Shown here: one piece after another, positions 1-64,000 of the stretch
Position numbering within the stretch: position 1 is the first letter of the stretch
Layout of the letters: every line of letters starts with the position of its first letter
Virus record (IMG/VR): IMGVR_UViG_3300045988_065177
Span: 20,466 to 84,465 of that record
DNA length: 64,000 nucleotides
Reading direction: 5' to 3' (one strand)
Source: a virus
Program-made: the position numbers and the translations under genes
The notes under the pieces: generated by a model
Databases searched by the model: none
What the model was told of the DNA's origin: nothing
What the model saw: the letters and a program-made list of their open reading frames with translations, nothing else

Positions 1-111
1 TGCTACTTAATACCACATCGAATTGATTTATTTCTTCTAGCCTTATCATCAGCTAATTCGATGTTTTTCAAATCATACACTCGTTCGTGCAAATATCCTA
101 CACGTTTCAAT
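1..111 (-). CDS. DGR-type reverse transcriptase, N-terminal fragment; gene runs off the window start
   Basis: Minus-strand frame translates to LKRVGYLHERVYDLKNIELADDKARRNKSIRCGIK(TAG)... The segment VYDLKNIELA..ARRNK resembles the conserved N-terminal 'enL..A...a.kgK' motif of DGR and group II RTs. It lies immediately downstream, in gene orientation, of the DGR template repeat. No ATG in frame (a TTG or GTG start is possible). An in-frame TAG is present. Confidence 0.4.
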
Positions 112-250
112 TTTTTATATATTTCATCGGAAGCGTTCGAGAATTAACCTACTAACACCCTTCATTCAACACTACGTTATCTTTTGCCTAGAGGCAAGGA
201 TATTACTTAGCAAACTAAAAAAAAATAATAAAATGTTTCTAAATATATAA

Positions 251-348
251 TAACTCGACATTGGAATTGGCATTGCTGACGTCATTGTTAGAATTGAAAT
301 AGCTGAGACCTGCATTGCTGCCATTATTCGCGTTGCTGCCTACTAGCA
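251..348 (-). repeat. DGR template repeat (TR)
   Basis: About 98 nt, AT-richer copy of the VR sequences. Every mismatch against VR1 (452-549) and VR2 (29279-29370) falls at an adenine of the TR when read on the minus (gene) strand. The TR lies about 80 nt downstream of the stop codon of the VR1-containing gene. Confidence 0.7.
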
Positions 349-427
349 GTACTTTTTTGCCAATCAACGGTTTTTAGAAGTAATATCCTACGATTTATCA
401 TCTAAATCGATTTTTATATTGTATATC

Positions 428-1600
428 TTAAGATACTCTATTCAGAGTCCTGAACCCGACAAGGGAAGTGGCATTGCCGACGTCAGTGCCAGAATAGAAA
501 TAGCCGAGACCCGCAGTGCCGCCATAATGCGCGCGGCCGCCCACCAGCAGCGTGCGAAGCGCTGTGCTGCTTGCGTTGCAGTAATGGTAATCGCAAATAT
601 AAGTAGTAGCACTTCCTCCAACAGCGGATGGAATTATTTCAGCGGTTTCACCTAAGTCAAATGCCTTAATATAACCATCAGATGCTACTTCGTATCCTGC
701 AACGGTTTTCTCTCCAACTACGTCGGTAAATTCCGATACGTTAGTAGTTGTATAGACAGTGCTAATCTCATTAGCAGCTGCTCTCACTATAACTACTCCG
801 TCCAGGTTAGTCCAAATGTCTCCAAACGGATTATCGAACCCTCTCCAGCGAGGTACTTTAAATGTATGAGTTGCTACTGTATTTGTGCCATCTTGAGCTG
901 TACATTCTGGAATAACTAAATCTTTTACTCCAGTGAAGTTACCAAATTCATTGCAGTAACCACAAGGCGTAAGTGGATATGTTGCATTATATCCTGACCA
1001 ACTTGTAGCTGCGTTAGCCCAATCTGTAACTCCAGGTCCCAAACCCCCTTGATGATATCCATCCGCAGTTAACTCTGCATTATATGCAGCCTAAGAATTA
1101 AAATTAGCATATTCAATGACATAATTCCAGTAGAATATCCATTTGTAATATTCATAGCATAGCAATTCTGAACCAGCATTTGTTGCATATGTTCTCATAG
1201 TAGCTCTAGAAATATTAGTTCTAGGCTTTCCTAAATCACTTCTGAATATATCCTTAGTTTCTAATTCTGTAGTTAGATAATCATCGTAGTTAGCTCTATT
1301 TCCTCCACCTCTAAATGCAGTAGTAGTATTAACTACTGATACAGCTTTTGGAGTTGCGGAGACTGTGGTATCAACTGTACTTCTGTATGCATCTATTAAT
1401 AGTTCAGGAATTTCTACCCATGAATCATCAATTTTGACAGTAGAAGTTCTAACCCATCTTTTGTTTCCATCGCTGCCAGATTTTCCATAAAATTTAGGAG
1501 TATTAACTCTTACTGTTCCATCAGTTCCATCGAGCACAGAAGGAGTACTTCCATCTTCTTTGTAAGCCCAATCGTCCGGATATAAATAGTAATTTACCAC
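428..1600 (-). CDS. Tail-fibre-like DGR target protein, C-terminal part. ORFs 1091..1600 and 428..1042 are joined by a single in-frame TAG at 1091-1093. The gene continues upstream through more TAGs.
   Basis: The two listed ORFs are in the same frame, separated only by TAG and 16 sense codons. The C-terminus ...LVGGRAHYGGTAGLGYFYSGTDVGNATSLVGFR matches the GGxxxxGxxAGxxxx...GFR pattern of the CLec-fold/FGE-like variable regions of DGR targets. A GC-rich island (478-570) corresponds to VR1. The stop codon is TAA at 428-430. Confidence 0.5.
452..549 (-). repeat. DGR variable repeat VR1, at the 3' end of the tail-fibre gene
   Basis: Aligns base-for-base with the TR (251-348). The differences are confined to positions where the TR has A on the gene strand. 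It ends about 20 nt before the stop codon, as is typical for DGR VRs. Confidence 0.7.
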
Positions 1601-4600
1601 ACCGTTATTTGCTACACATCCTCTGTAAGCGGACTAAATAGGGAGGGATTTATGTAATAGTGGATTTCCTATTCTAGTAAGGATAGGAGAAGATACGGTA
1701 ATATCCCATTCTACTCCATAAGAGTATAAGTCTACGTTACTGCTTAACTCTGTGACTTGTTTGCTTAGACTCTATTGTTCTTTTTGTAATTCTTCCCAAG
1801 CAGTATTAAGAGCATTAAATTGTTCCTCTAACTTAGTACTAGTATCTGCCCACTATGCAGTCCCATCTTCAGAAAAGGTTAAAATCTATCCAAGTGTTCC
1901 TCCAGCAGGTATGTGTTTATTTCCAGAAGTAGTTGGGTGTACATAATTATTTGCATTATCTGCAATACCACTAAGTTTCTGTTTTTCAGTTTCTGTGTAA
2001 TTAGCTTCAGAAAGTCCTTTTCCTAATTCTTTATCTACCTTACTTTCCAACTCCGTTTTAGTAGCTAAACCACTTATATCCTAGTGTTCCTTTAAATAAT
2101 TTTCATCATTCTATAACTAAGACACTTTAGTTGGAATGGCACTAGATTTTGCATATGTCTAATCTATAACATTTCCAGAGCCATCATAGGTAGCCTTTAA
2201 GTCATATACGGTTTCTCCAACCTTTATAGATTTGATAGCTGCCATATTATTGTATTATTAAAGTTTCTTCTTCTACATTATGATCTATTCCTTCTATGGA
2301 GGCAGTTAAGTCTTCAACAGCTTTCTACAGTTCAGCCTTGGTAGCGTAGTTCTTTAATGTATCTGGGTCTATTCCAGATCCTCCTATATTTCCTCCAACA
2401 ACTTTTACTGGTTTTGCTGAGTTCTTAAACTACCCTTCAACCCAAATTGTTCCCATACTATTTAAAATATTAATTGTTCATTTTCTCCATCTACCTGTAC
2501 GTTACCAGAACCAGGCTATATTGCATCTATTTTCTTCTACAATTCGTCTACAGCAGCCTTTATTAATTCTTCCACCTCAGCTTTTGTATAGTAGCGTTCT
2601 GTCAGATATTCACTTCTGACATATCCTGTATCCTATATATCTTTTTCTCCATAAGTACAATAGTACGTATCGTTCTCTGTCTTATTATTTTCAACTAAGT
2701 CATCATAATCTGTTTGTGGAAGACATACCAATTTAGGAACCTCTTCTGTAAGAGCAACTTGCTTTCCAGATGCTAATAATCTATTGTCTTCTGTAGTAAG
2801 TTTAACAGAACTTTCAATAGTCTGTTCAGTTGTTTCATCTTCTGAACTTTCTCCAGTTGTTCCCTATTGTACTTCTTTTTCGACAATTTTCTAAATAGTA
2901 ATATCAGAAGTTTCTATAGAGGTTGATTTTAGAAGCTCTGTGCTAAATTCCTTAGAAGCGGCATCCTAATCTTCCTAATATTTCTTCTAGGTAACAAATA
3001 TAAAATCGTCATCACCAGTCTCGGGAGAATCTCCTCTTAAACTTTCTTTTGTCACATACTCCTCTGCTATCTAATCGGAAAGGTCGGTTAATGACTATTG
3101 AGTGGCGTATGTAGATTGAGCATTTTCTTTTGTAAGAAACTTTTCATCTACCTACGAGCTAGTGTAGTATGCTTTAATATCTTCTGTAGTAACGTAGCTT
3201 CCTAGTTTCTATAAACCAGAAACAATTTCATCAATCTATGTCTTTGAGTAATAATTAGTAGCAACCCAGGACTGATATTGATTGGTAGTATGATAATTCT
3301 AATCCAAATATTCCTTAGTAATATAAACCTTTGCATCATTTGTGACGTCATATACATAGTAATATGTATCAGGCTCTACCGTCCCTTCCTCTACTAACTT
3401 TAGATACTCTTCTTCAGTTAATGTTACTAAGTTCGGAATATCCGATTCAGTAGCAATCTAATCTTCACCTATAAATAATCCTTCAGACCTAACGTCTACT
3501 ACTAGCTAGCTCTCTCCCTCTACTACAGGAGATTTTATCTATCCAACAGTGATGCTTTCTAAGGAACCATCTCCATCTACCTTAAGAGTTTTATCTAACT
3601 CGTCTTGGATGGCCTACTAATCTTCCTCATATTCTTTCTTTGTAACGAAGACAAAATCATCTCCTTCCATTCCCTCTCCTCTAAGACTTTCTTTAGTAAC
3701 GAAAATATTGTCTGTTTCTTCCTTAGTATAATACTTAGTCAGGGATAGAGCTAAAGAATCATTAGAGACATAATTAGTAGTTAATTCTTCCAGTGTAGCA
3801 TAATCTGATAGGCTGGCAATAGTGTTATCTAAGTCTGTTCTAATCTATACTACAGTAGTATTAAGGGCCTTCTGTTTTAATTGCTCTTCTATCTTTTTTC
3901 CCCATTCCGCAGATAGGTAAAACTAGTCATCGTCTAAGCTATCCTCATATATATAATAATATGTTTCTGCATGAAGATATGTTTTATCTTCGTCTATAGG
4001 TTTAAAATCTTCTGTGGTATTTTTAGACCATTCCTTATATTCAGCCTCTGTACAGGTGATTATCTAAATAGATTCATAAGAAGCTTTCCAACCTTCTTTG
4101 TATTTAATCTTAGACTTATCTACTAGCATATAAATATTTCCGTTATCTATATTTGAAACGGTCATGCCTTGATAAGCATATTTCTCCGGAATAGAATATA
4201 ATTCGGCTAAATTATCGACTACTGTTCTATTATCAAGAGGTTTAGGAGTTTCTACGGTTAAAGCAACACCTAATGTAGCATCACCTGTATATTTAAATGC
4301 CATTATTGTGATAAAGTAAAGTTAATTTGATGAGGCAATGCTGAAGAATAAGTATCCTTCTTAGTCCATACTTTATAAGGAAATCCATTTATCTATTCGG
4401 TAGAAGTTTCCCAGCCACTTAAATCAACATTTAGGTATCCTAGTCCTCCATCTACTGTAAATGAATTTAGCTAAGTATTACTTCCAGGTAATTTTATAAT
4501 AGCTTTTCCACTTAATGAAAATGTAATAATTCCAGAAGATTGTCCAAATGGAACAAGACTCTATTTGATTAAACTATCTGTATTACCAGAATACCAAGGG

Positions 4601-5892
4601 TAGGTAGCAGTCACCTATGCTGTAGTTGATATTGAACCAGCTTCCACCCTCTTGTCTGTAACCTCTCCCTTGTTGTTAATAAGATATTCTCCAGCAGCAT
4701 AATTTACGGTACCAGAATGCACATAAACACCGATAGAATCATATGTTTCAGATTCTACAGGAGAATCATTATAGGTAATAGTTTCTTCTCTACCAGTTTC
4801 CTCTCCAGCATCATTTTTTATAAATGTTAAAGTAGGGGTAAGTAAAGCGGATCCTACCTCCACAATCTAAGAGGTGAAGCTATAATACAACTAAGGATAA
4901 ACCAAATCTCTAACAACAGTAGGAAATAATAGAGTATCTATAATCTCATTAAACGGCTTTCCTTTCAATTTTTCGACTGTAGTTCCTTGAATAACAGTAG
5001 AAGTAGTATCATCTGGAAGTTCAGTTTGATAAGTGGCTATAGTTTCTAAACTTGTCTATATATTTGTGATATTCTCAGTATTAGAATCTACTTTAGAATC
5101 AGTGTTCTTCTAAGCTTCCTATACTCCCTTAACTTCTTCCTTTACCTCTGTTAGAGATGGTTCCAGATCTTTTACATATATTCCGGGTAGGACTACTGTG
5201 GAAGGTTCTCCTTCCTCCTCTACTGGGGGGATTTCCTACTGAATCAGATGTATTGCATTATCCTCCTACTAGGATAGAATTACTTCTAGAGTATTATCAT
5301 CCTTTATTTCTATGGTTTTGGAGTTTCTCAGACTATTAGTTATCCAATTCTAGATGTTTTTGTCAACATCTATATTTTTGATAGACTCGTTAATATCCTC
5401 TATTGCCTCATTAATCTAGGTTATTTTCTCAGAAAGATTGTTTATGCCAGTTCTGTTAGATTCAATTTCTTCTTCGAGTTCTTCCTTAAGTACAGTAATA
5501 GAAGTTCTGATATTACTTATATCAACTTTTATTTCCTCTATTTCTTCTGTATTAGCTTCGTACTAACTTATAAAGAATAAAGCATAATCTAAGGCATCTT
5601 TTACAGTATTGATATTCTCTGCAACATCACTGGTATAAGTCCATTTCTATTCTATGTACTATACTAAATCTTTCTAGGCTTCTATAGTTCCTTCTATATT
5701 TCCCCAAAGAAGACTCTACTCATCAGCGATACCTAGATTCTTTCTAACCTTAGCTCTTTCTAATTCAGTTCTATATTCTCCAAGATAGTTGTTTCTTAGG
5801 AGAGGTATAGGTTCACTTTTTATTAAATGTCCTTTCTTTCCACAAGGCTTTATATCAGCATTGCTTACCGAAGTGTAAATAGGCTGTATCAT
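1601..5892 (-). CDS. Upstream continuation of the tail-fibre locus: one or more very large TAG-rich structural ORFs. Candidate ATG at 5890-5892, preceded by an AT-rich intergenic stretch.
   Basis: Only short standard-code ORFs are found here (4064..4303, 4615..4863). Hand translation of the minus strand stays open when TAG is read as sense, for example a TAG shortly upstream of 1600 then continues in frame. Plus-strand CTA triplets recur in frame. Confidence 0.25.
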
Positions 5893-6011
5893 TATGATTC
5901 AATAATTGCTATTTAATAAATTCGTGATTATCTAATTTTACGGGTAGGTTAATAAAACAAATTAGATTCAAAATATCCTAATAATCTGGTCTATATCCCT
6001 TTCTAACCCTT

Positions 6012-6776
6012 TTAAGGAAATCCTCATACCTTTTAATAGCCTTTCTTTTAAGAGCATCCACAACCTATATGTTTATGTTCATGGTGATTGTTGCAGAATC
6101 CACCGCAAGTACGGAACATTGCTAACAATCTTTCAGCTTCCATGAATTGTTTAAAGCCTATTAAATAATCTATAATATTAAGTGTCATCCAGATAAAATC
6201 TCTTGCAAATATATCTGCATCATGTTCTCTAGTTAAACACTTATTTAATGAAGAGTCAAAGAGTTTTTTACAGTAGTTAATATAGCACTATTGCAGATTT
6301 CCTGTAAAGAACACATCTACTTTACATTTTTTGATAGTAGTTCCTTCTATATTTCTTTCAAGGATTTCTTTTACAGTACATTCCTCTAGCTCTCCATCTA
6401 TCTCTTTATATAGTTTCTCCCCGTCAGTTATATAGATAGTTTCATAATACTCCTTGTATTCATCAGATGAATTTTCATACCATTTCATATTAGGAAGAAT
6501 TATGTGGTCTACTACATAATATCCATCTTCTTTCACCTTAAATGTACAAGAGTCTAAATCCTCTGTATGGTCATTGAGAAGTACGTCTATCAAAGTAGCA
6601 TCTCCTATACTAACTTTTATGATAGTATTTAGGGTAGCACTTTCACTATACTTATAAGAATCATAGGAAGTTACTACCTCTAAATCTTCATCAATATACT
6701 ATCCATATTCCTTTGAAAAGTCTTCAATAGTTATTTCCCCGTTAATCTGGGTATGTATATCAATACTAAATTCCAT
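6012..6776 (-). CDS. Hypothetical protein, TAG-recoded; includes listed ORF 6288..6593
   Basis: ATG at 6774-6776. The 6288 ORF terminates at TAG (6288-6290) and the same frame stays open down to TAA at 6012-6014. Confidence 0.3.
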
Positions 6777-9700
6777 ATTATAATAATTAAGACTCAGCAG
6801 TAGACCATTGACCATATTGAGCAGGAGTAGAAAATGGTTTCCACTTACCTTCTTGTCGTATACGTCTAGACATAAAAACTGAACTAAATGATAAACTAAT
6901 ATCTTGAGGATAGTCTGTCCATGTATATGACTAACCTTCAGGAGTCGGTGGTAGACTATTTAACTTACCAGCTAGTTCCCCATTCCAATAATAATTATAG
7001 TCATATGCTTTAGTTGGAGTAACAGTTGTTGTTTCATGTCCTTCCGAATCTACATATAAAGGATTTCCTTTCTCATCTGTTTTCTACTTATACTCAATAA
7101 CTGGAGTTATTCCCTCAGTTCTAGTGTATATATTCTAGATAATAGTAGAAACATCACTTGCTACAATCTCATAAATAGTAGTTCCCTGAGATTCATCAGC
7201 TCCCTAGAAAGTAAATTTAGTTCTTTTCCATATGTATGGATTCTCTTCAGTTGGAAGTTCGAAAGTATCAGTCCACTATTTATCAGATAATTTTATCTCA
7301 GATTCTTCAGCAGTATCAGCAGGTAAGTAATGAATCTTAATAATAATATTATTTACCGCTTCACTAGAACCAGAAAGGTCTGACACCTATTTAAATAGTT
7401 TCTTCAAATCCTCTTCCACATTTGATTTGGAACCAGAAGCATTACTAATAATCACTGAACCGTCTGAAATAGGATAAATCTATTGCTAATCCTTATTATA
7501 TACAATTGTTCCAGTTGCCATATTAATGTATTTGTCTTATTTTGTCATTATATGGATTTCCATCATGAAGCTAAGACAACTCTATTTCAGTTCTCTTTTC
7601 TTCTATATCCATTTGTCTATCTTTATATGTAGAATCAGATTGAGCTTTGAGCCAGTTAACCTTATATTCTAACTACATTTTCTGCTGTTCTAATCCTAAT
7701 CTCTACTCATCCAAACTTTCTATCTTCTACTAAGCTTTCTGTAGTTCTTGCTATAACTGCTATGCCTATTGTGAAGTTTCTTCCAGTTTTTCCTATAGCT
7801 ACTATAGCTAATTGTTTTCTTCTTTACGAATCTATACTGCTTTCTTAACCTTATATTTAAGGTCTGTAAGACTCTTAGCAGTTAGTGCTTCAAATATGAT
7901 GTCAGGATCCATTTGCTGACTTTTGACAAACTCTGGAATAATAGCTTTAATAGTTTGTAAATCCTCCATTACCTCAGAGCTAGAAGTTATATGGATGTCA
8001 TAATCAGTAACTGTGAAATATTCTGGAAGTGCTGTAAATATCTGCTAGTATTTATCCCCAAGTATAATAGTACCAGTTAATCCTTTCTTATATGTTATTT
8101 TAGCCTAGTTTAGACTATCCAATAATATCTCACAAGTGATTAGGTCCATCTACTAGAAATAATGCTTAGTTACTATGTAAGAGTTAGTAACACCTTGCTT
8201 AATATTAGTTACAGCATCGTGAGTTTCTATTCCATTTAATCTTTCTCTAAATACTCCAGTTATAGATGATGTAGTTTGTTCTACTGATTGAATTGCTAAT
8301 TCAATAGCCTATACAGCCTAAGCTTTTAAGGTATCATCAAATCCATTGTATATCTAGTTAGGTGCTTGCGCTCCGTCATTTCTCCCTTCCTAAGTAGAAT
8401 CAATCCACATGATACCACCCTTCTTGTATGCTAACCATTTCTACACTCTTTCTGGCCATTTTACGCCTAGGTTAGTAGGAAGCAATGACATATCCATGAT
8501 TACTCCAGCAGTACCGCTGTTAGCTATCAGGTTATCCCTATAATAATTTAACAAGTCATATCTATCCTGTAGATGTGCACACTTTAATATCAGAGAGTAC
8601 GGTTGTTGAGAACGATTTAAGAAATATACCCCATTTACAGACAAAGAGCAGAAATTAGGATTATCTTTTGACCTCATAACAGTCTTGTCTAGACCTCTCA
8701 GAATATATATTTCTTCTCCAATTCTAATGGTGTTGTATCTCTACATTACAAAATCGTCATCAGTTTCTATCCACTCTACATCATAAACAGGGATTAACTA
8801 AAATCTATGAGCACTATATTCATTATCTGGGTATCCAGGAATAGTTTCATGATTCTAGTCTTCATTTACTATAGTACAAGTGTCACCATAAACTCTTCTA
8901 TAAACTGCAGCTGAATCATCAGCTCTCCATTCATCTTTTAGTCTTTTCAAATCTTCTCTAGAGATTTCTTTTCCGTATTTAGCTAATATCTGGCTTTTAC
9001 TCATCCATTTTCTAACTACTACTCTGTACGAATTTCTAACATATGGAGATTCTGGATTCCTATCTACGAAAGTATTTAAAGGATTCAGAACTTCTATTTC
9101 TATGTTAGTTCCAGAGGATGATGATTTTACTCTGAAAAATGTATAGCCAGTAATTAATAAATCTGTAAGTAACTATCGGAGTTTAGTTATTAAGTCGGTT
9201 TCTCTAGACTGCATAATATAATGAATAATATTCTATGCAGCTATCTCATATTGAGAAATAAAAGACTAATCAATGTCTTGAATAATTTTATCTAACTAAG
9301 TCTTCACGGCTTTATCTGTAATATCTTTTCCGTCGATAAATTTCAGAATAGAATTACTTAAATGGTCTCTAAGAAATTTAACTATCCCTTTAGTTATTTC
9401 TAACTATTTTTCTCTGGTGATATTACTAATGGTATCTGAATCCTTACAAGAAATCTTCGGAAGGATAGGGGTTCCTAGATATTCCCCTACTAGAGCATCT
9501 ACGTGCTTTTTTAGTAATGGTGTAAATTCTACAGAAGTAGGACTACCTATTCCGAAGTTTTCTTCCAGGTAACGAAACTATTCTGGGTCTCTCTTTCCGT
9601 TATAGTAATTATAGGCTTTCTATAATTCGTACTTATCATATACAAGCTCCGCAATAGCCTCGTTCGTCTTGTCTATCAGTTCTTTTTCTTTCATAACATA

Positions 9701-9891
9701 AATTATGCTGTTCTGGAGGAAGTTTAGTTGCATTATAGTATTTAACTCTTTGTAACTTCCTACTTCTTAATTCTTCCTTTATAAATGGGAGAAATTCTTC
9801 ATCAGGTAAATCAGCTATAATGACTAAAGGCATCTCTGACCTATCAAAGTTAAACGATACCTTATAACCAACTGGATCTAGGTTCTGAATT

Positions 9892-11322
9892 TCAAGTCCA
9901 CCTATGTATTCCATTTTGTACAAGTCTCTCATATAACCTAGGATCACTTGTTTCAATTCTGTATGGGTCATCGTATTCATTTTTTTGTATGTTAGTTTCA
10001 AAAGTCTTAGAAGTTGGTATAACCCCAAATCTTTTGATTCCCCTCTCGTCGTAATAATAACCATAATCTTGGAATTGTTCAACTTCTTTTTCAACAAGCA
10101 CTGGCTATCTTCCTGACAATTCCTAGTCTGCCAATTCTGTCATTCCTACAGCGGCTACAATATCGAATTTACCTTTATTCTCATCATTATATCCAGTAAA
10201 TTGGTCTAACATTTCTTCAAACCATATAGTATGACAGAAATCCTCAATAAAGGCTGCAGTCAAATCAGTATGTTGTTCTATAATAGTTTTGGTAGCAGGT
10301 GTTCCATACTATTTAGTAGTTCCATTCTTAACGTCTGTTAGAGTAGCTCTAGGTCTTTTCATAAAGTAGTTTAAACAACCCTTTTCTCTAGCCCAGGTAA
10401 TCATACCTACACGGGTAGCTTCTATGTTTATTCTACAATTATAGTATCTAACTAAACACATAGCTATTTTATAGGCTTCTCTAATGTCATTAGGTCTGTC
10501 TTTATACATAGCAACATACTACGGTTCGTTTAGACCAAATGCTCTTCTTTTTATAGTTATACAGAAATCAGAAGGATCTCTTGTTTCTTTTGAAGTTTGA
10601 CTAGCTCCTATATCAATACCGTCTATTCCTGCAACATATAAATCATGCATTTCTTTGTACGCTGGAGATTCAAATTCTTCTCCCCTTTCCTCAGCTTCCT
10701 ATCTAAGTTTATCCATCTACTCTTTATACAAATCAGACCATACAGGATGTTCAAGTATTTTTACTTTTCCGTTAATATTAGGAATCCATTTAAAACCATC
10801 TATATTATCCTAGGTGTGTTTATTATTTTTATAGAAGTAGTCTATGTATCCAGATTCTGGTCTTGGTCCTATTTTCTTAAGTCTTATATTAGCTAACTGG
10901 TCCGCAATAAGAATCTTGTTGAACTTGTTAACACCTTCAAGATTAAATGCTTCTTCTGCATTCCAACATCGTTCGGCACACTTCTTTAGATAGTCGTCTG
11001 GAACTGCTAATAAATTGTCACGCTCTTCCTATAGATACTTTTTATATTCTACTGTATTACATACACCTCTATGGTCCATGTATTCTGAATTTAGAGACTA
11101 GACAAAATATGGAATGAAGAACCCACTTTCAATAGTAGTTCCGTCCTGTGTATAATTGTGTCTAAATGGAAGAACCTTGTAAGCTTTTGGATTGTAATAT
11201 ATCTTCTTAAGACCTGCTAATGGAGCACCCATATCTCCCGATGTGTTATCGTACAGCTTTTTATCCGTACTTCTATAGCTTCTTATTCGCTATAGTCCAG
11301 CATACCTTTTCACCCACTTATT
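9892..11322 (-). CDS. terL: Terminase large subunit, C-terminal nuclease-domain segment (TAG-recoded)
   Basis: Hand translation in the frame of ORF 9892..10101 gives ...YVAGIDGIDIGASQTSK...DFCITI...YVAMYKDRPNDIREAYKIAMCLVRYYNCRINIEATRVGMITWAREKG..., a typical RNaseH-like terminase nuclease signature. The frame is open from an in-frame TGA at 11323-11325 down to TGA at 9892, with several in-frame TAG. It includes listed ORFs 10309..10509 and 9892..10101. Confidence 0.4.
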
Positions 11323-11377
11323 TCAGTTGGGGTGTCGAACACTCTTGGGCATATTATATTTATTCAATGCCTATGCG

Positions 11378-12289
11378 TTACGATAACCCAAAGCCTTTCG
11401 CAATCTCTGAGTTTATCTCGGGATTAACATCACAGTCTTCCCCGATATTGCTCGATAATCTTCTAGAAGATTCCTCTTCTAGACGGCAGAACTCTAAAAA
11501 CTTTTCGTATTTTCTATCTAAATATATGGTAGCATTTTCATATAAATATCTAGCTAATCTTCTAGACGGTATATCGGAAAATTTTAATTCAAATGCTTGA
11601 TTAGTATAATTTTCAGTACTTTTATTTCTGATATATCCTTTATTAGAAAATAAACAATTTATTGAAGTTAAGAAAGATTTAGTACCTACTATCGTAAGTC
11701 TTGTTCTTAATTTATCACCATCTTTAGATATTGTTAAACATCCATCCCCGTCAACATAACCTCTAATAAAATGTAATATATTTACTGTATTTTTAAATAA
11801 TTTCAAATTAGGAAATGCCAGAGTTAATGACTTCTGTGGGACACATCCCAATCTATTTAATGTATTCCATAAATGCTTGTTGCGAACAGATAAGTGACAG
11901 AATTTAATTCCGTTAGTTTCTCCGATTCTAATTTCTGTTGTTAATTGAAGGAATTTTCTAAATTTCTCTAAATGATCCTTATCTTTTAAAGATAATCTTA
12001 TTTCTACTCTATTACCCTCTTTAGAAATATTTCCATCTGCATACATGAATCCTAACCAGTAGAACTATTCTTCTGTATTCATAATGTCAAAACAATTCTC
12101 ATTCAATCTACATTTATTTTGTTGGTTAATTATTTCATAACCCCATTTTTTAAATCTTTCCGATAAAGTTTGACGTTTAATATTATATTTGCTACCAAGT
12201 TTTGTCAAACTTCTTGCTTCTTCTGGAGTATTCAAATACTCTTCTAAAGCTTTTTTACAAATTTCATCAATTTCTCCACTTGTTCTCAT
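11378..12289 (-). CDS. LAGLIDADG homing endonuclease with N-terminal HTH domain; in-frame TAG at 12065-12067 joins ORFs 12065..12289 and 11378..12046
   Basis: Motifs W-LGF-MYADGNIS (motif 1, immediately after the TAG) and FIRGYVDGDGCLTI (motif 2). The N-terminal 74 aa look like a helix-turn-helix. The two listed ORFs are in the same frame, separated by TAG and 6 codons. AT-rich promoter-like DNA lies upstream at 12290-12394. Confidence 0.65.
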
Positions 12290-12394
12290 AATATAAAAAT
12301 TTACTAGTTATTATTCAACTATAATTAAAAATTTTATATATTATAAGTACTGGAGGAGTAATATTAAATTAGTGTAATTAATACGAAATTTTTA

Positions 12395-13423
12395 TTAAAG
12401 TTTTATTCTACCAGTACCTCCAAATAACATTGTTCCACGAGGTTTACCCTGAACTTCACAAAGCTCTTGTCCCTGCACTACAGCAGTATCTAGTCCAGGC
12501 CAGGACCCTGCTTCATCATATATTAATAAGTCAACACGGTCTCCACGAATATTAGATGCCTTAGCTCCATTTATTCCAACTACTTCTGATTTAAATCCAA
12601 CATCCTCAAACTGTCCGTTTACCTTAATCTGTTTACCGGACTTCTTTCTTAAGTCTTGGTCAATCAAGCGTAGTTTGAAGAATCCTCCTCCTGTACAAGT
12701 ATTCAAGAATGTTAAAGCATTATCAAACTTACTAAAAGTACCTTTAAGGAAGGTATCATTAAAACAGGTAATCATTACTCTGCTTCTTCTGATTACTGAA
12801 TACATTCTTGCAGATAAGGACGCATTTATTTCGGAGAATCCAATAGAACGAGCTTTCATAAGAGCTGCGTGTTTATGCAGAACTCTAGCCATCTACAGAT
12901 AATGAAAGAACATATAATGAGATGCGAAAAATATAGGAAAGTCACTACTTGTTCCTTCTCCGGATGCTTTGTTATCATCAATAATAGGAAGCTAGTAGAA
13001 GTTTAGGAAGAAATAGTTATCTCCAGTAATTGTATAACCATTAACAGTCATTCCATATTTACATCTTCTATACTATTCCTTCCAAAACTCATTATATCTC
13101 TTACTATCTTTTAGATATGGACAATACTTTCCAGTTTTTCTATACACTTCTCTGGTCTCAGTAAACCAATCTGGGTCGAAGTCAAGACCATGTGTTTCAT
13201 CTATTGGTCTATATCCAGTTATTTCATAAGATAAAGTAGGGTCAAATACCTCTATCTTATCTCCTCTTTTTACATCCCAATAATCAGCATTTTTGCCTCT
13301 TTCCTCTCTTATCTTCTATACTAGTTCTCTAGCTTCTTTGGCATCCTCTTTTTGTTCTTTCTCTCTTACCTAATCTACTATATTCTAGATTTCTTCAGGT
13401 AATATTTTTTTCTTTCTAGGCAT
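12395..13423 (-). CDS. terL: Terminase large subunit, N-terminal ATPase segment (TAG-recoded), ending at TAA 12395-12397
   Basis: Listed ORF 12395..12892 (..DLLIYDEAGSWPG.., Walker-B-like) continues upstream through TAG at 12893-12895 and further in-frame TAGs to an ATG near 13421-13423. The hand-translated upstream part is ...YRRCKYGMTVNGYTITGDNYFFLNFYQLPIIDDNKASGEG... Confidence 0.4.
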
Positions 13424-14805
13424 AATTAAAAGTCTCCTGGGTCAAAGCCGTCTGTAGCTCCACCTCTTACAGTAGATTGTTCTGTAAGCTCTTTCTTAAC
13501 CTGCTCTTCTAGTGTTACTAATTCTTCATGAACTTTATGAAGAGTAGCCATTTCTTTCATTACCTTTTCAGCTTGAAAGACGGGTTTGCCATTATTATCA
13601 CGTTCATTTAAATCTACTATAGTATCAAAATAATCAATAAACTAGTCAGCTGCTCTTTTAGCTGCTTCTAGAAGTTTTATTGATTTGTTAGAATCCTACA
13701 ATGCTCGGTATTTTCTACAGGCTTCCCTGAATAACGGGTCATTAAATTCGGATTCAGATAGTCCAGAGTCACTAATAGCTTCATCATGTCTTTCATGTTC
13801 TGAATATTGGCTATAGGGACTCTTCCAATCAATAGCTAGATAAATGTAAGATAATTCTCTAGTTACTCGTTCCTTGTCAACAGATTTATCTCTCTGTATC
13901 AAAGCCTTAAACTCTTTAACTAGAAGAAGCTCTGGTTCATTTATCTCTAACTATTTAGTTAAAGTGTTATAATTAAATACATTCATACTCATCAATCATT
14001 AACATTAACATCTTTAATCTTTTTATTTCATTTTAGAACCGCATTTACTTACTTTCATTTTAGAACCACAAGCATCCTTCTTAGCATACTTTGTTCTATC
14101 TGGAACCCATTTTCCATTTTTGAAATTTCCCTTGTGTCCCCTATTTGCCATGACCTCCTAGTCATTATATTTATTAATGGACACAGAATCCCTAGATGCT
14201 TCATCCTTTGCAGATTTCATATCCTTTTTATACTAAGCTCTTCCAGCTTTGAACTTGTCAACTTCATTAGCTTTCTTAGTAACCTTAGTTCCTTTCTATG
14301 CTTTTTGGCAAGCTTTGCAGATTCTTCCTCCCTGTTTAAAATAAACAAGTTCCTCTCCTTCTGGGCATACTCCTTTTAATTTTTTATAGTATTCTAGTTT
14401 AGCTCCAAGTCTAGCCATAACTCCGCCTTGCATCTTCTACATAAATTCTTGATACTTGGCTTTAATTCCATCTTCTCCAAGCTATTCAGCGTAAGCCTAT
14501 AAATCTTGCTCTGATTGTAATTGTATTCCTTGTGCTTGGGCATCTTGTATCAAGTATGCCATGAATGCCTTCTGTAATTCTTCCTAATTAGCCATTACTC
14601 TTCTACTTTAATTAAATCCTTTGTATTAAATACTGCTTCCTGCATTAATCCAGAATCAGTAAACCATCTACATCTTAGTCCTCGTAATCCTTGGTTATCT
14701 TTAAATAAAGCTGCTTCTCTTCTTAGAACAAGCATAACTGGAGAGTGCATTACTTTACACTACCGTAAAGTAACACAATCCCCAGGCTTAAAATAAACTT
14801 TTTCA

Positions 14806-15423
14806 TCAATTGTTTCCATGCTTCAATTCGTCTCTTCTTTCAGTTAGTTTCTCATTAACTACAGCCATGATTCTATTCTCATTAACTACTACAAATCCTA
14901 GTTTATAGAATGGAACCATACATTCACTAGCTATTGTATAAAATACAATATCTCCAGGCTTCAAGAACTCACACTTGTGTCCTACTTCTATCACAGTTCC
15001 TACTTTAATAAATTGTTGTTCTTCTTCAATTTCTCCAGTCTCATTAGATTTATAAGTAGGAGTAAATCCACCTAAATCAGTAATAAGACCGCTTTTAGTA
15101 GTTTTTATTTTTTGGAATGGGTTTTGTTCAAAAGGTTTAATTAATGCATACCCATACATCGGCATAATTTCAAGTCCATTCATATTGTTAGATAATGACT
15201 TAGCGTAATCCTCTAGTGCCTGATTATGTTTAGAGAATTTATCTTCTAACTCATCTACTGCGGTATTAAACTTCTCTTGTTTTTCTCTTAATAATGTTCG
15301 GTCTGCAGCCTCTCCATTTAAAATAAAATGTTCTCCCGTACCTTCCATTCCAGTTAATGATAGTGCTAGTTTTTCGTTACTGTTTAATTCTGTTCTTAAA
15401 GTTTCCATAATCCATTTTACCAT
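14806..15423 (-). CDS. Hypothetical protein; C-terminal region with possible GroES-like fold
   Basis: Intact standard-code ORF. C-terminal ...GLITDLGG...IKVGTVIEVGHK..LKPGDIVFY.. is weakly reminiscent of a co-chaperonin beta-barrel. Confidence 0.3.
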   Translation of the reverse strand: MVKWIMETLRTELNSNEKLALSLTGMEGTGEHFILNGEAADRTLLREKQEKFNTAVDELEDKFSKHNQALEDYAKSLSNNMNGLEIMPMYGYALIKPFEQNPFQKIKTTKSGLITDLGGFTPTYKSNETGEIEEEQQFIKVGTVIEVGHKCEFLKPGDIVFYTIASECMVPFYKLGFVVVNENRIMAVVNEKLTERRDELKHGNN

Positions 15424-15803
15424 TTACATAAATCACAATGTTCATCTTCAATTCTTGTTTTATTCTCTAATATACAACCACATTCATCGCACACTTCCCC
15501 AACAGATGTTTGTAATTTATGGGAACAAGCGTCACAAATTTTTAATCTTTTGGTTGCCAAATCTTGGTTTATTCCGAATATATTGAAATATATACTTTTC
15601 AATATTGTTAAAGGTTTAGTAAATATTGCTTTAATCCATTTCCATATCATATCTTCCTCCTTTGTTTCCCTATTTATATTTTGGACAGTAAGTATATAAT
15701 GCTTATCTGGTTTATATAATATAGGAGTTCCATAGATTACCATTTCCCTGCTGGACAATGTTTCTTTTCGTTTGGAATCTTCTTCTCTAGTAAACATCCA
15801 CAT
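15417..15803 (-). CDS. Cys-rich zinc-ribbon protein
   Basis: C-terminal CDACSH...CDECGC...HCDLCKW. It partially overlaps the next ORF, which ends with a similar C-rich ...HCPAGKW motif. Confidence 0.35.
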   Translation of the reverse strand: MWMFTREEDSKRKETLSSREMVIYGTPILYKPDKHYILTVQNINRETKEEDMIWKWIKAIFTKPLTILKSIYFNIFGINQDLATKRLKICDACSHKLQTSVGEVCDECGCILENKTRIEDEHCDLCKW

Positions 15804-15952
15804 CCCTTTATATACCCTTCTTTAGGGCTTATACTTATATCATTATTCTTTGGATTTAGATACAAATGCCCATTACATAATCCATTATCTTGGTCACATA
15901 TTGGGCAGCGTCTACATATCTCAAATCTTTCTTCTATTTCCTCTAGTGTCAT
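15737..15952 (-). CDS. Cys-rich zinc-ribbon protein
   Basis: CRRCPICDQDNGLCNGH...CGCLLEKK...HCPAGKW. Confidence 0.35.
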   Translation of the reverse strand: MTLEEIEERFEICRRCPICDQDNGLCNGHLYLNPKNNDISISPKEGYIKGCGCLLEKKIPNEKKHCPAGKW

Positions 15953-15954
15953 AA

Positions 15955-16869
15955 TTAATATTCAATACGTTGACGTTTTCTTTTATTTTCTGCCAATATA
16001 GATTCCTTCTTGTAGAAGGCTAGCATTTTTATAACCTCATCTTTTAGGTATGGCAAATGATATACTGTCATATTGTCATTATGATCGAAATGTACCAAAA
16101 CCAAATCCTCTATTTCAAACTCTGGATTTTTCTTTTGAATCATCCAAGCATAAGTACTTAATTGTAAAGTATAGTGCCAGTAATTAACATCATCTAAATT
16201 ATTTAGAGGATATTTCATCTTAACAGAAGTTTTGGTTTTAGAATTGAAGAAACTCTTAGTTTCTATTTTCTTATTGGTCTTCCAGTCTCCTATAATTATC
16301 TTATTTCCCCTTTTAACTAATAAGTCAATCTGTCCTGCTATTCTGAGCTTTCCATCATCCGATACTCTAGATATTAAATACTCAGGATATACACCATTCT
16401 CTAAGTCTAATTCATTGTGGTCTTTTATACACTCGAACTTGCCACCTATTTGATATTTACTAAGGTCTATGTTCTGTTTCTTTTTATAGAAAGAGTTTTC
16501 CAAATCTGCATGGATTTTAGTTCCCCTCTCGCATGAGTTTCTATTCTCTAAATCCCAAGCATCTAAGATAGCTTGTTGCTCTTTATTAAACTCGTCTTCT
16601 GTAATGTTATGAAGTTCAAGTAGAACTTTATCAAATTTCTTAGTGTTCAACAAAGACTTTTTTTCTATAGCCCAATCTTCTTTAGGTAAGAGTTTCTCTA
16701 GTGCTTTATATGCTGACCAGAACTCCTTATCAAATGGTTGGGTGAAAGAATGAATTAAAGTCGTTACAGATATAAACTTCTGTTCTGGCTTTGTAACATC
16801 ATAATAAATATGAGCTTCTTCCTCAAAAGCTATGTTCCCATTTTGTTTTGTAATTTTACTTTTGTCCAT
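15955..16869 (-). CDS. PD-(D/E)XK family nuclease (recombination exonuclease / Cas4-like fold)
   Basis: Motifs GTKIHADLE, QIDLL and IIGDWKT are consistent with D...(D/E)xK catalytic core spacing. The ORF is intact in standard code. Confidence 0.5.
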   Translation of the reverse strand: MDKSKITKQNGNIAFEEEAHIYYDVTKPEQKFISVTTLIHSFTQPFDKEFWSAYKALEKLLPKEDWAIEKKSLLNTKKFDKVLLELHNITEDEFNKEQQAILDAWDLENRNSCERGTKIHADLENSFYKKKQNIDLSKYQIGGKFECIKDHNELDLENGVYPEYLISRVSDDGKLRIAGQIDLLVKRGNKIIIGDWKTNKKIETKSFFNSKTKTSVKMKYPLNNLDDVNYWHYTLQLSTYAWMIQKKNPEFEIEDLVLVHFDHNDNMTVYHLPYLKDEVIKMLAFYKKESILAENKRKRQRIEY

Positions 16870-17671
16870 TAGTCATAATTCATTTAATCATTTATCACAT
16901 TTATCTATATTTATTTGATACTTTTCAAGTATATTAATATTCTTTGTAAGATACAAATGAATAAATAATACATTATATTAAAAATGTCTAACAGTAAGAA
17001 AATTACAACATTTGGGTGTCCAATTTTCAAAAATGGGTCGGGCATTCACATTAAAGAGAAGAACAGAGGCAAATTTACAGCATCTGCCAAGGCAGCAGGA
17101 GAATCTGTACAAGAACACGCTAAGCATGTACTAAACAATCCTAACGCTACCCCTCTTTAGAAGAAGCGAGCTAATTTTGCTAGGAACAGTAAAAAGTGGA
17201 GGCATTAGGAAGGTGGGATAATGCAAGCTGCAGCAGGTTTAGTTCCTATATATGGAACTTATTTAGATTACAAATAGTTTAAAGACAATCCTTCTTGGGG
17301 AAATTTTGGTAACATGGCTTTAAGTGGGGTGGGGTTGGGGATGTCCTACAACTAACTGGTTTAGGTTATGGCTTAGGTACTGCGATTAAAGGGTTAAAGA
17401 CTGCAAACACAGTTAGGAAATCGGCAAAAGCTATATAGCCGCAAGAAATGCTACTCGATTGGCAAATTAGAAGAAAATGCTAGAAAGAGGAGAGGTCGGA
17501 AAAAGAGCCTTCTAGGGTTGGGTGCAATCTGGAAATAATTTAAGAAGATCTAACTAGAAACTAGATAAAGCAAATCAATAGAGAAATAGAGCTGCTAAGA
17601 TTTTTGGAATAAGCTTAATTGAGCCTTCAATAGAGGGTTTCTAGATATATAATAATTTTAAAAATTAATGT

Positions 17672-18322
17672 ATGCCTTTTAAATCAACTTTAGTAAACTG
17701 CAAATAGTGTGGAAGAGAATTACCCCTCAATAGAACTTATTTTCGTAGAATAGTTACTAACAAAAAGGAACATTATTCAGAAATATGCAAAGAATGTGAA
17801 AAGGAAAATAAGGTAAACTAGGAATGGAAAGATGGCAAACTTAGATGCCATATATGTGGATAGTATAAAGATGAAAATTGCTTTCCTATTAGTGGTCATT
17901 ATATATACAGAAATTATAGAGATAGCAGATGTACAAAATGTAAAGGAATACAAAATAAGAAAGCTAAAGATAGATACTCTGATGAGAAAAGATTACAATA
18001 CGTATTAAATAGTAGACTATTAGCTGCCAAGAATAGAGCTTCCTCAAAAGGTATTGAATTTCAACTCTCCCTTTAGGATTTAACTAAATTATGGGATAAG
18101 CAAGGTGGAAAATGTGCAATTTCAGGAATACCTATGACATATGAATTGAATTAGGGAAGGGTGTTTTCTAATGTGAGTATAGATTAGGTTGTTCCAGGAA
18201 AAGGCTATATTCCTGAAAATATCTAGCTTGTCTGCATGGCTGTTAATTAGATTAAATCTGATTTCGATATGTAGACAGTTTTGTATATATGTAAACAAAT
18301 TATTAATAATTATGATACATAA
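17672..18322 (+). CDS. His-Me finger (HNH_3-like) endonuclease with N-terminal zinc ribbon; about 9 in-frame TAG codons
   Basis: Hand translation from ATG 17672 gives ...CKECEKENKVN(TAG)EWKDGKLRCHICG(TAG)YK...LWDKQGGKCAISGIPMTYELN(TAG)GRVFSNVSID(TAG)VVPGKGYIPENI(TAG)LVCMAVN(TAG)IKSDFDM(TAG).. and ends at TAA near 18320. The pattern G.CAISG...S.D..P..GY...N..LVC...N..K is HNH-like. Confidence 0.45.
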
Positions 18323-19614
18323 GATAATATAGAATTTTAGAAAGAAAAGAAATGCTTCTAAATGGAAACACGAAGATGGAGCTAAGATACATAAACCAAG
18401 TGGACATAGATCTATTCTAGATAATGGATGGATTCCTACTACTAGATTAAAGAAAGGAAATTATGGATTAATTAAAACAAGAAAGCAATGAACGCTGTAG
18501 TTAAATTAATTAAAGAATTTATACTTAAGATATATCTTTATTTACTATTTATATTTAATAAGTAATATGGACTATAATAGAGCAACTCTTTATGCGGCTA
18601 CTGGTCGTACTTTATTACTCCCTGGCTGGAAAGGGTATTTTTATTGGGACTATACTAAGAATGAATTAAATTTTAGAAATGGAGACTATCATTTAGATAA
18701 CAAATAGCTCAAGGAGAAAGGAGTTATGGAACGTAATGATTGGTATTATATAATATGATAATTAAAAATAATATTATACCGTTTGGAGGTTATAAAGTAA
18801 TTAATCTGTTTGGATTAATATTTACTAAGTCGGATTTGACTGATGAGGATAAGAATCACGAGAATATCCATTCAGTATAGATTTTGGAATGTGCAATAGC
18901 GTTTGCAATACTTATATCTATATTATTTGGATTAGAATGGGTATGGTTAGCTATTCCATCTTTCTATATCTGGTATGGATTAGAGTATTTAATTATACGA
19001 CTATTAAGACTTAAAGATTCTCAAAATGATTGCTACAGAGATGTAAGCTTTGAAGAAGAAGCTTATATGAATGAAGACAATTTACAGTATCTAGAAGGAT
19101 AGAGAAAGATGTTTTCATGGATAAAATATCTAAAAGTTAACGCATAACAAAATAGGCGAGCCTAGACTTAATTGTCTAAGTTCGCCTATTTTTATTTACT
19201 ATTATACGTACAAGTGATTCTGTTTGGCTCTTCCCACCAAGGTTTATCTGAAAGTGGAGTTCTGATGCTATTGGGCCAATTTATAATTGGAGTAGTTTCC
19301 TCTACTATAGCCTCCATTATTTTAAATAATGTATCCAAGTCTAGCTCTGGAAGCAGCTCATGAATATTAGTTATTGTTTTCTTATAATTTATCATATCCT
19401 TTAAAAGTGTTGTTAATAATTACTTTCTCTATCGTAGTATCTACTGACATATTAGTACGATACACTTAGCTTATTTAAGTTGTCTAGATAATCTAAGAAC
19501 CATTGTTCGTTTTGTTTTCCTTCTTCTACAATAGTATTAATTAAAGATTCTGTAGCTAATAGTGTTATTTCTGCTAGTTCCTCTAATTCCGATTTAGTAA
19601 GTTCGTTATATTTT

Positions 19615-19929
19615 TCAATCAAGTTTAACATAATCCATCCAGTCTTTTATATATGATTTACATTCTTCCAAATCTGGATAGATACTTGCTATAGTGCAAC
19701 CTGTTTTTGGATTCTTAAAATGATGGAGTTTTGCTTCCTCATTTTTCTCCTCTTCTATATTTCTATTTAATGTTCTATTCCAGTAGTTGTATTTCTCATC
19801 TAGCATTTCCTTATCACACTCCTCCAATATTTTCATATTGGGATTACCCATTATTTTGTCATACTTTCTTTTTAAATTAGAAACTTTGACAACATCATTA
19901 CCATTCAATACGACTGCACACTGTTTCAT
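19615..19929 (-). CDS. Hypothetical protein
   Basis: Intact ORF, 104 aa, no TAG. Confidence 0.4.
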   Translation of the reverse strand: MKQCAVVLNGNDVVKVSNLKRKYDKIMGNPNMKILEECDKEMLDEKYNYWNRTLNRNIEEEKNEEAKLHHFKNPKTGCTIASIYPDLEECKSYIKDWMDYVKLD

Positions 19930-20153
19930 TTCACTACTTTATAAGTACATATCTTACCTATCTGCTTTCCTTGAATACTTACTTGTGGAAGAAAGTAGCA
20001 GGCTTGATTCTCAAATTCTTGAGGTACAAATATGTAATCAAATCTACATCCAACTACCTTATCGCAAACTTTATTCCAATCATCTCCCTCTTCAATAATA
20101 AGGGTCTTAGCTCCTGTTGGAGTTACAGCATAATTCTCATTTAAATTTATCAT
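19926..20153 (-). CDS. Hypothetical small protein (start trimmed to ATG at 20151-20153)
   Basis: The listed ORF 19926..20228 has an N-terminus that is just translation of the suppressor tRNA gene. The first ATG downstream of the tRNA gives MINLNENYAVTPTGAKTLIIEEGDDW... Confidence 0.35.
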   Translation of the reverse strand: MINLNENYAVTPTGAKTLIIEEGDDWNKVCDKVVGCRFDYIFVPQEFENQACYFLPQVSIQGKQIGKICTYKVVK

Positions 20154-20170
20154 AACTATTAATTTTGGCG

Positions 20171-20242
20171 TTGCCCTACTAGGATTCGAACCTAGACTAA
20201 ATGATTTAGAGTCATCTGTGCTGACCATTACACCATAGGGCA
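20171..20242 (-). tRNA. Amber suppressor tRNA, anticodon CUA (reads UAG), derived from tRNA-Gln
   Basis: Minus-strand sequence TGCCCTA-TG-GTGT-AATGGTCA-GCAC-A-GATGA-CTCTAAA-TCATT-TAGT-CTAGG-TTCGAAT-CCTAG-TAGGGCA-A folds as a canonical cloverleaf with anticodon loop CTCTAAA (34-36 = CUA). Its D-arm, T-arm and 4-nt variable loop are nearly identical to tRNA-Gln(UUG) at 33541-33612. Confidence 0.75.
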
Positions 20243-20389
20243 GTATTTATTTCTCTTTTAGAGATTTATTCTCTGCTGCCAATTTCTCTAGTTCTTTCCT
20301 TAGCTGTTCGTTTTCGTGAAATAAAGCCTGCATAGTTGCATTTACATTAGCAAGAAGTATTCTTATTTGAGCTATTTGTTCATACATAT

Positions 20390-20796
20390 GCTTTCAGTTG
20401 TTCTATTTTCATAGTTACTACATTAGATAATGCCATTCTGAATTTAGTAATTCCAGCTCTTACTGATTCCAATTTTCCACTTTCCAAACATTCTTGAATT
20501 TTATTCAGTTCGGACTCCCCTAGATATTCGCAGACATCTATAAATAAATCATCATCTAAAGATTCTAAGTATTTCTGGAATTTGCCTACTTCTTCATTAG
20601 CTAGACAGCTTTCCTCTTTCTATCTTTCATAAGATATTAATAAGAATAAAGAATCATCTGTAGATTCCGCTTTAATGGTTAGGCCATTACTTGATAGATA
20701 ATACTACTAGTTCTTATTAATTGCATCGACGAGATTCTTAAACTCGTCCTAATTTAGTAATGTTTCTAAGTCTGTAATCATAATTGTTTCTTTTTT
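20390..20796 (-). CDS. Hypothetical protein, TAG-recoded (about 4 in-frame TAG); boundaries approximate
   Basis: ATG at 20794-20796. Hand translation gives MITDLETLLN(TAG)DEFKNLVDAINKN(TAG)(TAG)YY... and stays open when TAG is read as sense. Confidence 0.25.
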
Positions 20797-21096
20797 AGTT
20801 ATATACAACAATACCTTCTGAAAAGTTAAATACAAAGTTAAAAAATTCTAATTCTAATATTATACATATTTCATTTAGTTATCAGTAAATGGGTACAGGT
20901 ACTTTATATAAATAGCCCCTGGGGGTTTAATAAATTCGGAATTTATACAGGTGAAAGTTACCTAGATTCCGAAAATTATATGAGAGACTGTTATGGCGGT
21001 CCACAACCCCCTTAGTCCCCCCCTGTATATTGATATAAAACTAAAACAAAAACAAAAGTAACTCACAGTATTAACAAATTAAAAATTTTTAGTATT

Positions 21097-21543
21097 ATGA
21101 CACTCGAAGAATTAAAAAACAGTAATCTCAGCGTAGAAGAACGTGCTAAATCAGTGGTAAACTCATTAGGTTTGGAAGGTAATGAACGTTCAGTTGTTGT
21201 CGGCTTGAAGAAGGGCGATAAGTTCCAGATTGTTGCTATGAACAAAATGGAATTGACAAACAACACACAAAGAGAAGGACAAGCAAGGTTTGTGCCTATC
21301 ACTTTCACAACTGACGGTGGTGCATCAATCGGAGCTAAACATTTCGCTGGCGTGACTATCGACGACGAAGCTCCTGCTATTGGTTCTACTCCTTTGGAAA
21401 ATGCAAATTTCCTTGTTTGGTGCATAGACCACAAAGTAACATTTGTGGTTAAAAGCATCACCTCTGAGGACATCGAAGCACACGGAGGAGTTCCGGCTTA
21501 TACCAAGAGAACTTACAAACTTGAGGTTGAGGATTACGAGTAA
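21097..21543 (+). CDS. Hypothetical protein; first standard-code gene after the strand switch
   Basis: Intact 148-aa ORF with a higher-GC codon bias, TAA stop, and an AT-rich promoter-like region upstream. The antisense ORFs 21063..21473 and 21325..21579 are rejected. Confidence 0.5.
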   Translation: MTLEELKNSNLSVEERAKSVVNSLGLEGNERSVVVGLKKGDKFQIVAMNKMELTNNTQREGQARFVPITFTTDGGASIGAKHFAGVTIDDEAPAIGSTPLENANFLVWCIDHKVTFVVKSITSEDIEAHGGVPAYTKRTYKLEVEDYE

Positions 21544-22620
21544 AAGATTGGGGAGAAATCCCCTTTCTTTTATATACAAATAGTCTTTGTAGTTATGGAC
21601 ACAAGAAAAAAGTTCAGAACGAAAAAGTGTTTGTATAGCTGGGGAGCAATCTATGACCCAAAGACTGGAGAAAAGTTAAATCTCAAAGCGGACAGAGTTT
21701 ATTGTAAAACTTCAGAAGCGTGGATTATGACTTATCAAAAGTCAGAAGAAGACATCCCAAAAGTAATAAGAATTGTCTTTGTAGATTAACATGACTCTCT
21801 CGTGTATAAATAAGTGAGAGTGGCAGAATCTAATTGCGGCACAACGAGATTTAAAATGATGTGCAGCTCTAAGGTATTATGAGTTAAAATAAAATGCCCA
21901 TATGAACTCCATCATTGGAACATTGGTCAACGGAGAAATCAACAACAAAACAAAAAAATCAAAAACCGAGTTAACTTTTGTAGTAGTTTTAGTTTTATGT
22001 CTGGCTGATAGGAAAGACTATCATTTCTAGTAAAATCGTGTATGTTTCGCGTGAAAATATGGAGAGTAAGGAGAATAATTGCCCACTACGTCGGCAGCCA
22101 ATTTTCCTACTTTTTCCAGTTTTCAAAAAATCGCCAGTAGGACGAGTTTTATAACTCATACTACAATGATTATTTACTCTAACATTAGCCTATAAAAAGG
22201 CAACAAAAAGCGGGGTTACGCAGATAGCCCAATATCCGAAAATAACTGCTATTAATGAAAATGAGAGTTCGCAAACTTATCTCATGAGTAAGGAGGATTG
22301 AGCTATAAGATTGGTCACTTATAGCAATATATGAAAGTACTGCTGACATACCAGTAGACCATGCATGTCATATTTTTATATGTTATGCAATTGTATTAGA
22401 AGTTGCCTGGTATAAGCCGCTAGATTAATAAGGCTAGCTGATAAGAGGATACCTCATAAGGGTATATTTCCTACCTCGAACTCAGTCGCAAGAATATGGA
22501 TTAGCTACCTATATTCTTAGTGAACGTTAGTAACGTAGCTATTTGATTTTCAGTATAGGAAACTGAGAATTAAGTAGTTGAATAACTCTCTATCTTATAC
22601 TAGTTGCCAAGATAGAGTTT

Positions 22621-22690
22621 TCCCCATTAGTATAATGCATTGCGCCTTCCTCTAAAGAAGGAGATTCTGGTTCAAACCCGGAGTGGGGAA
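22621..22690 (+). tRNA. tRNA-like element with possible CUA anticodon loop; irregular D-arm (possible second suppressor or pseudo-tRNA)
   Basis: TCCCCAT..GCG-CCTTC-CTCTAAA-GAAGG-AGAT-TCTGG-TTCAAAC-CCGGA-GTGGGGA-A. It has a good acceptor, anticodon and T arms. The anticodon loop is identical to that of the suppressor tRNA, but the D region is 2 nt short and does not pair conventionally. Confidence 0.3.
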
Positions 22691-25058
22691 CTTAGTATTT
22701 GAGGACTACAGCTACTTGTAGGCTCTATTTGCTGTTAAGGACTATAATGGGTACGCCCAGAGACTAATGCAGAGCATCTCTTATACCAAACAGTATGCTC
22801 CTTGATACTGGAGAGATGTCTTATCGAGAGATAAGGCAAAGTATTGTGAGATTATACACTATATAATCGAAAATAGCCATTTGGCTATAGGCACAGGAAA
22901 GTTCTGAGACAATTGTGAGGCACAGCGGTGCCTCTACTCCTAAGATAAGAACAACCTTTACGTGGTTTAGGAGATAAGTAAGCTATTCAAGCTGAAACTA
23001 ATAGTTCTAGTAATAATTAATAAAAATGTTTATCATGGAAATTATCAAGATTAAAGAACAGTCTATCAATGCAGAAGAATCTAAGCTCTATAAGAAAATG
23101 TTAGATTCTCTAGGAGTAATCTACGAGACAGAGAAAATTAAGAAGGAGCAAATAGATGTTCCTATCTACGTTCTATTTGAAGAGCTAGATGTTAGGGCAA
23201 ATAATGCTTTAAGGTCTGTTACTAATGACGTAACCATAACTCTAAGTACTTTCGTTAAACAGTATTCAAAGAGAGATATACTAAGAGTTAGAAATGTAGG
23301 AAAGCATACATTGACTCTAGTAGTAGAAGCTTTTAGAAAATTTGGATACGAATTAAACTGAGAATTGGAAGTCCTTCGCCCTTTGCTGGCTTAGAAGTAA
23401 AACAGCACTTTTAATAATTTAATAGATAGTAATTTATGATTGTAGATACGATGACAGGTAAAGATATTGTCAGGGAATTTAACCGCGATATAGACTCAAT
23501 AGATAAAATTGCAGAAAGAATGGCCGTAAAGAAAAGGCGAATACTGTTGAAAATGAAAAATCAAATGACTTTTCCACACTTTGGAGAAATAACTCAGATG
23601 AAAGTTGGAAATAACAGATATTATTTAGTATGGAAATGTCTAAGTAGAAATAGTTTAAATTATACGGTATTTACTAAATGTGGCAAAAGAATATATGCTT
23701 ATTCTACTGATACTACAGTACTGGAGTTTACACGTCATTTTTTAGATAGGTATAACGAGAGGTTTAAAATTGTAGGACTAGATAATATACTAAGGAATAT
23801 CTGCAAAGATTTTTGCTTAGGAAAAATATTTGATTCTACAGTTGTCACAGATACAGGACTATTTATAATGACTGAAACAGACTACGGATTCAGTGCAGTT
23901 ACATGCATGAACGATTTATCGAGGAAAAACAATTTAGAAAGATTAGAAAAAATAAGAAAAGGTCTTTCTATATTAGACCCTAAAAGTAAAGATGAAGAAA
24001 TAATGCAATTGTATAAATTGGGTTTATATGAAGATCCTCTGATGAGTCTTTGAAAATTAAGACGAAACTACCTAGAAATAGGTAGTCAGGATTAAAAGAA
24101 AAAGAAAATGAGAAAATTCAACAGATTACACTGCGATTCAACTGTTCGCGCAAGATTTACAGATTCATGGGGAAGAGTGATAACTCTCACTGGAACCCAC
24201 GCCTTCGAGTATACCATTCACATAGAAGGCATCAGAACAGTTACAGAAACATTTGTGAATGGAAAATTAGCAAGAAAAGATTTAACGAATTAAAAAGAAA
24301 ACCATGAGAAAAAGATTCAAAGCTGCGAGAATAGCATCTTCAGACAACTACGAATTGTCTAGAAGAATACATTCTCAGTATTTAAAGAGATGGCACAATG
24401 CTAACATCGAGGTAATCACTGAAATTACCACATCATTAGTAATCAAAGAACAAAAATACATAAGAGTATTTGGAGAATTAATTCCGATTTCGGAAGAGGA
24501 ATTGAGAATCCATAACACTCTGATAGTTGAGAACTAATATGGAAGATTTATTAGCAATTGTTAGATGGGGCATTACTTTACCCGTTTGGTTATTAGAACA
24601 TATACTGAAAGGTTTAACTTTCATTGTTCTAGTATTTGGACTTGTCGTTATGGCGATTTTATTCCCGCTATTTCGATCTACTTGGCGTCGTACAGGCGAT
24701 TCTCGTGTATTTAAGTATGCAACAAAGTGGAGAGGAAACTATCCACTAACAAAAAAAGTATTTAGTTTATGGCAATAATGAGAAGAATCACCGAAATAAA
24801 CGGTGAGATAATTATGGTGGAAACTATGATTATTGTAGGCAATATAATCCTTTGTACAATTCATATTAATGGAGAGCTAGTTAAGTATGAAATATTATCT
24901 GTTGGACAGTTATGGGAAGATCGTTAGGTCTTTCCGTAGCTGGTCAGAAGCTAACAAATTCAGAATAGTGATGAATAGATTGGATTGGAGGATTGTACCA
25001 TGACCTATATAGTAGTATTCATAATATTAATTATCATTTGGAAGGCAATTGAAGAACA

Positions 25059-26018
25059 ATGAAGACAATACTTACTCACACAGGAAAGATTTATGTTGAT
25101 ACAGAACATAAACTTGAATTTCTAACCGTAGGAGACTATGGAAAAGAGAACAATATCAAAGCTAATTTCCTAGGATTAACTAAGGAGATTAACGGAGTAG
25201 CTAATACTGAAGTTGACCTTAGTAAGAAGTGGGTTGCAACTATTTCCACTCAGAAAGGATGTCCAATGGAATGCAAATTCTGTGATGTTCCGAAATTTGG
25301 ATTCCATGGAAACGTTTCTATTGAAGAGATGGAATGGCAAATAAGAAACATTATCAAGAATGAGACTGTTAGGAATACTGACAGATTCAATGTGCATTTC
25401 GCAAGAATGGGAGAGCCAACTTGGAACGATAATGTGCTAGCATTTGGGATTGTTCTAAAAGAAGTAGTAAAGAGTTGTGGATTGATAGCTAAGACTGTCC
25501 ATCCAGTAGTTTCTACTATGCTTCCTAGAGCTAATAGAAAACTAGAGAACTTCATACAAACTTGGTGTGGAATCAAGAATGATTTCTATGGAGGTGAGGC
25601 AGGTCTTCAATTCTCAATAAATTCTACTAATGACGAACAGAGAAGAGAGTTATTTGACAACAAAAGTCATTCATTAGCTACTATTTCTGAAATGGCTAGT
25701 CGTTTACCTATGCCGAAAGGTAGAAAGTATACGTTGAATTTCCCAGTTACTGCACAGACTATTCTGGATGCAAAGGAGTTATCTAGACTTTTCGATAAAG
25801 AGAAGTTTATTGTGAAAATAACCCCTATTCATGAAACTGCATCCGCAGTTGAGAATGGTTTTGAAGTAACTGGATACTCTGATTATAATGTTTATCGTCG
25901 CTTTGAACAACCTTTATTGAAAGAAGGTTGGGATGTTATAGTGTTTGTTCCATCTAAGGAGGAAGATTCTGACCGAATTACTTGTGGGAACGCACTAATC
26001 TCTGAAGAGAAGATTTAA
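25059..26018 (+). CDS. Radical SAM methyltransferase, RlmN/Cfr-like
   Basis: CxxxCxxC cluster GCPMECKFCDV, motif ARMGEPTWN (cf. RlmN MGMGEPL), and C-terminal ..DSDRITCGNAL.. (cf. the catalytic Cys in RlmN ..AACGQL..). About 320 aa, sitting directly upstream of the tRNA array. Confidence 0.55.
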   Translation: MKTILTHTGKIYVDTEHKLEFLTVGDYGKENNIKANFLGLTKEINGVANTEVDLSKKWVATISTQKGCPMECKFCDVPKFGFHGNVSIEEMEWQIRNIIKNETVRNTDRFNVHFARMGEPTWNDNVLAFGIVLKEVVKSCGLIAKTVHPVVSTMLPRANRKLENFIQTWCGIKNDFYGGEAGLQFSINSTNDEQRRELFDNKSHSLATISEMASRLPMPKGRKYTLNFPVTAQTILDAKELSRLFDKEKFIVKITPIHETASAVENGFEVTGYSDYNVYRRFEQPLLKEGWDVIVFVPSKEEDSDRITCGNALISEEKI

Positions 26019-26070
26019 CAATTATTAACTAAGAAGAACGTAGTTCGCTGTATATAATAGCGAACACGAC

Positions 26071-26143
26071 GGGGCAGTAGCTTAATGGATAAAGCATCAG
26101 ACTTCTAATCTGACGAGTGCGAGTTCGACTCTCGCCTGCCTCA
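26071..26143 (+). tRNA. tRNA-Arg(UCU)
   Basis: GGGGCAG..TCAGA-CTTCTAA-TCTGA..CGAGT-TCGACTC-TCGCC-TGCCTC-A; anticodon loop CTTCTAA. Confidence 0.7.
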
Positions 26144-26293
26144 CTTAAATATTTAATTTTAATCTTTATGAAATAGTGCTTAAATTGTGGGAAGGAGATT
26201 CCCAACAGAAATAAATATTGCAACAACGTCTGCTAGTTAGAATATCAACATAAACAAAAATATAAGCTAATTTTAGAGGGAGACGAGTCTATC

Positions 26294-26554
26294 ATGAGAG
26301 CCAACTACTCTCCTTCAATATTTAGAGAAGATATTCTTAACGAACAAGATGGTATATGTGCAATATGTGGTTGTAAACCAGAACATAATGGAAAGCCATT
26401 AGTGTTTATAGTTGACCACATAGACGGAAAAGCTTCAAACAATAGAAGAGATAATTTAAGATGCATTTGCCCTAACTGCGATTCTCAGTTGGATACTTAT
26501 AAATCTAAAAATAAAAATAGTGATAGAGTATATTATAGAGAGAATCATAGGTAA
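26294..26554 (+). CDS. HNH endonuclease (small)
   Basis: CAICGC...HNGK..VDHIDGKASNN..DNL..ICPNCDSQ, an HNH beta-beta-alpha-metal motif with flanking Cys pairs. Located between tRNA-Arg and tRNA-Lys. Confidence 0.55.
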   Translation: MRANYSPSIFREDILNEQDGICAICGCKPEHNGKPLVFIVDHIDGKASNNRRDNLRCICPNCDSQLDTYKSKNKNSDRVYYRENHR

Positions 26555-26655
26555 GGTCAATTCCATACAAACAGGTTATTAGCTCGAGAAATAACCTTCT
26601 GTAAACAGTCAGACGTTGGGAGCTTATAGCCCTACGATAGTGAGGCTAAATTAAT

Positions 26656-26729
26656 GACTCCGTAGCTCAGTTGGTTAGAGCACCAAACTTTTAATTTGGG
26701 GGTCCTGGGTTCGAATCCCAGCGGAGTCA
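26656..26729 (+). tRNA. tRNA-Lys(UUU)
   Basis: GACTCCG-TA-GCTC-AGTTGGTTA-GAGC-A-CCAAA-CTTTTAA-TTTGG-GGGTC-CTGGG-TTCGAAT-CCCAG-CGGAGTC-A. Confidence 0.75.
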
Positions 26730-26797
26730 CAGGCAATTTTCTTGAATTTTTCTTTTTCTTACGCAGTGAGTATTTGTTGTGAAACACATACTTACAC

Positions 26798-26870
26798 CTG
26801 GATATAGTTCAGTAGGTAGAACGCTGCATTTGGGATGCAGAGGTCGTGTGTTCGAGCCACACTATCCAGA
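26798..26870 (+). tRNA. tRNA-Pro(UGG)
   Basis: CTGGATA-TA-GTTC-AGTAGGTA-GAAC-G-CTGCA-TTTGGGA-TGCAG-AGGTC-GTGTG-TTCGAGC-CACAC-TATCCAG-A. Confidence 0.75.
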
Positions 26871-27079
26871 CGAAGTAATCACCATTCACTAGTAGAATAG
26901 ATGATGTCTATTGGGTGCCTACGTAGATGAATCCCTGATTACTCCAATTAACAGAGGTGAGTTCCCTTAAAATTGTTACCACGCACTAGTGCGGCTATTA
27001 GCTACTAGAGGACTTGGGGTGCCAAGAGGAAGAATTGTAGTAGCTATGTTAATTAGAACAAATCTGTTAATTGCTTTAT

Positions 27080-27162
27080 GGGAGTGCGCCAACGTTGGAG
27101 AGTTGGGCTTGACTGTAAATCAAGTGCCTATGGCTTAGAAGGTTCGAATCCTTCCACTCCCA
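27080..27162 (+). tRNA. tRNA-Tyr(GUA), type II with long variable arm
   Basis: GGGAGTG-CG-CCAA-(10-nt loop)-TTGG-G-CTTGA-CTGTAAA-TCAAG-(15-nt variable arm)-GAAGG-TTCGAAT-CCTTC-CACTCCC-A. Confidence 0.65.
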
Positions 27163-27784
27163 CAAATTTAATGAATATGTTAATAGGATTTTTAGTATTT
27201 ATTATTCTAGAAATAGCTATAATAGCTACTATAGGGTTTACTTATTTTCACGAAGATGATAAGAATTTCAAGAATTATCGCAAAGGAAAGAATAGCTGAT
27301 TTGTTAGACTTAAATTTCGTGTCTAAGATAGAATTAAGACAGGGAAAACAAGGATTTAATAATCCTGCTATTTGTAGAGTAGAAATCTATTTACTACTTG
27401 AAAACGACAAAGAGTACTTTAATTCCAAAATGACTGATATTATGTCATGGGCACAAAAGAACAAATGTAACATTGCTTTTACTACTGCTAGTATGGCTCT
27501 CAAAGACGGATTTATTAAAGAATCTGCTTTTGATGATTTTAACTACCCAGTTCCTAAAAAGTATAAAGCATTATGTGATATTTATTCAGCAAGTTACTTT
27601 AATCTATTTAATAGAAGAAAGCTATAATGGAAGACAAGTACGAAGGATTATCTGATGAAGAACTTAAAGAGATTTTCGAAGATATGGAAGCAGACTATTG
27701 GATAGACTACTATCAGTCTCTTTGCGAATGAAACGCAGCAGTTGGCTTTCGGAATCTCTGTCTTAACAAAATGAGTCCGTAATT

Positions 27785-27868
27785 GGGATTGTAACCGGTA
27801 ATTGGTAGCCGCGCAGACTGTAAATCTGCTCTCTTTTGAGACTGGAGGTTCGAGTCCTCCCAATCCCA
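27785..27868 (+). tRNA. Second tRNA with GUA anticodon (Tyr-like), long variable arm, irregular D-arm
   Basis: GGGATTG..GCAGA-CTGTAAA-TCTGC-(14-nt variable)-GGAGG-TTCGAGT-CCTCC-CAATCCC-A. The acceptor, anticodon and T arms are perfect. The D region does not fold canonically in my hands. Confidence 0.45.
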
Positions 27869-28824
27869 CACATTTTAATTAATTAGATTATGACAAAAGA
27901 AGAAGCAATTAGAGCTATGTCTGAAGGAAAGAAAGTAAGGCATAGATACTTTAGTAAAGACGAATGGGTAACTATAAATTCCAGCGGACTATATGAGTTC
28001 GAGGATGGTATAAAAGTTGACTCATCGTTATTCTGGATGGACAGACAGGATTCCTATTGGAATGATGGATGGAGCTTAGTTTAACTTTAAATAAGAATAA
28101 AAATGACAACGTATGAATACGGAGAAGGATACTTACCAGAAATCTGGTACTAGTGTAGTATTTCAAAAAGAAATTAAGCAGTGTAGAGAATGTCCGCACT
28201 GCTTAATTGTTCCTGACCCAGATCCTAATGACTGGTTCAATGATGACGACGAGAAAGCGCTCTGTAAGGAGTCTGAGAATAAACTAATTGAAGGAATGTT
28301 AAGACCTTACGAAAGGGTATTAATTCCAGATTGGTGTCCATTAAAAACTAATAAATAAAATGAATAAAATGAATAAAACAAAAGCTTGCCTTGAAATAAC
28401 TTTAGAACAGGCACGTAAATGGTATGAGGGTGGCAATGAAGACTTGAAAAAATTAGCTCTTACCGCTTTTAGCGAAGAAGTTCTAGTCCCTTCTCTTGGA
28501 GAAATATTAGAATCTGAAAAGGATTGGGATGTGCTATTTTTACCTTTAGGGATATCAGAGCAAACTAAGTCTCTAATTTGTCTACAAATAGTAGCTAATT
28601 ACTTAAACAATGGTTGGAATAAAACAGAGAGTAACAGCGGTTATTTCCTTGGAAGGGGTTCTTCTCTATCTGGAAAGACGGAAACTGATATAAAAGGAGT
28701 GTACGTCGTTATGCATCAAAACGTAAAATATCCAGGTGTTGTTTATTTTAGAACTGTAGCTGATGTACAGAAAGCGGTGAAGATACTAGGAAAGAAGTTG
28801 CTGCCGCTATTCGAATAATTTGAT

Positions 28825-28898
28825 GGTGTTATTAGTTCAGTTGGCAGAACGCTACATTGTGGCTGTAGAGGTCAGCGGTTCGAGTCCGCTATAACACC
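28825..28898 (+). tRNA. tRNA-His(GUG) with encoded G-1
   Basis: G(-1)-GTGTTAT-TA-GTTC-AGTTGGCA-GAAC-G-CTACA-TTGTGGC-TGTAG-AGGTC-AGCGG-TTCGAGT-CCGCT-ATAACAC-C. The extra 5' G pairs with C73, which is the His identity element. Confidence 0.75.
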
Positions 28899-28928
28899 CT
28901 AATCATGTTTTATTAAATATTATAACGA

Positions 28929-29489
28929 ATGAAAAAGACAATTGAAATTGAATGTCCAGATGGTTATAAACCCATCTATAATGCCGAAACTGGCAATGTT
29001 GAAATCGTTCCAGAAAACATTATGGGACGGATAAGAACCTATGAGGATGCTGTAAACTATCTAGGGTGTGTTACTAGAGATACTATTTACTACAATAGAT
29101 CTGTAAATTCTCTAGCTAAGTTGCAGACAGTCTTGGATGCGCTAAATGAAGGCCACAAGTTCAATCTGTTAACTGGTACTATATGGTATCCCTGGGTTCG
29201 CTTCTTTAGAATGAAATCAGTTCCGAAGGATGCAGAAGTCATTGGTCACTTCCGTTATCAGGGCGAGAAATTCGCGTTGGTGGGCGGCCACGCGTATGAT
29301 GGCGGCGATGCGGGTCTCGGCTCTTTCTATTCTAACAATGGCGTCGGCGTTGCCGATTCCGCTGTCGGGATGCTTGCGTGCAAATCTGAAGAGATTGCCA
29401 AATACGTATCAACCCAGTTTGGAAAGCTAGTGTTCGATGCTTGTTTTGCAAGACATTTCAAGGGTGAAGAATTTGAATGGCTTGACTAA
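28929..29489 (+). CDS. Second DGR target protein (contains VR2); small CLec-like C-terminal domain
   Basis: ...GEKFALVGGHAYDGGDAGLGSFYSNNGVGVADSAVGML.. is homologous to the tail-fibre VR1 region (LVGGRAHYGGTAGLGYFYSGTDVGNATSLVGFR). A GC-rich island at 29270-29370 lies inside an otherwise AT-rich gene. Confidence 0.6.
   Translation: MKKTIEIECPDGYKPIYNAETGNVEIVPENIMGRIRTYEDAVNYLGCVTRDTIYYNRSVNSLAKLQTVLDALNEGHKFNLLTGTIWYPWVRFFRMKSVPKDAEVIGHFRYQGEKFALVGGHAYDGGDAGLGSFYSNNGVGVADSAVGMLACKSEEIAKYVSTQFGKLVFDACFARHFKGEEFEWLD
29279..29370 (+). repeat. DGR variable repeat VR2 (remote target, opposite strand, 29 kb from the TR)
   Basis: Plus-strand sequence aligns with the reverse complement of the TR (251-348). 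I found 13 differences, all at TR adenines (for example gcaAtgcAggtctcAgctAtttcA.. versus gcgAtgcGggtctcGgctCtttcT..). Confidence 0.65.
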
Positions 29490-29968
29490 TGAAAAAGTTC
29501 CTTGTAATTATGCTTGCTATGCTCTGGATGAGCGTAGCAGCTTTTTCTCAAATAACTATATCACAAGAAGACTATGATAAGTTGCCTGGTGAAACTAGAA
29601 CTCAAATCGAGAAGATAACAACAGAGAAAGCTATAAAGGGTGAAATCAAGGAAGTTTCTGAGTATGCAAATCTTGGTAAGGAAATTGGCGTAGCAGTCAA
29701 TGAAACCTTAAAAGCAGTTGAAGATTCAGCCATAAGAATAGCAGAATCCGACCTAGGACAAACAGCAATAACTATCGTAGTGTGGAAACTCCTCTATAAG
29801 GAGATAGCCGGAATTGTAGTAGGCACCATACTATTAGGAATATCAGTATTTATGCTATTAACTGGTAGAGGTAGACTATCTAAAAACGATGAAGATGCTG
29901 GAGGTTGGATAAGTGTGGTAGGAGGAGCTGTATTCTTTATATCTTCAATGATTTGTATATTTGGCTGA
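29489..29968 (+). CDS. Membrane protein (signal peptide plus 2 C-terminal TM helices), immediately downstream of the VR2 gene
   Basis: MKKFLVIMLAMLWMSVAAFSQ... and hydrophobic C-terminal segments. Confidence 0.45.
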   Translation: MKKFLVIMLAMLWMSVAAFSQITISQEDYDKLPGETRTQIEKITTEKAIKGEIKEVSEYANLGKEIGVAVNETLKAVEDSAIRIAESDLGQTAITIVVWKLLYKEIAGIVVGTILLGISVFMLLTGRGRLSKNDEDAGGWISVVGGAVFFISSMICIFG

Positions 29969-30063
29969 GGAGCAGTCCAGGCTATAGGCTGGTGTATTCT
30001 AGCTATATTCTGTGTAATATTGCTTCTTGGTATGATTTTTGGCTAGTCATAAGACTAGCTTTT

Positions 30064-30152
30064 GGAAGGGTGGCAGAGTCAGGTTTATTGCAACGGTCCT
30101 GAAAACCGTCGGGCGGTAACACGTCCCCAGGGTTCGAATCCCTGTCCTTCCG
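30064..30152 (+). tRNA. tRNA-Ser(UGA), type II
   Basis: GGAAGGG-TG-GCAG-..-ACGGT-CCTGAAA-ACCGT-(long variable arm)-CAGGG-TTCGAAT-CCCTG-TCCTTCC-G; G73 discriminator. Confidence 0.65.
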
Positions 30153-30157
30153 CAAAT

Positions 30158-30231
30158 ACGTCCGTACTCAAGTGGTTTAAGAGGATAGTCTCCAAAACTA
30201 TTATTCCTAGGTTCGAATCCTAGCGGGCGTG
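30158..30231 (+). tRNA. tRNA-Trp(CCA)
   Basis: ACGTCCG-TA-CTC..GAG-G-ATAGT-CTCCAAA-ACTAT-TATTC-CTAGG-TTCGAAT-CCTAG-CGGGCGT-G. Confidence 0.65.
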
Positions 30232-30254
30232 CTCATTTATTAATAAATTAGATT

Positions 30255-30485
30255 ATGAAAAAGTTAACAATTATTTCATTAGGACTTGTGCTACTATTTA
30301 GTTGTTCGGGTTCAACTAGTGAACTAGAAGCTACTAGGAATACCAGAGATGGAATTATTCCATTTGGTGCCGCAGTTCACTTTAAATACAAGAATCATCA
30401 GTACATTAAATTCACCGAGGGAAATGGGAACTACAAGGTTGTAGGAGTAGTTCATGACCCAGATTGTAAATATTGTAAGAGATGA
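30255..30485 (+). CDS. Small lipoprotein (Bacteroidetes-type signal, Cys after LLFS)
   Basis: MKKLTIISLGLVLLFSCSGS... Confidence 0.4.
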   Translation: MKKLTIISLGLVLLFSCSGSTSELEATRNTRDGIIPFGAAVHFKYKNHQYIKFTEGNGNYKVVGVVHDPDCKYCKR

Positions 30486-31000
30486 GCGAAGTGTATTATC
30501 TTTTGGCAGCCATTTCATATGGCATTTTTCTAGTTCAATTCATTTTATCTTGGTTCGGTGGAGACACCGACTTAGATGTTGATTTAGATGGAGAACTAGA
30601 TATGAACGTGAGTGATATTGTCTCATTTAAGGGATTAATCCATTTTATAATGGGAGCTAGTGGATGGCTTTGTGTTAAGCAATCTGTATCTCATTCTGTA
30701 GAATGGTATGATTATCTAATCGCATTAGTATGCGGTATTCTTTTCGTGGTTATACTTTACTACTTATATAAACTCTGTTTAAAACTCCAGCATCAAGTTA
30801 TTCCAGAAGAGGGTGAAGCCTTGATTGGAAGGGTTGGAATTATCACAGTTCCTTGTGAAAACCATTTCTTCATTACTATTGAAGTAAATGGAGGTTCTGA
30901 GGAAATTGTTGCCTATCCAGAAGTTCCAAAAATGGGATATATGGTTGGTACTCGTGTGGTAATTTCTAAATTTGAGAATGGAAAGTATTATTTTAACTAA
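30482..31000 (+). CDS. NfeD-like membrane protein (short form), partner of the SPFH/flotillin protein
   Basis: N-terminal TM helices followed by a C-terminal beta-barrel-like segment GRVGIITVPCENHFFITIEVNGGSEEIVAYPE...GTRVVISKFENG. Translationally coupled to the downstream flotillin gene. Confidence 0.5.
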   Translation: MSEVYYLLAAISYGIFLVQFILSWFGGDTDLDVDLDGELDMNVSDIVSFKGLIHFIMGASGWLCVKQSVSHSVEWYDYLIALVCGILFVVILYYLYKLCLKLQHQVIPEEGEALIGRVGIITVPCENHFFITIEVNGGSEEIVAYPEVPKMGYMVGTRVVISKFENGKYYFN

Positions 31001-31016
31001 AAAGAATTTTTAAAAG

Positions 31017-39893: not shown

Positions 39894-39966
39894 TCCCCTG
39901 TAGTTTAGTTGGTCAGAACACTAGATTTGTAATCTTGTGACCTCGGTTCGAATCCGAGTGGGGGAT
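39894..39966 (+). tRNA. tRNA-Thr(UGU)
   Basis: TCCCCTG-TA-GTTT-AGTTGGTCA-GAAC-A-CTAGA-TTTGTAA-TCTTG-TGAC-CTCGG-TTCGAAT-CCGAG-TGGGGGA-T. Confidence 0.55.
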
Positions 39967-40705
39967 CTATTATTAATTAGATTAATTATATGACTAGATT
40001 AGAAAAGTATTTATTAGCAACAGCTTCCGAGATTATCGAAGCTGAAACCACTGTTTCTCGTTATTTTGTTATAGGTAATGTAAAAATACGAGTATCAGAC
40101 CATTGGAGTAAAAATAGTGATGCGGATTTGCACGTTCTTGTTCCTTATAATGGAGGAACTAAGTATATAGTAACTACTAAAGACAGTCCTGGAAAATTTC
40201 TAATTTGGAACGCTAACCAAATCAAGGATTTTATTCCATCATTGCAAATAATGAAAGGACTTAAAGAGTCTGTTACTTCTGCACCAAAACCGAAAGATTC
40301 TGCTGTACAAAAGATTCAACTGGCTTTAAATAATACAAATCCAGATGCAAATTCCTTAGAATTTGATGGAAATATTATTGAATCCAGATTGAAGGAGAAA
40401 AATCTTACTGCAAAGCAGAGAGAAGTATTAAGAAGAGCTAAATCAACTTGGGATATTTCTCAGATTGGAACATTACCTAGCATGGTAAAAGTAGACCTAG
40501 GGTTAAGTAATGGTTCTATAAATGAGGATGTCCAGATTTTCTTAACTTGTACTTCATTGACTTACAATGAGTTTTTGAACATTTACAAGATAATTGTTGT
40601 AGATAATCATAAGACTCCAACTATTAAATTACTGCAAGAGGCTTATAGTCTGATTGCGTAATCAGGATACAAGATTTTCATACGGGTTCGAATCCCGTTA
40701 CTATG

Positions 40706-40740
40706 TACCCCAGCAGCGAAAGTTGTTGGGGTATTTTTGT
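40706..40740 (+). terminator. Rho-independent terminator after CDS 39990..40661 and a tRNA 3'-fragment-like element
   Basis: TACCCCAGCAGCGAAAGTTGTTGGGGTA hairpin followed by TTTTTGT. Confidence 0.45.
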
Positions 40741-42791
40741 TAATAAATTATTTAAAAGTATGAAGTATTTAGTATGTACCAGATGTGGTGGGTTAATGGA
40801 AAGCCCAGAGATTTATTTTAGCAGGCCTTCTAATATCATTGAGGCTGATTCAGAAGAAGAAGCTCGTAAGATATACGATAAGAAGAATAACTGTAGTTAT
40901 TTTTATGGATCAGTGTTAGGTCATGAAGAAAACGGGAGTTTTATTTTGACTAATGATTTTATAAGTAAATATAAGTTTGATATGTTTCTAAATCTAGCAC
41001 AGAATGAGAAAAACATTTGAATTTGTAAAAGTGGGAGGAGTCTGGTTTTATTGGTGGCCAGATTTCGACGGAGACCCGGGAGAGCTAGCTATGGTTGGAG
41101 GGGCTGACGATCTTCTTGATTCTCTTGATGATAGATTTGTTAGGTTGCAGATGGTTGACCCTTCTGTAGCTAAGATTGTTCTATCTAAGATTGAAGAAGA
41201 TGAGAATGGAGCTACTTACTTGTGTAAGAGTAAGAACTATAACGATAGAGTTTGGATTTGTCCAGTAACTCTACTAGTATTTAACGAATATCCTCAAAAC
41301 ATTTATTTGTCTGAATTATAAGTGGAAGCGAGGATTATTATAACGAAAAGTGTGATGAAGGATTGTACTGCGATTAAAGTCATTACTGAAGCTCTGGAAG
41401 AATACGAAAATAATTTCAACCATAAGATAAGTATCTTAGAAAGCAAGATTATTCTCTATGAAAAGGAGAGAAAAGCTATTATAAGACATCTTAAGGAAGG
41501 AAATATAGAATTACTAAAGAGTTATTTTGAAATTGAAAATGAAGGAGTATTACCTAGTTAAGTACAAGAACAACATTCCATTCATTGTAGGTCAATACGA
41601 TACTGAGGAAGAGGCTAAGAAGGCAAAATACCAAGAAAGTCCTGATTCTGAGCTTATGATAGTAGTTAATATTGAAAGACTAAAAAATGCAGAGTCTGAC
41701 AAGAACTACTATCACAATCTCTGCAAGGAAGTTTCTGGTAAAATGAATACCATGATAGCCTTATATAATAGAGTTATTTCTGATATAAAGGCAGTGGTTA
41801 GGGATTATGATTATCAAGACCTCCTACGATAAAGACCTACTAGGGAACGAGATAAGAGGTACTAATACTTCTTACTATGGATTGTCTGCGCTTCAAGCGT
41901 GTCAAGATGACATTCGCCAAGACATTGCAAAATGTTTATTTAAGGACTGTGTGGTAGATAGTGGACATAAAGGGATAATTATAGGATTCGAAGATAATAA
42001 CCAGTTCTTTGATTATTACTACATCGTCTACGTTCCAGAACTTGATAAAGTTGTCCACCAACTTTGCAACGATTCAAAATTTATTAATTCTATTGGGATA
42101 TGAAAGGAAAAATTTTAATTATTTTAATGATTAGTATTGTATTTGGATTTGTGACAGGTTATTCATTACATCATTTAGTTCATAAAGAACAATCTGAAGT
42201 AATGTTACTTCCAGAGAATCCATATTACTTATTAGAAGAAATTAACGAAGAAGTTTTATTTAAAACTCTTCAACATTTTGATTGTCCTATTCCAGCCACT
42301 GTTACAGCACAAGCTGTTCTAGAAACTGGAAATTTTAAATCTAAATTATGTTTAGAAAAGAATAATTTATTCGGGCTTTATAATTCAAAAAAACACGAAT
42401 ATTTTGAATTTGACAGTTGGATAAGTTGTATATTTGCATATAAAGATATGATTTATTCCAGATATAATCCAAAGAAAGAGGATTATTGGCAATTCTTGGA
42501 GAGCATAGGATATGCAGAAGACCCTGAATACGTAAATAAAGTCAAAACTTTAAGAGCCAAAATTCTCCAAAAGTATGATAAACATTAAAGATAGAAAACG
42601 GGCCAACTTTAAGATTTTAACTAGACTGGCTCAAATCATAGAATGTAGTCCGTATTTGCGATTCCAGCAAATATTATCTAATTACAAAGTCTGTGAATTA
42701 GGTAAGGATAAGTTCTACGAAGAGAGTATAAAAACTCTTAGGAATTTAGAGGAAGAAATGAACAAAAAGTTGAACACTTAATAGATTTAAA

Positions 42792-44807
42792 ATGGAATTT
42801 AAGAATTTTAAGAAAGATGTAGAAGCTGCTTTCAACAATATGATTGCAGAAAACCTGTTTGTTGCTAATGTTGATAAAGACCTCCTTTGGATGGGCTATC
42901 TTCTGTCGTTTGAAGATGAAACTATTAGACAAGACCATAACTGCAATGCCTGTAAATCTTTTATCCGGCATTATGGTAAAGTTGTAGCGATTGACCCTCA
43001 AACGTATAAGATTAAAACATTCTGGGACGATGTGCATACTCCTGGATATGAGAAAACAGCACAGGCTCTAGCTAAATTAGTTAAGGAAGCTGGAATAGGA
43101 GACGTCTTTATTCAAGATGTGAACGAATTTCATGGTTGTGACCATAATGTTCAACTACTTCCTGATGGAACAACTAGAACTTGGACGCATCTATATGTGA
43201 CTATTCCGAATAACTTCAAATTCAACAAACGAGTTCATGGTTTTGACTCTGCTGCTGGTTACAGAGGAGATGTCAGAGCAAGAGCTGGAGTATTTGAACG
43301 CTCCATCAATGAGCTTAAGCTAGAGGCAGTTGAAACTGTTATTGAGCTTATAGAAGGAAATAATCTCTATAGAGGTGCAGAGTTCTTGAAGAGTTTGGAG
43401 GAATTTAGAAGAACATTGGTTGCCGCCCAAACTCTGAGTCCAGAAGTAAGAACTAACTATTGCTGGTTAAACTTTAAGTCTCCTATAGCTAAGATTAGAA
43501 ACATGGCTATGGGAACTTTACTTATTGATCTAAGTAATGGTGTAGATTTGGAGAGAGCCGTAAGGGCATATGAAAACATCATGGCTCCTGCTAACTATAA
43601 GAGACCTACTGCTCTTATTACTAAGAAGCAAATTGAAGCTGCTCAGAAGAAAGTAGAAGAGCTGGGTCTTACTGATGCACTTCCTCGTCGTCACGCTCAC
43701 GTAGAAGATATTTCTGTGAATGATGTTCTATTCGTAAATAGAGATACTAGAGCAAAGATGAAGGGAGGAATGTTTGATATGCTCTCCGAAACTTCTACAG
43801 TAAATCCAAAAGAGTTTACCAAAGCCCAAGAGGTTTCTGCTGATGCCTTTGTCAAGAATGTACTTCCAGGAGCTAAGGAGGTTTCTATCTTGGTAGAGAA
43901 CAGACACATTCCCAACTTTGTTACTCTGACTGCTCCTGAAAATCCGGATGCTGGACAGTTGTTCAAGTGGAATAACAACTTTGCTTGGGTTTATAATGGT
44001 TCTGTAGCTGATTCTTTCAAGGAGAAAGTAAAGGCTGCTGGTGGAAATGTAGACGGCTTCATGAGATGCTCTCTTCACTGGTTTAATTATGATGACCTTG
44101 ACCTTCATGTAACCGAGCCTGGAGGAAGAGAAATCTATTATGGAAGCAAGACTGGTTATACTGGAGGAACTCTTGATGTTGACATGAACGCAGGTTCTGG
44201 AAAAACTAGAGATGCTGTTGAGAACATCATATGGACAGACCCTAGCAGACTAAGACCAGGGGATTATGTGGTAAGAGTGCATAACTTCAATAAGAGAGAA
44301 AGTATTGATTTTGGTTTCGAAATGGAAATCGAGATTAATGGAGAACTTCATAAGTTCAACTATGATAAGATGGTGTCAGACAGAGAATATATTGCGGTAG
44401 CAATTATCAAGGTAGATTCTATTGGTAATATAACCCTAAGTCCGGTAATTGCCGAAGGTGCAACTTCATACAAGTCTATGAACGAGTGGGGCATTGATAC
44501 TATGCGTTTCCAAACTGTTTCTTGCATCATGTATTCTCCAAATTATTGGGAAGGTAATGAAATAGGAAACAAGCACCTATTCTTCATGATTGATGGATGT
44601 AAAAATCCTGACCCAGTTCGAGGATTCTTCAATGAATATCTGAGACCCGATCTCGAAAAAGATCATAAGAGAGTATTCGAAGCTATTGGCTCTAGAGCTA
44701 AAGCAGAATACAACGATAACCAGTTGAGTGGACTGGGATTCTCTAGTACGTCTCACGACGAGGTTGTAGTTAAAGTTGATAATAAACCATTTAAAATTAA
44801 ATTCTAA
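42792..44807 (+). CDS. Large conserved hypothetical protein (671 aa); function not recognised
   Basis: Intact ORF with a higher-GC codon usage than its neighbours. It has an N-terminal CNACKSF Cys pair and a Gly-rich central region (YYGSKTGYTGGTLDVDMNAGSGKT). I cannot assign a family. Confidence 0.45.
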   Translation: MEFKNFKKDVEAAFNNMIAENLFVANVDKDLLWMGYLLSFEDETIRQDHNCNACKSFIRHYGKVVAIDPQTYKIKTFWDDVHTPGYEKTAQALAKLVKEAGIGDVFIQDVNEFHGCDHNVQLLPDGTTRTWTHLYVTIPNNFKFNKRVHGFDSAAGYRGDVRARAGVFERSINELKLEAVETVIELIEGNNLYRGAEFLKSLEEFRRTLVAAQTLSPEVRTNYCWLNFKSPIAKIRNMAMGTLLIDLSNGVDLERAVRAYENIMAPANYKRPTALITKKQIEAAQKKVEELGLTDALPRRHAHVEDISVNDVLFVNRDTRAKMKGGMFDMLSETSTVNPKEFTKAQEVSADAFVKNVLPGAKEVSILVENRHIPNFVTLTAPENPDAGQLFKWNNNFAWVYNGSVADSFKEKVKAAGGNVDGFMRCSLHWFNYDDLDLHVTEPGGREIYYGSKTGYTGGTLDVDMNAGSGKTRDAVENIIWTDPSRLRPGDYVVRVHNFNKRESIDFGFEMEIEINGELHKFNYDKMVSDREYIAVAIIKVDSIGNITLSPVIAEGATSYKSMNEWGIDTMRFQTVSCIMYSPNYWEGNEIGNKHLFFMIDGCKNPDPVRGFFNEYLRPDLEKDHKRVFEAIGSRAKAEYNDNQLSGLGFSSTSHDEVVVKVDNKPFKIKF

Positions 44808-45585
44808 TTATGTACAAACAAGCGTCTAAAATGAAGTTGCGCTTTGCAACTAGTAAAGGTAATTTGAGTGTGGAAGATTTGTGGGACTTAAGTCTGCCTG
44901 CATTGGACAGACTGGCAGTGTCCTATGACGAAGAATTAGCCAAGAGTCCTAGAAAATCTTTCATAACTAATGATACTCCTAGCAATAGCGAACTGGAGTT
45001 AAAGTTCAATATTGTGAAAGATGTTATCACTGATAAGCTGAAAGACAAGGCCGCTAGAGAAGCAGCTAAAGATAAGGCAGCTGAGAAGGCACGCCTGACT
45101 GAACTGCTGGCTAAGAAACAGTCTGAGAAAATGGAAAGTATGTCCGAAGATGAAATCAGACAACGACTTGCAGAACTCGGATAATTGTGTCGTATTGAAA
45201 ACAGTTAGTCCACAAATCTTAGATAAACTAAGGGAAAGTGGATTGACTGTTTGTACGTGTTGTGAATTTCCTGGTACAGCCTGGTTAGTATTCAGACCAA
45301 ATATGCCTACATCGGATATTCACGGTGAGGGGTATGATTTCGAAGAGATAGGACTTTTTGGAACAGAGGCTGTTCTCAAATACTTCGAAGCTAACACTCC
45401 GAATTATGTAGATTGCGGAACTGATGTCGATAAATTTATTAACATTTGTTTGCAGTTTAAATAAGTTAACGGTTTTTAACTTTGAATTTAACACTTGTAC
45501 TGTTATTATAGTAAGTTGATTAGCGGTACGTGAGTATAGCTAATTACTATGCCCGAATGGTGGAATTGGTAGACACGTCAGATTT

Positions 45586-46402
45586 AGAAAAAGAAATGTT
45601 CTTTCTTATTAATCTATTTTAACAGAATTTTATAGGAAGTCACAAATTTTTATTATATCTATGTGTATATAAAAATATACATAATGAGTAAAAGAAAATG
45701 GACTGATGAACAACTGATTGAGGCTGTTAAAACTAGTTTATCTTATGCAGAAGTAATGAGAAAATTAGGACTTAAAGCAGCTGGCAGTAACTATGATACT
45801 GTTAAGAACAAGATTAAAGAATATAATTTAGATACCTCACATATGACTGGTAAAGTTTGGAATCAAGGAGAACGATACAAGCCAGTTAAAACTTCCAGAC
45901 CTTTAGAAGAAGTTTTAGTAGAAAACTCTACATGGGTAAATACTAATAATTTACGTAAAAGACTTCTTAAGGAAGGTATCAAGGAATATAAATGTGAGTG
46001 TTGTGGCAGGACTGAGTGGTTAGGAAAACCTATAGCTCTAGAACTGCATCATGTAAATGGTATAAAAGATGATTTAAGGATAGAAAATTTACAACTTCTG
46101 TGTCCTAATTGTCATGCCTTTACTGATAATTATAGAGGAAAGAACAAGGGTATGAATGCCCAAGAGGAAACTCTTGGAGTAGAAGCAGGCTAATTCGGTG
46201 AAGGTATCAGCCCTATAAATGGTAATAACGCCGAGCTAAGTTAAAAAGAATAAGATAACAAGAACCTCTGTTAAGCTAGAACGTAGCTTCATACGGATGA
46301 ACTTACTTCTTTTTATAAATGTGTAGAGACTATACACCTGCAACCTAAGTCAGAATTGATATGGTTAAGACATAGTCCAAGCAATCTTTTATAGATTGTA
46401 TG
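45586..46402 (+). mobile_element. Group I intron (about 817 nt) carrying an HNH homing endonuclease ORF
   Basis: Lies between the two halves of tRNA-Leu(UAA). The 5' exon ends in U and the intron ends in G. It contains ORF 45663..46193. Confidence 0.55.
45663..46193 (+). CDS. HNH homing endonuclease (intron-encoded)
   Basis: ...ECCGRTEWLGKPIALELHHVNGIKDDLRIENLQLLCPNCHAF..., an HNH motif with Cys pairs. The N-terminal domain WTDEQLIEAVKTSLSYAEVMRKLGL is typical of intron HEG DNA-binding modules. Confidence 0.65.
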   Translation: MYIKIYIMSKRKWTDEQLIEAVKTSLSYAEVMRKLGLKAAGSNYDTVKNKIKEYNLDTSHMTGKVWNQGERYKPVKTSRPLEEVLVENSTWVNTNNLRKRLLKEGIKEYKCECCGRTEWLGKPIALELHHVNGIKDDLRIENLQLLCPNCHAFTDNYRGKNKGMNAQEETLGVEAG

Positions 46403-46644
46403 AAGCTCTGATGCCCAGTAATGGGCGTGTGGGTTCGAGTCCCACTTCGGGTACTAATTTAATATCAATAATATGGAAAGATATATAGAAGAACTTATTG
46501 AAATATATAGAAAAAATACTCTAAAGTCAGATGAAGAATTAGAATCTCTGAAGAGTTTACTTAGAAATGTTCATCGTGATGGATTTATAGCAGGAGAAGA
46601 ATCAATAATTAATGTTGTGGATAAACTAACAAAACGTAACTAAT

Positions 46645-47556
46645 ATGAACAGTGTATTTTTTGGAAATGAAGGGTTGACTTCTACGTCAGCAAACTTCTA
46701 TGCGAACATCGCACAAGAAATGATTCAAGCAGCACAGGAACGCTTGAATAATGTGAAATTCTTTCAAGTATCTGTAGCCTCTATCGGTGGAGGAGAAAAG
46801 CAGTTAATGACAGTAGGACAAAAGTCCCTTGACTTTATAAAAGATGATTTGGAAAAGGTCGCTGCCATGAATAGTTTTTGTGCTTGGGTACGAGAAGCTA
46901 TTAAAGAGAAAGAAGGAATGATTGGCAAAGTATCTGCTACTATGCTTGATGATTGGGCAGAAAGTCAGGGAATAGGACTGCCAGAGCAGCCTAAGTATCC
47001 AGAAGCTCTACCTTCTCCGACTGAAGAGACTATCATAAAGTCGTGGGATATTAACAAGAGAAATAAATTCCTAAGATTAGAGGCGTTTGCTTCTACCTAT
47101 GGAAAGTATATTCATCCAAAAGGAGCCTTTAGTAAAGCACGAAAAGAAGTTCATGCAGCTGAGAATTGTCCTATCTATAAGGAAGGCTCTGGAAGAGATT
47201 TAATTCTCTACTACCAAGACCCTACCATCGAAGTAGAAAAAGTGGACAATATGTTCATGTCTCTTCAAGACACCTATCGTTCTTACGAGAAGGAGTTAAA
47301 TGCTCTTAAAGCTGAGCTTAAGGAGGAGGTTAATAAACTTTCTAACACTCAAGAACAAGAGTATCGTGAGAAAATGGCTGAATTTAAAGCAAAATACGAC
47401 AAATATACCTCCGAATTAGGAGAGTTGAGAAGTCGTTTCAATAGTTGGAAAACTTCTGAAATGGAACGTATTTCCAAACTAAAAATCGCTTTGCCTAAGA
47501 ATCTTTTAGATATTTTCGAAGAGATTAGGAGACAAGGCGACTCTTCCTCTAAGTAA
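46645..47556 (+). CDS. Hypothetical protein (303 aa), coiled-coil C-terminus
   Basis: Intact ORF ending in TAA. Confidence 0.4.
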   Translation: MNSVFFGNEGLTSTSANFYANIAQEMIQAAQERLNNVKFFQVSVASIGGGEKQLMTVGQKSLDFIKDDLEKVAAMNSFCAWVREAIKEKEGMIGKVSATMLDDWAESQGIGLPEQPKYPEALPSPTEETIIKSWDINKRNKFLRLEAFASTYGKYIHPKGAFSKARKEVHAAENCPIYKEGSGRDLILYYQDPTIEVEKVDNMFMSLQDTYRSYEKELNALKAELKEEVNKLSNTQEQEYREKMAEFKAKYDKYTSELGELRSRFNSWKTSEMERISKLKIALPKNLLDIFEEIRRQGDSSSK

Positions 47557-47949
47557 TTAGAGGACTTCCGTAGGAAGCTAACATAACATACTTAACAGGA
47601 ATAATTATGAACAGTATATTCTTAAATCCGCATGGATTTAATCTTTATTCGCTGGCTACACAAAAATTTACAACCTACTCTCTAATTGAGAGTCTTTGTC
47701 TTAGTCTTTGTTAGTGTAGCTAGGTCTTTGACTACGGCTTCATCTTTGCCTGCGCGTTAGCTTCCTACATAGCTCGTCAACCACGTGTTGAAGGAGTTAC
47801 GGAATCCCTTCGGGATTCTAGCCTTTTGCTTCAGTTACAAGTAATCTTTAAACTTGGTGACTATTATCCCAAATTCTCAACAAGATGAAGAGGGAGGTTG
47901 ACCAACCTAATAATGGTACAAGCTCTTCGGAGTGATAGGAGTGGGGAAA

Positions 47950-47990
47950 GTATCTGGTGAAGCACAGATACTGGAACCACTCTTTTTTTT
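47950..47990 (+). terminator. Putative terminator at the end of a candidate ncRNA region
   Basis: GTATCTG-gtgaagca-CAGATAC hairpin, then GGAACCACTC and T8. Confidence 0.3.
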
Positions 47991-48030
47991 GATAGATAAA
48001 ATGATTATTAACTAATTTAAATTAAGAAAA

Positions 48031-48204
48031 ATGAAGAAAGTACTATTGCTTTTCGGAATGGTTGCACTGATGTCTGCTTGTGCAGGTAATACAAAGACTC
48101 AGGCTCCAGAAAACGATTCTATCGCAATCGTTAAAGAAGTTGCTGACACAATGAGTGTAGACACTCTAGGTGTGGATAGTCTTGTAATTGATAGTATTCA
48201 GTAA
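48031..48204 (+). CDS. Small lipoprotein (57 aa)
   Basis: MKKVLLLFGMVALMSACAGNTKTQAPEND...; a Bacteroidetes-type lipobox. Not in the ORF track because it is under 60 aa. Confidence 0.35.
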   Translation: MKKVLLLFGMVALMSACAGNTKTQAPENDSIAIVKEVADTMSVDTLGVDSLVIDSIQ

Positions 48205-49252
48205 TATGGATTTTATCGCAACCAGAGTCAATGAACTCTTAAGTAGGGTATCTCCTATTAAGCGATGGCTTATTTCTGATGTTGCGAATGAATATTATCG
48301 AGCAGGATATCAAGATGGTCAGAAACTAGTCTACAGAAATGTGTTAAAGGGAAGCGCATTGAGAGAGTTTATCGAAATTCTAAATCATTGCGGAATTAAA
48401 CTTAGTTACAACTTACGTAAGGGTGGGCTACTGGTCAGTGTAAGAACTGATAAGTTGTCCAACTTACAGAATCTTGTTAATTGTTACAAAAATGAGCAAA
48501 ACAAAGAGAACAGTCCTGACAAGGGATGATTGTCCCCCATTGGAGGAACAATACAAAAGCATTATGGAGAACTTTGATTTTGATAAGGTTCTGGAGTATA
48601 TGCAGTGGAACAAGAGTCATAGAGAATATGATGACGAGGGTCGCTGTATAGGCAAAAGTACATGGAAAATGTACGTAGGTCCGAACGAACACAGAGTTCC
48701 TACTCTTTACGAACTATCCAGAAATGCTAGTATACTACTAAGAGAAGTAATGAAGCTGTACAATGACAACAAAAGTCCTTATCTTTCTATAGCTACTGGA
48801 CCATTCAAGGTTATTTGCAGATATGGGATGCTGGAACTTATAGCTTGCCTAGAAACTTGGAGTTATGATTGAATTTAATCAGATTTTTTGTGAGGATTTG
48901 AAAGATGATTTCGAGGAAGCTGGTAGGCATGAGAGAAATTTCGAGCTAGATGAGTTCATTCAGAAGGATTTGAGTAGAGCTTTTGCTTTTGGTTATTGTC
49001 ACTTAGATTGGATAAAAGAAAAAATGTGGTTTCCAGCCTCTATTAGAAAAGCCTTGAGGCATCTTGGGGATAATTTGGAAGACTTCATTCCACAAATTAA
49101 GTGGCTTAATGAGAAGTATGGAGCTGTAGGAAAGAGAGTTAGAATAAGTGATTATGCAAACTATATTTTAGATAATATATTTTGTGATAATCAAGACGAC
49201 CTGCTAAAGATAGCAATACTACTAGGAACTAATCTCAGGACCAATACTCAGA

Positions 49253-49714
49253 ATGAGTAATTTAGAGGTCTTTACCGATGGGGCTTTTAGTTCGTCTAGA
49301 AATACAGGAGGGGTAGGAGTTGTATTCGTAATTGATGGGAAAAAATCCTATGAATTTAGTAAGGTGATTCCAAATACTACTAACAACAAATGTGAGTTGT
49401 TAGCTGTAATATATGCTCTCAATGCAGTAAGTCGTAAGATAGAATCTCTTACTATCTATTCAGATTCTCAGTATGTCATAGGATGTGCTACGAAAGGATG
49501 GAAAAGAAAAAAGAATGTAGAATTGTGGAACTTGTATGACAAAGTTTTTGCTAAAGCAAGCCAGTTTTGCTCTGACATAAAATTTTGTTGGGTTAAGGGA
49601 CATACTTCAAATTCTGATTTCTTTTCTGAGATGAATAATTTAGCAGATAAATTAGCAGTTGAAGCAAGTCAAGAATATGAAACTAAGAAAGAACAAAAAC
49701 AAGAGACTCATTAA
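49253..49714 (+). CDS. rnhA: Ribonuclease H (RNase HI-like)
   Basis: VFTDGA...GGVGVV...NNKCELLAVIYAL...IYSDSQYVIG...WVKGH...N..AD.LA; these are the catalytic D-E-D-D motif positions. Confidence 0.65.
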   Translation: MSNLEVFTDGAFSSSRNTGGVGVVFVIDGKKSYEFSKVIPNTTNNKCELLAVIYALNAVSRKIESLTIYSDSQYVIGCATKGWKRKKNVELWNLYDKVFAKASQFCSDIKFCWVKGHTSNSDFFSEMNNLADKLAVEASQEYETKKEQKQETH

Positions 49715-50109
49715 AGAGGCTATGAAGTTCTATCCGTTTGATTATGGTTTTGTTCTCTCCCTAGAGAAACAAGCTTTAATTAGAATGTATGAATACTTCA
49801 AAGTATCTAGAATTGCTGAAGGTAACGAAGTTGTTGAAAAGAATCTAAAACTCGCACTAGGACTTTTAGATATTGTTCTAGAGATAGATTCTGCCTATCA
49901 TTGTGATTTCAGACCTGGGTCTGAAGGATTCGTAGATAGGCACATAAACATTAAGAACTGGAAACGATTCTGGCCTAAAGCTGCTGATCTTGATTTGAGT
50001 AAACCTATTCTTCAAGACCATTTGAGAAGAGAAAAAGCCTGGTACTTGTACAATAAACTTAAGTTTGAACGTATGAGAACTTGGTGGGATTAATTTAATT
50101 AATTTAATT

Positions 50110-51126
50110 ATGAAGAGAATTTTTAGTATTATTTGTTTGTGTTTAATGTGTGCATTTGCTAGCGCACAAGTTGTTGAAACTGGAAGTTTGAAAGATAACT
50201 GGTATGTTTCTGGTAATGTAGGTACTACAATTTGGGACAACTCAAGAAGTTGGGCTGAACCTCGTGATGTATTAGTAAATATTGCGGTGGGTAAAGAAAT
50301 TACTCCTATCTTTGGCTTGGAGTTAGACATGACGGCTGGAATGAATCAAGGAAATAAGACATTCTTTGATTCACATAATTTGACAGCTAATGTTACTACT
50401 AATCTTACTAACTTGATATGTGGATATAACGGAGATAGACGTCTGTTTGAACCTATATTAATTGTTGGTGCTGGTTGGTATCATACTTATGGAGATGTCT
50501 ATAATAATGTATCCGCCCGTGGAGCCGTTAGATGTAACTTTAATATCTCTAATAGATGGGCATTAAATGTTACTCCTGAGTATATGTTACTTCCCAAGAC
50601 TTCCCCTCTGAATCATGAGTTTAATGTCTATATTGGTGCTACCTATCGCTTTAAGTCTAGCAAGGGGGACTTTCCAATTATGAAGTTGTATAGTGATGCC
50701 GAGGTTGAAAGCCTAAACGCTTCTATTAATGAGTTGAGAGCCAAGAATGAGGAACTTATGGCTCGTAAACCAATAGAAATTGTTAAGACGGACACAATCG
50801 AAATTACTAAAGTAGAGCTTTTGACTCCAAAAATTCAATTCCTTCAAAATTCTTCAGAGATTTCTAAAACTTCCAATGTGGCTGTCTCAGAACTAGCTTC
50901 CTATATTTCTAATAGTGGAAAAACTTATGTGATTGAGGGATATGCTTCGGAAGAAGGTCCAGAAGAGTTTAATAATAACCTTGCTGTAGCTAGGGCAGAA
51001 TCTATGAAGAAGGCTCTGATTAGCTATGGTGCTCCAGAGGATAAATTGGTTGTTAAGGGATGTGGAATTACCACTGAATTTGGAGATAATGAATTTAATC
51101 GTATCGTAATAATTTCCGAACAATGA
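50110..51126 (+). CDS. OmpA-family outer-membrane protein (beta-barrel plus C-terminal OmpA peptidoglycan-binding domain)
   Basis: Signal peptide MKRIFSIICLCLMCAFASAQ. C-terminal ...TYVIEGYASEEGPEEFNNNLAVARAESMKKALISYGAPEDKLVVKGCG. Confidence 0.55.
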   Translation: MKRIFSIICLCLMCAFASAQVVETGSLKDNWYVSGNVGTTIWDNSRSWAEPRDVLVNIAVGKEITPIFGLELDMTAGMNQGNKTFFDSHNLTANVTTNLTNLICGYNGDRRLFEPILIVGAGWYHTYGDVYNNVSARGAVRCNFNISNRWALNVTPEYMLLPKTSPLNHEFNVYIGATYRFKSSKGDFPIMKLYSDAEVESLNASINELRAKNEELMARKPIEIVKTDTIEITKVELLTPKIQFLQNSSEISKTSNVAVSELASYISNSGKTYVIEGYASEEGPEEFNNNLAVARAESMKKALISYGAPEDKLVVKGCGITTEFGDNEFNRIVIISEQ

Positions 51127-51563
51127 AGTATAAGAAAAAAGTAGCTTGGTTAAAAGCAAAGCAAGCATGGTGGGATAAACAAGGAAAAGACTTTCAGGCT
51201 GCAACTACCAGACCTGGGTCTATTAAAACTCGATAAATCATGATTGCGTTTATAATTGTGTGCATAATGTTTGCCGCGTATATTTATTATGACCCGTATG
51301 TAGATATTACAGAGGATAATGTACTACTATGGTATAATAAAAGCGGCAATAGAGAATATATTATTCTATGGTCGAGAAAAACTTAATTAAGGCATTTGTT
51401 GCCGTTCTATTAATCGTTGTAATTTACAACGTCAGCTTATGGTTATTATCCGAATCATTGTATGCTGCAAATATCTTGGGGTTGTTACTATTACTAGTGG
51501 CAATCCCAAGTTTAGTTTATAGGATATTCAAATATATTAAGAAACATTATTTAAATAAGGAAA

Positions 51564-52391
51564 ATGAAGACAATTATTAAGCTTTTGTGTGTATTAACTT
51601 TGGTGTTTGGCTTGTCTAGTTGTGGCTATGAGAGAATTGATGCTGGTTACGAAGGCATTAAGGTGAATCTATACGGAGACGGTAAGGGAGTAGACGATGT
51701 GTCTCTTGTTACTGGCGCGGTGTGGTATAATCCTGTTACTACGGCTGTATATGAATATCCTACATTCGTACAGACTGTGGACTATCCTCCTTTCAGTATT
51801 AATGCTAAAGATGGGTCATCATTTACTGTAGACCCTACAATTTCTTTGAAGATTGTTGACGGGAAATCACCAGAAGTATTTAAGAAGTATAGAAAGGAAG
51901 ATATTGTAGAGGTAATTAACACTACTTTGTATAACTACGTAAAGAATGCTTTTCGTATTCAGCTGAATAACTATACTACTGATGAACTAGTAAGTAAACG
52001 TGAGGAGTTTGAGAAGTCTATAGAAGATAGACTGTCAAAGGAACTTTTGGCTGAAAACTTTCAGCTTGAACAAATGACTTCTGGTCTTCAATATCCACAG
52101 ACGCTAGTCAATTCTATTGATGCTAAGAATGCTGCAATTCAACAGGCTTTGAAGGCAGAGAATGAAGTTAAGACTATTGAGGCAGAAGCTAAAAAGAAAG
52201 TAGCAGCCGCACAAGGAGAAGCAGAAGCTCTTAAGATTAAGGGTGATGCAGAAGCTGAATATAATAGAAAGATTTCAGCATCTTTGTCAGTTCTCATAGT
52301 TCAGCAGGATATGATTAAGAAGTGGGACGGAAAACTTCCTACTTATGGTCAGGTTCCCACCTTATTTAAAGACGTAGCTAATAACAAATGA
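51564..52391 (+). CDS. SPFH/band-7 family lipoprotein (second SPFH protein in the window)
   Basis: Lipoprotein signal ...LVFGLSSCGY. SPFH-like core ..SSFTVDPTISLKIVDGKSPEVFKKYRKEDIVEVINTTLYNYVKNAFRI...TDELVSKREEFEKSIEDRL.. followed by an AEAEK-rich coiled coil. Confidence 0.5.
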   Translation: MKTIIKLLCVLTLVFGLSSCGYERIDAGYEGIKVNLYGDGKGVDDVSLVTGAVWYNPVTTAVYEYPTFVQTVDYPPFSINAKDGSSFTVDPTISLKIVDGKSPEVFKKYRKEDIVEVINTTLYNYVKNAFRIQLNNYTTDELVSKREEFEKSIEDRLSKELLAENFQLEQMTSGLQYPQTLVNSIDAKNAAIQQALKAENEVKTIEAEAKKKVAAAQGEAEALKIKGDAEAEYNRKISASLSVLIVQQDMIKKWDGKLPTYGQVPTLFKDVANNK

Positions 52392-53245
52392 TGTATCTAG
52401 TAATATGCACTGTGATGGTAATCATCACGGTGCTTATTTTGAAAGATACCCATGTAACCGTTTATTACAATGGGTATAGCAGAAGTGTGGCACATATAGA
52501 AGAAGACTATGACCTTAAAGTTCCAGTGTGGCTAGTTTTAGTAATACTAATCCTAGGATTTATCCCAGTACTGAACATTATGCTATACACAGTAGGATAT
52601 TTATTCTATATAGTTCATGCTGTGTGGAATCCAGATAAGTTGTCTGGATATACACATAAGTTCAATCTAAGAGGAAATAATTTTCTAACTAGAATAGTAA
52701 AGAAGATATGGAAATTCTTAAATGTATGTGTATAACACTGAAACATCTTAGGCGAATACTTAGACATAAGTTTTGGGTAGCTTATTACTGTTTTCAGTTA
52801 GGTCTATACAAACAGGGTATCTTGCACGACTTATCTAAATTCGGATGGTATGAGTTCTCTCGTTCTGTAAAATTTTACGATGATGACACATCTCCCTTAA
52901 ACAAGGAAAAAGAAATTCTAGGATATTCTAGGTCTTATTTACATCACAGAGGAAGAAATCCACATCATTACGAGTACTGGGTAACTAAGCTAGACATTGG
53001 AGGTGTTCCAGTGAAGATGCCTAAAGAGTATGCTCTGGAACTAGTATGCGATTATCTGGCTGCCGGTAAAGTATACAATGGTAATAGTTTTCAAGGAGAA
53101 TATAATTGGTGGATTAAGTATATAAGTTCTCCCAGAGCTATCCATCCAGAAACGAAGGAATTTATCACTCAGTGCTTTAAGAATTTAGCTAGTGGTAAAG
53201 GCATGAAAAGTTTATTAACAATTAGTTATTAAAATAATTTTTAGA

Positions 53246-54793
53246 ATGGAAATAATTAATGCAACAGATGGCTATAAATTGGGCCACCACAGAATGTACC
53301 CAGAAGGTACTGAACAAGTTTACAGTAATTGGACTCCCAGAAGCAACAAATACTTTCCAGAAGCCACTGAAGGTTCTGTAGTATTCGGAATCCAGTATTT
53401 AATTAAAAGGTATTTGATTGACGAATTTAACAAGAATTTCTTTGGATTGCCTAAAGAGAAGGCTGTAGAAATGTTTTATCGAAGAGTTCACAACTTCGTG
53501 GGAATTGAATCTGTAGGGTATAGACATATTGAAGCCTTGTATGATTTAGGTTATCTTCCTATTCGCATTAAAGCGTTGCCAGAAGGTTCAGTATGCCCTA
53601 TCAGAGTTCCCATGATGACTATTACTAATACAAAGTCAGAGTTCTTCTGGTTAACTAATTATTTAGAGACTTTAATTAGTTGTACTCTGTGGATGCCTTG
53701 CACTTCTGCTACTAGAGCAAGACTCTATAAGAAGGAACTTAAAAGACATGCAGTACATACTGGATTTCCAGAAGATGTGAATCTGGATTTCTTGTGTCAT
53801 GACTTCTCCATGAGAGGAATGGCTGGTTTAGAAGCCGCTATTATTTCTGGTATGGCACATATGACTTCGTTTGTTGGGAGTGAAACCATCCCAGCTATTG
53901 CTGCTCTGGAAGAATACTATGGTGCAAATTCTGACAATGAATTAATCGCTGCTACTGTTCCAGCTACAGAACATTCTGTAATGTGCGCTGGTGGGGAAGA
54001 GGATGAACTTCAAACCTTTAAGAGATTAATTAATGAATTGTATCCATCTGGCTTCGTTTCTATAGTTTCTGATACTTGGGACTTTTGGAATGTTATTGAA
54101 AACTTCCTTCCCAAACTAAAGAAGGATATTATGGCTCGTGATGGACGTGTAGTTATTCGTCCAGATAGTGGAGACCCAGTCGATATTATCTGTGGTTTAA
54201 GAACTAATCCTCATTTCCATACTAGGATGAAAGAGGGTAAGTATTATTGTTGCTATGCCCCATTTAACGATGATGCTGAGTATGTGGAAGTTTCAGAAGG
54301 TCAATACTATGGTGCTTATTATATGCTTGGTAAGATTTTTGGATGGAATACTACTTCTAAGAATTATCGCTATCCTAGTACGAAAATAGGTTTGTTGTAT
54401 GGTGATTCTATCACTCTTGAACGTCAGAAGCAAATCTATATGCGACTTGAGAATGCTCATATGGCGGCTTGCAATCTTGTTCTAGGTGTTGGCTCATTTT
54501 CATATCAATACGCAAGTAGAGATGGCTTAGGTTTTGCAATTAAAGCTACTGCTTGTGTAATTAATGGAGAATTGAAAGAAATATTCAAACATCCTAAGAC
54601 TGATGATGGAACTAAGAACTCTTTGAAAGGTCTGATTTCAGTACATAAAGGTGAAAATGGTATTTATGCTACTGACCAGTGTACTAAAGAGGAGGAAAAT
54701 ACTGGTTTATTGCAAACAGTCTTTGAGAACGGAATCCTGAAGAAAGGCTTTACTTTGCAAGAAATCCGGAATAATATTGATAAGAGTTTGTAA
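53246..54793 (+). CDS. Nicotinamide phosphoribosyltransferase family protein (NadV/NAMPT-like; possibly Namat of NARP1)
   Basis: N-terminal INATDGYKLGHHRMYPEGTEQVYSNWTPR closely matches the NAMPT signature (..[26 protein letters not shown]). 515 aa. Confidence 0.65.
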   Translation: MEIINATDGYKLGHHRMYPEGTEQVYSNWTPRSNKYFPEATEGSVVFGIQYLIKRYLIDEFNKNFFGLPKEKAVEMFYRRVHNFVGIESVGYRHIEALYDLGYLPIRIKALPEGSVCPIRVPMMTITNTKSEFFWLTNYLETLISCTLWMPCTSATRARLYKKELKRHAVHTGFPEDVNLDFLCHDFSMRGMAGLEAAIISGMAHMTSFVGSETIPAIAALEEYYGANSDNELIAATVPATEHSVMCAGGEEDELQTFKRLINELYPSGFVSIVSDTWDFWNVIENFLPKLKKDIMARDGRVVIRPDSGDPVDIICGLRTNPHFHTRMKEGKYYCCYAPFNDDAEYVEVSEGQYYGAYYMLGKIFGWNTTSKNYRYPSTKIGLLYGDSITLERQKQIYMRLENAHMAACNLVLGVGSFSYQYASRDGLGFAIKATACVINGELKEIFKHPKTDDGTKNSLKGLISVHKGENGIYATDQCTKEEENTGLLQTVFENGILKKGFTLQEIRNNIDKSL

Positions 54794-54810
54794 TGAAGTT
54801 CTAAAATATA

Positions 54811-55623
54811 TTGAAGATGAAATTATTAAACTTAATTAACTTGGACAAGAGTGAGATTAAGTATAACCTCACTAGATTTCCTGACGGAGAACCTCAGATA
54901 AGTTTTTCCGACGAATTTGATAGGAAGGATTCAGTAAAGGTTATATGTAGAATTACTTCTGCTGAAGAATTATTTATCCTAACTCAAGTCGGAGACATTC
55001 TTGACAGACAAGAGATTGAGTGGGATTTGTTTATTACCTATCTAATGTCTATGCGTATGGATAGAGTAATGGACTTTAACCGCCCATTTTCTCTGAAAAT
55101 AGTTTGCAGTATTTTAAACACTATGAATTATCGTTATGTTACGGTTTTGGAACCTCACTCTGATAGAACAGAAAAACTTCTAGGGGATAGATGCGAAGCG
55201 CTTGAATTTAAACATAATCTTGCCACCCAAACTAATATTGTATTCCCAGATGCTGGAGCTTACCAAAGGTACAAAATTCTCTCTAATAATTGGGGACATA
55301 TTGTGTTCAATAAGGTGAGAGATTTGGAAACTGGTAAGATTAAGGAGTTTTCCATAGGAAGAGAGGTTAATTGTTATTATTCGACCTTTACTTTTATTGA
55401 TGATTTGTGTGATGCTGGAGGAACATTCCTTGGAGAGCTTAAAGTTCTTAAAGAGAGATATCCAGACTCTAAATTCGAGATTATAGTTTGTCATGCTGTA
55501 AATATCGAAGGCTTGGTAAAGTTGTGTAACAATTTTGATCATGTTATAATAACTAATTCATATTGTGATTACGGATATAAGCCTAGTAATAATAATTTAA
55601 CAGTGATAGATGTATGCGGATAG
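54811..55623 (+). CDS. Ribose-phosphate pyrophosphokinase (Prs)-like protein (possibly ADPR-PP synthetase Adps of NARP1); TAG stop immediately followed by in-frame TAA
   Basis: ..LTRFPDGEPQISFSDEFDRKDSVKVI.. matches the Prs N-terminal motif (F.DGE..V...E.VRG.DV.I). It is an adjacent, co-oriented neighbour of the NAMPT-like gene. The gene ends ...ggatagtaa. Confidence 0.55.
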   Translation: MKMKLLNLINLDKSEIKYNLTRFPDGEPQISFSDEFDRKDSVKVICRITSAEELFILTQVGDILDRQEIEWDLFITYLMSMRMDRVMDFNRPFSLKIVCSILNTMNYRYVTVLEPHSDRTEKLLGDRCEALEFKHNLATQTNIVFPDAGAYQRYKILSNNWGHIVFNKVRDLETGKIKEFSIGREVNCYYSTFTFIDDLCDAGGTFLGELKVLKERYPDSKFEIIVCHAVNIEGLVKLCNNFDHVIITNSYCDYGYKPSNNNLTVIDVCG

Positions 55624-58237
55624 TAATTTAAAAAGAGATGGTAATTGAAGGTCCATTTTACAGGTTAACCCCAATTAACGATTCATCTCCTCGTTTCGAC
55701 TTGGAGTTGTTATGTGATATTGGTGGTAAAAATCCGAGAAAAGAGTTCAAGGTAGTAGGATATGGATTCCTGCTAGAATCTGCAGTGGAAAGATGTATCC
55801 ACTATGCAGTTAGAAGAAAATTCGGAAAAGATGAAGTTGTAACTTTAGGTAAGTACTTGGATGAGTTTAAAAAAGAAAAGAAGGAGATTGAACTCCAAAT
55901 CTACGGAAGTACAAGAAATTCTAGCGGAGAGGCTGAATAAACTTTGTAGGTTTCTAGATGAAGAGTACGATATTAATACTGGAGGGTGTTGCTATGTAGC
56001 ATATTGCCTGGCAAAACTTCTTAGTAAGGACAAATTCAAGTTTAGAGTAATAATATACGAAGATTATGAGTTAGAAGATAGATTTAGTGAAATTTATGAA
56101 AGTCACTATCATTACGCTATTGGCATCGGAAATTATACAATAAATTCTGCTGAATGTGATGAGGACGAAAGCTTTTGCAGAAATATATATTATAATGTAA
56201 GAGCTTCTGAAATTCTGGACCACTATAAAAATTGTAGCTGGAATGAATGTTACAATTCAGCAAAGAATAAGTTTATCTTTAGAACTATTCAAGTATTTTA
56301 TGACGATCTTACGGAAGACTTACGAGAAGGATAAACAGATTGTATATACACATGACAAGTTTATCTACTGTAGTTCGGTCTATCAAATGTGGGGATGGGG
56401 AGCAGCCCTTATGGAAGAGAAGTATTATGCTTCTGATAAACCTATTACACTTAAAAAGAAAAATTTAATCTCTGTAAAGAGAAAAAACTATTCATTGCAT
56501 AGATTTTTCGAATTACAGTTTGCTCCAGAAGAATATTTAATTAATAACGGTTTTAAAATTGTAGAAAATGAAACAGGATGTAGCTGAGTATTTGATTGAC
56601 TCGTTTGTAGACTTTAAGGGTGAGGAACACAAAATTGTAGCGTGTGCTTTGAGCCAATCTCCAGAAGAGAGTGAGGATGGTTGCAAACTTGCAGTAGGTT
56701 GGGTAAACGAAATGGACGAATTTGTCTGTGTAGATGATCCAGATTACGCAGAGGTTTGCAGAGTCATATCTGTTGGTATCAGTGTATGTCACCCAACTGA
56801 TACGTTTGACAAGGAGAGAGGTAAAGCTAATGCCTACAATAAAGCTTTGCACGACCCTAAATGTCCTACTATCTATACTAGAGATAGAGGAGTAGCTAGT
56901 AAGACTTTGGTAAAGGCTTTCTTGAAACAAGAGGTTAATTTCCTTAAAGAGAATCCAGAGAGAATTATCAAGGGTTACAATCAGATGAAAGCTCGTTTCG
57001 ACAAAAAGCAAGCTCTAAAAGCTAAAATGGAAGGTCTCTCTGATAATGAGAAACTTGTTGTGAAACTGGCAATGAAGGAAGGTGTGGATGTAGTCGGATG
57101 CGTTAAGCTCGTAGAGGAAGCTAAGGCTGCAGGTATTGAGATAAATGAACAAGACTAAGTTTTGCTATATTTTAATTATCATAATGGGATTAATAATTAT
57201 ATATTTGTCTGTCCCTAAGAGAGATAGTAATCCTAGCACTCCTAATGTGCAAGAGATTGTGAAGGATTCTATCATTAGGGACAGCATTTATATAGTTAAT
57301 GATTCCATTGTTGAGAAAATTAAATATATAGACAAGGAGTATGATGAGAAAGTGTCTACTATTATGTCTAGTTCTGATAGCATCAATTTGTGCTTTTTCT
57401 CAGAATACATCGACCGTTACAATAACCAGCGAACAGTTAAAGACAACTAATCTGATATTTGCTGAACATCAGAAATTGTCCGAAACTGTTCCTTTATTGA
57501 AGAGCCAAATAACTAATTTAGAACTTATAAACAAAAGTTGGGAGAAAACGGATTCTGTTCGCAGAGTCCAGTTACTGTATTATGGAAACATAATTGAAGA
57601 TAAAAATAGATCAATTGAAGGTCTTAATAAGTCTTTAAAGAAAAAGCAGAACGTAATCAAATATGGAGCTGCTGGCTCATGTGTATTAATATTATTATGC
57701 CTATTACTGAAGTAATGTTTAAGGACAAAGATGGTTTTCACTATAAACATCCTGAACGTAGCTGTACTAGGTGTAAGAACTATCCCTGTTTGCCAAATAT
57801 GGACAAACTACAAGGGGACTTTGCCTCTTATGGTTGCAGGAAGTTCGAGGATATTAATACCTTTGAGGTGTGGAAACCAAAGAAGTAACTTACCATGTTA
57901 AGTTTGTAGCTGAATGTGAGGACGGAATGGGTTATGCAAATTATGTCTTTGAACGTCTAGAATATGATAATCTAGATTACAAAGACATAATGTGTGTTCG
58001 ATTTCCGAATTGGAACCAGTGTTCTATGAAATTAGGTGATGTTGGATATGTATCTCTAAGATATGTAGAAGAAGGCATCGATAAATGGTACGATGGTACA
58101 GATTTCGTTCCATATAAGGAGACGAATATAATTTTCCTGAAATTTATTCATGAAAAACCGTCTCTAGAATGTGGACAAATATTATTAGATTAACATTAAA
58201 ATTAGATGAACTATGAAGTATTTTTAAAGAATAATTT

Positions 58238-59101
58238 ATGACTGTATTAGGAGATAAGCTGAGAGAGGCTTTGAATGATAAAGCAAACGATGTTAATAGC
58301 TATGTATGGAAAGGACCTAAAGTAAACGGAGTCCAGGAGGAAATAAAGTTAGTGGATGCTGATTATGACCAGCTGAAACGCTTCTATAACCACTGTGAAC
58401 AAATGTTGTACAACTCGGATACCAAGAATCCAGGTCGTTTAACATTACTAGATATAGTGTCCGATCAAATACAGAGATGTCGAGCAGAGCTTCTTATTAG
58501 ATGGCTTAGAGCTGAGAAACAATACACAAACACTCGCTGTTTGGAAGACCTGAGAGTTACCATCAAGAATAATAAAGAGATTTTGACCAATGAGGCTATT
58601 AAAGTTTATCCTATTGGAAATATTCTTAATGGTATCCCTGTAGAGTTTAGAGAAGTACCTGTAAGTTTAGTTATGGATGCTTGTCTGGATTCTTTGGGAT
58701 TGTTTGATAACTCTCATTTGACGTTGAATTTCATTGTCAAGATGGGACTTTGGTTTACACAGCAAGAAATGCAAAAGGACTTGTATCGTAAAGACCCTGT
58801 AACAGGTAAAGCTGTCAATAGACTTTTGGTGGTAAGTAAGGAACTTCGTTTGAATCCTTCTATTGCTCTTAAAATCTGTGATACTGGATTAAGTTATGCT
58901 GAGTTTAGATCGATGTGTAGACTGAAACGAGATAAATATGCAAACTTAACTAGTGATCAGTTGAGACTGTTGTCGAGCAAGGTTCTTTATCGCTTCCAGA
59001 ATCAATGTGAAAGTCAAGCCAAACAGTGGAAGGACAAAATGGAAGAAATCAAGAAAGTTGCCGAACTTAAAGGTTGGGACATCACTAGAAATATAGACTA
59101 A
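58238..59101 (+). CDS. Hypothetical protein (287 aa)
   Basis: Intact ORF upstream of the helicase gene; ATGA overlap with the next gene. Confidence 0.35.
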   Translation: MTVLGDKLREALNDKANDVNSYVWKGPKVNGVQEEIKLVDADYDQLKRFYNHCEQMLYNSDTKNPGRLTLLDIVSDQIQRCRAELLIRWLRAEKQYTNTRCLEDLRVTIKNNKEILTNEAIKVYPIGNILNGIPVEFREVPVSLVMDACLDSLGLFDNSHLTLNFIVKMGLWFTQQEMQKDLYRKDPVTGKAVNRLLVVSKELRLNPSIALKICDTGLSYAEFRSMCRLKRDKYANLTSDQLRLLSSKVLYRFQNQCESQAKQWKDKMEEIKKVAELKGWDITRNID

Positions 59102-60378
59102 TGAAGGACCTTTTTACTCCTGTCACTCGTGATGAGCGGCAGGAGGAGTCCGTCAAGAAGTGGATTAAGTCCAAAGGAAGAGGTACAATAGTTGCTTGTA
59201 CTGGATATGGAAAGACTAGGGTTGCTACTATTATTATAGGAAAACTTATTTCTAAGTATCCTTCTATCAAGGTATTAGTAGTCGTTCCAAATTCTACTTT
59301 GCAAGAACAATGGTCTGGAATCCTAGACAGTTTGGGATATGGATTGAATGTCGAAGTTGGAATTATTAATTCCATGGCAAAGAACGGGTATGATTGTGAC
59401 CTTCTAATTCTGGATGAAATTCACAGATGTCCTGCTGATACTTTCTCTTCAGTATTTACTAAGGTAAAATATAAACTTATTCTTGGCTTAACTGCTACTA
59501 TAGAGAGACTCGATGGAAAGCACAGTATCATAGAAAAATACTGTCCAGAGATTGATAATATTTCTATAGAAGTAGCCAAAGCCAATGGTTGGGTATCAAA
59601 CTTTTCAGAATATCAAGTTATAATAACGGTGGACGACATAGACTTGTATAGAAAATATAACAAGGAGTTTGTTCAACATTTTGAATATTTTAACTTTGAT
59701 TTTGACTTAGTTATGAGTATGTTAGGTCCAAACGGATTTATCAATAGGGCTAAGTATAGGGACGAACTATGTAACCGAAATAGCAAGCTGAATAGGAAAG
59801 AAGTTTTCAAGGAAATTACTTTTCATGCCACGGCGTTCATGAGAGCTTTGCAGAGTAGGAAAAAGTTCATATACAATCATGCTAAGAAGCTAGAAATAGC
59901 CAAGGAGATAATCAAGTATAGGTCTGATAAGAAAATCATTACCTTTTCAGCTAATGTGAAAATGGCTGAAAGCATAGGTATAGGATATGTTTATACTGGA
60001 AGAGAGAGTAAAAAGAAAAACAGAATAACCATAGAAGAATTTTCCACACTTAGTTCTGGAGTGCTTAATAGCGTCCAGCTAGCTAATGAGGGTTTAGACT
60101 GTAAGGGTTTATCTGTTGGTATTGTTCTTGGTTTAGATTCCAGTCCTATAAAGAGTAAGCAGAGAACTGGTAGGGTAATACGAAAGGAAGAACCTACTAA
60201 GTATGCTGAAATGTTCACAATTGTTATTGAAAACACTGTAGAGTGTGAATGGTACAAGAAATCACACGAAGGAGTGAATTATATAACTATTGATGAAGAG
60301 AATCTTATGAAAGTTCTAAGGGGAGAACCCTATGAGCCTTATAAGAAGAAAATACAAAATTTTACTTATCGTTTTTAA
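59101..60378 (+). CDS. Superfamily 2 helicase (DEAD/DEAH-box-like)
   Basis: Motif I ACTGYGKTRVA, motif II LILDEIH, helicase C-terminal motifs (..GLDCKGLSVGIVL.., QRTGRVIRK). Confidence 0.55.
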   Translation: MKDLFTPVTRDERQEESVKKWIKSKGRGTIVACTGYGKTRVATIIIGKLISKYPSIKVLVVVPNSTLQEQWSGILDSLGYGLNVEVGIINSMAKNGYDCDLLILDEIHRCPADTFSSVFTKVKYKLILGLTATIERLDGKHSIIEKYCPEIDNISIEVAKANGWVSNFSEYQVIITVDDIDLYRKYNKEFVQHFEYFNFDFDLVMSMLGPNGFINRAKYRDELCNRNSKLNRKEVFKEITFHATAFMRALQSRKKFIYNHAKKLEIAKEIIKYRSDKKIITFSANVKMAESIGIGYVYTGRESKKKNRITIEEFSTLSSGVLNSVQLANEGLDCKGLSVGIVLGLDSSPIKSKQRTGRVIRKEEPTKYAEMFTIVIENTVECEWYKKSHEGVNYITIDEENLMKVLRGEPYEPYKKKIQNFTYRF

Positions 60379-60635
60379 TTATGGAAACTTATTACACTAA
60401 GAAAGAGTATAATGAGATGAAATCTGCACTTACCAAGAAATGTAAGTCGCTAGAAACTAAAGTTAGTAAACTGACATCTGAGTTGAAGGAATTAAAGAAG
60501 GACTACGCAGTACTTCTTGAAACCGCTAATGAGAAGGTTGAAGACTAAAGTTTATCACGTAACTAAGTTTTAAGACCTTAACAGGTAAACTAGACTTAGT
60601 GTATAGATTAGTAGAAAATCTATTAATTTGTACAC

Positions 60636-61241
60636 GTGAGAAATCTTGAATTAAAACAACAGCTTCTGTTTTGTGAGAAATATAATATAAATCCAAGCGA
60701 GTTGTTGTTGCTAGAAATTATTCTTATTGCCCAAGAAGGCGACGAACCAGAAATTGTCCATGAGTATTTCTCCTCTAGAGTATGTGCTCGTGGTTTTACA
60801 ATAGAACTATTAACTGGACTTCGCAATGCTGGAATTATTCATAAATCCTATAAAATTCCTGAAAAAGGAAGTGTATTTAATCCCTTAGATATTCCACTAA
60901 ACAAAAATGTGGTTAAAGATTTCTACAAATGCTCATTTGAGCTAGGTAAGGAATTATGGGATACCTATCCTCAATTCGGGATAGTTAATAATACACAAGT
61001 GGGTCTGAAAAGCGTATCTAAGAAATTTGATACAATTGAAGACTTCTATAGGTTTTATGGTAGGACTATCAGATGGAAGCCAGAAATTCATAATCAAATT
61101 ATAGAGCTAGTAAAGTGGGCTAGAGAGCACAATATTCTATGTACCACTATTGCCAACTTTGTAATAGACCATAAGTGGGAAGAACTTGAAGCACTAAAAG
61201 ATGAAGGCGGAGTTAATTATGATTCCATGAGATTGCTATGA
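60636..61241 (+). CDS. Hypothetical protein, possibly a replication initiation or helicase-loader partner
   Basis: Intact 201-aa ORF immediately upstream of the DnaB-like gene (overlapping ATGA). Confidence 0.3.
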   Translation: MRNLELKQQLLFCEKYNINPSELLLLEIILIAQEGDEPEIVHEYFSSRVCARGFTIELLTGLRNAGIIHKSYKIPEKGSVFNPLDIPLNKNVVKDFYKCSFELGKELWDTYPQFGIVNNTQVGLKSVSKKFDTIEDFYRFYGRTIRWKPEIHNQIIELVKWAREHNILCTTIANFVIDHKWEELEALKDEGGVNYDSMRLL

Positions 61242-62332
61242 TTTCTGAGAAGCTTCTTTATGAAATTGATAGAGGTAGATTGGGGTTAAATCATGGTATA
61301 TCTATGAAACTTCCTAAACTAGAGAGTATTATTGATGGAGTTACTAGGGAAACCTATACACTAATTCTATCTAACTCTGGTGCAGGTAAAACTTCATTTG
61401 CCCTTTATGCTTATGTTTATAGACCACTAATGGAACATCTTGATGATGATGATTTTAAGGTATTATATTTTAGTCTAGAGATGGGAGAAGTAGCCTTATA
61501 TATTAAGCTATTATCCATATACATCTTCGAAACGTATGGAATACAATTATCTTTTAAGAAGATTCTTTCAAGAGAAAAGGAATATATTTTGTCAGAGGAA
61601 CATTATGACCTAGTTAAGCAATGTATGCCCTGGGTAGATAAGATTAGTAAAAAGCTGGAAATCTATGACAAGAAAGTGTCTCCAAAAAAGGTGTATGCTA
61701 TCTTGAAAACTAGGTTAGAAGAAATGGGAACTTTTTCTGAAAGTGAGACAAGACTTCTATATAAGCCTAATAATCCTAATCTTATCTATAATATTGTAGT
61801 AGACCATATTGGTCTAGTTGGTACTAAACCTGACATAGACTTACTTTCTAGCTATCTTCTCTTCTTTAGAGATAAGTGTGGCGTTAGTCCTGTAGTAATA
61901 CAACAAGCTAATAGAGAGCAAGGAAACATTGAAAGGTTTAAGCAGGGAAAGAGTGCGTTTACTATTCATGATGCTAAAGACTCTGGTAATACTGTGCAGG
62001 ATTGTAATATCATGATTGCACTGTATAATCCGCACAGGGATGGATTGAAAACTTATAAACATTATAATATCGAGCATCTAAATTCTTATTTTAGAAGCAT
62101 AATGGTACTTAAGAACCGATATGGTGATTGTGATGTTGAGGTTGGAGTGAACTTCTTCGGCTGGATTAATATGTTCCACGAGCTTCCAAAGCCCGATGAA
62201 ATTTATGATTATGAAAGGTATACAAATCCGAATTATATATTAGAAGATAGTAGTTCTATAGTAGAACAGGAGCTAGATGATATTACAGAATTAGATGATT
62301 CAAATGAAAACTTTAATTTTGCATTAGAATAA
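61238..62332 (+). CDS. DnaB-like replicative helicase (RecA-fold C-terminal domain)
   Basis: Walker A LILSNSGAGKTSFALY (cf. DnaB GARPSMGKTAF), Walker B-like VVDHIGLV, arginine finger region. Confidence 0.5.
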   Translation: MISEKLLYEIDRGRLGLNHGISMKLPKLESIIDGVTRETYTLILSNSGAGKTSFALYAYVYRPLMEHLDDDDFKVLYFSLEMGEVALYIKLLSIYIFETYGIQLSFKKILSREKEYILSEEHYDLVKQCMPWVDKISKKLEIYDKKVSPKKVYAILKTRLEEMGTFSESETRLLYKPNNPNLIYNIVVDHIGLVGTKPDIDLLSSYLLFFRDKCGVSPVVIQQANREQGNIERFKQGKSAFTIHDAKDSGNTVQDCNIMIALYNPHRDGLKTYKHYNIEHLNSYFRSIMVLKNRYGDCDVEVGVNFFGWINMFHELPKPDEIYDYERYTNPNYILEDSSSIVEQELDDITELDDSNENFNFALE

Positions 62333-63027
62333 TGGCTGCTGAAACAATTGCTATCGTAGGTGAATCAGGTACTGGAAAGAGTACAAGTTTAAGAAATCTT
62401 AATCCCGAAGAGACTTTTATTATAAGTACTACGGGTAAACCGCTCCCCTTTAGAGCATGGAAAAAGAAGTATATCCCTATTAAAATAGAGGGAAAGAACG
62501 TAAGTGGTAACTATTACGTTAGTTCCAAATGGGATCAAATTCTGAAAATTCTTCAAATTATTGACAAGATGATGCCTCAAATTAAACAGGTAATTATCGA
62601 TGACTTCCAATATGTTCTCTCTTATGAGTTCGTTGATAGAGCAACAGAAGTTGGTTATACCAAATTTAGTGAGCTAGCTCAACACGCTATGGAAATTCTG
62701 AGATATTCAGAAAAGATGAGAGAGGATTGTAAGATGGTTTTCTTGACACACTCGGAGAATGTTGGAGACAATGTAAATCCTAAGTTTGTCATTAAAACTG
62801 TTGGAAAGTTGTTGTCTGAAAAGGTAACACTGGAAGGTCTGTTTACTTATATTTTCTTCACTAAGGTAAGTGAGGGAGATTCTGGTAGAATGGAGTACAA
62901 GTTAATCACTAATAATGATGGTACTTGTGTGGCTAAGACATCCTTTGGTATGTTTGAAGACCTAGAGATTGATAATGATTTGAATGAGATTATCCATGTT
63001 ATTGATGCTTATAATGAAGGAGAGTAA
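62332..63027 (+). CDS. P-loop ATPase (Sak4/RecA-like phage replication-recombination ATPase)
   Basis: Walker A IAIVGESGTGKST; Walker B VIIDDFQ. Confidence 0.5.
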   Translation: MAAETIAIVGESGTGKSTSLRNLNPEETFIISTTGKPLPFRAWKKKYIPIKIEGKNVSGNYYVSSKWDQILKILQIIDKMMPQIKQVIIDDFQYVLSYEFVDRATEVGYTKFSELAQHAMEILRYSEKMREDCKMVFLTHSENVGDNVNPKFVIKTVGKLLSEKVTLEGLFTYIFFTKVSEGDSGRMEYKLITNNDGTCVAKTSFGMFEDLEIDNDLNEIIHVIDAYNEGE

Positions 63028-63610
63028 TGAAGTTAGACATACTGTTTCACTACGAGGTGAATGAACAAACTGGTGAAATCACCTATATTGGGAAAGAAGA
63101 AATTTCTGTTGACACTAAGGCAACGAAAAGTGCTACCAAGACATCTACTAAGGCTTCTACAGCCAAGGTAGATGCTAATCCAGATCCTATTATTACGCTT
63201 GATTCCAACAAGTTAATATTAACTCAGGGAGCTGTAGACCTGTTACAGGTTTGTGCAGATTGTCGAGTAGACATCAAGTATAAGAAGAAGGATAAGAAAG
63301 CAGTTCCTATTATTGGAACTGATGCCGCTTTCGGAACTAAAAGTGGAAACAAGTTAACGAAGAGTAATACTGTAAGTTATAGGGGTGCAGCTAATGAAAA
63401 GCTCTCAGCTTATGGTACTACCTTTAAACTAGAGCCTACAGAGGATAAAGGAATTTATTATCTAGTAGGAGATAAGGTACAAGAAGAAAACTCTGTACCT
63501 GATGAGATAATTGATATCGAGAATGAACTCGATATAGAATCATTAGATAATATAAACATAGACGAAGATGACAAAGACTTAGAAAAATTTGATTTTAATT
63601 TGAATTAATT

Positions 63611-64000
63611 ATGGCATTTAATTTTGGTATATCAGCAGACTCAGCAGTAAGAAACACACGTCGTCCTTTAACTCCTTGGAACATCCATGATGTAAAATTC
63701 ATGGGATGTGAAATCAAAGAATTTGATGGTAAAAAGGATCCAACGGCTCATTATAAAGTTCTGGCAATCAACTTTGAGAACGAAGAGGGTTACTTCTCTG
63801 TGACTCAATTCTTTCCTAAAGCTGGTGATGATGAGAGACGTGAGTTTGATAGTAAGAATGGTGGAAAGGTTATTATGCCTTCCAACTTCGAGACTTTGAT
63901 GGCTGTAGTTAAGCAGACTGCACAGGTTCTCAATCCTGCAGGATTTGAAAAGATGCAAGCAGCTAGCTCTAAATTTAAGAGCTTCGATGATGTAGCTAAG
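63611..64000 (+). CDS. Hypothetical protein, partial (runs off the window end); possibly a single-strand annealing or SSB-like protein
   Basis: ATG at 63611, open to the end of the window (MAFNFGISADSAVRNTRRPLTPWNIHDVKF...). Its genomic context is next to the replication ATPases. Confidence 0.3.
   Translation, partial: MAFNFGISADSAVRNTRRPLTPWNIHDVKFMGCEIKEFDGKKDPTAHYKVLAINFENEEGYFSVTQFFPKAGDDERREFDSKNGGKVIMPSNFETLMAVVKQTAQVLNPAGFEKMQAASSKFKSFDDVAK

Follow-up and report, generated by a model that had tools for sequence, protein, structure and literature searches.

How should a long stretch of viral DNA be read when the usual gene calling finds almost nothing in it? The question is raised by positions 1-20800 of the DNA analysed here, a segment of 64,000 nucleotides referred to below as the window (positions 20,466 to 84,465 of IMG/VR virus record IMGVR_UViG_3300045988_065177). 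The original prediction, made from the letters alone, held that this late-gene region is written in an amber-reassigned code, with TAG as a sense codon (probably for Gln), and that the early region beyond it avoids TAG entirely. The explanation favoured here, which is very probably correct, is that UAG serves as a Gln codon in the virion, packaging and tail genes, with suppressor tRNAs supplied by the phage.

Under code 11, open frames of 100 codons or more take up 34.6% of positions 1-20800, and translating TAG raises this to 91.2%, which bears out the amber-reassigned reading of the region; positions 20801-64000 are already 75.8% covered under code 11. The other two stop codons were tried as the reassigned codon and rejected: with TGA as sense, coverage of 1-20800 hardly moves (merely 39%), and with TAA as sense, genes are fused and no homologous products emerge. 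Each of the TAG triplets originally singled out (1091-1093, 12065-12067 and 12893-12895) is present, on the minus strand. Across 20 late genes (5365 codons), 145 TAG codons stand in frame against not one TAA or TGA, at a density of 2.7 per 100 codons, or 55% of all Gln codons; the off-frames of the same genes hold 494 TAA and 309 TGA (803 in total).

When TAG is read through, recognisable proteins appear, as had been predicted, and the tail fibre, the portal, the large terminase (TerL) and endonucleases all match profiles across TAG positions. On the minus strand, these late genes begin with a tail fibre or tail protein gene (428..2245, nine in-frame TAG; phrog_5302 tail protein at 2e-85), whose profile match spans residues 117-601, and continue with a gene of 613 aa without assigned function (2462..4303, 22 TAG; 21-35 TAG in its orthologs among relatives), a gene with a weak tail-protein match (4303..5892, 19 TAG; phrog_788 at 1.7e-5) and two further genes with two (6048-6815) and eight TAG (6787-7521). 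The portal gene (7523..9694) carries 32 in-frame TAG, matches phrog_6547 at 1e-47 as well as Pfam P22_portal, and has full-length homologs of 723 aa. Beyond TerL lie three genes with 3, 7 and 1 TAG (13426..14819; phrog_16390 for 13426-13992), and a gene with four TAG (20380..20781) is the first of the minus-strand block. Recoded genes are also found on the plus strand (16984..19147), in keeping with the prediction that both strands of the late block are affected.

The tail fibre gene is in addition the target of a diversity-generating retroelement (DGR). Its 98-nt template repeat (252..349, minus strand) is paired with a variable repeat at the 3′ end of the gene (453..550, minus strand), and all 20 differences between the two fall at template adenines (20 of the 30 A); the pair was found by direct local alignment, a generic repeat search being blind to it as the adenine mismatches break its seeds. 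The DGR reverse transcriptase, predicted to be affected by recoding, does bear TAG, but it lies almost wholly outside the window: only its 5′ end of some 37 codons is present (1..143, minus strand; N-terminal translation KLKRVGYLHERVYDLKNIELADDKARRNKSIRCGIKq), cut off by the end of the window at a TAG in frame. No RVT_1 match was obtained among the window proteins scanned, and the enzyme was found by extension into the relatives L008 and L014, where the fragment forms the N-terminus of a 425-aa ORF (Pfam RVT_1 at 2e-18) with nine TAG, one of which is the Q of the GxxxSQ motif. The full protein there shows IGNYLS(TAG) and YADD.

Recoded homing endonucleases, also predicted, are present. One of them is associated with TerL, which is split on the minus strand into exon 1 (12410..13423, six TAG; phrog_6681 profile positions 77-333) and exon 2 (9892..11238; profile positions 329-726), the boundary being set from intron-less relatives. 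The 1171-nt insertion between them (11239..12409, minus strand) encodes a LAGLIDADG endonuclease (11378-12289, minus strand, one TAG; phrog_4645 at 7e-48 and Pfam LAGLIDADG_3) and is missing both from 98%-identical relatives and from the reference genome OMGK01000003, in which its flanks are adjacent. Its excision yields a continuous TerL of 786 aa, which is also the length of a TerL called in one relative; a U precedes the 5′ junction and the last base is G. An intein is excluded, as 1171 is not a multiple of three and the insertion has internal stop codons. The insertion is probably a group I intron, a call kept at this strength because no Rfam covariance model for the catalytic core (P3-P9) was matched (search of 11100-12600, E<=1).

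A second endonuclease gene, of the His-Me/endonuclease VII-like type (17672-18322, plus strand; phrog_1035 at 2.9e-26), holds nine TAG, where about nine had been predicted. It sits on a segment of ~1160 nt (about 17188-18347) whose ends carry a short imperfect duplication and which is absent from OMGK01000003 and from all sampled relatives; when this cassette was treated as an intron, the joined flanks failed to recreate the uninterrupted ORF of OMGK01000003. A third gene, for an HNH/zinc-ribbon endonuclease (26168..26554, plus strand; Pfam HNH_3 at 3.5e-6, DUF2116 treble clef at residues 2-32), lies among the tRNA genes arrayed in the 'early' region and contains two TAG in frame. At the column of its second TAG, homologs have CAA in 35 cases, CAG in 11 and TAG in seven.

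The predicted likeness to crAss-like phages proved to be exact. In a 12.4-kb comparison spanning the late block and the switch region, the window and OMGK01000003 (L227 among the loci compared here) share ~97% of their nucleotides; the latter is entered as 'TAG|q, zeta, zeta_4, Sup CTA' in the Supplementary Data of Yutin et al. 2021 (Nat Commun 12:1044, PMC7886860). Sequence comparison places the window as a piece of a ~185-192 kb Zeta crAss-like human-gut phage of Yutin subgroup zeta_4. The Zeta group is characterised by a genome of 145-192 kb, a large tRNA set, introns or inteins, and DnaB and SNF2 helicases with an AAA ATPase (Yutin 2021, PMC7886860), and the Zeta traits found here are contigs of 175-192 kb among the relatives, 25 tRNA genes in the window (ARAGORN), the probable TerL intron, and the helicases and ATPase. 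With the circular zeta_4 genomes (Yutin 2021, PMC7886860) the window phage has in common the tRNA order, Sup(CTA), 'TAG|q' and a size of ~190 kb. However, OMGK01000003 lacks both the TerL intron with its LAGLIDADG gene and the His-Me cassette, and the published table lists one Sup tRNA, whereas the window and OMGK01000003 each contain two tRNA(CUA) genes. The confinement of recoding to late genes, with intron ORFs recoded too, has been described for Zeta crAss-like phages (PMC7886860). The amber recoding is real, but it has already been published for the same phage species and adds no new biology.

Named relatives of the TerL come exclusively from crAss-like phages and from the FpV phages of Flavobacterium, and their identity to it is 22-29% (a deep branch as judged by identity rather than by a tree), and the GenBank phage collection holds no close annotated relative at the DNA level. 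The amber-suppressing, DGR-positive Zeta clade of cthgQ11, ctoVY1, 3717_85572 and ctHMy13 (Babkin et al. 2025, PMC12386605) is comparable by shared features, not by alignment: its members have 176-189 kb, about 27 tRNAs, a GC content of ~34.7%, a CTA suppressor and amber suppression, together with a DGR targeting a tail fibre, amber codons inside the genes for reverse transcriptase, and gene ends where TAG is followed by TAA (PMC12386605).

What could read UAG in these genes? The late block has a tRNA(CUA) gene on either side of its boundary. Sup1 (20170..20242, minus strand; ARAGORN and Rfam tRNA, 69.5 bits) matches the phage tRNA-Gln(UUG) (33541..33613, plus strand), its likely parent, at 77% identity; the two share their D and T arms, the changes in the acceptor stem are compensatory, and Sup1 is found in every relative whose flank extends to it. 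On this comparison, Sup1 is a paralog derived from the phage tRNA-Gln. Sup2 (22621..22691, plus strand; ARAGORN and Rfam, 43.9 bits) has a divergent scaffold, at most 49% identical to any other window tRNA, and among its orthologs the anticodon is CTA or TTA, or else its loop is damaged, the changes in the stems being compensatory. A classical counterpart is supE (glnV) of E. coli, an amber suppressor tRNA-Gln(CUA) that inserts Gln at UAG against RF1. Both supE and Sup1 are tRNA-Gln species with an anticodon turned to CUA, the parent of Sup1 being the phage tRNA-Gln(UUG); however, Sup1 goes beyond a simple anticodon change in that its acceptor and anticodon stems also differ from the parent, and its charging with Gln, which would be carried out by the host GlnRS, is putative.

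How strictly, then, is TAG kept to one part of the genome? The absence of in-frame TAG is trivial for ORFs defined under code 11, and the informative facts for the early region are its full code-11 coding density and the near absence of TAG stops. The 62 early plus-strand genes end in TAA (49), TGA (12) and TAG (1), or 53, 13 and 2, respectively, in a looser ORF set. The sole well-supported early gene with a TAG stop is the Prs-like gene, where TAG is backed by TAA in a tandem (TAGTAA, 55621..55626, plus strand), as had been pointed out. Thus the predicted avoidance of TAG holds for stops, although it is not complete, given the HNH gene with its in-frame TAG. Extended early ORFs with TAG at 37456-38247, 45534-46193, 48754-49260 and 57263-57715, and minus-strand ones at 22821-23390 and 24478-24894, were left out of the count of recoded genes; by eye, their TAG-bearing parts resemble non-coding leaders or spurious antisense frames.

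The late block, for its part, is recoded overall but not uniformly. A first TAG-free island (14806..16869, minus strand; 0 TAG in 637 codons) comprises a GroES-like gene (14806-15423; phrog_3188 at 2.4e-6), a zinc-ribbon gene (15417-15803) and a PD-(D/E)XK nuclease gene (15955-16869; Pfam PDDEXK_1), and a second (19192..20165, minus strand) consists of four small genes; together they make up 946 codons without TAG, which at the TAG density of the late genes would occur with P about 6e-12. Recoding is concentrated in structural and late genes, the replication genes being compatible with the standard code, and the exceptions are these two islands and the one HNH gene. The early/late split is accordingly not a clean one.

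The partition is nevertheless kept gene by gene among relatives down to 57% portal identity. In each of the 13 recoded relatives compared, the PD-(D/E)XK nuclease has no TAG in about 300 codons, and the portal and TerL have TAG in every one. That the same genes are TAG-free and the same genes TAG-rich across relatives argues for selection on where TAG is allowed, and such selection is also indicated by the conserved TAG-free state of the PD-(D/E)XK and GroES-like genes inside the structural block.

The proposed mechanism would run as follows. The decoder would be supplied by the phage, as Sup1, a tRNA(CUA) from its own duplicated tRNA-Gln(UUG), and the fast-evolving Sup2. Replication and auxiliary genes, with a few genes of the structural block, contain no UAG and hardly ever stop at it; these genes would therefore be read alike with or without UAG suppression. 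As suppressor tRNA builds up, it would outcompete the host RF1, and UAG-containing late genes would be translated in full. The LAGLIDADG, His-Me and HNH genes and the DGR reverse transcriptase carry UAG and would therefore also depend on suppression. Gene content suggests, as in the literature, that the partition works as a timing device during infection. Specifically, Borges et al. (bioRxiv 10.1101/2021.08.26.457843) proposed stop recoding coupled to the infection cycle in crAss-like, Lak, Agate and Jade phages, and the window phage shares with that model an alternative code for structural genes, a standard one for replication genes, phage suppressor tRNAs and a recoded homing endonuclease in the early region. 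In contrast to those systems, it recodes both strands, with TAG-free genes interleaved, and shows no 'code-change module' in the window, where none of the roughly 45 proteins scanned proved to be a release factor or an aminoacyl-tRNA synthetase (the window being part of a ~190 kb genome).

This missing module is one of several points that leave room for another possibility, somewhat unlikely, namely that the recoding is real and the partition is no timing switch. It could be a by-product, in which AT-driven loss of TAG stops is followed by suppressor capture and by drift of CAG and CAA to TAG in tolerant genes, or mainly a device against the host or superinfecting phages, acting by read-through of host genes terminated with TAG. 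Impairment of host proteins by read-through has been proposed (Yutin 2021, PMC7886860), many Zeta phages have a tRNA(CUA) without any recoding (PMC12386605 Table 1), and the portal TAG count of 0-35 among relatives speaks for rapid gain and loss. Against both versions stands the constancy of the TAG-free PD-(D/E)XK and GroES-like genes, and of the TAG-rich genes, down to the same 57% portal identity. The decoding mechanism would be the same either way, the difference being one of purpose alone.

The next matter is which amino acid UAG specifies, and here the portal gene allows a test that needs no gene caller. At its 32 TAG columns, 15 relatives with TAG-free, standard-code portals have Gln in 282 of 480 cells (59%, against a background of 6.8%); Gln is the majority residue at 22 of the 32 columns, and no other residue exceeds about 8%. 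Over all relatives, whose portal genes contain 0-35 TAG each and essentially never TAA or TGA, the commonest codons at these columns are CAA (464), TAG (259) and CAG (156). The prediction of Gln is thereby upheld: in the late genes UAG is a sense codon equivalent to Gln. It is very improbable that another residue is inserted, be it pyrrolysine or one with a codon a single mutation off TAG (Tyr, Lys, Glu, Leu, Ser, Trp). The divergent scaffold of Sup2 could be taken in that sense, as could the label 'Pyl' that ARAGORN gives to both tRNA(CUA) genes, this being its name for any CUA anticodon. But the commonest alternative codon, CAA, is two mutations off TAG, Sup1 is a tRNA-Gln paralog, and a metaproteomic study of crAss-like phages reports evidence for TAG as Q (PMC9523058). 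Pyrrolysine in particular was rejected, the TAG positions being Gln-like, Sup1 Gln-derived, and no Pyl-related family appearing in the scans.

More improbable still is that the host itself uses code 15 and the phage merely matches it; roughly two thirds of the window can be read fully with code 11, TAG being avoided there both within genes and at their ends, and the phage carries its own suppressors. Prevotella, Bacteroides and Phocaeicola are standard-code bacteria. These genera are the predicted hosts of the group (PMC12386605 Table 1), and the predicted hosts are standard-code also according to Borges et al. (bioRxiv 10.1101/2021.08.26.457843). Finally, pseudogenes or sequencing and assembly errors deserve scarcely any credence, even if 1-20800 resembles a graveyard of short ORFs under code 11, given that TAG alone of the three stops is affected, that the genes broken up by it, those for portal, terminase and tail, are essential, and that the TAG pattern recurs in dozens of contigs of 175-192 kb, assembled independently of one another.

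The sole undescribed item found lies at the switch itself. A full-length RAGATH-14 RNA (Rfam RF03145; 22398..22591, plus strand; 183.3 bits, the gathering score being 149.1) is separated by 29 nt from Sup2, which follows it; the anticodon of this tRNA alternates between amber and ochre in close relatives. None of the literature searched dealt with the RNA family. As a conjecture, and an unlikely one, RAGATH-14 and the tRNA 25-30 nt downstream could form a conserved unit heading the early plus-strand region of zeta_4-type phages, in which the tRNA is a stop suppressor whose anticodon, from one close relative to another, is either CUA (amber) or UUA (ochre, expected to read UAA as well as UAG), with the Gln-derived Sup1 fixed; RAGATH-14, if co-transcribed and controlling the processing or level of the tRNA, would then set the strength or timing of the code switch.

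For annotation, regions such as this need code 15 or a multi-code gene caller, as portal, terminase and tail genes are otherwise shredded. For the biology of the lineage, the ochre variants would mean, if the conjecture is true, that in some members termination is weakened at UAA as well, the stop codon they themselves use most, and the module of RAGATH-14 and a variable suppressor tRNA would provide a functional context for an orphan Rfam family.

Between positions 1 and 20800 of the window (GC ~35%), here called the late block, frames that stay open for 100 codons or more make up 34.6% of the sequence under genetic code 11, versus 75.8% in the remaining window. Cover reaches 91.2% when TAG is treated as sense and 39% when TGA is, so the gain in coding density that the original prediction expected from translating TAG is indeed present. 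On the minus strand, the long TAG-sense frames follow one another over 428-14819, and further genes of this kind form a smaller plus-strand set (16984-19147) plus a single gene at 20380-20781. Twenty late genes (5365 codons) hold 145 in-frame TAG (2.7 per 100 codons), TAG making up 55% of their Gln-equivalent codons, and the three late-block positions originally cited as TAG all read so, on the minus strand. Pseudogenes and sequencing errors, for which TGA or TAA as frequent in the same frames would have spoken, can be excluded, since neither occurs in frame in these 20 genes while the two off-frames hold 494 TAA and 309 TGA.

When products are translated with TAG as Gln, profile alignments cross the TAG positions, and the read-through translations are recognisable proteins, as had been claimed. 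Specifically, matches were obtained for a tail protein at 428-2245 (phrog_5302, E = 2e-85), the portal at 7523-9694 (phrog_6547, E = 1e-47; also Pfam P22_portal), the large terminase (TerL) in two pieces at 12395-13423 (phrog_6681 positions 77-333, E = 1.8e-23) and 9892-11322 (phrog_6681 positions 329-726, E = 1.3e-32), a LAGLIDADG endonuclease at 11378-12289 (phrog_4645, E = 7e-48) and an endonuclease VII-like His-Me protein at 17672-18322 (phrog_1035, E = 2.9e-26). The observation of amber recoding is confirmed and its interpretation supported.

Database proteins already have Q at the TAG positions, but this could merely mirror the code table of the gene caller, and the analysis was therefore moved to the DNA level. 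Eighty IMG/VR loci with related portal genes were fetched and 41 of them analysed codon by codon; the portal gene contains from 0 to 35 TAG, and TAA or TGA essentially never. Fifteen relatives (53-62% identity) lack TAG in this gene altogether and thus provide an independent reading of the TAG columns. At the 32 TAG columns of the window's portal, 282 of their 480 cells (59%) are Gln, whose background frequency is 6.8%; it forms the majority in 22 columns and is the sole residue in 7, which bears out the suggestion that TAG is probably Gln. Among all relatives, the codons in these columns include CAA (464), TAG (259) and CAG (156); as two mutations separate CAA from TAG, the pattern reflects synonymy and not mutational neighbourhood.

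The partition of TAG among genes is selective and conserved, without a clean split at 20.8 kb. While the 145 in-frame TAG uphold the proposal that the late block is recoded to ~20.8 kb, two stretches inside it, 14806-16869 (-) and 19192-20165, together 946 codons, are free of TAG (P ~6e-12 at the late-gene rate). The former contains a GroES-like gene, a zinc-ribbon gene and a PD-(D/E)XK nuclease gene, the last with no TAG in ~300 codons in 13 of 13 recoded relatives (57-95% portal identity), in all of which the portal and both TerL exons do contain TAG. Their freedom from TAG here and in the 13 recoded relatives suggests that translation of these three genes must be possible ahead of suppression or without it. 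Among plus-strand genes after ~21 kb, i.e. the early region, stops are TAA in 49 cases, TGA in 12 and TAG in 1, the last in the Prs-like gene, where 55621-55626 reads TAGTAA and TAA thus directly follows TAG, as previously described. That part of the original prediction stands, but the absence of in-frame TAG after 21 kb does not: an HNH/zinc-ribbon (treble-clef) endonuclease gene within the early tRNA array, 26168-26554 (+), has two, and its homologs, which align over the TAG region, show CAA or CAG in place of the second. Most homologs of this gene in other phages are without TAG.

Two tRNA genes with anticodon CUA were detected by ARAGORN and Rfam, Sup1 at 20170-20242 (-) and Sup2 at 22621-22691 (+), both adjoining the divergent region (~20.8-21.1 kb) between the minus- and plus-strand blocks. 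Sup1 is 77% identical to the phage tRNA-Gln(UUG) at 33541-33613, with the same D and T arms and compensatory acceptor-stem changes, and on this comparison it is a duplicated tRNA-Gln with an altered anticodon, the same logic as in supE of E. coli. Sup2 resembles none of the other tRNAs in the window. A full-length RAGATH-14 RNA (Rfam RF03145, 183 bits) at 22398-22591 (+) ends 29 nt upstream of Sup2. The conserved 5′ core of this RNA was scanned in IMG/VR and a metagenome collection, and a tRNA-like gene was sought 25-30 nt downstream. Such a gene follows 26 of 30 evaluable IMG/VR loci (CTA 12, TTA (ochre) 10, damaged anticodon loop 4) and 25 of 35 on metagenome contigs (10, 12 and 3, respectively), and all surveyed loci (L161-L232) appear to represent one ~190 kb phage lineage. 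The Sup2 scaffold has compensatory stem changes and carries either anticodon, and wherever the flank of a relative extends to Sup1 its anticodon is CUA, also in relatives with a TTA Sup2. Some loci (L199, L211, L215) have kept RAGATH-14 and Sup1 and lost the tRNA at the Sup2 position, so RAGATH-14 is more than a tRNA leader. The portal gene of relatives with an ochre Sup2 contains no in-frame TAA, and a literature search for RAGATH-14 next to the suppressor tRNA found no paper. Among close relatives (L169, L170, L177, L178, L180, L182, L185, L188, L191, L192, L194, L196-L198, L201 and others) the Sup2 anticodon toggles between CTA (amber) and TTA.

TerL is interrupted at 11239-12409 (-) by 1171 nt, a length not divisible by three, the limits being set by 98%-identical relatives with an uninterrupted gene; U precedes the 5′ junction and G stands at the 3′ end. 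Without the insertion TerL is continuous at 786 aa, the length called in a relative. These features fit a LAGLIDADG-bearing group I intron; the Rfam group I model made no detection in it. A distant standard-code relative (L055) has a 66%-identical insertion at about the same site. The His-Me gene (9 TAG) and a 63-codon ORF lie on a ~1160-nt segment, ~17188-18347 (+), absent from OMGK01000003, the nearest published genome, and from all sampled relatives; its ends show a short imperfect duplication of flanking coding sequence (…ARN.KW.H…), and it may be either an intron or a free-standing cassette. In the diversity-generating retroelement (DGR), the variable repeat at 453-550 (-) lies at the 3′ end of the tail-fibre gene, and all 20 of its mismatches to the template repeat at 252-349 (-) fall at template adenines. 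That recoding reaches the DGR reverse transcriptase (RT) holds in relatives, whose 425-aa RT has 9 TAG, one being the Q of the GxxxSQ motif, but the window contains only ~37 codons of the gene between its start (~143, -) and the edge.

After 21 kb, the plus strand encodes DnaB-like and SNF2-type helicases, AAA ATPases, two SPFH proteins, an OmpA-like protein, a NAMPT plus Prs-like pair, together with 23 ordinary tRNA genes in an array. The NAMPT-like gene (phrog_448, 4e-180) and its neighbour, which is ribose-phosphate pyrophosphokinase-like (phrog_619, 1e-52), lie at 53246-55626 (+) and as a pair may resemble NARP1 (Namat + Adps), an NAD+ reconstitution pathway of phages. Degenerate, Ala/Glu/Lys-rich 33-nt (11-codon) tandem repeats occur in each of the two SPFH/Band-7 genes, at 31896-32540 (+) and 52150-52260 (+). 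The tRNA-Ser that ARAGORN places at 38443-38524 (+) has the unusual anticodon ACT, and the tRNA list of the sister genome (Yutin) has no Ser at the matching array position; it may be wrongly called or be atypical. The 474 nt at 47557-48030 (+) have no convincing ORF in either code and no Rfam match, and a TAG-sense frame at 47553-47888 (+) does not look protein-like.

Every element of the recoding finding is already in the literature. Yutin et al. 2021 described recoding limited to late genes as well as recoded ORFs within introns. The infection-cycle model and the recoding of a homing endonuclease in an early gene were described by Borges et al. (bioRxiv 10.1101/2021.08.26.457843), while seven Zeta DGR RT genes with amber codons, TAG-then-TAA stops and a clade of 176-189 kb, CTA-positive, amber-suppressing, DGR-positive genomes were reported by Babkin et al. 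2025 (PMC12386605). Peters et al. 2022 (PMC9523058) report that metaproteomics of crAss-like phages supports TAG=Q. The named relatives of TerL are crAss-like and Flavobacterium FpV phages only (22-29% identity). In the metagenome scan, OMGK01000003 matched the window at ~97% identity over 12.4 kb; this genome of 191,811 bp is listed as 'TAG|q', zeta, zeta_4 in the Supplementary Data of Yutin et al. 2021 (PMC7886860), with the same tRNA order as in the window, Sup(CTA) included. The recoding, correctly recognised, is therefore already known and documented, in a phage species that had been catalogued before.

What the first reader, a model, noticed from the sequence alone, without database searches (positions are those of the whole stretch)
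1..1100. Diversity-generating retroelement: TR plus VR in the tail-fibre gene, with adenine-specific differences; RT N-terminus at the window edge
Three copies of a roughly 95-nt sequence are present. A lower-GC copy lies in non-coding DNA (251-348). GC-rich copies lie at the 3' end of the minus-strand tail-fibre gene (452-549) and in a plus-strand gene (29279-29370). In base-by-base alignment of the non-coding copy against each GC-rich copy, I found every substitution at a position where the non-coding copy carries A on the gene strand. That is the diagnostic signature of DGR mutagenic retrohoming, with the non-coding copy as TR and the others as VRs. The VR-encoded peptide (LVGGRAHYGGTAGLGYFYSGTDVGNATSLVGFR) fits the conserved GG....G..AG...(17)..GFR scaffold of CLec-fold DGR variable regions. 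Immediately downstream, the minus strand from about 111 to 1 encodes an RT-like N-terminal motif (VYDLKNIELADDKARRNKS) and runs off the window. A hairpin (TTGCC-TAGA-GGCAA, 183-199) lies in the TR-RT spacer, where DGR RNA priming structures are expected. No avd-like ORF is visible between target and TR. The RT reading frame itself contains TAG, so mutagenesis would be coupled to the recoded late phase.
Basis: seen in the sequence. Interest (0 to 1): 0.9.

Follow-up and report, generated by a model that had tools for sequence, protein, structure and literature searches.

The report
Active two-target DGR in gut phage
This is a genuine, currently active diversity-generating retroelement in a large crAss-like gut phage that reads TAG as glutamine; it rewrites the tip of a tail protein and also a small protein of unknown function 29 kb away, and it is a good example of a known kind of system rather than a new one.

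Summary
A non-coding template repeat (TR, 252-349, minus strand) matches two GC-rich variable repeats. VR1 (453-550) ends a 605-aa tail-protein gene. VR2 (29274-29371, plus strand) lies in a 186-aa ORF. All 20 TR/VR1 differences and 20 of 24 TR/VR2 differences fall on TR adenines; the other four are at the repeat edges. I recovered the rest of the contig. The reading frame leaving the window at position 1 is a 424-aa reverse transcriptase with IGNYLSQ and YADD motifs, and its closest solved relative is the Bordetella DGR enzyme. It carries nine in-frame TAG codons, one of them encoding the Q of the SQ motif. Across hundreds of related contigs the TR is invariant, while both targets are hypervariable only at TR AAY/TAT codons, so the element is active. 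The hairpin at 184-197 is the first stem of a conserved TR-RT spacer RNA (Rfam RT-17-like) and shows covariation. No Avd gene was found. DGRs with amber-recoded RT genes are already published for Zeta crAss-like phages, and non-adjacent second targets are known in Bacteroides phages. The possibly new point is the second target: a widespread small protein family encoded in non-structural regions. Its fold and function remain unresolved.

The parts
1..110 (-). 5' end of the DGR reverse transcriptase gene. The probable TTG start is at 110-108, and the first in-frame TAG is at 5-3. The ORF continues for 424 codons beyond the window edge.
   Evidence: The window is contained exactly in L044 of the same contig, and window position 1 = L044 12245. 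The RT ORF is L044 12136-13410 and has IGNYLSq, YADD and 9 TAG codons. Pfam RVT_1 hit on the called gene.
111..136 (-). A-rich leader with an upstream ATG (136-134) and a poly-A tract whose length varies between relatives. In this window the ATG is out of frame with the RT.
   Evidence: The A-run is 6 in 21 loci, 5 in 4 loci and 7 in 3 loci. Only the 7-A form puts the ATG in frame.
113..201 (-). TR-RT spacer RNA, a weak match to Rfam RT-17 (RF03020). Its first stem is the hairpin TTGCC/TAGA/GGCAA at 184-197.
   Evidence: 28.7 bits (gathering score 40.4), E = 0.001-0.0025. The same family hits at the same place upstream of the RT in 8 crAss-like phage DGR loci and in relative L005 (26.9-44.5 bits). 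The 5-bp stem is kept in 10/10 sequences, with compensatory changes at 2 pairs.
252..349 (-). Template repeat (TR): non-coding, 30 adenines in 98 nt. It encodes the notional peptide LLVGSNANNGSNAGLSYFNSNNDVSNANSNVE, rich in AAY codons.
   Evidence: It is identical (0 mismatches) in 24 of the 28 related contigs in which the full TR could be read.
350..452 (-). Spacer between the target-1 stop codon region and TR. It holds no accessory ORF.
453..550 (-). VR1, at the 3' end of the tail-protein gene. It ends 7 codons before the stop.
   Evidence: 20/20 mismatches at TR-A; population hypervariability only at TR-A positions.
428..2245 (-). Target gene 1: a 605-aa tail protein with 9 in-frame TAG codons read as Gln.
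   Evidence: The exact TAG-to-Q translation is on record in the protein collection (P0361). PHROG 5302 'tail protein', E = 2e-85. It is 30-59% identical to DGR-adjacent tail proteins of crAss-like phages and of phage Versailles.
29274..29371 (+). VR2, on the opposite strand and 28.7 kb from TR. It codes residues 116-148 of target 2.
28929..29489 (+). Target gene 2: a 186-aa protein of unknown function. It has no TAG codons and no hydrophobic segment. It lies among tRNA genes in the block of the genome that is not recoded.
   Evidence: PHROG 11581, unknown function. Homologues are hypervariable at 11 TR-AAY/TAT codons.
20170..20242 (-). Suppressor tRNA (anticodon CUA) derived from tRNA-Gln. It is needed to translate the RT and target 1.
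   Evidence: (repeat I3).
22621..22691 (+). Second tRNA with anticodon CUA, not similar to any other tRNA in the window.

Best explanation
This is an active diversity-generating retroelement of the accessory-less 'target-TR-RT' type, carried by a roughly 189-kb Zeta-crAss-like phage of the human gut that decodes TAG as glutamine. The minus-strand late transcript would provide the TR plus a structured spacer RNA, and the RT gene lies immediately downstream. The RT has nine TAG codons, so it can only be completed once the phage's Gln-derived suppressor tRNA is working. By analogy with Bordetella phage BPP-1, the RT copies the TR RNA into cDNA and misincorporates opposite adenines. The cDNA then replaces the homologous segment in two genes. 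One is the 3' end of the adjacent tail-protein gene (VR1). The other is an internal segment of a small gene 28.7 kb away on the other strand (VR2). The result randomises 11 codons (10 AAY and 1 TAT) in each protein, while selection keeps scaffold glycines. What is shown: the repeats, the adenine specificity, the intact DGR-type RT, the invariant TR, the population hypervariability of both VRs, the conserved spacer hairpin, and TAG = Gln. What is inferred: the RNA intermediate, self-priming by the spacer, late timing, and the role of the tail protein in host recognition.
For: Adenine-specific mismatches: VR1 20/20, p = 9e-14; VR2 20/24, with the other four at the edges. The same contig encodes the full RT (424 aa, IGNYLSQ, YADD) continuing from window position 1. 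The RT of relative L002 (86% nt identity to the window contig's RT) hits Bordetella bRT 8ub7 at E = 2.5e-44, against 4e-15 or weaker for retron and group II RTs. It also hits Pfam RVT_1 and PHROG 1423. Target 1 in 120 homologues: 11 columns with 2.1-3.6 bits of entropy, exactly the TR AAY/TAT codons, while the rest of the protein averages 0.15 bits. Target 2 in 75 homologues: the same 11 TR codons are hypervariable. At the nucleotide level, 25 VR1 copies from independent contigs differ from TR at 73% of A positions and 0.9% of non-A positions, while TR is identical in nearly all contigs. Spacer RNA: RT-17 hits at the same place in 9 related DGR loci, and the stem shows covariation. TAG = Gln: 11 of 14 TAG/sense substitutions against relatives are CAA or CAG, the suppressor tRNA is derived from tRNA-Gln, and the conserved Q of the SQ motif is a TAG codon. 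The late minus-strand block is full of in-frame TAG and the plus-strand block has none. Literature: DGRs in 18 of 43 Zeta crAss-like genomes, amber codons in seven RT genes, and Avd only in two genomes (PMC12386605). Architecture A without accessory genes makes up 29% of DGRs, and an avd-less lineage 3 is reported whose sublineage 3A is confined to Bacteroides (PMC5758913).
Against: No reads were available, so diversification within one sample or one infection cycle was not observed. The evidence for activity is between-contig diversity. No BPP-1-like GC-rich IMH or stable hairpin was found 3' of either VR: fold energies are no better than shuffles, and only about 5-8 nt of homology follow the last variable adenine. 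How the 3' end of the target is recognised is therefore unexplained. The C-type-lectin fold was not confirmed for either target: there is no Pfam or PDB sequence hit, and the AF2 models of target 2 were poor. The RT start codon is uncertain (TTG; the upstream ATG is out of frame in most relatives).
Confidence: 0.93

Rival explanations
1. A fossil DGR. The cassette once diversified the two genes but is now inactive, and the VR/TR differences are historical.
For: The upstream ATG of the RT is out of frame in this window and in most relatives. Under the standard code the RT has nine stop codons. No Avd gene was found. The authors of PMC12386605 raise the question of whether such cassettes still operate.
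Against: Genomes 91-97% identical over the cassette region, with an identical TR, each carry a different VR1 and VR2. The differences are confined to TR-A positions, with up to 16 different residues per column. The RT ORF is intact under TAG = Gln with all catalytic motifs, and TAG = Gln is independently supported. A TTG start in frame is present in all relatives.
Confidence: 0.04
2. An ordinary repeated protein motif. In this view the three copies are paralogous coding segments or a recombination hotspot between two lectin-like genes, and the adenine bias is a by-product of GC/AT composition differences.
For: VR1 and VR2 are 83% identical to each other and encode a similar peptide. TR is AT-richer than the VRs.
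Against: 0 of 68 non-A positions differ in VR1 against 20 of 30 A positions. Compositional drift would also change T, and would change C/G in the reverse direction. TR is non-coding and invariant across contigs. It sits directly upstream of a DGR-clade RT. The same design recurs in the unrelated Bacteroides phage Versailles.
Confidence: 0.01
3. Concerning the second target only: the 186-aa protein is a virion component, such as a small receptor-binding or fibre-tip accessory protein, that happens to be encoded outside the structural module. It would then be diversified for the same reason as the tail protein.
For: It shares the VR scaffold with the tail protein. The Versailles homologue was annotated 'tail protein' by its depositors. 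Published viral DGR targets are mostly tail structure proteins (PMC8144416).
Against: In both phages it lies in non-structural regions. Here it sits among tRNA genes and genes with tRNA-ligase, AAA and HNH domains, in the block of the genome that is not recoded. In Versailles it sits between NinB-like and replisome-organiser genes. The 'tail protein' label probably reflects only the shared VR segment. It has no signal peptide or TM segment.
Confidence: 0.5

Closest known systems
[quoted passage not shown]
   Same: Genome size is similar (188,837 bp against 182-189 kb) and the tRNA count is comparable (at least 25 in this 64-kb window, against 24-27 per genome). Both have a CTA suppressor tRNA, amber recoding, a DGR next to a tail-fibre gene in the structural block, amber codons inside the RT gene, the GxxxSQ motif, a long RT (414 aa reported against 424 here), and no Avd.
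   Different: That paper describes only tail-fibre targets for this group and leaves open whether the cassettes are active. Here a second, distant target is shown, and both are hypervariable in the population. Identity with those named genomes could not be tested because they are not in the collections searched.
Bordetella phage BPP-1 DGR (mtd-avd-TR-brt)
   Same: Order target(VR)-TR-spacer-RT on one strand. VR at the 3' end of a tail/receptor-binding gene. Adenine-specific mutagenesis. An RT of the same clade (8ub7, E = 2.5e-44). A structured RNA in the TR-RT spacer (RT-10 in BPP-1 according to PMC5737381; RT-17-like here).
   Different: There is no avd. No GC-rich IMH or strong cruciform lies 3' of the VRs. 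There are two targets, one remote and on the opposite strand. The RT has an extra basic C-terminal extension of about 90 aa (pI 9.9). The RT needs stop-codon suppression.
Avd-less DGRs: Architecture A and Lineage 3, with Bacteroides-restricted sublineage 3A (Wu et al. 2018, PMC5758913)
   Same: TR-RT core with no Avd, HRDC or MSL, in phages whose closest RT and portal relatives are Crassvirales and other Bacteroidota phages (host inferred, not tested). Non-adjacent targets within 50 kb are common in phage-associated DGRs.
   Different: Placement of this RT in their tree was not tested. An acidic ORF (121 aa, pI 4.7) overlapping the RT 3' end recalls their CH1 accessory class (160-169 aa, pI 4.7). 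However, homology was not tested, and the ORF also occurs in crAss-like phages without an RT.
Two-target DGRs of Bacteroides phages: Bacuni F1/F4 (PMC8143477) and phage Versailles (ON453897)
   Same: One target is adjacent to the cassette and one is distant in the same phage genome. Versailles has the same trio: a homologous tail protein, a DGR RT, and a homologous small protein of about 190 aa carrying VR2.
   Different: Bacuni phages have Avd and DUF1566/Fib_succ targets. I found no published description of the Versailles DGR in the library searched. The TR sequences are unrelated.
Rfam RT-17 RNA (RF03020; Weinberg et al. 2017, PMC5737381)
   Same: Position immediately upstream of an RT gene. 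The 5' hairpin CCUUGCCUCUNGGCAAAAG and the UAGUAG...CGAA core are shared.
   Different: The score is below the family's gathering threshold (28.7 against 40.4 bits). Only the first stem is supported by covariation here.

Membership tests
Diversity-generating retroelement (DGR) | Reverse transcriptase of the DGR clade with the (I/L)GxxxSQ motif and YxDD | tested here: met
   The window contig's RT has IGNYLSq at 182-188 and YADD at 214. The best PDB hit is Bordetella bRT 8ub7, E = 2.5e-44, about 30 orders of magnitude better than retron or group II RTs (on relative L002).
Diversity-generating retroelement (DGR) | TR/VR pair whose differences fall at TR adenines | tested here: met
   VR1 20/20 at A. 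VR2 20/24 at A, with the other four at the repeat edges.
Diversity-generating retroelement (DGR) | TR close to the RT gene and conserved, while VR varies among related genomes | tested here: met
   TR ends 142 nt upstream of the RT start. TR is identical in 24 of 28 related contigs. VR1 differs at 73% of A positions and 0.9% of non-A positions. Protein-level hypervariability was shown for both targets.
Diversity-generating retroelement (DGR) | VR at the 3' end of a protein-coding target gene | tested here: met
   VR1 ends 7 codons before the stop of the 605-aa gene. VR2 lies at residues 116-148 of 186, so it is internal, with 38 codons following.
Diversity-generating retroelement (DGR) | Accessory variability determinant (Avd); present in about 74% of DGRs, so not universal | tested here: not met
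   There is no ORF between VR1 and TR. Pfam gives no hit for the small ORFs flanking the cassette. This was not an exhaustive search of the 189-kb genome. PMC12386605 reports Avd in only 2 Zeta genomes.
Diversity-generating retroelement (DGR) | IMH / IMH* pair and a hairpin 3' of VR (BPP-1 model) | tested here: inconclusive
   VRs end GTCGGG where TR has GTCGAG, and this G is fixed in all homologues. The shared 3' homology is only a few nt. Small hairpins 3' of VR1 and VR2 fold no better than shuffled sequence (z = -0.2 and -0.5).
Diversity-generating retroelement (DGR) | Variable region displayed on a C-type-lectin fold | tested here: inconclusive
   No Pfam or PDB sequence hit for either target. 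AF2 models of target 2 had pLDDT 45 and 53, and the Foldseek hits were meaningless. Indirect support: target 1 is homologous to crAss-like tail proteins annotated 'similar to sulfatase, major tropism determinant'.
Rfam RT-17 RNA (RF03020) | Score at or above the curated gathering threshold | tested here: not met
   28.7 bits against 40.4. Of the related crAss-like loci, only cr6_1 passes (44.5 bits).
Rfam RT-17 RNA (RF03020) | Location directly upstream of an RT gene, and a conserved 5' hairpin | tested here: met
   The position is the same in 10 loci. The 5-bp stem has 0 broken pairs and 2 pairs with compensatory changes.
Zeta crAss-like phages (proposed Echekviridae) | Genome of about 155-190 kb, many tRNAs, gene blocks on opposite strands, stop-codon recoding in some members | tested here: met
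   Contig of 188,837 bp. 25 tRNAs including two with anticodon CUA. A recoded minus-strand block and a standard-code plus-strand block.
Zeta crAss-like phages (proposed Echekviridae) | TerL (large terminase) phylogeny within the Zeta clade | not tested
   Only the portal was compared. It has distant hits to Crassvirales portals (FpV4 and others, 21%) and 53-61% identity to unannotated gut phage records.

The most novel reading that the evidence does not exclude
The second target may not be a virion protein. It belongs to a widespread family of small soluble proteins (about 190 aa), with more than 800 and more than 3,500 relatives in the two searches. These are encoded in early or non-structural regions of very different Bacteroidota phages: this Zeta crAss-like phage, and the 58-kb phage Versailles together with Bacteroides prophages. 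In each case the protein is co-diversified with the tail protein from the same TR. If it acts inside the cell early in infection, for example by binding a variable host factor or defence protein, it would be a DGR used by a phage for something other than receptor recognition.
Probability: 0.3. Interest if true: 0.65.

Novelty: new member of a known kind. Interest (0 to 1): 0.35.

Why it matters
The finding confirms that the DGRs of the large, recoded crAss-like gut phages are working now and are not relics. The published survey of these phages left that question open. It also shows a tidy dependency. The RT cannot be made without the phage's own amber-suppressor tRNA, and even its signature glutamine is a TAG codon. 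Hypermutation is therefore probably confined to the late, recoded phase. The practical lesson is that standard-code gene calling hides such RTs. The less expected point is the second target. A small protein of unknown function, outside the structural genes, is diversified in parallel with the tail protein. The same pairing occurs in an unrelated Bacteroides phage that can be cultured (Versailles), which makes the function of this protein family experimentally approachable.

Tried and rejected
1. Finding the contig. Megablast of window 1-6000 against INPHARED phages gave no match. An exact 60-mer search in IMG/VR gave none.

2. Look-ups of standard-code ORF fragments failed because the collection's genes were called with TAG = Gln. 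The contig was finally reached through the listing of cluster members.

3. Fold of target 2. Two AlphaFold runs gave pLDDT 45 and 53, even after adding the Versailles-type subfamily. The Foldseek hits were meaningless. Profile and sequence searches of the PDB gave nothing.

4. BPP-1-like hairpins 3' of the VRs, and a globally stable TR-spacer RNA fold, were no better than shuffled sequence.

5. Only stem 1 of the spacer RNA is supported. RNAalifold found no second conserved stem in the MAFFT alignment.

6. ORF121 as a DGR accessory protein. This acidic ORF overlaps the RT 3' end. It is conserved downstream of the RT in cr7_1, cr55_1, cr50_1 and Versailles. It is also present in IAS virus and cr111_1, where no RT gene is annotated next to it. 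It is therefore not clearly part of the DGR.

7. The upstream ATG as the RT start was rejected. It is in frame in only 3 of 28 loci.
Full report
**The observation**

The window holds three copies of a 98-nt sequence. They are at 252-349, at 453-550 (a direct repeat 201 nt away) and at 29274-29371 (inverted). I read them on the minus strand, which is the coding strand of the adjacent gene.

- The AT-richer copy at 252-349 differs from the copy at 453-550 at 20 positions. All 20 are adenines in the former: 20 of 30 A sites are changed and 0 of 68 other sites (Fisher p = 9e-14).
- Against the distant copy there are 24 differences, 20 of them at adenines. The other four lie at the outermost three bases of the 5' edge and one base of the 3' edge.
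- A scan of the whole window with the template's adenines treated as wildcards finds no fourth copy.
- GC content is 0.45 for the template and 0.62 for both variable copies, in a 0.35 window.

The one correction is that 'every substitution at A' holds for the core of VR2, not for its edges.

**The genes**

VR1 ends seven codons before the TAA stop of a minus-strand gene at 428-2245. That gene is open for 605 codons only if its nine TAG codons are read through. Exactly that translation, with Gln at TAG, is on record in the public protein collection for this contig. The protein matches PHROG 5302 'tail protein' at E = 2e-85. It is 30-59% identical to the tail proteins that sit next to DGR reverse transcriptases in crAss-like phages. 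These include cr7_1, cr55_1, LMMB and phage Versailles, plus cr52_1 and cr56_1, where the tail protein is annotated 'similar to sulfatase, major tropism determinant'.

VR2 codes residues 116-148 of a 186-aa plus-strand ORF at 28929-29489. This ORF has no TAG codon and no hydrophobic segment.

**The reverse transcriptase**

The minus-strand frame that leaves the window at position 1 reads KLKRVGYLHERVYDLKNIELADDKARRNKSIRCGIK-TAG. The window comes from a 188,837-bp human-gut contig, ERZ909639 k127_24285. After several failed look-ups I retrieved the flanking 10 kb of the same contig as L044. The window sequence 1-2245 is contained in L044 exactly.

The frame continues to a 424-codon ORF with IGNYLSQ and YADD and nine in-frame TAG codons. 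The glutamine of the DGR signature SQ is itself a TAG codon. The RT of a relative (L002, 86% nt identity over the RT) hits the solved Bordetella DGR enzyme 8ub7 at E = 2.5e-44. Retron and group II intron enzymes score about 1e-15.

**The genetic code**

- The minus-strand block 428-14595 is full of in-frame TAG, up to 32 per gene. Almost every long plus-strand ORF from 23 to 63.6 kb has none; the few with TAG mostly overlap longer TAG-free ORFs.
- There are two tRNAs with anticodon CUA. One is a clear derivative of the window's tRNA-Gln.
- Where this contig and close relatives differ at a TAG codon, the other codon is CAA or CAG in 11 of 14 cases.

TAG therefore means Gln. The RT can only be completed when suppression is working. 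That this times mutagenesis to the late phase is an inference, in line with the hypothesis of Borges et al. cited in PMC12386605.

**Is it active?**

- Target 1. In 120 homologues (91-97% identical to the query region), 11 columns carry 2.1-3.6 bits of entropy and up to 16 residue types. These are exactly the ten AAY codons and one TAT codon of the template. The rest of the protein averages 0.15 bits.
- Target 2. The same eleven template codons are the hypervariable columns in 75 full-length homologues.
- Nucleotide level. Thirty IMG/VR contigs share the template core exactly. The full template is identical in 24 of the 28 related contigs in which it could be read. 25 VR1 copies differ from it at 73% of A positions and 0.9% of other positions.
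- Selection. Several template adenines are G in nearly every VR (Ser-to-Gly scaffold positions and the final GAG-to-GGG). This indicates selection or an IMH-like fixed difference.

This is the pattern of an element that keeps rewriting both targets. Within-sample variation could not be examined.

**The spacer RNA**

It is the first stem of a match to Rfam RT-17: 28.7 bits, below the 40.4 gathering score, E about 0.001. The same family hits at the same place, ending at the RT start, in eight crAss-like phages and in relative L005. One of these, cr6_1, is above threshold at 44.5 bits. In a ten-sequence alignment the 5-bp stem is never broken. Two of its pairs show compensatory changes: GC/AU five each, and CG to GC and UA.

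Weinberg et al. described RT-1 to RT-19 as motifs next to RT genes. They placed RT-10 in the TR-RT spacer of BPP-1 and proposed a priming role (PMC5737381). The analogous role here is inferred.

**What I did not find**

- No Avd: there is no ORF between VR1 and TR, and no Pfam hit for the neighbouring small ORFs.
- No GC-rich IMH and no stable hairpin 3' of either VR.
- No fold for the second target: AF2 models had pLDDT 45 and 53.

Avd-less DGRs are common. Architecture A makes up 29% of DGRs and lineage 3 lacks avd, with sublineage 3A restricted to Bacteroides (PMC5758913). Only two Zeta crAss-like genomes have Avd (PMC12386605).

**The second target**

It lies in the block of the genome that is not recoded. 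It is surrounded by tRNA genes and by genes with tRNA-ligase, AAA and HNH domains. Its only homologue in the annotated phage collection is a 193-aa protein of Bacteroides phage Versailles, 32% identical. That protein is encoded between recombination and replication genes.

Versailles turns out to have the same design: a template next to a DGR RT, VR1 at the end of a homologous tail protein, and VR2 in this small protein. Its mismatches are adenine-specific apart from one shared T-to-G at the 3' end. The Versailles-type family has more than 3,500 relatives, many in Bacteroides chromosomes. It is hypervariable at its own template's AAY codons. Whether the protein is a virion component or an early intracellular factor is open.

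**Comparison with what is known**

- DGRs next to tail-fibre genes, with amber codons inside the RT gene, the GxxxSQ motif, long RTs and no Avd, have been described for Zeta crAss-like phages of 182-189 kb with CTA suppressor tRNAs (PMC12386605). This contig fits that group, although TerL phylogeny was not done.
- Non-adjacent targets within 50 kb are common in phage-associated DGRs (PMC5758913).
- Two-target DGRs are published for Bacteroides uniformis phages (PMC8143477).

The element is therefore a new, well-documented member of a known kind. What I did not find in the literature searched is the second-target family and its conserved pairing with the tail protein.

**Verdict**

Novelty is modest and interest is moderate to low (0.35). 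The second target is the one lead worth following.

Noticed in passing
window 111-136 (minus strand); L002, L005, L006-L035: The poly-A tract between an upstream ATG and the RT's in-frame TTG varies in length: 6 A in 21 loci, 5 in 4 loci and 7 in 3 loci. The ATG is in frame only in the 7-A form. Either the TTG is the real start, or tract length modulates RT expression.
   Followed up: partly
L044 12136-13410 (same contig, beyond window position 1): The conserved glutamine of the DGR signature motif IGNYLSQ is encoded by TAG in this contig. This is an internal control showing that TAG is read as Gln.
   Followed up: yes
L044 13355-13720 (same contig); L036, L038, L042, L004; L045, L046: An acidic 121-aa ORF (pI 4.7) overlaps the 3' end of the RT gene. 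It is conserved in that position in cr7_1, cr55_1, cr50_1 and phage Versailles. It recalls the acidic CH1 accessory class of avd-less Bacteroides DGRs (PMC5758913). However, homologues also occur in IAS virus and cr111_1, downstream of a 'transferase' gene and a tail-protein gene respectively, with no annotated RT gene nearby.
   Followed up: partly
L044 about 13140-13410 (RT residues about 335-424): The RT has a basic C-terminal extension of about 90 aa (pI 9.9) that Bordetella bRT lacks. It is shared with the RTs of LMMB (53% identity) and cr7_1 (34%). It could conceivably stand in for the basic Avd partner.
   Followed up: no
proteins P0177, P0276, P0281, P0298, P0317 (alignment A3): Some homologues of the second target carry partial tandem duplications inside the variable region. 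These would fit imprecise cDNA integration.
   Followed up: no
window 22621-22691 (+): A second tRNA with anticodon CUA shows no similarity to tRNA-Gln or to any other tRNA in the window. Its amino-acid identity is unknown.
   Followed up: partly
window 345 (TR index 4); VR1 copies in relatives: The only non-adenine position that varies appreciably is at the 5' edge. It is T in TR and G in 9 of 25 VR1 copies, giving a Leu/Arg polymorphism. It is probably outside the segment usually replaced.
   Followed up: partly
window 29489-29968 (+): The gene overlapping the stop of the second target encodes a 159-aa protein with an N-terminal signal-like segment and two C-terminal hydrophobic segments. 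It is not conserved next to the Versailles homologue.
   Followed up: partly
window 31896-32540 and 52153-52258 (+): There are families of 33-nt-period repeats rich in GCAGAAGC (Ala/Glu/Lys coiled-coil-like). One set lies inside a 657-aa ORF (31017-32990) and another is near 52.2 kb.
   Followed up: no
window 38443-38524 (+): ARAGORN calls a tRNA-Ser with the unusual anticodon ACT, inside a dense tRNA cluster. It may be a miscall or an atypical tRNA.
   Followed up: no
L045 2872-3471 (IAS virus); L046 2899-3330 (cr111_1): In crAss-like phages without an RT, an unannotated gap of 430-600 nt separates the upstream gene ('transferase' in IAS virus, tail protein in cr111_1) from the ORF121 homologue. 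This is where TR and RT sit in DGR-bearing relatives. It could hold DGR remnants.
   Followed up: no

Follow-up and report, generated by a model that had tools for sequence, protein, structure and literature searches.

A CUA tRNA gene lies in a mosaic of small genes beside a TAG-rich late block

The window analysed here (the whole stretch of DNA, 64 kb of a genome of ~188 kb) begins with a minus-strand block of 14 late structural and packaging genes (428..14819), which encode tail proteins, the portal and a split terminase large subunit (TerL) and are the putative clients of a suppressor tRNA. All 14 contain in-frame TAG (14/14 genes), at 26.6 codons per 1000 across the block and up to 32 per gene, the number carried by the portal gene (7523-9694/9733, minus strand). 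Reading TAG as sense raised stop-free coverage of the 1-16 kb region from 10-51% to 93-100%, and TAG must be a sense codon in all 14 of these late minus-strand genes. TerL is interrupted by an endonuclease open reading frame (ORF); Rfam revealed no group I intron at this split and no further matches outside 16-41 kb of the window. The block is followed by a mosaic of 15 small genes on both strands (14.8-23 kb), 7 of which contain TAG (14.2 in-frame TAG per 1000 codons), and then by a block of 64 genes (23-64 kb), 59 of them on the plus strand, whose products include helicases, a DnaB-like protein, RNase H, NAMPT and similar proteins. In-frame TAG falls to 2.9 per 1000 codons in this last block, and TAG terminates only 1 of its 60 long standard-code ORFs. 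Genes of this genome stop mainly at TAA, and its GC content is 35%. A megablast search of GenBank phages with positions 15-25 kb of the window returned no match.

Within the mosaic we identified Sup1 (20170..20242, minus strand), a glutamine-type amber suppressor tRNA by ARAGORN, Rfam, folding and covariation. The initial annotation had placed this gene exactly at the junction between the TAG-rich late block and a TAG-free early block. That placement is approximately right, but the contiguous TAG-rich block ends at ~14.8 kb, 5.4 kb from Sup1, and Sup1 sits inside the mosaic. Here it is packed into a run of small genes on its own strand. A 46-codon ORF (20247..20387, minus strand) ends in a TAA stop 4 nt before the Sup1 5' end, and the start of this ORF is overlapped by the TGA stop of a further upstream ORF (20380..20835, minus strand) that contains four in-frame TAG codons. 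On the other side, a TAG-free 75-codon ORF (19926..20153, minus strand) starts 16 nt past Sup1 position 73. Sup1 has no private upstream intergenic region. A sigma-70 promoter scan around Sup1 and a second CUA tRNA, Sup2, found 18 sites against 18.7 expected, and thus no enrichment, a result that is uninformative for a Bacteroidota-type host. The run's genes immediately upstream of Sup1 themselves contain TAG, which fits awkwardly with a simple order in which the suppressor is made first and TAG-containing genes follow.

ARAGORN called Sup1 as a 73-nt tRNA with anticodon CUA, reaching the discriminator A and one further base. The Rfam tRNA model RF00005 matched 20171-20242 (minus strand) at 69.5 bits (gathering score, 29), which ranks fourth among the window's tRNAs (25 in total by ARAGORN), and the cloverleaf was the minimum-energy fold. 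The minus-strand cloverleaf that had been described from the letters alone was thus confirmed, with its CUA anticodon and its arms. These comprise an acceptor stem of UGCCCUA/UAGGGCA, a D-arm of GUGU-AAUGGUCA-GCAC, a variable loop of UAGU (4 nt) and a T-arm of CUAGG-UUCGAAU-CCUAG. Two bases (UG) link the acceptor and D stems, the D-loop is 8 nt long and contains GG, the T-loop is canonical, and CCA is not encoded. An amber suppressor is defined by a 5'-CUA-3' anticodon at positions 34-36 of a 7-nt loop in which position 33 is U and position 37 a purine; the Sup1 anticodon loop, CUCUAAA, has 7 nt and reads U33, C34-U35-A36, A37.

TAG is strongly supported as a glutamine codon in this clade

The TAG codons of the portal gene allowed the amino acid at TAG to be assessed from related DNA. 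Close portal homologs in the protein database were rejected for this purpose as non-independent (they were called with a TAG-reading code and already show Q at TAG), and the DNA of TAG-free homologs was used. Among 17 distinct TAG-free homologs (53-62% identity), Q made up 61% of the residues at portal TAG columns (background, 6.7%) and was the majority residue in 21 of the 32 columns. Ordinary codons in the same alignment predict their own amino acid 57-67% of the time; Q at TAG columns is therefore at the level of an ordinary codon. Of the 32 TAG positions, 21 are CAA or CAG in one of two GenBank portal homologs that lack in-frame TAG, and 16 in the other.

Polymorphism among close relatives pointed to the same residue. 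Across 26 close recoded portal genes, 45 columns contain TAG, and the partners of TAG at polymorphic columns were only CAG (20 columns) and CAA (15 columns); in these 45 columns TAG never swapped with Tyr, Lys, Glu, Leu, Ser or Trp codons or with TAA. TAG/CAG and TAG/CAA swaps likewise occurred in the small ORF adjoining Sup1, where relatives of the 46-codon ORF have TAG at sites with CAA or CAG in the window. Because three independent codon tests agree, TAG appears to be a synonymous glutamine codon in this clade, a reading that these comparisons strongly support. It would then be the majority glutamine codon of the 14 late genes (124 TAG against 106 CAA plus CAG). The initial proposal of an amber suppressor through which TAG is read as Gln is upheld by the portal homologs and the TAG/CAG/CAA swaps. 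The codon evidence also agrees with proteomics, which validated TAG-to-Q decoding in crAss-like phages (PMC9523058), and the polymorphism-based, sequence-level proof that TAG is synonymous with CAG and CAA in this clade is an addition of this analysis.

Sup1 is nearly invariant among related genomes while Sup2 drifts

Among 80 related loci, Sup1 was kept at the same place and on the same strand in 28 genomes, as three variants 1 nt apart, and all 27 close recoded genomes contain it. In 20 TAG-free relatives, no suppressor-type tRNA was found within 10 kb of the portal gene. Comparison of 17 flank haplotypes revealed variation at 2 of 73 columns in Sup1 vs 74 of 219 (34%) in the upstream flank and 18 of 120 (15%) in the downstream flank. 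The same 28 genomes carry two clearly different alleles of tRNA-Gln(UUG). We take these patterns as evidence of a far tighter constraint on Sup1 than on the ordinary tRNA-Gln of the phage.

Sup2 (22621..22691, plus strand; called by ARAGORN) is ~2.4 kb from Sup1, on the strand of the early tRNA array, and went unmentioned in the initial annotation. It belongs to an unrelated sequence family (48% identity to Sup1), shows covariation at 5 of 20 pairs and had no blastn match in GenBank phages. In relatives, the tRNA at the Sup2 slot has the anticodon CUA (16 cases), UUA (8) or CUG (1); three more have aberrant loops and two lack the tRNA. Relatives without CUA at this slot remain fully TAG-recoded. 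We considered TAA recoding in the UUA-bearing relatives and rejected it: they retain 28-36 in-frame TAG codons, have none of TAA, and TAA still terminates their portal gene. A full-length RAGATH-14 RNA (RF03145; 22398..22591, plus strand; 183 bits) precedes Sup2, with 30 nt from its end to the tRNA, and this linkage is kept in 28 of 30 related loci. We found no literature on RAGATH-14; the papers naming RAGATH concern RAGATH-18 and TnpB only.

With two CUA tRNAs in the window, Sup1 might be conserved but translationally minor or inactive, with TAG decoded mainly by Sup2 or by a host factor. The position of Sup2 on the early, tRNA-array strand and its structural covariation would suit such a division, and published surveys include recoded phages in which no suppressor was detectable (PMC7886860; 10.1101/2021.08.26.457843). 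However, Sup2 scores only 43.9 bits in Rfam vs 69.5 for Sup1, many fully TAG-recoded relatives no longer have CUA at the Sup2 slot, and it is the near-invariant Sup1 that every close recoded genome keeps. We therefore consider a minor role for Sup1 very improbable. That Sup1 is frozen while Sup2 drifts speaks for Sup1 as the principal suppressor.

Sup1 is placed in an old lineage of CUA tRNAs

The window also encodes a tRNA-Gln(UUG), here called allele B (33541..33613, plus strand; ARAGORN, Rfam), within an array of 23 tRNAs (26071-39967, plus strand). This gene is the nearest paralog of Sup1 in the window, as first reported: at 78% identity, the two form the top pair of 300 window tRNA pairs (mean 56%, sd 5.4%, z = 4.1). 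The two genes had also been described as nearly identical, which is true of the D-arm and the T-arm (one base apart in each) but not of the acceptor stem, where pairs 3:70 and 4:69 are flipped from G:C in tRNA-Gln(UUG) to C:G in Sup1. Differences in the anticodon arm fall at 27, 28:42 and 29:41 of the stem and at 32 and 38 of the loop. Overall, 17 of 73 positions differ, several of them as compensated changes that affect four stem pairs.

The best matches to Sup1 in GenBank phages were in the Suoliviridae, namely cr7_1 (NC_055895), cr124_1 (NC_055899), cr60_1 (NC_055891) and cr53_1 (NC_055889), at 81-85% identity; these genes are annotated 'tRNA-Gln', but their anticodon is in fact CUA. In a neighbour-joining tree with the anticodon masked (~70 columns), bootstrap support was 95% for a CUA clade of Sup1 and the Suoliviridae CUA tRNAs, 96% for a clade of phage Gln(UUG) genes and 86% for the two together, and 0.3% for a grouping of Sup1 with the tRNA-Gln of its own genome. 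Compensatory covariation was found at 6 of 21 pairs in the CUA clade, and the 1:72 pair is weak or mismatched in every member. We assign Sup1 to an old, strongly conserved CUA lineage that it shares with the Suoliviridae and that is sister to Bacteroidales-type tRNA-Gln.

Cellular relatives were sought with the 5' half of Sup1 in 185,579 species genomes, which yielded 75 loci with anticodons that included CUG (23), UUG (20) and CUA (10). The CUA cases lay on phage-like contigs binned into MAGs, one of them a 186-kb contig with the major Sup1 variant; besides these phage copies, the matches were to tRNA-Gln with CUG or UUG only. Among the CUG cases were a 2.3-Mb contig of Gabonibacter massiliensis and contigs binned to Odoribacteraceae, Butyricimonas and Paludibacteraceae. 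They have the acceptor stem of Sup1, A73 and the CUGGG/CCUAG T-stem, although seeding with the 5' half pre-selects the acceptor stem, so that the match of cellular tRNA-Gln(CUG) in this stem is in part a product of the search. When the comparison was restricted to positions 19-65 and the anticodon masked, which gives an unbiased identity, Sup1 was 73-75% identical to its own Gln(UUG) and 70-80% identical to the cellular CUG genes; for phage Gln(UUG) allele B against cellular Odoribacteraceae/Butyricimonas genes the value was 86-91%. Together, these values indicate that the nearest relatives of the phage Gln(UUG) are cellular and that the CUA lineage is a separate, older branch.

These results bear directly on the origin put forward in the initial annotation, that Sup1 was recently duplicated from the phage's own tRNA-Gln(UUG) and its anticodon then mutated. 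Such a duplication would explain the standing of the two genes as the most similar pair in the window, their one-base distances in the D-arm and T-arm, and the CUAGG T-stem that the window's Sup1 has in common with Gln allele B. However, it would also have to accommodate the 17 differences with their four compensated stem pairs, and it requires two anticodon substitutions (UUG to CUA). Sup1 is nearly unchanged in 28 genomes despite two Gln(UUG) alleles, the Suoliviridae CUA tRNAs are closer to it than its own Gln is, and allele B, which groups with Sup1 in 0.3% of bootstrap replicates, resembles cellular tRNA-Gln far more than Sup1. By these sequence comparisons, a recent duplication is already refuted, and we consider it highly unlikely.

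For the older CUA lineage, a tRNA-Gln(CUG) ancestor is the most economical origin because one anticodon change (G36A) suffices to give CUA. It is plausible that Sup1 derived in this way from a Bacteroidales-type tRNA-Gln(CUG) with a UGCCCUA acceptor stem. As a demonstrable direct ancestor, cellular tRNA-Gln(CUG) was downgraded, given that the acceptor stem was pre-selected and that the unbiased positions do not discriminate. After G36A, the anticodon arm would have been remodelled, with C32, A38 and new stem pairs. We infer that the changes at 32, at 38 and in the anticodon stem fit a tuning of the suppressor's anticodon arm, an idea based on classical work on suppressor efficiency.

Sup1 is predicted to accept glutamine

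Sup1 falls in the glutamine class of tRNAs by sequence, in that its nearest relatives are tRNA-Gln genes. In E. coli, the identity set of glutaminyl-tRNA synthetase (GlnRS) consists of a weak U1:A72, G2:C71, G3:C70, G10, U35, A37, U38 and G73. A comparison with these elements, which the initial annotation had suggested, gave a mixed outcome: Sup1 has U1:A72, G2:C71, G10, U35 and A37, but it deviates at three places, with C3:G70 for G3:C70, A38 for U38 and A73 for G73. C3:G70 and A73 are also present in the cellular Bacteroidales tRNA-Gln genes found here, so the E. coli rules may not transfer to Sup1. No release factor, aminoacyl-tRNA synthetase (GlnRS included), amidotransferase or pyrrolysine (Pyl) genes were found among the 30 window proteins scanned, within the 64 kb of the genome that the window covers.

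Insertion of a residue other than Gln (pyrrolysine, Glu, Tyr, Lys or Trp) is very hard to reconcile with these data: ARAGORN prints 'tRNA-Pyl' for Sup1, but this is its default name for any CUA anticodon, and mischarging is conceivable from the departures from E. coli GlnRS identity (A36, C3:G70 and A73), but the codon evidence points to Gln only, the entire Sup1 body is tRNA-Gln-like, and genes for Pyl synthesis or charging were not seen among the proteins scanned. In a tRNA-Pyl, one base separates the acceptor stem from the D stem, the D-loop is small and lacks G18G19, the variable loop has 3 nt, and genes for a Pyl synthetase and Pyl biosynthesis accompany it; Sup1 has two linker bases, GG in a normal D-loop of 8 nt, a 4-nt variable loop and a standard T-loop.

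Discussion

The source of this DNA fits a Zeta-group gut crAss-like phage of ~185-190 kb, an assignment made by features. PHROGs 6547 and 6681 were matched by its portal and TerL, and tblastn linked the portal distantly to crAss-like portals; the contigs of portal relatives measure 175-193 kb, and the 25 tRNAs, the 35% GC and the split TerL agree. According to Yutin et al. 2021 (PMC7886860), Zeta-group genomes are 145-192 kb long, encode a crAss-like portal and terminase together with many tRNAs, and show split genes and recoding of late genes.

Much of what we observed has precedent. Phage suppressor tRNAs and TAG-to-Gln recoding of late genes are described for crAss-like phages, those of the Zeta group among them, as is an origin of suppressors in tRNA-Gln or in bacterial tRNAs (PMC7886860). 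TAG-to-Gln suppressor tRNAs and genetic code 15 were reported by Yutin et al. 2021 (PMC7886860), Borges et al. 2021/2022 (10.1101/2021.08.26.457843) and Peters et al. 2022 (PMC9523058). The present system resembles the published one in its phage-encoded CUA tRNA with a Bacteroidota-type body, in the concentration of TAG in late structural genes with TAG-poor early and replication genes, and in its low GC (35%) and mainly TAA stops; like the Zeta group, its relatives have genomes of 175-193 kb, many tRNAs and split genes. Sup1 is an ordinary member of the already published Zeta-group TAG-to-Gln suppressor system. Nothing essential differs; what is added here is a tRNA family common to Zeta-type phages and Suoliviridae, and a second suppressor-type tRNA, Sup2, that is unrelated to Sup1 in sequence.

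Within this common family, the Suoliviridae CUA tRNAs resemble Sup1 in the UGCCCUA 5' strand of the acceptor stem, the D-arm, the UAGU variable loop, a weak or mismatched 1:72 pair and a T-stem of CUGGG/CCUAG or related sequence. They differ from it in their anticodon-stem sequences (by compensated changes), in that some encode CCA and in U72 or G72 in some, and they sit elsewhere, adjoining a dUTPase or terminase gene. Cellular Bacteroidales tRNA-Gln genes are 78-85% identical to Sup1 overall and match it in the acceptor stem (UGCCCUA/..GGGCA), A73, the D-stem (GUGU/GCAC) and the T-arm (CUGGG-UUCGAAU-CCUAG). Unlike Sup1, they have the anticodon CUG or UUG, a 7-nt D-loop (8 nt in Sup1), U32 and U38 (C32 and A38 in Sup1) and a different anticodon stem. 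A familiar bacterial parallel is E. coli supE (glnV/glnX), a tRNA-Gln in which a change at anticodon position 36 turned CUG into CUA and which the host enzyme still charges with Gln. supE arose by a point mutation on the chromosome and is a weak suppressor in a cell that keeps TAG as a stop; in contrast, Sup1 is a phage gene dedicated to suppression and conserved for long, and the genes it serves have TAG as their majority Gln codon.

Together, these data suggest that Sup1 is very probably a functional, Gln-accepting amber suppressor, tRNA-Gln(CUA), of a Zeta-type crAss-like phage and a member of an old CUA lineage. Since gaps of only 4 nt and 16 nt separate Sup1 from the neighbouring ORFs and CCA is not encoded, Sup1 would be transcribed within the minus-strand run of small genes, excised by host tRNA-processing enzymes and given its CCA by the host. 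Charging would fall to the glutamine system of the host, because the scanned window proteins included no synthetase and Sup1 agrees with Bacteroidales tRNA-Gln in its acceptor stem, A73 and weak 1:72 pair. Sup1 is then expected to decode UAG as Gln, as seen at the codon level, which would make the 14 late structural and packaging genes translatable. Early and replication genes avoid TAG and would be translatable before the suppressor accumulates, in line with the published model of late-gene and lysis timing (10.1101/2021.08.26.457843).

These findings have consequences for how related phages are read. Such genomes need annotation with genetic code 15, as half of their late proteins are otherwise lost. 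Our comparisons also indicate that one suppressor lineage is common to two distant groups of Crassvirales, which is an addition of this analysis. A more speculative possibility, which we regard as doubtful, is a code switch with two suppressors, in which Sup1 would be the invariant workhorse in the late-strand run and Sup2, ~30 nt behind the structured, 190-nt RAGATH-14, would have an anticodon that toggles between CUA, UUA and CUG from one near-identical genome to another. RAGATH-14 could act in cis on processing or regulation, or form a mobile cassette, and in this way set the timing or amount of Sup2. The module of RAGATH-14 and Sup2 is the only element here that could lead to something new: if such a switch exists, it would give the orphan family RAGATH-14 its first functional context, and an ochre-type (UUA) tRNA would be tolerated in genomes that still stop at TAA.

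TAG use extends beyond the structural module

TAG use is not strictly limited to the late block, the structural and packaging module in which in-frame TAG is read as glutamine. This is shown by two small cysteine-rich ORFs outside that block, both on the plus strand, which carry nine (17672-18322) and two (26168-26554) in-frame TAG codons and which, judged by eye, look like homing-endonuclease-type genes. The only long early-block ORF to meet a TAG (54805-55626, plus strand) does so one codon ahead of its TAA, and this tandem TAG-TAA would curb readthrough damage after suppressor expression. The TAG-free plus-strand block also encodes a glucosaminidase-domain protein (PF01832; 42100-42588, plus strand), a possible lysin. 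If this protein is the endolysin, its place in that block runs contrary to the prediction of the published late-gene model that lysis genes are recoded. Within the late block, the terminase large subunit (9892-13423, minus strand) comes in two pieces, N-terminal (12395-13423) and C-terminal (9892-11232), separated by an endonuclease ORF (11378-12289, minus strand; PHROG 4645) that carries two LAGLIDADG-like motifs. At its gathering threshold, Rfam detected no group I intron at the split.

The second suppressor tRNA has a variable anticodon

Sup2, the second CUA tRNA (22621-22691, plus strand), belongs to a sequence family unrelated to that of Sup1, the glutamine-type amber suppressor. Across related genomes, the tRNA in the equivalent slot has a CUA, UUA (ochre-type) or CUG (Gln) anticodon, or a defective anticodon loop. 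Despite this variation, we found that the cloverleaf is kept through covariation. The UUA anticodon occurs in eight relatives (L014, L015, L022, L023, L024, L051, L056 and L057), and in UUA-bearing relatives the portal gene (L095, L091, L145, L102, L113, L151 and L108) contains zero in-frame TAA codons and still stops at TAA. It seems that these genomes tolerate an ochre-type tRNA with no reassignment of TAA. Sup2 begins 30 nt downstream of a full-length RAGATH-14 RNA (RF03145; 22398-22591, plus strand; 183 bits), and the order RAGATH-14 then tRNA is kept in 28 of 30 related loci. Our search of the searchable literature found no described function for the RAGATH-14 family.

The early strand carries a tRNA array

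The plus (early) strand carries an array of 23 tRNAs (26071-39967), in which Tyr, Cys, Met and Gly genes are duplicated. Its odd members are a "Ser(ACU)" (38443-38524, plus strand) and an 80-nt Met(CAU) (38740-38819, plus strand). Two distinct alleles of tRNA-Gln(UUG) occur among otherwise close genomes. Within the array lies a 140-aa protein (34512-34934, plus strand) whose match to the cyclic phosphodiesterase domain of tRNA ligase (PF08302, E = 6.7e-8) suggests a possible role in tRNA repair.

Suppressor-bearing contigs are found in bacterial MAGs

CUA suppressor tRNAs of the Sup1 lineage also occur on contigs that were assigned to MAGs of bacteria, under the names Bacteroides sp. and Segatella copri: DXLM01000001.1 (L209; 186,052 bp) and the ~101-kb Segatella copri contigs L204/L222. 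The contigs probably represent phage genomes that were wrongly placed in the bins of their hosts, and their MAG labels may offer a clue to host range.

Follow-up and report, generated by a model that had tools for sequence, protein, structure and literature searches.

The stretch of DNA analyzed here (64,000 nucleotides of IMG/VR record IMGVR_UViG_3300045988_065177, positions 20,466 to 84,465; referred to below as the window) raises the question of whether the single DGR of this phage rewrites, in addition to a tail fiber-like gene, a small gene located far from its reverse transcriptase (RT), and if so, which step of infection profits from the variability. The earlier note on this DNA had placed a variable repeat (VR2) in a plus-strand gene for a 186-amino-acid (aa) protein, and the open reading frame (ORF; 28929..29489) and the in-frame position of the repeat were confirmed. 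A BLASTN search with positions 29200-29480 as the query against the whole window returned two further copies of a stretch of ~92 nucleotides (nt), both on the minus strand (546..455 and 343..256). In an ungapped alignment, VR2 (29278..29369, plus strand, a shift of 1 nt from the earlier placement) differs from the minus-strand copy at 252..349 at 20 of 92 positions, and all 20 mismatches fall on the adenines of that copy, of which there are 30 in 92 nt (hypergeometric P = 3.6e-13 for such a pattern by chance). In the three-way alignment, likewise ungapped, the remaining copy, VR1 (453..550, minus strand), also has 20 of its 20 mismatches on these adenines. Because the mismatches are confined to the adenines of the A-rich, noncoding copy at 252..349, this copy, which is conserved in relatives, is the TR of the DGR.

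One TR therefore has two recipients. VR1 forms the C terminus of target gene 1 (428..2245, minus strand), which, aligned with its homologs, encodes a tail fiber-like protein of ~605 aa with nine in-frame TAG codons and the end ...VGFRTLNRVS*; the TR lies between this gene and the RT gene. VR2 covers residues 117 to 147 of the soluble 186-aa protein encoded by target gene 2 (28929..29489, plus strand; ATG start, TAA stop, no in-frame TAG). VR2 and TR are 28.9 kb apart and on opposite genomic strands but have the same sense relative to their own coding strands, and VR2 stands out as a GC-rich island (63% G+C, versus 39% in the rest of the gene and 35% in the window); distance, orientation, and base composition all agree with the earlier description. 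VR2 is internal rather than C-terminal (its last residue is number 147 in a chain of 186, and 39 follow); a 3' recognition element, if there is one, would consequently be part of the coding sequence.

The RT gene is only partly within the window. Its first ~37 codons (LKRVGYLHERVY...) occupy positions 1..110 of the minus strand, directly downstream of the TR; this ORF opens with LKRVGYLHERVYDLKNIELADDKARRNK and is cut by the left window end. A full-length RT ortholog in a related contig (L066, positions 5277-6581) contains IGNYLSQ (GxxxSQ motif) and YADD, matches the PHROG_1423 reverse transcriptase family (E = 7.5e-112), and has five in-frame TAG codons; judging from such relatives, the RT of the present genome is probably intact. 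No Avd gene was seen: target gene 1, the TR, and the RT gene have no ORF between them, and a 127-aa ORF after the RT gene was inspected by eye. Avd is absent from most DGRs found in Zeta crAss-like phages (PMC12386605).

The variation of VR2 was compared between assemblies. A search of IMG/VR with a degenerate pattern in which N stood for the adenines identified ~35 related genomes of ~186 kb that contain exactly three copies each (i.e., TR, VR1, and VR2); TR and VR1 are ~200 nt apart in these relatives, and the third copy is remote. The TR is identical or nearly so, with all adenines kept, in at least 19 distinct related sequences. Among the related genomes, 32 of 33 VR2 sequences and 26 of 26 VR1 sequences are distinct. 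At the protein level, the 186-aa protein has 834 database relatives, and one of its 90%-identity clusters holds 3,514 member sequences. In an alignment of the best 120 of the 834 relatives (85 to 95% identical), entropy reaches 2.92 to 3.52 bits, with 11 to 16 different residues, at positions 121, 123, 124, 127, 134, 136, 137, 141, 143, and 145, which are the AAY codons of the TR. Residue 132, encoded by TAT in the TR, has 2.06 bits and is mainly S, Y, C, or F (117 of 121), the four residues obtainable by a change of the middle base. All residues besides these 11 have at most 2 bits, most of them ~0. At the nucleotide level (39 genomes), entropies of 1.4 to 1.96 bits occur at AAY/TAT adenine positions only, with all others at or below 1.3 bits.

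VR1 and VR2 are as similar within a genome as between genomes (identity of 0.331 in both cases at 21 freely variable sites; p = 0.52), which indicates that the two targets are rewritten independently and that VR2 is no copy of VR1. Both repeats are thus rewritten across the phage population, at TR adenines only and independently of each other. The explanation that we favor, and consider probable as a whole, is that VR2 is an active, nonadjacent second target of the single DGR of this phage.

The adenines of the TR fall into two classes. Those in AAY or TAT are found as all four bases in the VRs; the first A of AAY appears as G (35%), T (32%), A (22%), or C (12%), and the second as A (49%), G (27%), T (15%), or C (9%). 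TR adenines before G are represented by G in ~95% of VRs. This applies to the adenine of the four AGC codons (G in 95.8%) and to three synonymous third positions, in CTA, GTA, and GCA (G, 94.4%; A, 5.1%; T, 0.6%; C, 0; n = 177). Selection for glycine as the whole cause of these A-to-G adenines was ruled out, given that the synonymous sites have an equal spectrum. The same relation between A in the TR and G in the VR is also visible in an unrelated crAss-like phage, cr7_1. For the bRT of BPP-1, the base 3' of a template adenine has a context effect that was attributed to slippage with reuse of the preceding template base (PMC12875486). By analogy, this slippage model applied to NAG would predict a cDNA with C and a VR with G, which is what we find here, although at a frequency far above that in BPP-1.

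Downstream of the repeats, the earlier note had suggested looking for an IMH-like GC-rich element and a hairpin at the 3' end of VR2. We found no canonical IMH and no strong inverted repeat downstream of the VRs. The homology between VR and TR stops 6 to 8 nt past the last mutable adenine, ending in GTCGGG(T/A)T in the VRs and in GTCGAGTT in the TR. GTCGGG is present in 59 of 59 VRs, versus GTCGAG in the TR, and this difference is the only candidate for an IMH/IMH* distinction; the putative element, at 6 to 8 nt, would be far shorter than the 34-bp IMH of BPP-1. Because both VRs have GTCGGG where the TR has GTCGAG, the 3' recognition element must, we infer, be short or noncanonical. The hairpins that follow VR1 and VR2 are weak and AT rich (-3.8 kcal/mol with a z score of -1.6 and -3.0 kcal/mol with a z score of -1.9, the latter z score being that of the VR1 hairpin). 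The stems are GCAAATCT-GAAG-AGATTGC after VR2 and ACTCT-GAAT-AGAGT after VR1, with a common core, TCTGAA. The VR2 stem lies within the conserved coding motif CKSEEIA, and a substitution (G29393A) removes one of its pairs in 12 of 39 genomes. Being weak, overlapping a coding motif, and disrupted in these 12 genomes, the hairpins were dropped as evidence of target recognition. High-confidence inverted repeats are found in only 34% of DGRs (Wu et al., PMC5758913), so their lack here is no argument against activity.

Two explanations of the VR2 diversity that dispense with present-day retrohoming into VR2 can be set aside at this point. That VR2 is an ancient, inactive target (i.e., a frozen repeat copy in which rewriting has ceased), which the earlier note had reserved for the case of an invariable VR2 that lacks the IMH, is extremely improbable: the lack of a BPP-1-like IMH or strong hairpin after VR2 and the position of the repeat inside the gene would fit it, but VR2 does vary between related genomes (32 of 33 distinct), the changes are restricted to TR adenines with almost invariant flanking codons, and the canonical target VR1 has equally short 3' homology. 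It is also very improbable that VR2 owes its diversity to exchange with VR1 or the TR, by DNA recombination or gene conversion, instead of to its own retrohoming. Some assembled TRs (those of L047, L055, and L092) do look chimeric with VR sequence, which means that exchange or misassembly between copies occurs. However, recombination would not account for VR1 and VR2 being no more alike within genomes than between them, for the 5' and 3' junctions that VR2 keeps as its own in all genomes, or for the adenine specificity of the differences from the TR.

If VR2 is an active target, the genomic setting of its gene bears on when the diversified protein is made. The window contains 25 tRNAs, two of which have the anticodon CUA (20170..20242, minus strand; 22621..22691, plus strand) and would act as suppressors. 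For the minus-strand block (1 to 16.9 kb), coverage by ORFs no shorter than 120 aa rises from 31% with the standard code to 92% when TAG is read through; in the plus-strand block (21 to 64 kb), it changes from 67% to 70%. The earlier assignment of target gene 2 to a standard-code region accordingly holds. The recoded minus-strand block includes a portal gene and also a gene for terminase, which is split by an ORF for a LAGLIDADG endonuclease, with the portal and TerL proteins matching PHROG families. The RT and tail fiber genes are TAG bearing, and the VR2 gene and its neighbors are in standard code in a tRNA-rich block; we infer that a suppressor tRNA(CUA) is required for decoding the in-frame TAG codons in the RT gene as well as in target gene 1. 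Given a TAG rate of 2.9% of codons in late genes, the probability of finding no TAG in the 345 codons of the VR2 gene and the downstream gene is 3.6e-5, which argues that these two genes belong to a standard-code expression class. The placement of the gene together with its lack of TAG would favor non-late expression, short of proof.

Related contigs are 185 to 192 kb long. The phage resembles the Zeta crAss-like phages ctoVY1, cthgQ11, and 3717_85572, a putative assignment made by resemblance to Table 1 of PMC12386605. A DNA search of a phage collection returned no close genome, only tRNA matches and the VR of cr7_1.

The target protein matches the profile of PHROG_11581, a phage family of unknown function (E = 1.4e-16; residues 25 to 176 on profile positions 37 to 195 of 200). 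A profile search returned 2,815 relatives at E <= 1e-5, many of them on contigs of 97 to 112 kb, and an exhaustive search gave 238 clusters at 50% identity, mostly of 170 to 220 aa and alignable end to end. A 152-aa paralog of the N-terminal half of the family, which has no VR, is encoded at 28360..28818 on the plus strand (hmmsearch E = 9e-7; profile positions 4 to 91). No hydrophobic segment or signal peptide was found in the target protein, and profile searches revealed no similarity to structural proteins.

The earlier note had regarded the target as a CLec-like protein, a claim that drew no support from structure prediction, Pfam, PDB sequences, or hhalign. A first structure prediction that used close homologs only was unusable (pLDDT of 43). 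A second prediction, from an alignment of 77 sequences, reached a pLDDT of 78.5 and a pTM of 0.72, with residues 126 to 146, in the VR, staying below a pLDDT of 50; in the predicted structure, the VR-bearing domain did not emerge as similar to a CLec fold. Pfam gave no match for the target protein, only isolated weak single-member matches for 86 family members, and none for the tail fiber target (gene 1) either. The sole match of the family profile among PDB sequences, a colicin (E = 0.055), was taken as chance. As the VR loop is poorly modeled, the protein may still contain a divergent CLec domain. An hhalign comparison of the target family with the tail fiber target family aligned only 41 columns around the VR (probability, 96%; shared pattern, LVGG-A--G--AGLG-F-S--GVG-----VGF), and BLASTP aligned only 32 residues of the two targets. 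Because the profile alignment is limited to these columns, the two targets thus appear to have a VR module in common and otherwise unrelated scaffolds.

Diversification is not a constant attribute of the family. In a subfamily of 24 sequences (at least 80% identical) from ~98-kb phages, the equivalent positions are hypervariable; other family members carry an AT-rich, apparently undiversified version of the VR-like segment, as do the IMG/VR relatives of this subfamily. A search of IMG/VR with a degenerate pattern yielded no TR for the ~98-kb-phage subfamily. The coexistence of hypervariable and undiversified members indicates that the PHROG_11581 family occurs with and without DGR targeting. 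As for genomic context, the homolog in a ~98-kb crAss-like contig is encoded among small genes beside Myb-like and AAA proteins, and that in Bacteroides phage Versailles is encoded between NinB/Orf and a replisome organizer. According to its record, the Versailles homolog was labeled a "tail protein" from an HHpred match to PHROGs; we suspect that this match reflects the VR-like motif.

Directly downstream of target gene 2, and conserved there in relatives, is a gene for a 159-aa membrane protein (29489..29968, plus strand) with an N-terminal signal-like segment and two C-terminal hydrophobic segments. The overlap with a downstream membrane protein gene that was described earlier is therefore present, but it consists of TAATG, with 1 nt shared at 29489, rather than ATGA. 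The coupling is not universal, given that the two genes are 245 to 330 nt apart in ~9 of 38 related loci, and the membrane protein is at most a possible member of the DGR system. A conserved two-gene module with the membrane protein was rejected, since the pairing is absent in distant family members and interrupted in some close relatives. Within 3.5 kb of the target gene are a lipoprotein-like ORF, an NfeD-like membrane ORF, and a Band_7/SPFH protein (E = 1.3e-19). These neighbors, and the overlap of the target gene stop with the start of a gene for a signal peptide-bearing membrane protein, would fit a target protein that acts at the envelope together with them, e.g., in superinfection exclusion or in the recognition of a variable envelope component. 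We nevertheless regard such a role as unlikely: the target protein itself has no signal peptide or membrane segment, the insertions in ~9 of 38 relatives break the coupling, and unrelated soluble proteins follow the family members in other phages.

How a single DGR might serve two genes in different expression classes can be sketched as follows. Since the RT requires TAG suppression, it is expected to be made late, once the suppressor tRNA(CUA) has become effective. It would copy the TR RNA into adenine-mutagenized cDNA, and before packaging this cDNA would take the place of VR1 and VR2 in genomes that are being replicated. The progeny genomes would then each carry a new tail fiber tip and a new variant of the small protein, the latter for expression in the infection that follows. 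Within the cell infected next, the small protein would bind a strain-variable host component, in counter-defense or host takeover. The sign of the GC skew switches near 17 kb, at the divergence of the gene strands, and the skew and strand switch near 17 to 21 kb has one target on either side, so each is codirectional with its own gene block. DGR homing of BPP-1 in Escherichia coli depends on the direction of replication (PMC12875486); by analogy, the codirectional arrangement might be the favored homing orientation if the skew minimum marks a replication origin.

An intracellular binding role after entry is more likely than a role in adsorption, because the protein has no signal peptide and its relatives are found among early and replication genes in other Bacteroidales phages. 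The second, non-adsorption function suggested by the earlier note is in this respect the reading that we favor; the VR module that the protein has in common with the tail fiber leaves a virion role as its rival. The 186-aa protein would in that case be an accessory receptor-binding protein that is associated with the virion but encoded outside the tail module, and both targets would serve adsorption. The 41-column module is consistent with this, as are the "tail protein" annotation of the Versailles homolog and the dual adhesin targets known in other gut phages (tentaclins, PMC10743442). Against it stand the location of the gene, TAG free at P = 3.6e-5, in the standard-code tRNA block, the homologs among replication and recombination genes, the lack of similarity to structural proteins, and the basis of the Versailles label, an HHpred match that may go back to the VR-like motif. 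On balance, a virion-associated adsorption protein seems unlikely. Going beyond the preferred intracellular role in its specifics, we tentatively propose, as a possible rather than a probable account, that PHROG_11581 represents a new, non-CLec DGR scaffold and an early intracellular hypervariable binder of strain-variable host factors (e.g., defense proteins), with each virion delivering another variant, written in the previous infection by a late, TAG-recoded RT.

The earlier note had called it unusual for a DGR to diversify both a late structural protein and a small early-region protein. The two targets stand, but the arrangement has precedents. Wu et al. (PMC5758913), writing in 2018, described "many examples" of phage DGRs with an adjacent and a nonadjacent target, the latter nearly always <50 kb from the RT; the second targets there were not functionally characterized, and internal VRs are rare among CLec-type targets. 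A close parallel is Quimbyvirus ("Quimbyviridae"; Benler et al. 2021, PMC8008677), in which one DGR has a target beside tail fiber genes and a distal target on the opposite strand that is presumed to be nonstructural, and in which activity was also deduced from differences, specific to adenines, between genomes that are nearly identical. Quimbyvirus belongs to a different phage group, however, and its second target has a reported C-type lectin domain and lies in a defense-related island (methyltransferases, nuclease, and tRNA ligase), whereas the target described here has no detectable CLec fold and lies in a tRNA block beside membrane proteins; moreover, its RT is frameshifted, whereas the present RT is TAG recoded. 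In the tentaclin DGRs of gut phages (PMC10743442), one TR also serves two proteins, and in each genome VR1 is different from VR2. Both tentaclin targets are modeled as CLec proteins and proposed to be adhesins or receptor-binding proteins; in contrast, the second scaffold here is unrelated outside the VR and looks early and soluble.

The Zeta crAss-like phages ctoVY1, cthgQ11, and 3717_85572 (PMC12386605) resemble the present phage and its relatives in size (~186 kb), G+C content (about 35%), suppressor tRNA(CUA), amber recoding, and a tRNA block, and their group has a TFP-VR-TR-RT cassette without Avd. In that survey, however, the targets are tail fibers with a C-terminal CLec domain, additional TR-VR pairs are given only for Lera and ct1yV3, and we found no mention of a remote, early-block target. 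In Bordetella phage BPP-1 (mtd-avd-TR-brt), too, sequence passes from TR to VR with changes specific to adenines, AAY codons are the main units of mutation, and the target is a tail fiber. The single target of BPP-1 is adjacent and has its VR at the C terminus, the IMH measures 34 bp and begins GC rich, and both a GC-rich inverted repeat and Avd are present; the present DGR, in contrast, has two targets 29 kb apart, one of them with an internal VR, 3' homology of 6 to 8 nt, weak hairpins, and no Avd that we could find. What is distinctive here is the previously unrecognized target family, the internal VR, and the combination of a recoded RT with a standard-code target. Taken as a whole, the earlier interpretation is partly supported, and the observation on which it was built is confirmed.

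Phage DGRs are usually taken to change receptor specificity; here, a small soluble protein from a standard-code region is diversified as well, and this second target points to a post-adsorption step of infection that profits from sequence variability. The retroelement belongs to an abundant group of gut phages, and PHROG_11581 (at least 2,815 sequence clusters) occurs widely among phages of Bacteroidales, crAss-like and others. DGR surveys centered on the cassette miss targets located tens of kilobases from the RT, and Roux et al. (PMC8144416) stated that their own pipeline is blind to remote targets. Targeting by the DGR would mark residues 120 to 147 as a putative ligand-contacting surface and could offer a handle for a ligand search. 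If the proposed role of PHROG_11581 as an early intracellular binder is true, the reach of phage DGRs would extend from adsorption to post-entry host range, in several crAss-like lineages.

We compared the template repeat (TR) of the diversity-generating retroelement (window 252-349) with the variable repeats VR1 (453-550) and VR2 (29274-29371) and with the corresponding repeats of the related loci L040-L108, and found that the TR adenines fall into two classes. Those in AAY/TAT codons are randomized in the VRs. Those with a G immediately 3' (i.e., in the contexts CTAG, GTAG, GCAGC [four occurrences], GCAGG, and CGAG) read G in approximately 95% of the VR1 and VR2 copies. Selection for glycine could be proposed as the cause of this G excess; this explanation is countered by the same excess at three synonymous TR sites with A before G, where the VRs carry G in 94.4% and T in 0.6% of cases (n = 177). 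The bias, including that at the synonymous sites, thus points to a near-deterministic, context-dependent reading of A as G rather than to glycine selection. The direction of this effect agrees with the slippage model for the reverse transcriptase (bRT) of phage BPP-1 (PMC12875486), although the effect observed here is much stronger. The same relation between TR adenines and VR guanines occurs in cr7_1, an unrelated crAss-like phage.

In some assembled IMG/VR contigs of related phages, part of the TR itself carries VR-like G or other substitutions, located in the 3' half (L047), in the 5' part (L055), or at two sites (L092). These VR-like TRs reflect either misassembly among the three repeat copies or true TR/VR exchange. 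A 319-aa homologue (P0450) of the C-terminal domain of the tail-fibre-like target has a precomputed Pfam match to the Vsr mismatch endonuclease family (PF03852), which may be spurious.

Directly upstream of the VR2 gene (28929-29489, plus strand), and separated from it by a tRNA-His gene, lies an ORF (28360-28818, plus strand) that is paralogous to PHROG_11581 proteins over their N-terminal half (E = 9e-7) and is devoid of the VR-bearing C-terminal half. In nine relatives (L020, L021, L026, L029, L031, L032, L033, L036, and L037), an insertion of 245 to 330 nt separates the VR2 gene from the membrane protein gene, so that the TAATG overlap found in the window is lost. Shortly downstream of this region, a plus-strand envelope-related cluster (30255-32990) encodes a 76-aa protein with a lipoprotein-like N terminus (…LLFSC), a 172-aa membrane protein with two membrane segments, and a Band_7/SPFH protein of 657 aa (PF01145; E = 1.3e-19) whose long tail is rich in Ala, Glu, and Lys; this gene set is unusual for a phage.

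The switch in strand and GC skew, at the junction of the amber-recoded and standard-code blocks, is flanked by two suppressor tRNA(CUA) genes, one per strand (20170-20242, minus; 22621-22691, plus), both labeled tRNA-Pyl by ARAGORN. ARAGORN also called a tRNA-Ser with an unusual ACT anticodon (38443-38524, plus strand) within the tRNA array, where it is flanked by genes for tRNA-Gly and tRNA-Cys. On the minus strand, the terminase large subunit is encoded in two pieces, both matching PHROG_6681. Between them sits an ORF that carries motifs of the LAGLIDADG type (…WLGFMYADGN… and …IRGYVDGDGC…); the three segments together occupy 9892-11322, 11378-12307, and 12395-13441. This arrangement is suggestive of an intron, or of a mobile insertion of another kind, within terL.

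Follow-up and report, generated by a model that had tools for sequence, protein, structure and literature searches.

Halves of a tRNA-Leu(UAA) gene and the insert between them

The 64,000-nucleotide stretch of DNA analysed here (the window) belongs to a phage, as judged from PHROG matches. Two halves of a tRNA-Leu(UAA) gene lie in it on the + strand, separated by 817 nt that hold an ORF for an HNH protein, and the following features were assigned to the locus.

45551 to 45585, + strand: 5' exon, tRNA-Leu(UAA) nt 1 to 34 in standard tRNA numbering, last base U34; read from the sequence
45586 to 46402, + strand: group I intron, 817 nt; absent at exactly that point in MT836666, with Rfam and covariation evidence
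45660 to 45683, + strand: hairpin UAUGUGUAUAU-AAAA-AUAUACAUA, ending at the ORF start codon; read from the sequence
45684 to 46193, + strand: probable HNH homing-endonuclease gene, 169 aa; PF01844, PHROG 10822 and homologues
46403 to 46453, + strand: 3' exon, tRNA-Leu(UAA), from A35 to the discriminator A; sequence and comparison with MT836666

Both the 5' half (GCCCGAATGGTGGAATTGGTAGACACGTCAGATTT) and the 3' half (AAGCTCTGA...CACTTCGGGTA) were read directly from the sequence. The insert begins after U34 and has G46402 as its last base, so that its site is U34/A35. When joined, the halves gave a 7/7 acceptor stem, a long variable arm and an anticodon stem TCAGA/TCTGA whose loop, UUU/AAGC, contains the anticodon UAA; CCA was not encoded in the 3' exon. 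The related phage MT836666.1 carried the same 86-nt tRNA without interruption (junction GATTT/AAGCTC), which ARAGORN called as tRNA-Leu(taa) and which scored 56.9 bits against the Rfam tRNA model. The 5' exon matched the initial 35 nt of this uninterrupted tRNA without a difference, and the window exons and flanks were 100% identical to MT836666. Because MT836666.1 encodes exactly this 86-nt tRNA intact, the match of the two halves to one tRNA is not a matter of chance. The intact copy thus bore out the first-pass annotation, which had recognized two tRNA-Leu(UAA) halves 817 nt apart, and it fixed the junction where that annotation had put it, i.e., between nt 34 and 35, with a U at the 5' exon end and a terminal G in the insert.

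The split gene was missed by default ARAGORN and by an Rfam scan at the gathering threshold, while the intron mode of ARAGORN found the gene but misplaced the intron and miscalled the anticodon as 'tag'. No second tRNA-Leu(UAA) was found in the window, so that routine annotation overlooks the only gene of this kind there. This blind spot applies to many viral contigs and Bacteroidales genomes as well. UUA and UUG, which had been described earlier as abundant, did account for 46% of Leu codons in long + strand ORFs, and this is the share of the phage's Leu codons that the overlooked tRNA would read. The gene had also been described as part of a phage tRNA array. The phage and the array (26071 to 39967) were both there, but the split gene sits among protein genes, 5.6 kb downstream of the main array. 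In a close relative (L017), a deletion destroys the tRNA-Leu gene, so that, in some cases at least, phages can do without this tRNA. Across 18 distinct split tRNA-Leu genes, however different their sequences, the halves were complementary in the acceptor (7/7) and anticodon (5/5) stems, which argues for selection acting on the spliced product.

The ORF in the insert had been noted earlier as a 176-aa HNH endonuclease. Its assignment to the HNH proteins held, with 27.5 bits for PF01844 against a Pfam cut-off of 21.4 and an E value of 6e-51 for PHROG 10822, but its length was revised: over 1800 homologues, with 169 aa as their usual length, back a start at ATG 45684 (169 aa) and not at GTG 45663, which gives the 176-aa version. 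The protein has an HTH-like N-terminal region and a C-terminal CxxC...HH...N...CxxCH, and the residues of a beta-beta-alpha-metal motif (CECC...HH...N...CPNCH) were seen in the translation; a sequence search of the protein against the PDB gave nothing significant. The hairpin upstream of the ORF could possibly control the translation start, and in L003, L006 and L022 a comparable TGTGTA...TATACA element stands ahead of the ORF. A scan for sigma-70 promoters and terminators gave 10 sites against 6.1 +/- 2.7 expected, which is not above chance.

Group I core, guide sequence and splice sites

The first-pass annotation had proposed that the insert is a group I intron and had suggested an Rfam scan and a folding of the core as checks. 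The elements assigned to the ribozyme, all on the + strand, are as follows.

45582 to 45585, +: proposed P1 5' strand, exon A31-U32-U33-U34; pairs with GAAU at 46154 to 46157
45586 to 46153, +: L1, the 568-nt P1 loop with the endonuclease gene; placed by the guide position across relatives
46154 to 46157, +: proposed internal guide sequence GAAU, P1 3' strand; compensatory with exon position 32
46160 to 46177, +: P2 hairpin CCAAGAG-GAAA-CUCUUGG with a GAAA tetraloop; 7/7 pairs with double changes, in the MFE fold
46185 to 46189, +: P3 5' strand GCAGG; pairs with 46337 to 46341, 5/5 pairs covary, 100% paired
46195 to 46200 with 46229 to 46234, +: P4; 98.9% paired
46205 to 46209 with 46220 to 46224, +: P5; double changes in 4/5 pairs
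46235 to 46236 (GC) with 46321 to 46322 (GU), +: P6; the P6/P6a region is 46235 to 46322
46242 to 46248 with 46309 to 46315, +: P6a; 7/7 pairs covary
46328 to 46333, +: P7 5' strand GACUAU in conserved GUGUAGAGACUAUA; pairs with 46372 to 46377, matches the Rfam consensus
46337 to 46341, +: P3 3' strand CCUGC; pseudoknot with P7, covariation
46342 to 46366, +: P8 with CCUAAG/UAUGG, the 11-nt GAAA-tetraloop receptor motif; outer pairs covary
46372 to 46377, +: P7 3' strand AUAGUC in conserved AAGACAUAGUCC; Rfam match and covariation alignment
46382 to 46398, +: P9 hairpin CAAUCU-UUUAU-AGAUUG; 5/5 counted pairs covary
46402, +: terminal guanosine (omega G); G directly before A35 in 18/18 distinct viral split tRNA-Leu introns

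The Rfam scan supported the proposal in part. A full-length match to Intron_gpI (RF00028) was obtained in a 1.2-kb local scan, with a local E value of 5.5e-9, but its 41.8 bits fall below the curated gathering threshold of 50 bits, and no match appeared at that threshold or in an E-value scan of the whole window. The score was lowered by a P6 extension of about 60 nt and by a misaligned P1. This extension is internal and lineage-specific, being absent from L067, L065 and L055, and the ORF-less L067 scored 50.4 bits, just over the threshold. Folding, on the other hand, gave clear support. An unconstrained MFE fold yielded P2, P3, P4, P5, P6a, P8 and P9. In a structure-blind MAFFT alignment of 15 related introns, covering 49 pairs of the P2 to P9 core with the P3/P7 pseudoknot, pairing was kept in 95.5% of cells and double (compensatory) changes were found in 32/49 pairs. 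None of 500 shuffles reached the observed level, and slid controls gave 33 to 43%.

P7, expected to be the guanosine-binding helix, was invariant in the family and 97.8% paired, with a C-G to G.U change in L032; its string in the window was also found in Patescibacteria tRNA introns. The Patescibacteria introns at position 35/36 in PMC13011429 are classed there as IA. The receptor letters CCUAAG/UAUGG in P8 were invariant in the aligned introns, and a tertiary contact between L2 and P8 is probable by analogy with what is established for the Azoarcus intron. Of the traits of subgroup IC3, an L2 GAAA with the 11-nt receptor in P8 and the lack of extra helices were seen, while L9 is UUUAU and not a GNRA tetraloop, so that the window intron lacks a tertiary contact that is usual in introns like that of Azoarcus.

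At the 5' splice site, the proposed P1 consists of a U.G wobble (U45585.G46154) and three further pairs. Relatives with the exon ACUU have the guide GAGU, while for the exon AUUU the guide is GGAU in L002 and GAAU in the window; the guide thus shifts exactly where the exon does. Moreover, the spacing between the guide and J3/4 downstream of it is 36 nt in 15/15 aligned introns, and the insertion site U34/A35 was common to all relatives in the viral split tRNA-Leu set. Support for this P1 with its guide sequence is modest, coming from four pairs and one varying lineage, and in a larger census of viral and bacterial loci the exon was nearly always ACUU and the fixed offset slipped in other lineages. 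The first P1 candidate had been GAAUUU at 45625 to 45630, with six pairs to the exon. It was rejected because relatives do not conserve it and L017 has an altered form; the distal GAAU/GAGU, in contrast, keeps its distance to P2 in 15/15 introns, the ORF-less ones included. On inspection, the guide region and the 3' exon showed no convincing complementarity that could form P10. The classical tRNA-Leu intron is reported to depend on the anticodon stem in its place (Zaug et al. 1993, as cited in PMC13011429).

With 568 nt between the 5' splice site and the guide, the HNH gene would fall inside the P1 loop, a position that goes beyond what had been noticed at first. L1 is 22 to 41 nt long in the ORF-less L065 and L067 and 479 to 568 nt in the ORF-bearing introns. 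The last 13 or so HNH codons overlap the guide sequence, P2 and the P3 5' strand, with the stop codon UAA in J3/4, and free-standing HNH relatives end about 13 aa sooner. Both the 568-nt loop and translation through P1 to P3 could hinder folding.

A different way of joining the halves would be protein-dependent or in trans, by an archaeal-type endonuclease and ligase or as a split tRNA assembled from two transcripts. ARAGORN in intron mode can force a model with a canonical-position intron, but only with the wrong anticodon and a mismatched stem, and the true junction given by MT836666 is 34/35, not 37/38. No bulge-helix-bulge motif was evident, a complete group I core with its terminal G is present, and no archaeal or eukaryotic tRNA splicing endonuclease is known from bacteria. 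This route seems to us so improbable as to be nearly negligible.

Probable mobility, the HNH family and the preferred reading

The intron of one viral relative, L002, was 98.9% identical to that of the window (808/817), while the exons were only 79% identical (68/86) but agreed in the 7 to 8 nt that flank the insertion point on either side. So close a match of introns within diverged exons points to recent mobility. The intron is also polymorphic, present in the window and absent from MT836666. These two genomes were 98 to 100% identical over 44802 to 49001 and about 80% identical outside this tract, although such a tract is not unique to the locus, as a further mosaic block was found at 43700 to 44299.

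The HNH family was closely linked to tRNA-Leu, lying inside or directly beside it in 33/38 viral loci with a substantial HNH match (L002 to L039). Thirteen of these were inside a split tRNA-Leu, 14 immediately before an intact tRNA-Leu(UAA), four just downstream of an ORF-less split tRNA-Leu and two shortly after an intact tRNA-Leu(UAA). Among L040 to L046, the seven weakest matches, no tRNA-Leu association was seen. At this one tRNA gene, family members were found free-standing, beside an ORF-less intron, in L1, in L6 and as ribozyme-free insertions with a replacement tRNA. This range of arrangements makes the pathway proposed for the origin of mobile introns directly testable. Taken together, the polymorphism, the L002 intron and the family-wide link to tRNA-Leu suggest that the HNH protein is most likely a homing endonuclease.

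The ribozyme-free insertions bear on whether the window holds a dead pseudogene, i.e., an endonuclease cassette in the anticodon loop whose ribozyme-like flanks no longer splice. In L003 to L007, L011 to L016 and L022, the same HNH family interrupts tRNA-Leu without any ribozyme, the old halves persisting as remnants, and the Rfam score of the window intron is under the threshold. However, all these insertions bring a complete replacement tRNA-Leu(UAA), which the window lacks. Every conserved core element is intact in the window, the helices stay paired through compensatory changes and the exon halves co-vary across the family, and we regard a pseudogene as very unlikely.

It is somewhat easier to imagine, though still quite unlikely, that the ribozyme splices but mobility has been lost, with the HNH protein decaying, inactive or retargeted and the intron inherited only vertically. 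Cycles of invasion, decay and loss are known for homing-endonuclease genes, L065 and L067 have no ORF, L067 with an apparent remnant of its 3' end ('AGAGGAAAGGATAGGTATGAGTGC'), and the ORF of L017 is truncated. Against this, the window ORF is intact at the family-standard 169 aa, keeps both CxxC pairs and the HH...N...H motif and scores over the Pfam cut-off, and the L002 comparison speaks for recent transfer.

We therefore consider it highly probable, from the sequence comparisons, that the tRNA-Leu(UAA) gene of this phage carries a mobile group I intron, for which self-splicing is predicted. The pre-tRNA would fold as a ribozyme, with exon A31 to U34 paired to GAAU at 46154 to 46157 and closing the 568-nt P1 loop, and P2 to P9 (46160 to 46398), the P3/P7 pseudoknot included, forming the catalytic core. 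Free guanosine would attack after U45585, the terminal G46402 would then occupy the same P7 site and the exons would be ligated, giving an 86-nt tRNA as in MT836666, to which the host would later add CCA. The 169-aa HNH enzyme would most likely cut intron-less tRNA-Leu(UAA) genes of co-infecting phages, and repair of the break would copy the intron into the cut gene (homing).

The spread of such introns in viruses and bacteria had not been noticed in the first-pass annotation. A scan of viral contigs turned up at least 84 different tRNAs split by introns, for the most part tRNA-Leu, and phage tRNA introns therefore look common. According to a review, all phage introns known by 2014 were in protein genes, despite many phage tRNA genes (PMC3984707), and no phage tRNA group I introns were found in the literature searched, which took in few subscription journals; in that literature they look undescribed. 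Bacteroidales chromosomes carry the same intron family. Compared with the window, loci from Bacteroidales and Paludibacteraceae had HNH proteins 67 to 73% identical and core segments 81 to 91% identical (DNA). One such locus, L190, lies in a bacterial chromosome, with lpxD, lpxC/fabZ, lpxA and glnS as flanking genes by eye from ORF translations.

A bolder proposal, which we find rather unlikely but worth stating, is that the intron and its HNH gene shuttle between phages and Bacteroidales hosts, and that rival endonucleases contend for the tRNA-Leu locus. If so, the phage HNH enzyme would also cut the host's intron-less chromosomal tRNA-Leu(UAA), which would explain the intron/HNH pair in Bacteroidales chromosomes, and it would cut the alleles of rival phages too. 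Rival elements would counter it, such as the GIY-YIG cassette that adjoins the 3' end of this tRNA-Leu in MT836666 and the ribozyme-free HNH cassettes with a replacement tRNA. The configurations would then form a living series that shows how mobile introns arise when a free-standing endonuclease joins an ORF-less intron.

Comparison with known introns and endonucleases

Phage self-splicing introns with homing endonucleases are represented by td, nrdB and sunY of T4 and by the introns of SPO1 and its relatives (with the HNH enzyme I-HmuI). They spread in mixed infections, but reside in protein-coding genes, unlike the tRNA intron of the window. SegB of T4, a free-standing GIY-YIG protein in the T4 tRNA cluster (PMC2330249), resembles the MT836666 cassette as well as the free-standing HNH copies that adjoin tRNA-Leu in L019, L021 and L033; not being intron-encoded, it bears on the locus and not on the intron of the window.

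Another mobile group I intron in the anticodon loop of a bacterial tRNA is that of Synechocystis tRNA-fMet, whose enzyme I-Ssp6803I acts on the tRNA gene itself (cited in PMC3984707 and PMC13011429). It differs in having a PD-(D/E)XK enzyme, in its position (33/34) and in residing in a cyanobacterial chromosome. The Azoarcus tRNA-Ile(CAU) intron (IC3, with a solved structure) presumably shares the compact P1 to P9 order, without P5abc or P7.1/7.2, as well as the P2 GAAA loop and the 11-nt receptor CCUAAG/UAUGG in P8. It lies in another tRNA at another insertion position and has no ORF, and its L9 differs from that of the window, which is not a tetraloop. HNH-bearing tRNA-Leu(UAA) introns of Bacteroidota are described in a bacterial survey with viruses outside its scope (mSystems 2026, PMC13011429). 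They share the tRNA, the site and the endonuclease family with the window intron, although the loci compared here may differ from those of the survey; they are chromosomal, while the intron of the window is in a phage.

A close likeness is to the cyanobacterial and plastid tRNA-Leu(UAA) intron, as the first-pass annotation had suggested. That intron occupies the same site (U34/A35) of the same gene, ends in G, has a U.G at its 5' splice site and likewise a very short P1 followed by a P2 with a GAAA-type loop. The core strings AAUUCGG.GAA, CCGAGC.AAG, GUAGAGACUA and AUAGUCC, which we take to be those of the classical intron, also occur in the window. Viral relatives with the canonical form, L023 and L026 (AAAAUUGAGCC...GUAAG/AAAAUC; in DNA letters, AAAATTGAGCC...GTAAG/AAAATC for L023), align to the same core as the window intron. 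The latter departs from the classical form in its endonuclease gene in the 568-nt P1 loop, its extended P6, its phage genome and its 3' end, UAUG instead of GUAAG. The Anabaena tRNA-Leu intron has been proven to self-splice (cited in PMC13011429). Kinship with the classical intron is supported by the shared site and core, and the window intron appears to belong to the classical tRNA-Leu(UAA) kind, in a phage tRNA setting that looks undescribed in the literature searched.

Structure of the split tRNA-Leu(UAA) gene

The first-pass annotation had described two tRNA halves 817 nt apart that join into a type II tRNA-Leu(UAA), and this was evident in the window sequence:

45551-45585, + strand: 5' tRNA half, GCCCGAATGGTGGAATTGGTAGACACGTCAGATTT, read from the window
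45586-46402, + strand: intervening stretch of 817 nt with G as its last base, read from the window
46403-46453, + strand: 3' tRNA half, AAGCTCTGATGCCCAGTAATGGGCGTGTGGGTTCGAGTCCCACTTCGGGTA, read from the window

The joined type II tRNA has an acceptor stem paired at 7 of 7 positions, the anticodon stem TCAGA/TCTGA, and a UUU-AAGC loop giving the anticodon UAA, with the interruption between U34 and A35. The closest GenBank phage record, MT836666.1 (human faeces; about 86% identity over the neighbourhood), carries the same tRNA unsplit, CAGATTT being followed directly by AAGCTCTGA, and matches the window at 100% identity in both exons and flanks; ARAGORN reports the tRNA as tRNA-Leu(taa), and it scores 56.9 bits with the Rfam tRNA model. 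The 817 nt in the window are therefore a precise insertion, and the predicted spliced product exists as an actual gene in MT836666.1, whose junction, together with the window sequence, also confirmed the insertion point between nucleotides 34 and 35 and the terminal intron G. The split gene was missed by default ARAGORN (25 tRNAs in the window) and was not detected in the window by an Rfam scan at the gathering threshold. ARAGORN intron mode recovered it, but with the wrong anticodon, since this mode imposes the canonical 37/38 position.

An Rfam scan for Intron_gpI, proposed as a check in the first-pass annotation, gave a full-model local match (46144-46398, 41.8 bits, E 5.5e-9), although below the curated threshold of 50 bits, and the match was lost in a scan of the entire window. 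Relatives were gathered from viral contigs with two queries, the HNH protein and a core motif, yielding 18 distinct split tRNA-Leu genes in ARAGORN intron mode. All 18 were interrupted between 34 and 35 by introns ending in G, of 670-845 nt with an ORF and 198-237 nt without; the ORF-less intron of L067 reached 50.4 bits in Rfam. Fifteen intron cores were aligned with MAFFT, which is structure-blind, and pairs were scored against P2, P3, P4, P5, P6, P6a, P7 (pseudoknotted), P8, and P9. In this alignment, 95.5% of cells were paired and 32 of 49 pairs showed two-sided changes, values matched by none of 500 shuffles, while sliding the 3' partner by 1-3 columns left 33-43% paired. An unconstrained minimum free energy fold of 46156-46402 recovered P2, P3, P4, P5, P6a, P8, and P9. 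The group I intron claim is thus borne out by core covariation and folding, and the insertion is predicted to be a group I ribozyme. L2 is GAAA and P8 holds CCUAAG/UAUGG, the 11-nt GAAA-tetraloop receptor; by comparison with the Azoarcus structure, the two would make the contact between L2 and P8 that is known from compact IC3 introns. L9 is UUUAU, with no tetraloop.

Across the 18 genes, acceptor- and anticodon-stem complementarity between exon halves was perfect despite differing sequences, as would be expected only with selection on the joined tRNA, suggesting that the introns are spliced.

P1 and the gene within its loop

All 15 introns have, 36 nt upstream of J3/4 and directly before P2, a tetramer of the form G-purine-purine-pyrimidine. 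With the exon end ACUU this tetramer reads GAGU or GAGC; the single lineage with the exon end AUUU has GAAU (window) or GGAU (viral contig L002). This tracking of the exon end, with covariation evidence from one lineage, places the putative P1 at A31-U34 (45582-45585) with 46154-46157, U45585.G46154 being the predicted splice-site wobble. As in the classical tRNA-Leu intron, P1 would have four pairs only; no P10 pairing was found for the window intron. A nearby guide sequence at 45625-45630 was considered as P1 partner and rejected because it is not conserved.

With P1 so placed, its loop (L1) is 568 nt long and contains the endonuclease gene; in ORF-less L065 and L067 it measures 22 and 41 nt. 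The HNH assignment of the first-pass annotation held (Pfam HNH 27.5 bits, cut-off 21.4; PHROG 10822 'HNH endonuclease', E 6e-51; weak N-terminal helix-turn-helix signal), but not its length of 176 aa, as the start codon is ATG 45684 and 169 aa is the usual length among homologues. One further feature adjoins the start codon:

45660-45683: hairpin

The ORF crosses the guide sequence, P2, and the P3 5' strand, and stops at a UAA in J3/4 (46191-46193). Free-standing relatives finish about 13 residues sooner, after ...YRGKN, so the tail looks like read-through into ribozyme sequence already there. Sister lineages (L029 and L032-L038) have a related HNH gene in L6 rather than L1, which indicates probable separate invasions of the two loops.

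Association of endonucleases with the tRNA-Leu locus

The HNH protein has >1800 metagenome homologues, and a PDB sequence search gave nothing significant. A substantial HNH match was present at 38 viral loci (L002-L039), in 33 of which the gene lies within or adjoining a tRNA-Leu gene: inside a ribozyme-bearing split tRNA-Leu (13), a few bases before an intact tRNA-Leu(UAA) (14), or shortly downstream of an ORF-less split tRNA-Leu (4) or an intact tRNA-Leu(UAA) (2). The seven weakest matches (L040-L046) had no neighbouring tRNA. This association points to tRNA-Leu(UAA) DNA as the putative target of the enzyme.

Free-standing HNH genes adjoining intact tRNA-Leu(UAA), or just downstream of a tRNA-Leu with an ORF-less intron (L019, L021, L033, L039; L023-L026; L081, L100), look like stages toward a mobile intron. 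In L003-L007, L011-L016, and L022 (about 2390-3120 per locus), the same family breaks the tRNA-Leu anticodon region with no ribozyme, in the order HNH, complete replacement tRNA-Leu(UAA), 3' remnant of the old tRNA; this element is an endonuclease cassette with a spare copy of the gene destroyed, not an intron.

The intron of L002, a 270-kb viral contig, is identical to the window's at 808 of 817 positions and its exons at 68 of 86. The 7 to 8 bases flanking the insertion point on each side are common to both, among them U32 and G37-C38, which are unusual. Recent homing with co-conversion, in which the endonuclease would have cleaved the recipient, is expected to leave such a footprint. Window and MT836666 are 98-100% identical over 44802-49001, a tract centred on the tRNA-Leu locus, and about 80% identical outside, consistent with recent exchange driven by endonucleases; such a tract is not specific to homing, since other mosaic blocks exist, one at 43700-44299. 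A close relative, 96% identical (L017:2348-2816), lacks the ribozyme core and 3' exon: from about HNH codon 115 its sequence passes directly to the gene that would follow the tRNA, owing either to a deletion or to an assembly artefact.

Directly 3' of its intact, intron-free tRNA-Leu, MT836666.1 carries an insert of about 725 nt (L001:3239-3964). This insert, bordered by a 12-nt repeat (CCACTTCGGGTA) of the 3' end of the tRNA, codes for a GIY-YIG endonuclease (PF01541 at E 1e-11) that also has an HTH. A search for group I sequence in the insert was negative, and its gene (L001:3325-3960) matches Pfam end to end only with its 3 in-frame TAGs translated. Two endonuclease elements thus occupy one tRNA locus in near-identical backgrounds.

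Genomic setting, distribution and relation to known introns

The window is phage-like to judge from its sequence, with PHROG matches including helicases, an exonuclease, and nicotinamide phosphoribosyl transferase. G+C is 35%; UUA and UUG, called abundant in the first-pass annotation, indeed make up 46% of Leu codons in long + strand ORFs, and the sole other tRNA-Leu in the window is UAG. There are hints that TAG may be read as sense; translating it raises the coding density of the window by only a small margin, which would limit any recoding to some genes. A 217-codon frame at 17672-18322 (+) has 9 in-frame TAGs, and the window has further such frames. An amber-suppressor-type tRNA(CUA) at 22621-22691 is immediately preceded by a RAGATH-14 RNA at 22398-22591 (+), which scores 183 bits (threshold 149); a second tRNA(CUA) is at 20170-20242 (-). 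Near its tRNAs, the related contig L011 combines RAGATH-14, RAGATH-7, and RAGATH-6 with two hatchet ribozymes; a type III hammerhead match there is weak, at 42.4 bits below the threshold of 48.5. Just upstream of the split tRNA, a hairpin, GATTAGC-GGTACGTGAGTATA-GCTAATT (45516-45547), has a conserved loop and a stem that covaries in L003 and L006 (GTAGC/GCTAC, ACAGT/GCTGT); its only Rfam match is a weak one to Bacteroides-1 (E 2.4).

A census with the P7 string GTGTAGAGACTATAYACC matched more than 119 viral stretches, at least 91 of them in split tRNAs and at least 84 distinct. Among the matches listed, the 84 distinct viral split tRNAs included 62 tRNA-Leu(UAA), 5 Leu(UAG), and 4 apparently Leu(CAA), and introns were ≥400 nt in 58 of the 82 with a parsable junction. 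In L047 (c[11033-11731]), L048 (c[2858-3556]), L061, and L063, all viral, a second split type II tRNA beside a split tRNA-Leu(UAG) has the joined loop CUU-CAAA, giving an opal-suppressor-like anticodon UCA, and a 605-629-nt intron ending in GTAAG; this candidate intron-gated suppressor is worth a separate look.

The string also occurred in >120 bacterial contigs, with at least 113 matches in split tRNAs. Among the matches listed, it lay in tRNA-Asn, Asp, and Thr in Patescibacteria and Gammaproteobacteria, and in tRNA-Leu(UAA) in Bacteroidales and Paludibacteraceae, where an HNH gene may be present or absent; the HNH proteins of these two groups share 67-73% identity with that of the window. 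Default ARAGORN reported no tRNA on 8-kb stretches of six Bacteroidales and Paludibacteraceae genomes (L190, L172, L183, L084, L148, L077), each of which has an intron-split tRNA-Leu(UAA); these genomes would probably appear to lack tRNA-Leu(UAA) under standard annotation. L190 appears to be a genuine chromosome segment, judging from its flanking ORFs, which by eye from translations we take to be lpxD, lpxC/fabZ, lpxA, and glnS.

An intron at 34/35 of tRNA-Leu(UAA) has been known since 1990, and the mechanism of the window intron is ordinary. A 2026 bacterial genome survey, which did not cover viruses, found endonuclease genes in 12 of 333 tRNA introns, including HNH genes in Bacteroidota tRNA-Leu(UAA) (PMC13011429). 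According to a 2014 review, the phage introns then known all interrupted protein-coding genes, although phage tRNA genes are numerous (PMC3984707), and the literature searched, the coverage of which was incomplete, yielded no description of a group I intron in a phage tRNA. The new points are the phage tRNA gene as host context and the endonuclease gene in L1, and the phenomenon, far from being confined to the window, is widespread. The window intron is thus of a known kind, in a new setting.

What the first reader, a model, noticed from the sequence alone, without database searches (positions are those of the whole stretch)
53246..55623. NAMPT-like plus PRPP-synthetase-like gene pair: candidate NAD+ reconstitution (NARP1-like) anti-defence module
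Adjacent co-oriented genes encode (i) a 515-aa nicotinamide phosphoribosyltransferase-family enzyme (INATDGYKLGHHRMYPEGTEQVYSNWTPR) and (ii) a 270-aa ribose-phosphate pyrophosphokinase-like enzyme (RFPDGEPQISF...). In the recently described phage NARP1 pathway, a Prs homolog (Adps) pyrophosphorylates ADP-ribose, and a NAMPT homolog (Namat) joins it to nicotinamide to rebuild NAD+. That pathway counters NAD+-depleting defences such as Thoeris, DSR, CBASS-TIR and SEFIR. The Prs-like protein here is short (no full C-terminal PRPP-binding type I domain is evident to me), which fits an Adps-like rather than a housekeeping Prs. The unknown flanking ORFs 52708..53232 and 55638..55940 could be accessory. 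The Prs-like gene is the only early gene ending in TAG (followed directly by TAA).
Basis: partly seen in the sequence, partly recalled or inferred. Interest (0 to 1): 0.75.

Follow-up and report, generated by a model that had tools for sequence, protein, structure and literature searches.

The report
Phage NAD+ rebuilding gene pair (NARP1)
Two neighbouring genes in this human-gut phage are a new example of the known NARP1 system, by which phages rebuild NAD+ from the fragments left when bacterial defences destroy it; it is a sound call but not a new kind of system.

Summary
Genes at 53246..54793 and 54817..55623 (+) encode a NAMPT-family protein and a compact Prs-family protein, and the latter ends in TAG-TAA.

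The NAMPT-like protein is a Namat:
- Its best PDB match is the crystallised SPbetaL1 Namat (504 bits, against about 228 for canonical NAMPTs).
- It has the published adenine "selectivity clamp" (GSFSYQYASRD, and a K35-Y36 loop).
- It separates from NadV/NAMPT with 100% bootstrap.

The Prs-like protein falls on the Adps side of a 100%-supported Prs/Adps split. It keeps the catalytic lysine (K166) and fails NCBI's Prs score cut-offs, much as tested Adps proteins do.

The protein has a complete two-domain Prs fold. The flanking ORFs are backbone genes that also occur in relatives lacking the pair.

The host genome is a TAG-recoding, distantly crAss-like gut phage. Crassvirales phages with this pair (cr111_1, DAC15) are already listed in the discovery paper's tables.

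Local peculiarities:
- The gene order is reversed (Namat then Adps).
- The clade has Glu in place of the nicotinamide-binding Asp.
- The window lacks the small HAD-type gene that many relatives carry between the two genes.

Activity is inferred, not shown. New member of a known kind; interest is modest.

The parts
53246..54793 (+). Namat (nicotinamide ADP-ribose transferase; NAMPT-family), 515 aa, stop TAA
   Evidence: Pfam NAMPT_N plus NAPRTase. Best PDB hit is 9W5X/9W5W, the SPbetaL1 Namat, at E 4e-150 and 504 bits, against about 228 bits for mammalian NAMPT. It is 49% identical to SPbetaL1 and FADO Namat, 39% to Bas63 Namat and 28-31% to NadV/NAMPT. The Namat-versus-NadV/NAMPT split has 100% bootstrap. 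Clamp helix G416-S-F-S-Y-Q-Y-A-S-R-D426 and clamp loop P-R-S-N-K35-Y36-F are present. Core residues D8, Y10, F187, R190, A240, H243, R305 and D307 are conserved, and E213 replaces SPbetaL1 D215.
54817..55623 (+). Adps (ADP-ribose pyrophosphokinase; Prs-family), 268 aa from the ATG (a TTG at 54811 would give 270 aa), stop TAG
   Evidence: Weak matches to Prs models, all below their cut-offs. The split of canonical Prs versus phage Adps-like proteins, with the window on the Adps side, has 99-100% bootstrap, and the gut clade is sister to SPbetaL1/FADO Adps at 82%. It scores 92, 82 and 71 bits against Bas63, SPbetaL1 and FADO Adps, against 33-50 bits for E. coli, B. subtilis and S. solfataricus Prs. 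K166 aligns with SPbetaL1 K162 and E. coli K194. It carries the Adps-side states H114-S115 and DDLCD-A-GGT-F. The AlphaFold model has a complete two-domain Prs fold.
55621..55626 (+). Tandem stop TAG-TAA ending the Adps gene
   Evidence: Sequence. This is the only TAG-terminated ORF among 62 + strand ORFs. The genome has two CTA-anticodon tRNAs, and its late genes carry up to 32 in-frame TAGs. If TAG is read through, the protein gains one residue and ends at the TAA (ORF 54817..55626).

Best explanation
The pair is a two-gene NARP1 cassette.

Proposed mechanism:
1. A host NADase defence (Thoeris, DSR, SIR2-HerA, SEFIR and similar systems) splits NAD+ into ADP-ribose and nicotinamide.
2. The Prs-like enzyme (Adps) uses ATP to put a pyrophosphate on the free ribose C1'' of ADP-ribose, giving ADPR-PP.
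3. The NAMPT-like enzyme (Namat) binds the adenine of ADPR-PP with its aromatic clamp (F418 and Y422, with K35-Y36 from the partner subunit). It replaces the pyrophosphate with nicotinamide and regenerates NAD+ in one step.

The genes lie in the standard-code early/middle block of a TAG-recoding, distantly crAss-like gut phage, so they are probably made before the late code switch. They form a self-contained insertion between backbone genes.

Shown here: gene structure, family and clade membership, motif and residue conservation, fold, and the cassette-like presence or absence in relatives.

Inferred: the two enzyme activities, the timing of expression and the anti-defence role.
For: Namat:
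- The best solved-structure match is the SPbetaL1 Namat (504 bits) rather than NAMPT (about 228 bits).
- The motif published as Namat-specific, GSX-phi-X-phi-X-phi-TRD with aromatic X, reads GSFSYQYASRD here. NadV and NAMPT have GGGLLQ..RD at that place.
- The clamp loop has Lys then Tyr, one of the described configurations.
- The catalytic core is conserved, including R305, the residue whose mutation abolishes activity in SPbetaL1.
- The Namat clade has 100% bootstrap, with the three validated systems on the same side.

Adps:
- The Prs/Adps split has 100% bootstrap. The window's clade is nested among validated Adps proteins from SPbetaL1, FADO and Bas63.
- K166 corresponds to the K162 whose mutation kills SPbetaL1 Adps.
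- It scores 63 bits on TIGR01251 (cut-off 113). Two of the three reference Adps also miss that cut-off (SPbetaL1 106, FADO 96.5; the Bas63 sibling Bas62 just passes at 118), while E. coli Prs scores 423.

Context:
- The two genes are adjacent. In the discovery study, 97% of Adps-clade genes had a Namat nearby, whereas bacterial prs genes almost never did.
- No Nmnat, NUDIX, Macro or RyR domain was found among 53 + strand ORFs, nor in the flanking ORFs scanned separately.

Selection:
- All 120 closest Namat clusters keep the clamp and the Glu variant. 108 of the 120 closest Adps clusters have the DDLCDxG[GT]TF loop, and 113 match the K.R[DN]..[TG]G pattern around the catalytic Lys.

Precedent:
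- Crassvirales cr111_1 and Bacteroides phage DAC15 belong to the same clade and are listed as Adps with Namat nearby.
Against: - No biochemistry exists for this clade.
- The window Adps is only 28-31% identical to tested Adps proteins. No Adps structure exists in the PDB copy, so the residues that select ADP-ribose over ribose-5-phosphate are unknown. My 'Adps-side' positions come from 19 Adps-like against 6 Prs sequences only.
- The trees are neighbour-joining on small samples, and some Prs sequences are partial, transcribed from PDB alignments.
- The nicotinamide-binding Asp (SPbetaL1 D215; D215A cuts activity about 8-fold) is Glu here.
- Namat also makes NMN from PRPP in vitro.
- PDB 9ke8 sits in the Namat clade yet lacks the aromatic motif, so clade membership alone is not proof.
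- PHROG 619/448 and NF006629 do not separate the two readings.
Confidence: 0.85

Rival explanations
1. Classical salvage. The Prs-like enzyme makes PRPP from ribose-5-phosphate, and the NAMPT-like enzyme makes NMN from PRPP and nicotinamide. The host's own NMN adenylyltransferase or deamidase route then finishes NAD+.
For: Both proteins belong to the Prs and NAMPT superfamilies, and general family models cannot tell the readings apart. Namat retains PRPP-dependent NMN synthesis in vitro. The Adps here is very divergent from tested ones.
Against: The Adps-like protein lies on the far side of a 100%-supported split from bacterial and archaeal Prs, and fails the Prs cut-offs. The conserved Thr of the Prs ribose-5-phosphate loop (DTGGT/STGGT) is Ala here, and is never Thr in 19 Adps-like sequences. 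The Namat carries the full adenine clamp, which has no role with PRPP. Purified SPbetaL1 Adps gave no product in the PRPP-synthesis assay.
Confidence: 0.07
2. The chemistry is the same (ADP-ribose plus nicotinamide gives NAD+), but the role is general metabolic support during infection in the gut, recycling ADP-ribose from any source, rather than countering a defence system.
For: The cassette sits among replication and nucleotide-handling early genes. Its presence varies between close relatives, as with auxiliary metabolic genes. No defence system of the unknown host can be named.
Against: In all tested phages, deleting the pair matters only in the presence of an NADase defence, and ADPR-PP appears only then. 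The pathway consumes exactly the two products of defence NADases.
Confidence: 0.05
3. A decaying or inactive remnant. The Glu substitution, the divergent Adps and the TAG stop would mark a cassette on its way out.
For: Some close relatives carry damaged copies. L008 has a 5'-truncated 300-aa Namat, and MT836666 has a C-terminal internal deletion.
Against: Both window ORFs are intact, with all catalytic and clamp residues. The Glu and the motifs are fixed in all 120 closest Namat clusters. TAG is followed at once by TAA. The model folds with high confidence.
Confidence: 0.03

Closest known systems
NARP1 of Bacillus phages SPbetaL1 and FADO and Escherichia phage Bas63 (Adps plus Namat; Osterman et al. 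2024 preprint 10.1101/2024.02.11.579819; Namat structures 9W5X/9W5W, PMC12774641)
   Same: Two adjacent co-oriented genes, one Prs-family and one NAMPT-family. The Namat clamp helix and loop, the catalytic Arg and His, and the Adps catalytic Lys are all present. Adps is compact (268 aa against 272-297). Both proteins share the clades of the validated ones.
   Different: - Gene order is Namat then Adps. All ten non-gut phages examined have Adps then Namat.
- Identity is only 28-31% for Adps and 39-49% for Namat.
- Glu replaces the nicotinamide-binding Asp, and Ser replaces Thr in the clamp helix (..SRD), both clade-wide.
- There is an insertion of about 27 aa between window residues 317 and 356 relative to SPbetaL1.
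- The host is a TAG-recoding gut phage.
NARP1 loci of Crassvirales: uncultured phage cr111_1 and Bacteroides phage DAC15 (listed in Supplementary Table 1 of Osterman et al.)
   Same: Same Adps and Namat clades (100% bootstrap), same Namat-first order, and the same Glu and SRD variants. Namat is 63-64% identical and Adps 44%.
   Different: Those phages, and the contigs L009, L021 and L022, carry a 142-145-aa HAD-type gene (FDFDNT ... LLDDR) between Namat and Adps. The window and L010 have none, and no trace of it exists elsewhere in the window. The window phage is only distantly related to named crAss-like phages (terminase about 25% identical).
NARP2 (Vibrio phage KVP40 NadV/Nampt plus Nmnat)
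   Same: A NAMPT-family enzyme used by a phage to restore NAD+.
   Different: The window protein is 28-30% identical to NadV of KVP40-like and T4-like phages and lies across a 100% split from them. NadV has GGGLLQ in place of the aromatic clamp. No Nmnat was found in the window, and a Prs-family partner is present instead.
Housekeeping ribose-phosphate pyrophosphokinase (Prs, TIGR01251/NF002320) with bacterial NadV
   Same: The two-domain Prs fold (TM 0.72-0.79), the FPDGE, RxDR and DDxxxxGGT motifs, and the catalytic Lys.
   Different: It scores 63 bits against a cut-off of 113, where E. coli Prs scores 423. It lacks the N-terminal beta-alpha unit and the C-terminal helix. It has His-Ser in place of His-Ala, and the loop Thr is lost.
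NARP1-AP (with Macro-domain phosphatase Adpp) and RyDEP-associated NARP1
   Same: The core Adps plus Namat pair.
   Different: No Macro or RyR domain lies next to the pair or anywhere among the 53 + strand ORFs scanned, nor in the flanking ORFs scanned separately.

Membership tests
Namat (NARP1 second enzyme) | NAMPT-type two-domain architecture with a conserved catalytic core (SPbetaL1 F189, R192, D215, R306, D308 and the catalytic His) | tested here: met
   Pfam NAMPT_N plus NAPRTase. F187, R190, R305, D307 and H243 are conserved. D215 is replaced conservatively by E213, as in all 120 closest relatives.
Namat (NARP1 second enzyme) | Selectivity-clamp helix motif GSX-phi-X-phi-X-phi-TRD with aromatic X (PMC12774641) | tested here: met
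   The window reads G416 S F S Y Q Y A S R D426. Positions 3, 5 and 7 are aromatic, and Thr becomes Ser. NadV/NAMPT controls read GGGLLQ..RD or GGALLQKLTRD.
Namat (NARP1 second enzyme) | Selectivity-clamp loop with Arg, Lys or Tyr at the third position and a stacking residue | tested here: met
   PRSNK35-Y36-F, the same as FADO (SNKYF). This is the Lys-then-next-residue configuration described.
Namat (NARP1 second enzyme) | Phylogenetic placement in the Adps-associated clade, apart from Nmnat-associated NadV | tested here: met
   100% bootstrap on NJ trees of 17 and 20 sequences. PDB ranking is Namat 504 bits against NAMPT 228 bits.
Namat (NARP1 second enzyme) | Prefers ADPR-PP over PRPP and forms NAD+ directly | not testable with these tools
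   Needs an enzyme assay.
Adps (NARP1 first enzyme) | Prs-family two-domain fold with the catalytic Lys (SPbetaL1 K162) | tested here: met
   AlphaFold pLDDT 89.5, and Foldseek TM 0.72-0.79 to Prs structures. K166 aligns with K162 and with E. coli K194.
Adps (NARP1 first enzyme) | Member of the phage Adps clade, separate from prokaryotic Prs | tested here: met
   The split has 99% and 100% bootstrap against six bacterial and archaeal Prs. The window is nested among SPbetaL1, FADO and Bas63 Adps.
Adps (NARP1 first enzyme) | Namat homologue within ten genes | tested here: met
   The genes are immediately adjacent, with a 23-nt gap.
Adps (NARP1 first enzyme) | Pyrophosphorylates ADP-ribose and does not make PRPP | not testable with these tools
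   Needs an enzyme assay. No Adps structure or specificity residues have been published.
Canonical Prs (NCBIfam TIGR01251 and the Prs equivalogs) | Score above the curated cut-off | tested here: not met
   63 bits against a cut-off of 113, and at most 58 bits on the other Prs models (equivalog and subfamily), whose cut-offs are 296 or more. E. coli Prs scores 423 and 533.
NARP2 | NadV-clade Nampt plus Nmnat in the genome, with no Adps | tested here: not met
   The protein is not in the NadV clade, Adps is present, and no Nmnat domain was found among 53 ORFs. Only 64 kb of the genome could be checked.
NARP1-AP / RyDEP-extended NARP1 | Macro-domain phosphatase or RyR-domain glycosidase in the operon | tested here: not met
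   The flanks are DUF5662 and an unannotated 100-aa ORF. There is no Macro or RyR hit.

The most novel reading that the evidence does not exclude
The gut/crAss-clade pair may be a functionally shifted NARP1 rather than a plain copy. Three things point that way. Glu is fixed in place of the nicotinamide-binding Asp. The Adps branch is long (about 30% identity to tested enzymes). In DAC15, cr111_1 and several contigs a mini-HAD phosphatase gene lies between the two genes. Together these could mean the clade handles a different input, for example a phosphorylated or otherwise modified ADP-ribose left by Bacteroidales NADases, or a different pyridine base. On this reading the window carries the minimal two-gene form. 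The HAD gene would then be a second, non-homologous solution to the problem that the Macro-domain Adpp solves.
Probability: 0.12. Interest if true: 0.6.

Novelty: new member of a known kind. Interest (0 to 1): 0.3.

Why it matters
The finding extends a characterised counter-defence pathway to a very abundant group of uncultured human-gut phages. There are more than 1,000 Adps-like and at least 8,000 Namat-like protein clusters in metagenomes. It also implies that NAD+-depleting immunity is a real selective pressure on phages of gut Bacteroidales-type hosts.

The cassette is present in some close relatives and absent from others, at the same backbone position. This gives a natural comparison for host-range studies. 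The culturable relative DAC15 on Bacteroides thetaiotaomicron offers a way to test the clade's Glu variant and the associated HAD gene.

It does not change what is known about how NARP1 works.

Tried and rejected
- General family libraries do not discriminate. PHROG 619 scores E. coli Prs (193 bits) above the window protein (180). PHROG 448 and NF006629 score NadV as well as Namat. Pfam gives no hit at all for the Adps-like protein.
- Megablast of the region against 50,697 phage records found only one short 74% match.
- 'Flanking ORFs are accessories' is rejected. DUF5662 occurs in only 10 phage records, against about 1,500 with the pair. It is present without the pair in L019, L020, L023 and L024, and absent beside the pair in L010, cr111_1 and DAC15. 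Homologues of the 100-aa and 157-aa ORFs follow DUF5662 directly in pair-less relatives.
- 'Short because a domain is missing' is rejected by the alignment and the fold.
- The sigma-70 promoter scan gave fewer sites than shuffles, and the terminator-like sites are weak or inside genes. Operon boundaries therefore stay undefined, and Bacteroidetes-type promoters are not covered.
- The origin of PDB 9ke8 could not be established. There is no paper in the library, and the best phage match is 55%.
- No paper mentions DUF5662, and no searchable paper discusses NARP1 in crAss-like phages in its text.
- The mini-HAD has no PDB sequence match.
Full report
OBSERVATION

Gene 1 (53246..54793, 515 aa) carries Pfam NAMPT_N and NAPRTase. 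It passes NCBIfam NF006629 at 520 bits against a cut-off of 405.

Gene 2 runs from the TTG at 54811, or more probably the ATG at 54817, to the TAG at 55621-55623, with TAA directly after it. It has no Pfam hit. It matches Prs models over both domains, but far below their cut-offs: TIGR01251 gives 63 bits against 113.

Spacers are 13, 23 and 11 nt, so the genes are packed into the surrounding + strand block.

WHAT THE GENOME IS

The window carries 25 tRNA genes, two of them with a CTA anticodon.

Under the standard code the minus strand of 0.4-13.4 kb has almost no long ORFs. Reading TAG as sense gives a series of 205-736-aa ORFs with up to 32 in-frame TAGs. With TAG read as Gln these match portal and large-terminase families.

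The terminase's nearest named relatives are crAss-like phages and Azobacteroides phage ProJPt-Bp1, at about 25% identity. Closer matches are unclassified human-faecal contigs.

So this is a TAG-recoding gut phage, distantly crAss-like.

The + strand block that holds the pair has no in-frame TAG in its long ORFs. Of 62 ORFs there, 49 end in TAA, 12 in TGA and one in TAG, which is the Adps gene with its TAA backup. Read-through would add a single residue.

THE NAMPT-LIKE PROTEIN IS A NAMAT

- Against all PDB sequences, the top hits are 9W5X/9W5W at 504 bits. Mammalian NAMPTs score about 228 and Xanthomonas Nampt 197. The NAR 2026 paper identifies 9W5X/9W5W as SPbetaL1 Namat with nicotinamide and with NAD+.
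- That paper defines what separates Namat from Nampt: an adenine 'selectivity clamp'. It consists of a helix with consensus GSX-phi-X-phi-X-phi-TRD (X aromatic) and a variable loop whose third residue is Arg, Lys or Tyr.
- The window protein reads GSFSYQYASRD (416-426) and PRSNK35-Y36-F. NadV of KVP40-like, T4-like and Caulobacter phages, and rat NAMPT, read GGGLLQ..RD or GGALLQKLTRD, with a short or unrelated loop.
- Core residues are kept: D8, Y10, F187, R190, A240, H243, R305 and D307. R305 corresponds to R306, whose mutation abolishes activity.
- In neighbour-joining trees, the Adps-associated Namats (SPbetaL1, FADO, Bas63, Bas62, Staphylococcus, Pseudomonas, Vibrio ICP1 and Mycobacterium phages, plus the window clade) separate from NadV/NAMPT with 100% bootstrap.
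- Identity is 49% to SPbetaL1 and FADO, 39% to Bas63, and 28-31% to NadV/NAMPT.

THE PRS-LIKE PROTEIN IS ON THE ADPS SIDE

No Adps structure exists, since SPbetaL1 Adps itself finds only canonical Prs in the PDB. The test is therefore phylogenetic.

- I used six canonical Prs: E. coli from its genome, and B. subtilis, B. pseudomallei, S. solfataricus, T. volcanium and M. jannaschii transcribed from PDB alignments. Against 19 phage proteins, the Prs-versus-phage split has 99% and 100% bootstrap.
- The window groups at 100% with cr111_1, Bacteroides phage DAC15 and gut contigs. This clade is sister to SPbetaL1/FADO/Staphylococcus at 82%.
- Bit scores are 92, 82 and 71 to Bas63, SPbetaL1 and FADO Adps, against 50, 41 and 33 to S. 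solfataricus, B. subtilis and E. coli Prs.
- K166 aligns with SPbetaL1 K162, the residue mutated to kill Adps, and with E. coli K194.
- In my alignment every Adps-like sequence has His-Ser where Prs has His-Ala/Lys/Asp/Glu. Every one lacks the Thr of the Prs ribose-5-phosphate loop (DTGGT/STGGT), and every one has Phe after that loop. The window (H114-S115, DDLCD-A-GGT-F) has all the Adps-side states. These positions are my inference from a small sample, not published determinants.
- On the curated Prs model TIGR01251 (cut-off 113), E. coli Prs scores 423, SPbetaL1 Adps 106, FADO 96.5, Bas62 118, the window 63 and cr111_1 39.

The protein is short, but not through loss of a domain. The alignment shows both domains. 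The AlphaFold model (pLDDT 89.5, pTM 0.86) superposes on full-length bacterial, human and archaeal Prs over 270-300 columns at TM 0.72-0.79.

Validated Adps proteins are the same size (272-297 aa). A 'full two-domain Prs' would therefore not have refuted the hypothesis.

THE FLANKS ARE NOT PART OF THE SYSTEM

The upstream ORF is DUF5662 (99.7 bits). The downstream 100-aa ORF has no family.

- Relatives L002, L008 and L009 share the order DUF5662, Namat, Adps, orf100, orf157.
- Relatives L019/L020 and L023/L024 have DUF5662 followed by the orf100 and orf157 homologues with no Namat or Adps. In L023 only about 160 nt separate DUF5662 from the orf100 homologue.
- Conversely L010, cr111_1 and DAC15 have the pair without DUF5662.
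- DUF5662 occurs in only 10 phage records, whereas the pair occurs in roughly 1,500.

The pair is therefore a self-contained cassette inserted between backbone genes.

No Nmnat, NUDIX, Macro or RyR domain was found among 53 + strand ORFs. This is neither NARP2 nor one of the extended NARP1 forms.

HOW IT DIFFERS FROM THE TESTED SYSTEMS

1. Gene order is Namat first. All ten non-gut phages I opened have Adps first. All sampled loci of the gut/crAss clade have Namat first.
2. The Asp that hydrogen-bonds nicotinamide (SPbetaL1 D215; D215A is down about 8-fold) is Glu (E213), and the clamp Thr is Ser. Both changes are fixed in all 120 closest clusters, which argues for a working variant rather than decay.
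3. There is an insertion of about 27 residues between the two conserved blocks.
4. Cr111_1, DAC15, L009, L021 and L022 carry a 142-145-aa gene with the four HAD-phosphatase motifs between Namat and Adps. The window has none, and no remnant of one.

NOVELTY

NARP1 was reported in 859 phages, 4.3% of those analysed. Supplementary Table 1 of that study already lists the Adps of cr111_1 and of Bacteroides phages DAC15 and DAC17 with 'Namat within 10 genes: Yes'. Table 2 lists a crAss-like Namat as Adps-associated.

The window is therefore a new member of a known kind, in a lineage where the kind was already catalogued though not discussed.

WHAT IS NOT SHOWN

No activity has been measured for any member of this clade. 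The trees are small and distance-based. Adps specificity determinants are unknown.

PDB 9ke8, labelled NAMPT, sits inside the Namat clade while lacking the aromatic motif, so clade position alone is not proof.

VERDICT

I put 0.85 on a working NARP1, 0.07 on classical PRPP-based salvage, 0.05 on the same chemistry with a mainly metabolic role, and 0.03 on an inactive remnant.

Noticed in passing
window 20170-20242 (-), 22621-22691 (+); 428-13423 (-): Two tRNAs with anticodon CTA. The minus-strand late genes (portal 7523-9733, large terminase 9892-11232, and others) carry 1-32 in-frame TAG codons, while the long + strand ORFs have none. This is stop-codon recoding (TAG read as sense) confined to the late module, as known for some crAss-like gut phages. 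Which amino acid is inserted was not determined.
   Followed up: partly
window 26071-39967 (+): A cluster of 23 further tRNA genes, interspersed with small ORFs, including two tRNA-Tyr, two tRNA-Cys, two tRNA-Met and three tRNA-Ser.
   Followed up: no
L001:5598-6029, L009:5598-6035, L021:7075-7506, L022:7707-8138, L026:32831-33259 (-): In Crassvirales cr111_1, Bacteroides phage DAC15 and three gut contigs, a 142-145-aa gene lies between Namat and Adps. It carries all four HAD-phosphatase motifs (FDFDNT, LFT, KKP, LLDDR) and the copies are 39-87% identical to one another. cr111_1 annotates it as 'phosphoheptose isomerase'. It may be a third NARP1 enzyme, analogous to but not homologous with the Macro-domain Adpp. 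It is absent from this window and has no PDB sequence match.
   Followed up: partly
[not shown]
   Followed up: partly
L010:4375-6825 versus window 53246-55623: Mosaic cassette. In L010, Namat is 94% identical to the window's but the adjacent Adps is only 55%. In L009 the figures are 94% and 67%. This suggests recombination between the two genes, or replacement of the Adps allele.
   Followed up: no
L008:4893-5804; L002:3801-5786: Damaged copies in close relatives. L008 (Adps 95% identical) has a 5'-truncated 300-aa Namat. MT836666 has an AAA-ATPase ORF running in frame into Namat, and a deletion of about 70 aa near the Namat C-terminus. That record is marked UNVERIFIED, so this may be an assembly artefact.
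   Followed up: no
window 50110-52735 (+) and 31017-32990 (+): Just upstream of the cassette lies a run of envelope-type genes: an OmpA-like beta-barrel protein (338 aa), a 70-aa membrane protein, an SPFH/Band_7 protein with a lipoprotein-like N-terminus (275 aa) and a 115-aa membrane protein. A second Band_7 protein (657 aa) lies at 31 kb. This is unusual cargo for a phage early region, and it is conserved in L008, L009 and L010.
   Followed up: no
window 34512-34934 (+): A 140-aa ORF inside the tRNA cluster matches the 2H cyclic-phosphodiesterase domain of fungal tRNA ligase (PF08302, 32.7 bits against a cut-off of 23). tRNA repair is the obvious role. 2H enzymes also open ADP-ribose 1'',2''-cyclic phosphate, which is the spontaneous breakdown product of ADPR-PP.
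   Followed up: no
PDB 9ke8/9keo (no locus): A solved protein named 'nicotinamide phosphoribosyltransferase' groups with Bacillus-phage Namats (100% bootstrap, 391 bits to the window protein), but its clamp helix reads GAQTYQRNTRD, with a single aromatic. Its source could not be identified: the best phage match is 55% and no paper was found.
   Followed up: partly
L022:5662-6177; L019:686-1195 and 2788-3414; window 45684-46193: Homing-endonuclease genes (Endonuclease_7, HNH, GIY-YIG) are scattered through the early regions of this phage group. One lies between DUF5662 and Namat in L022. They may contribute to the shuffling of the cassette.
   Followed up: no
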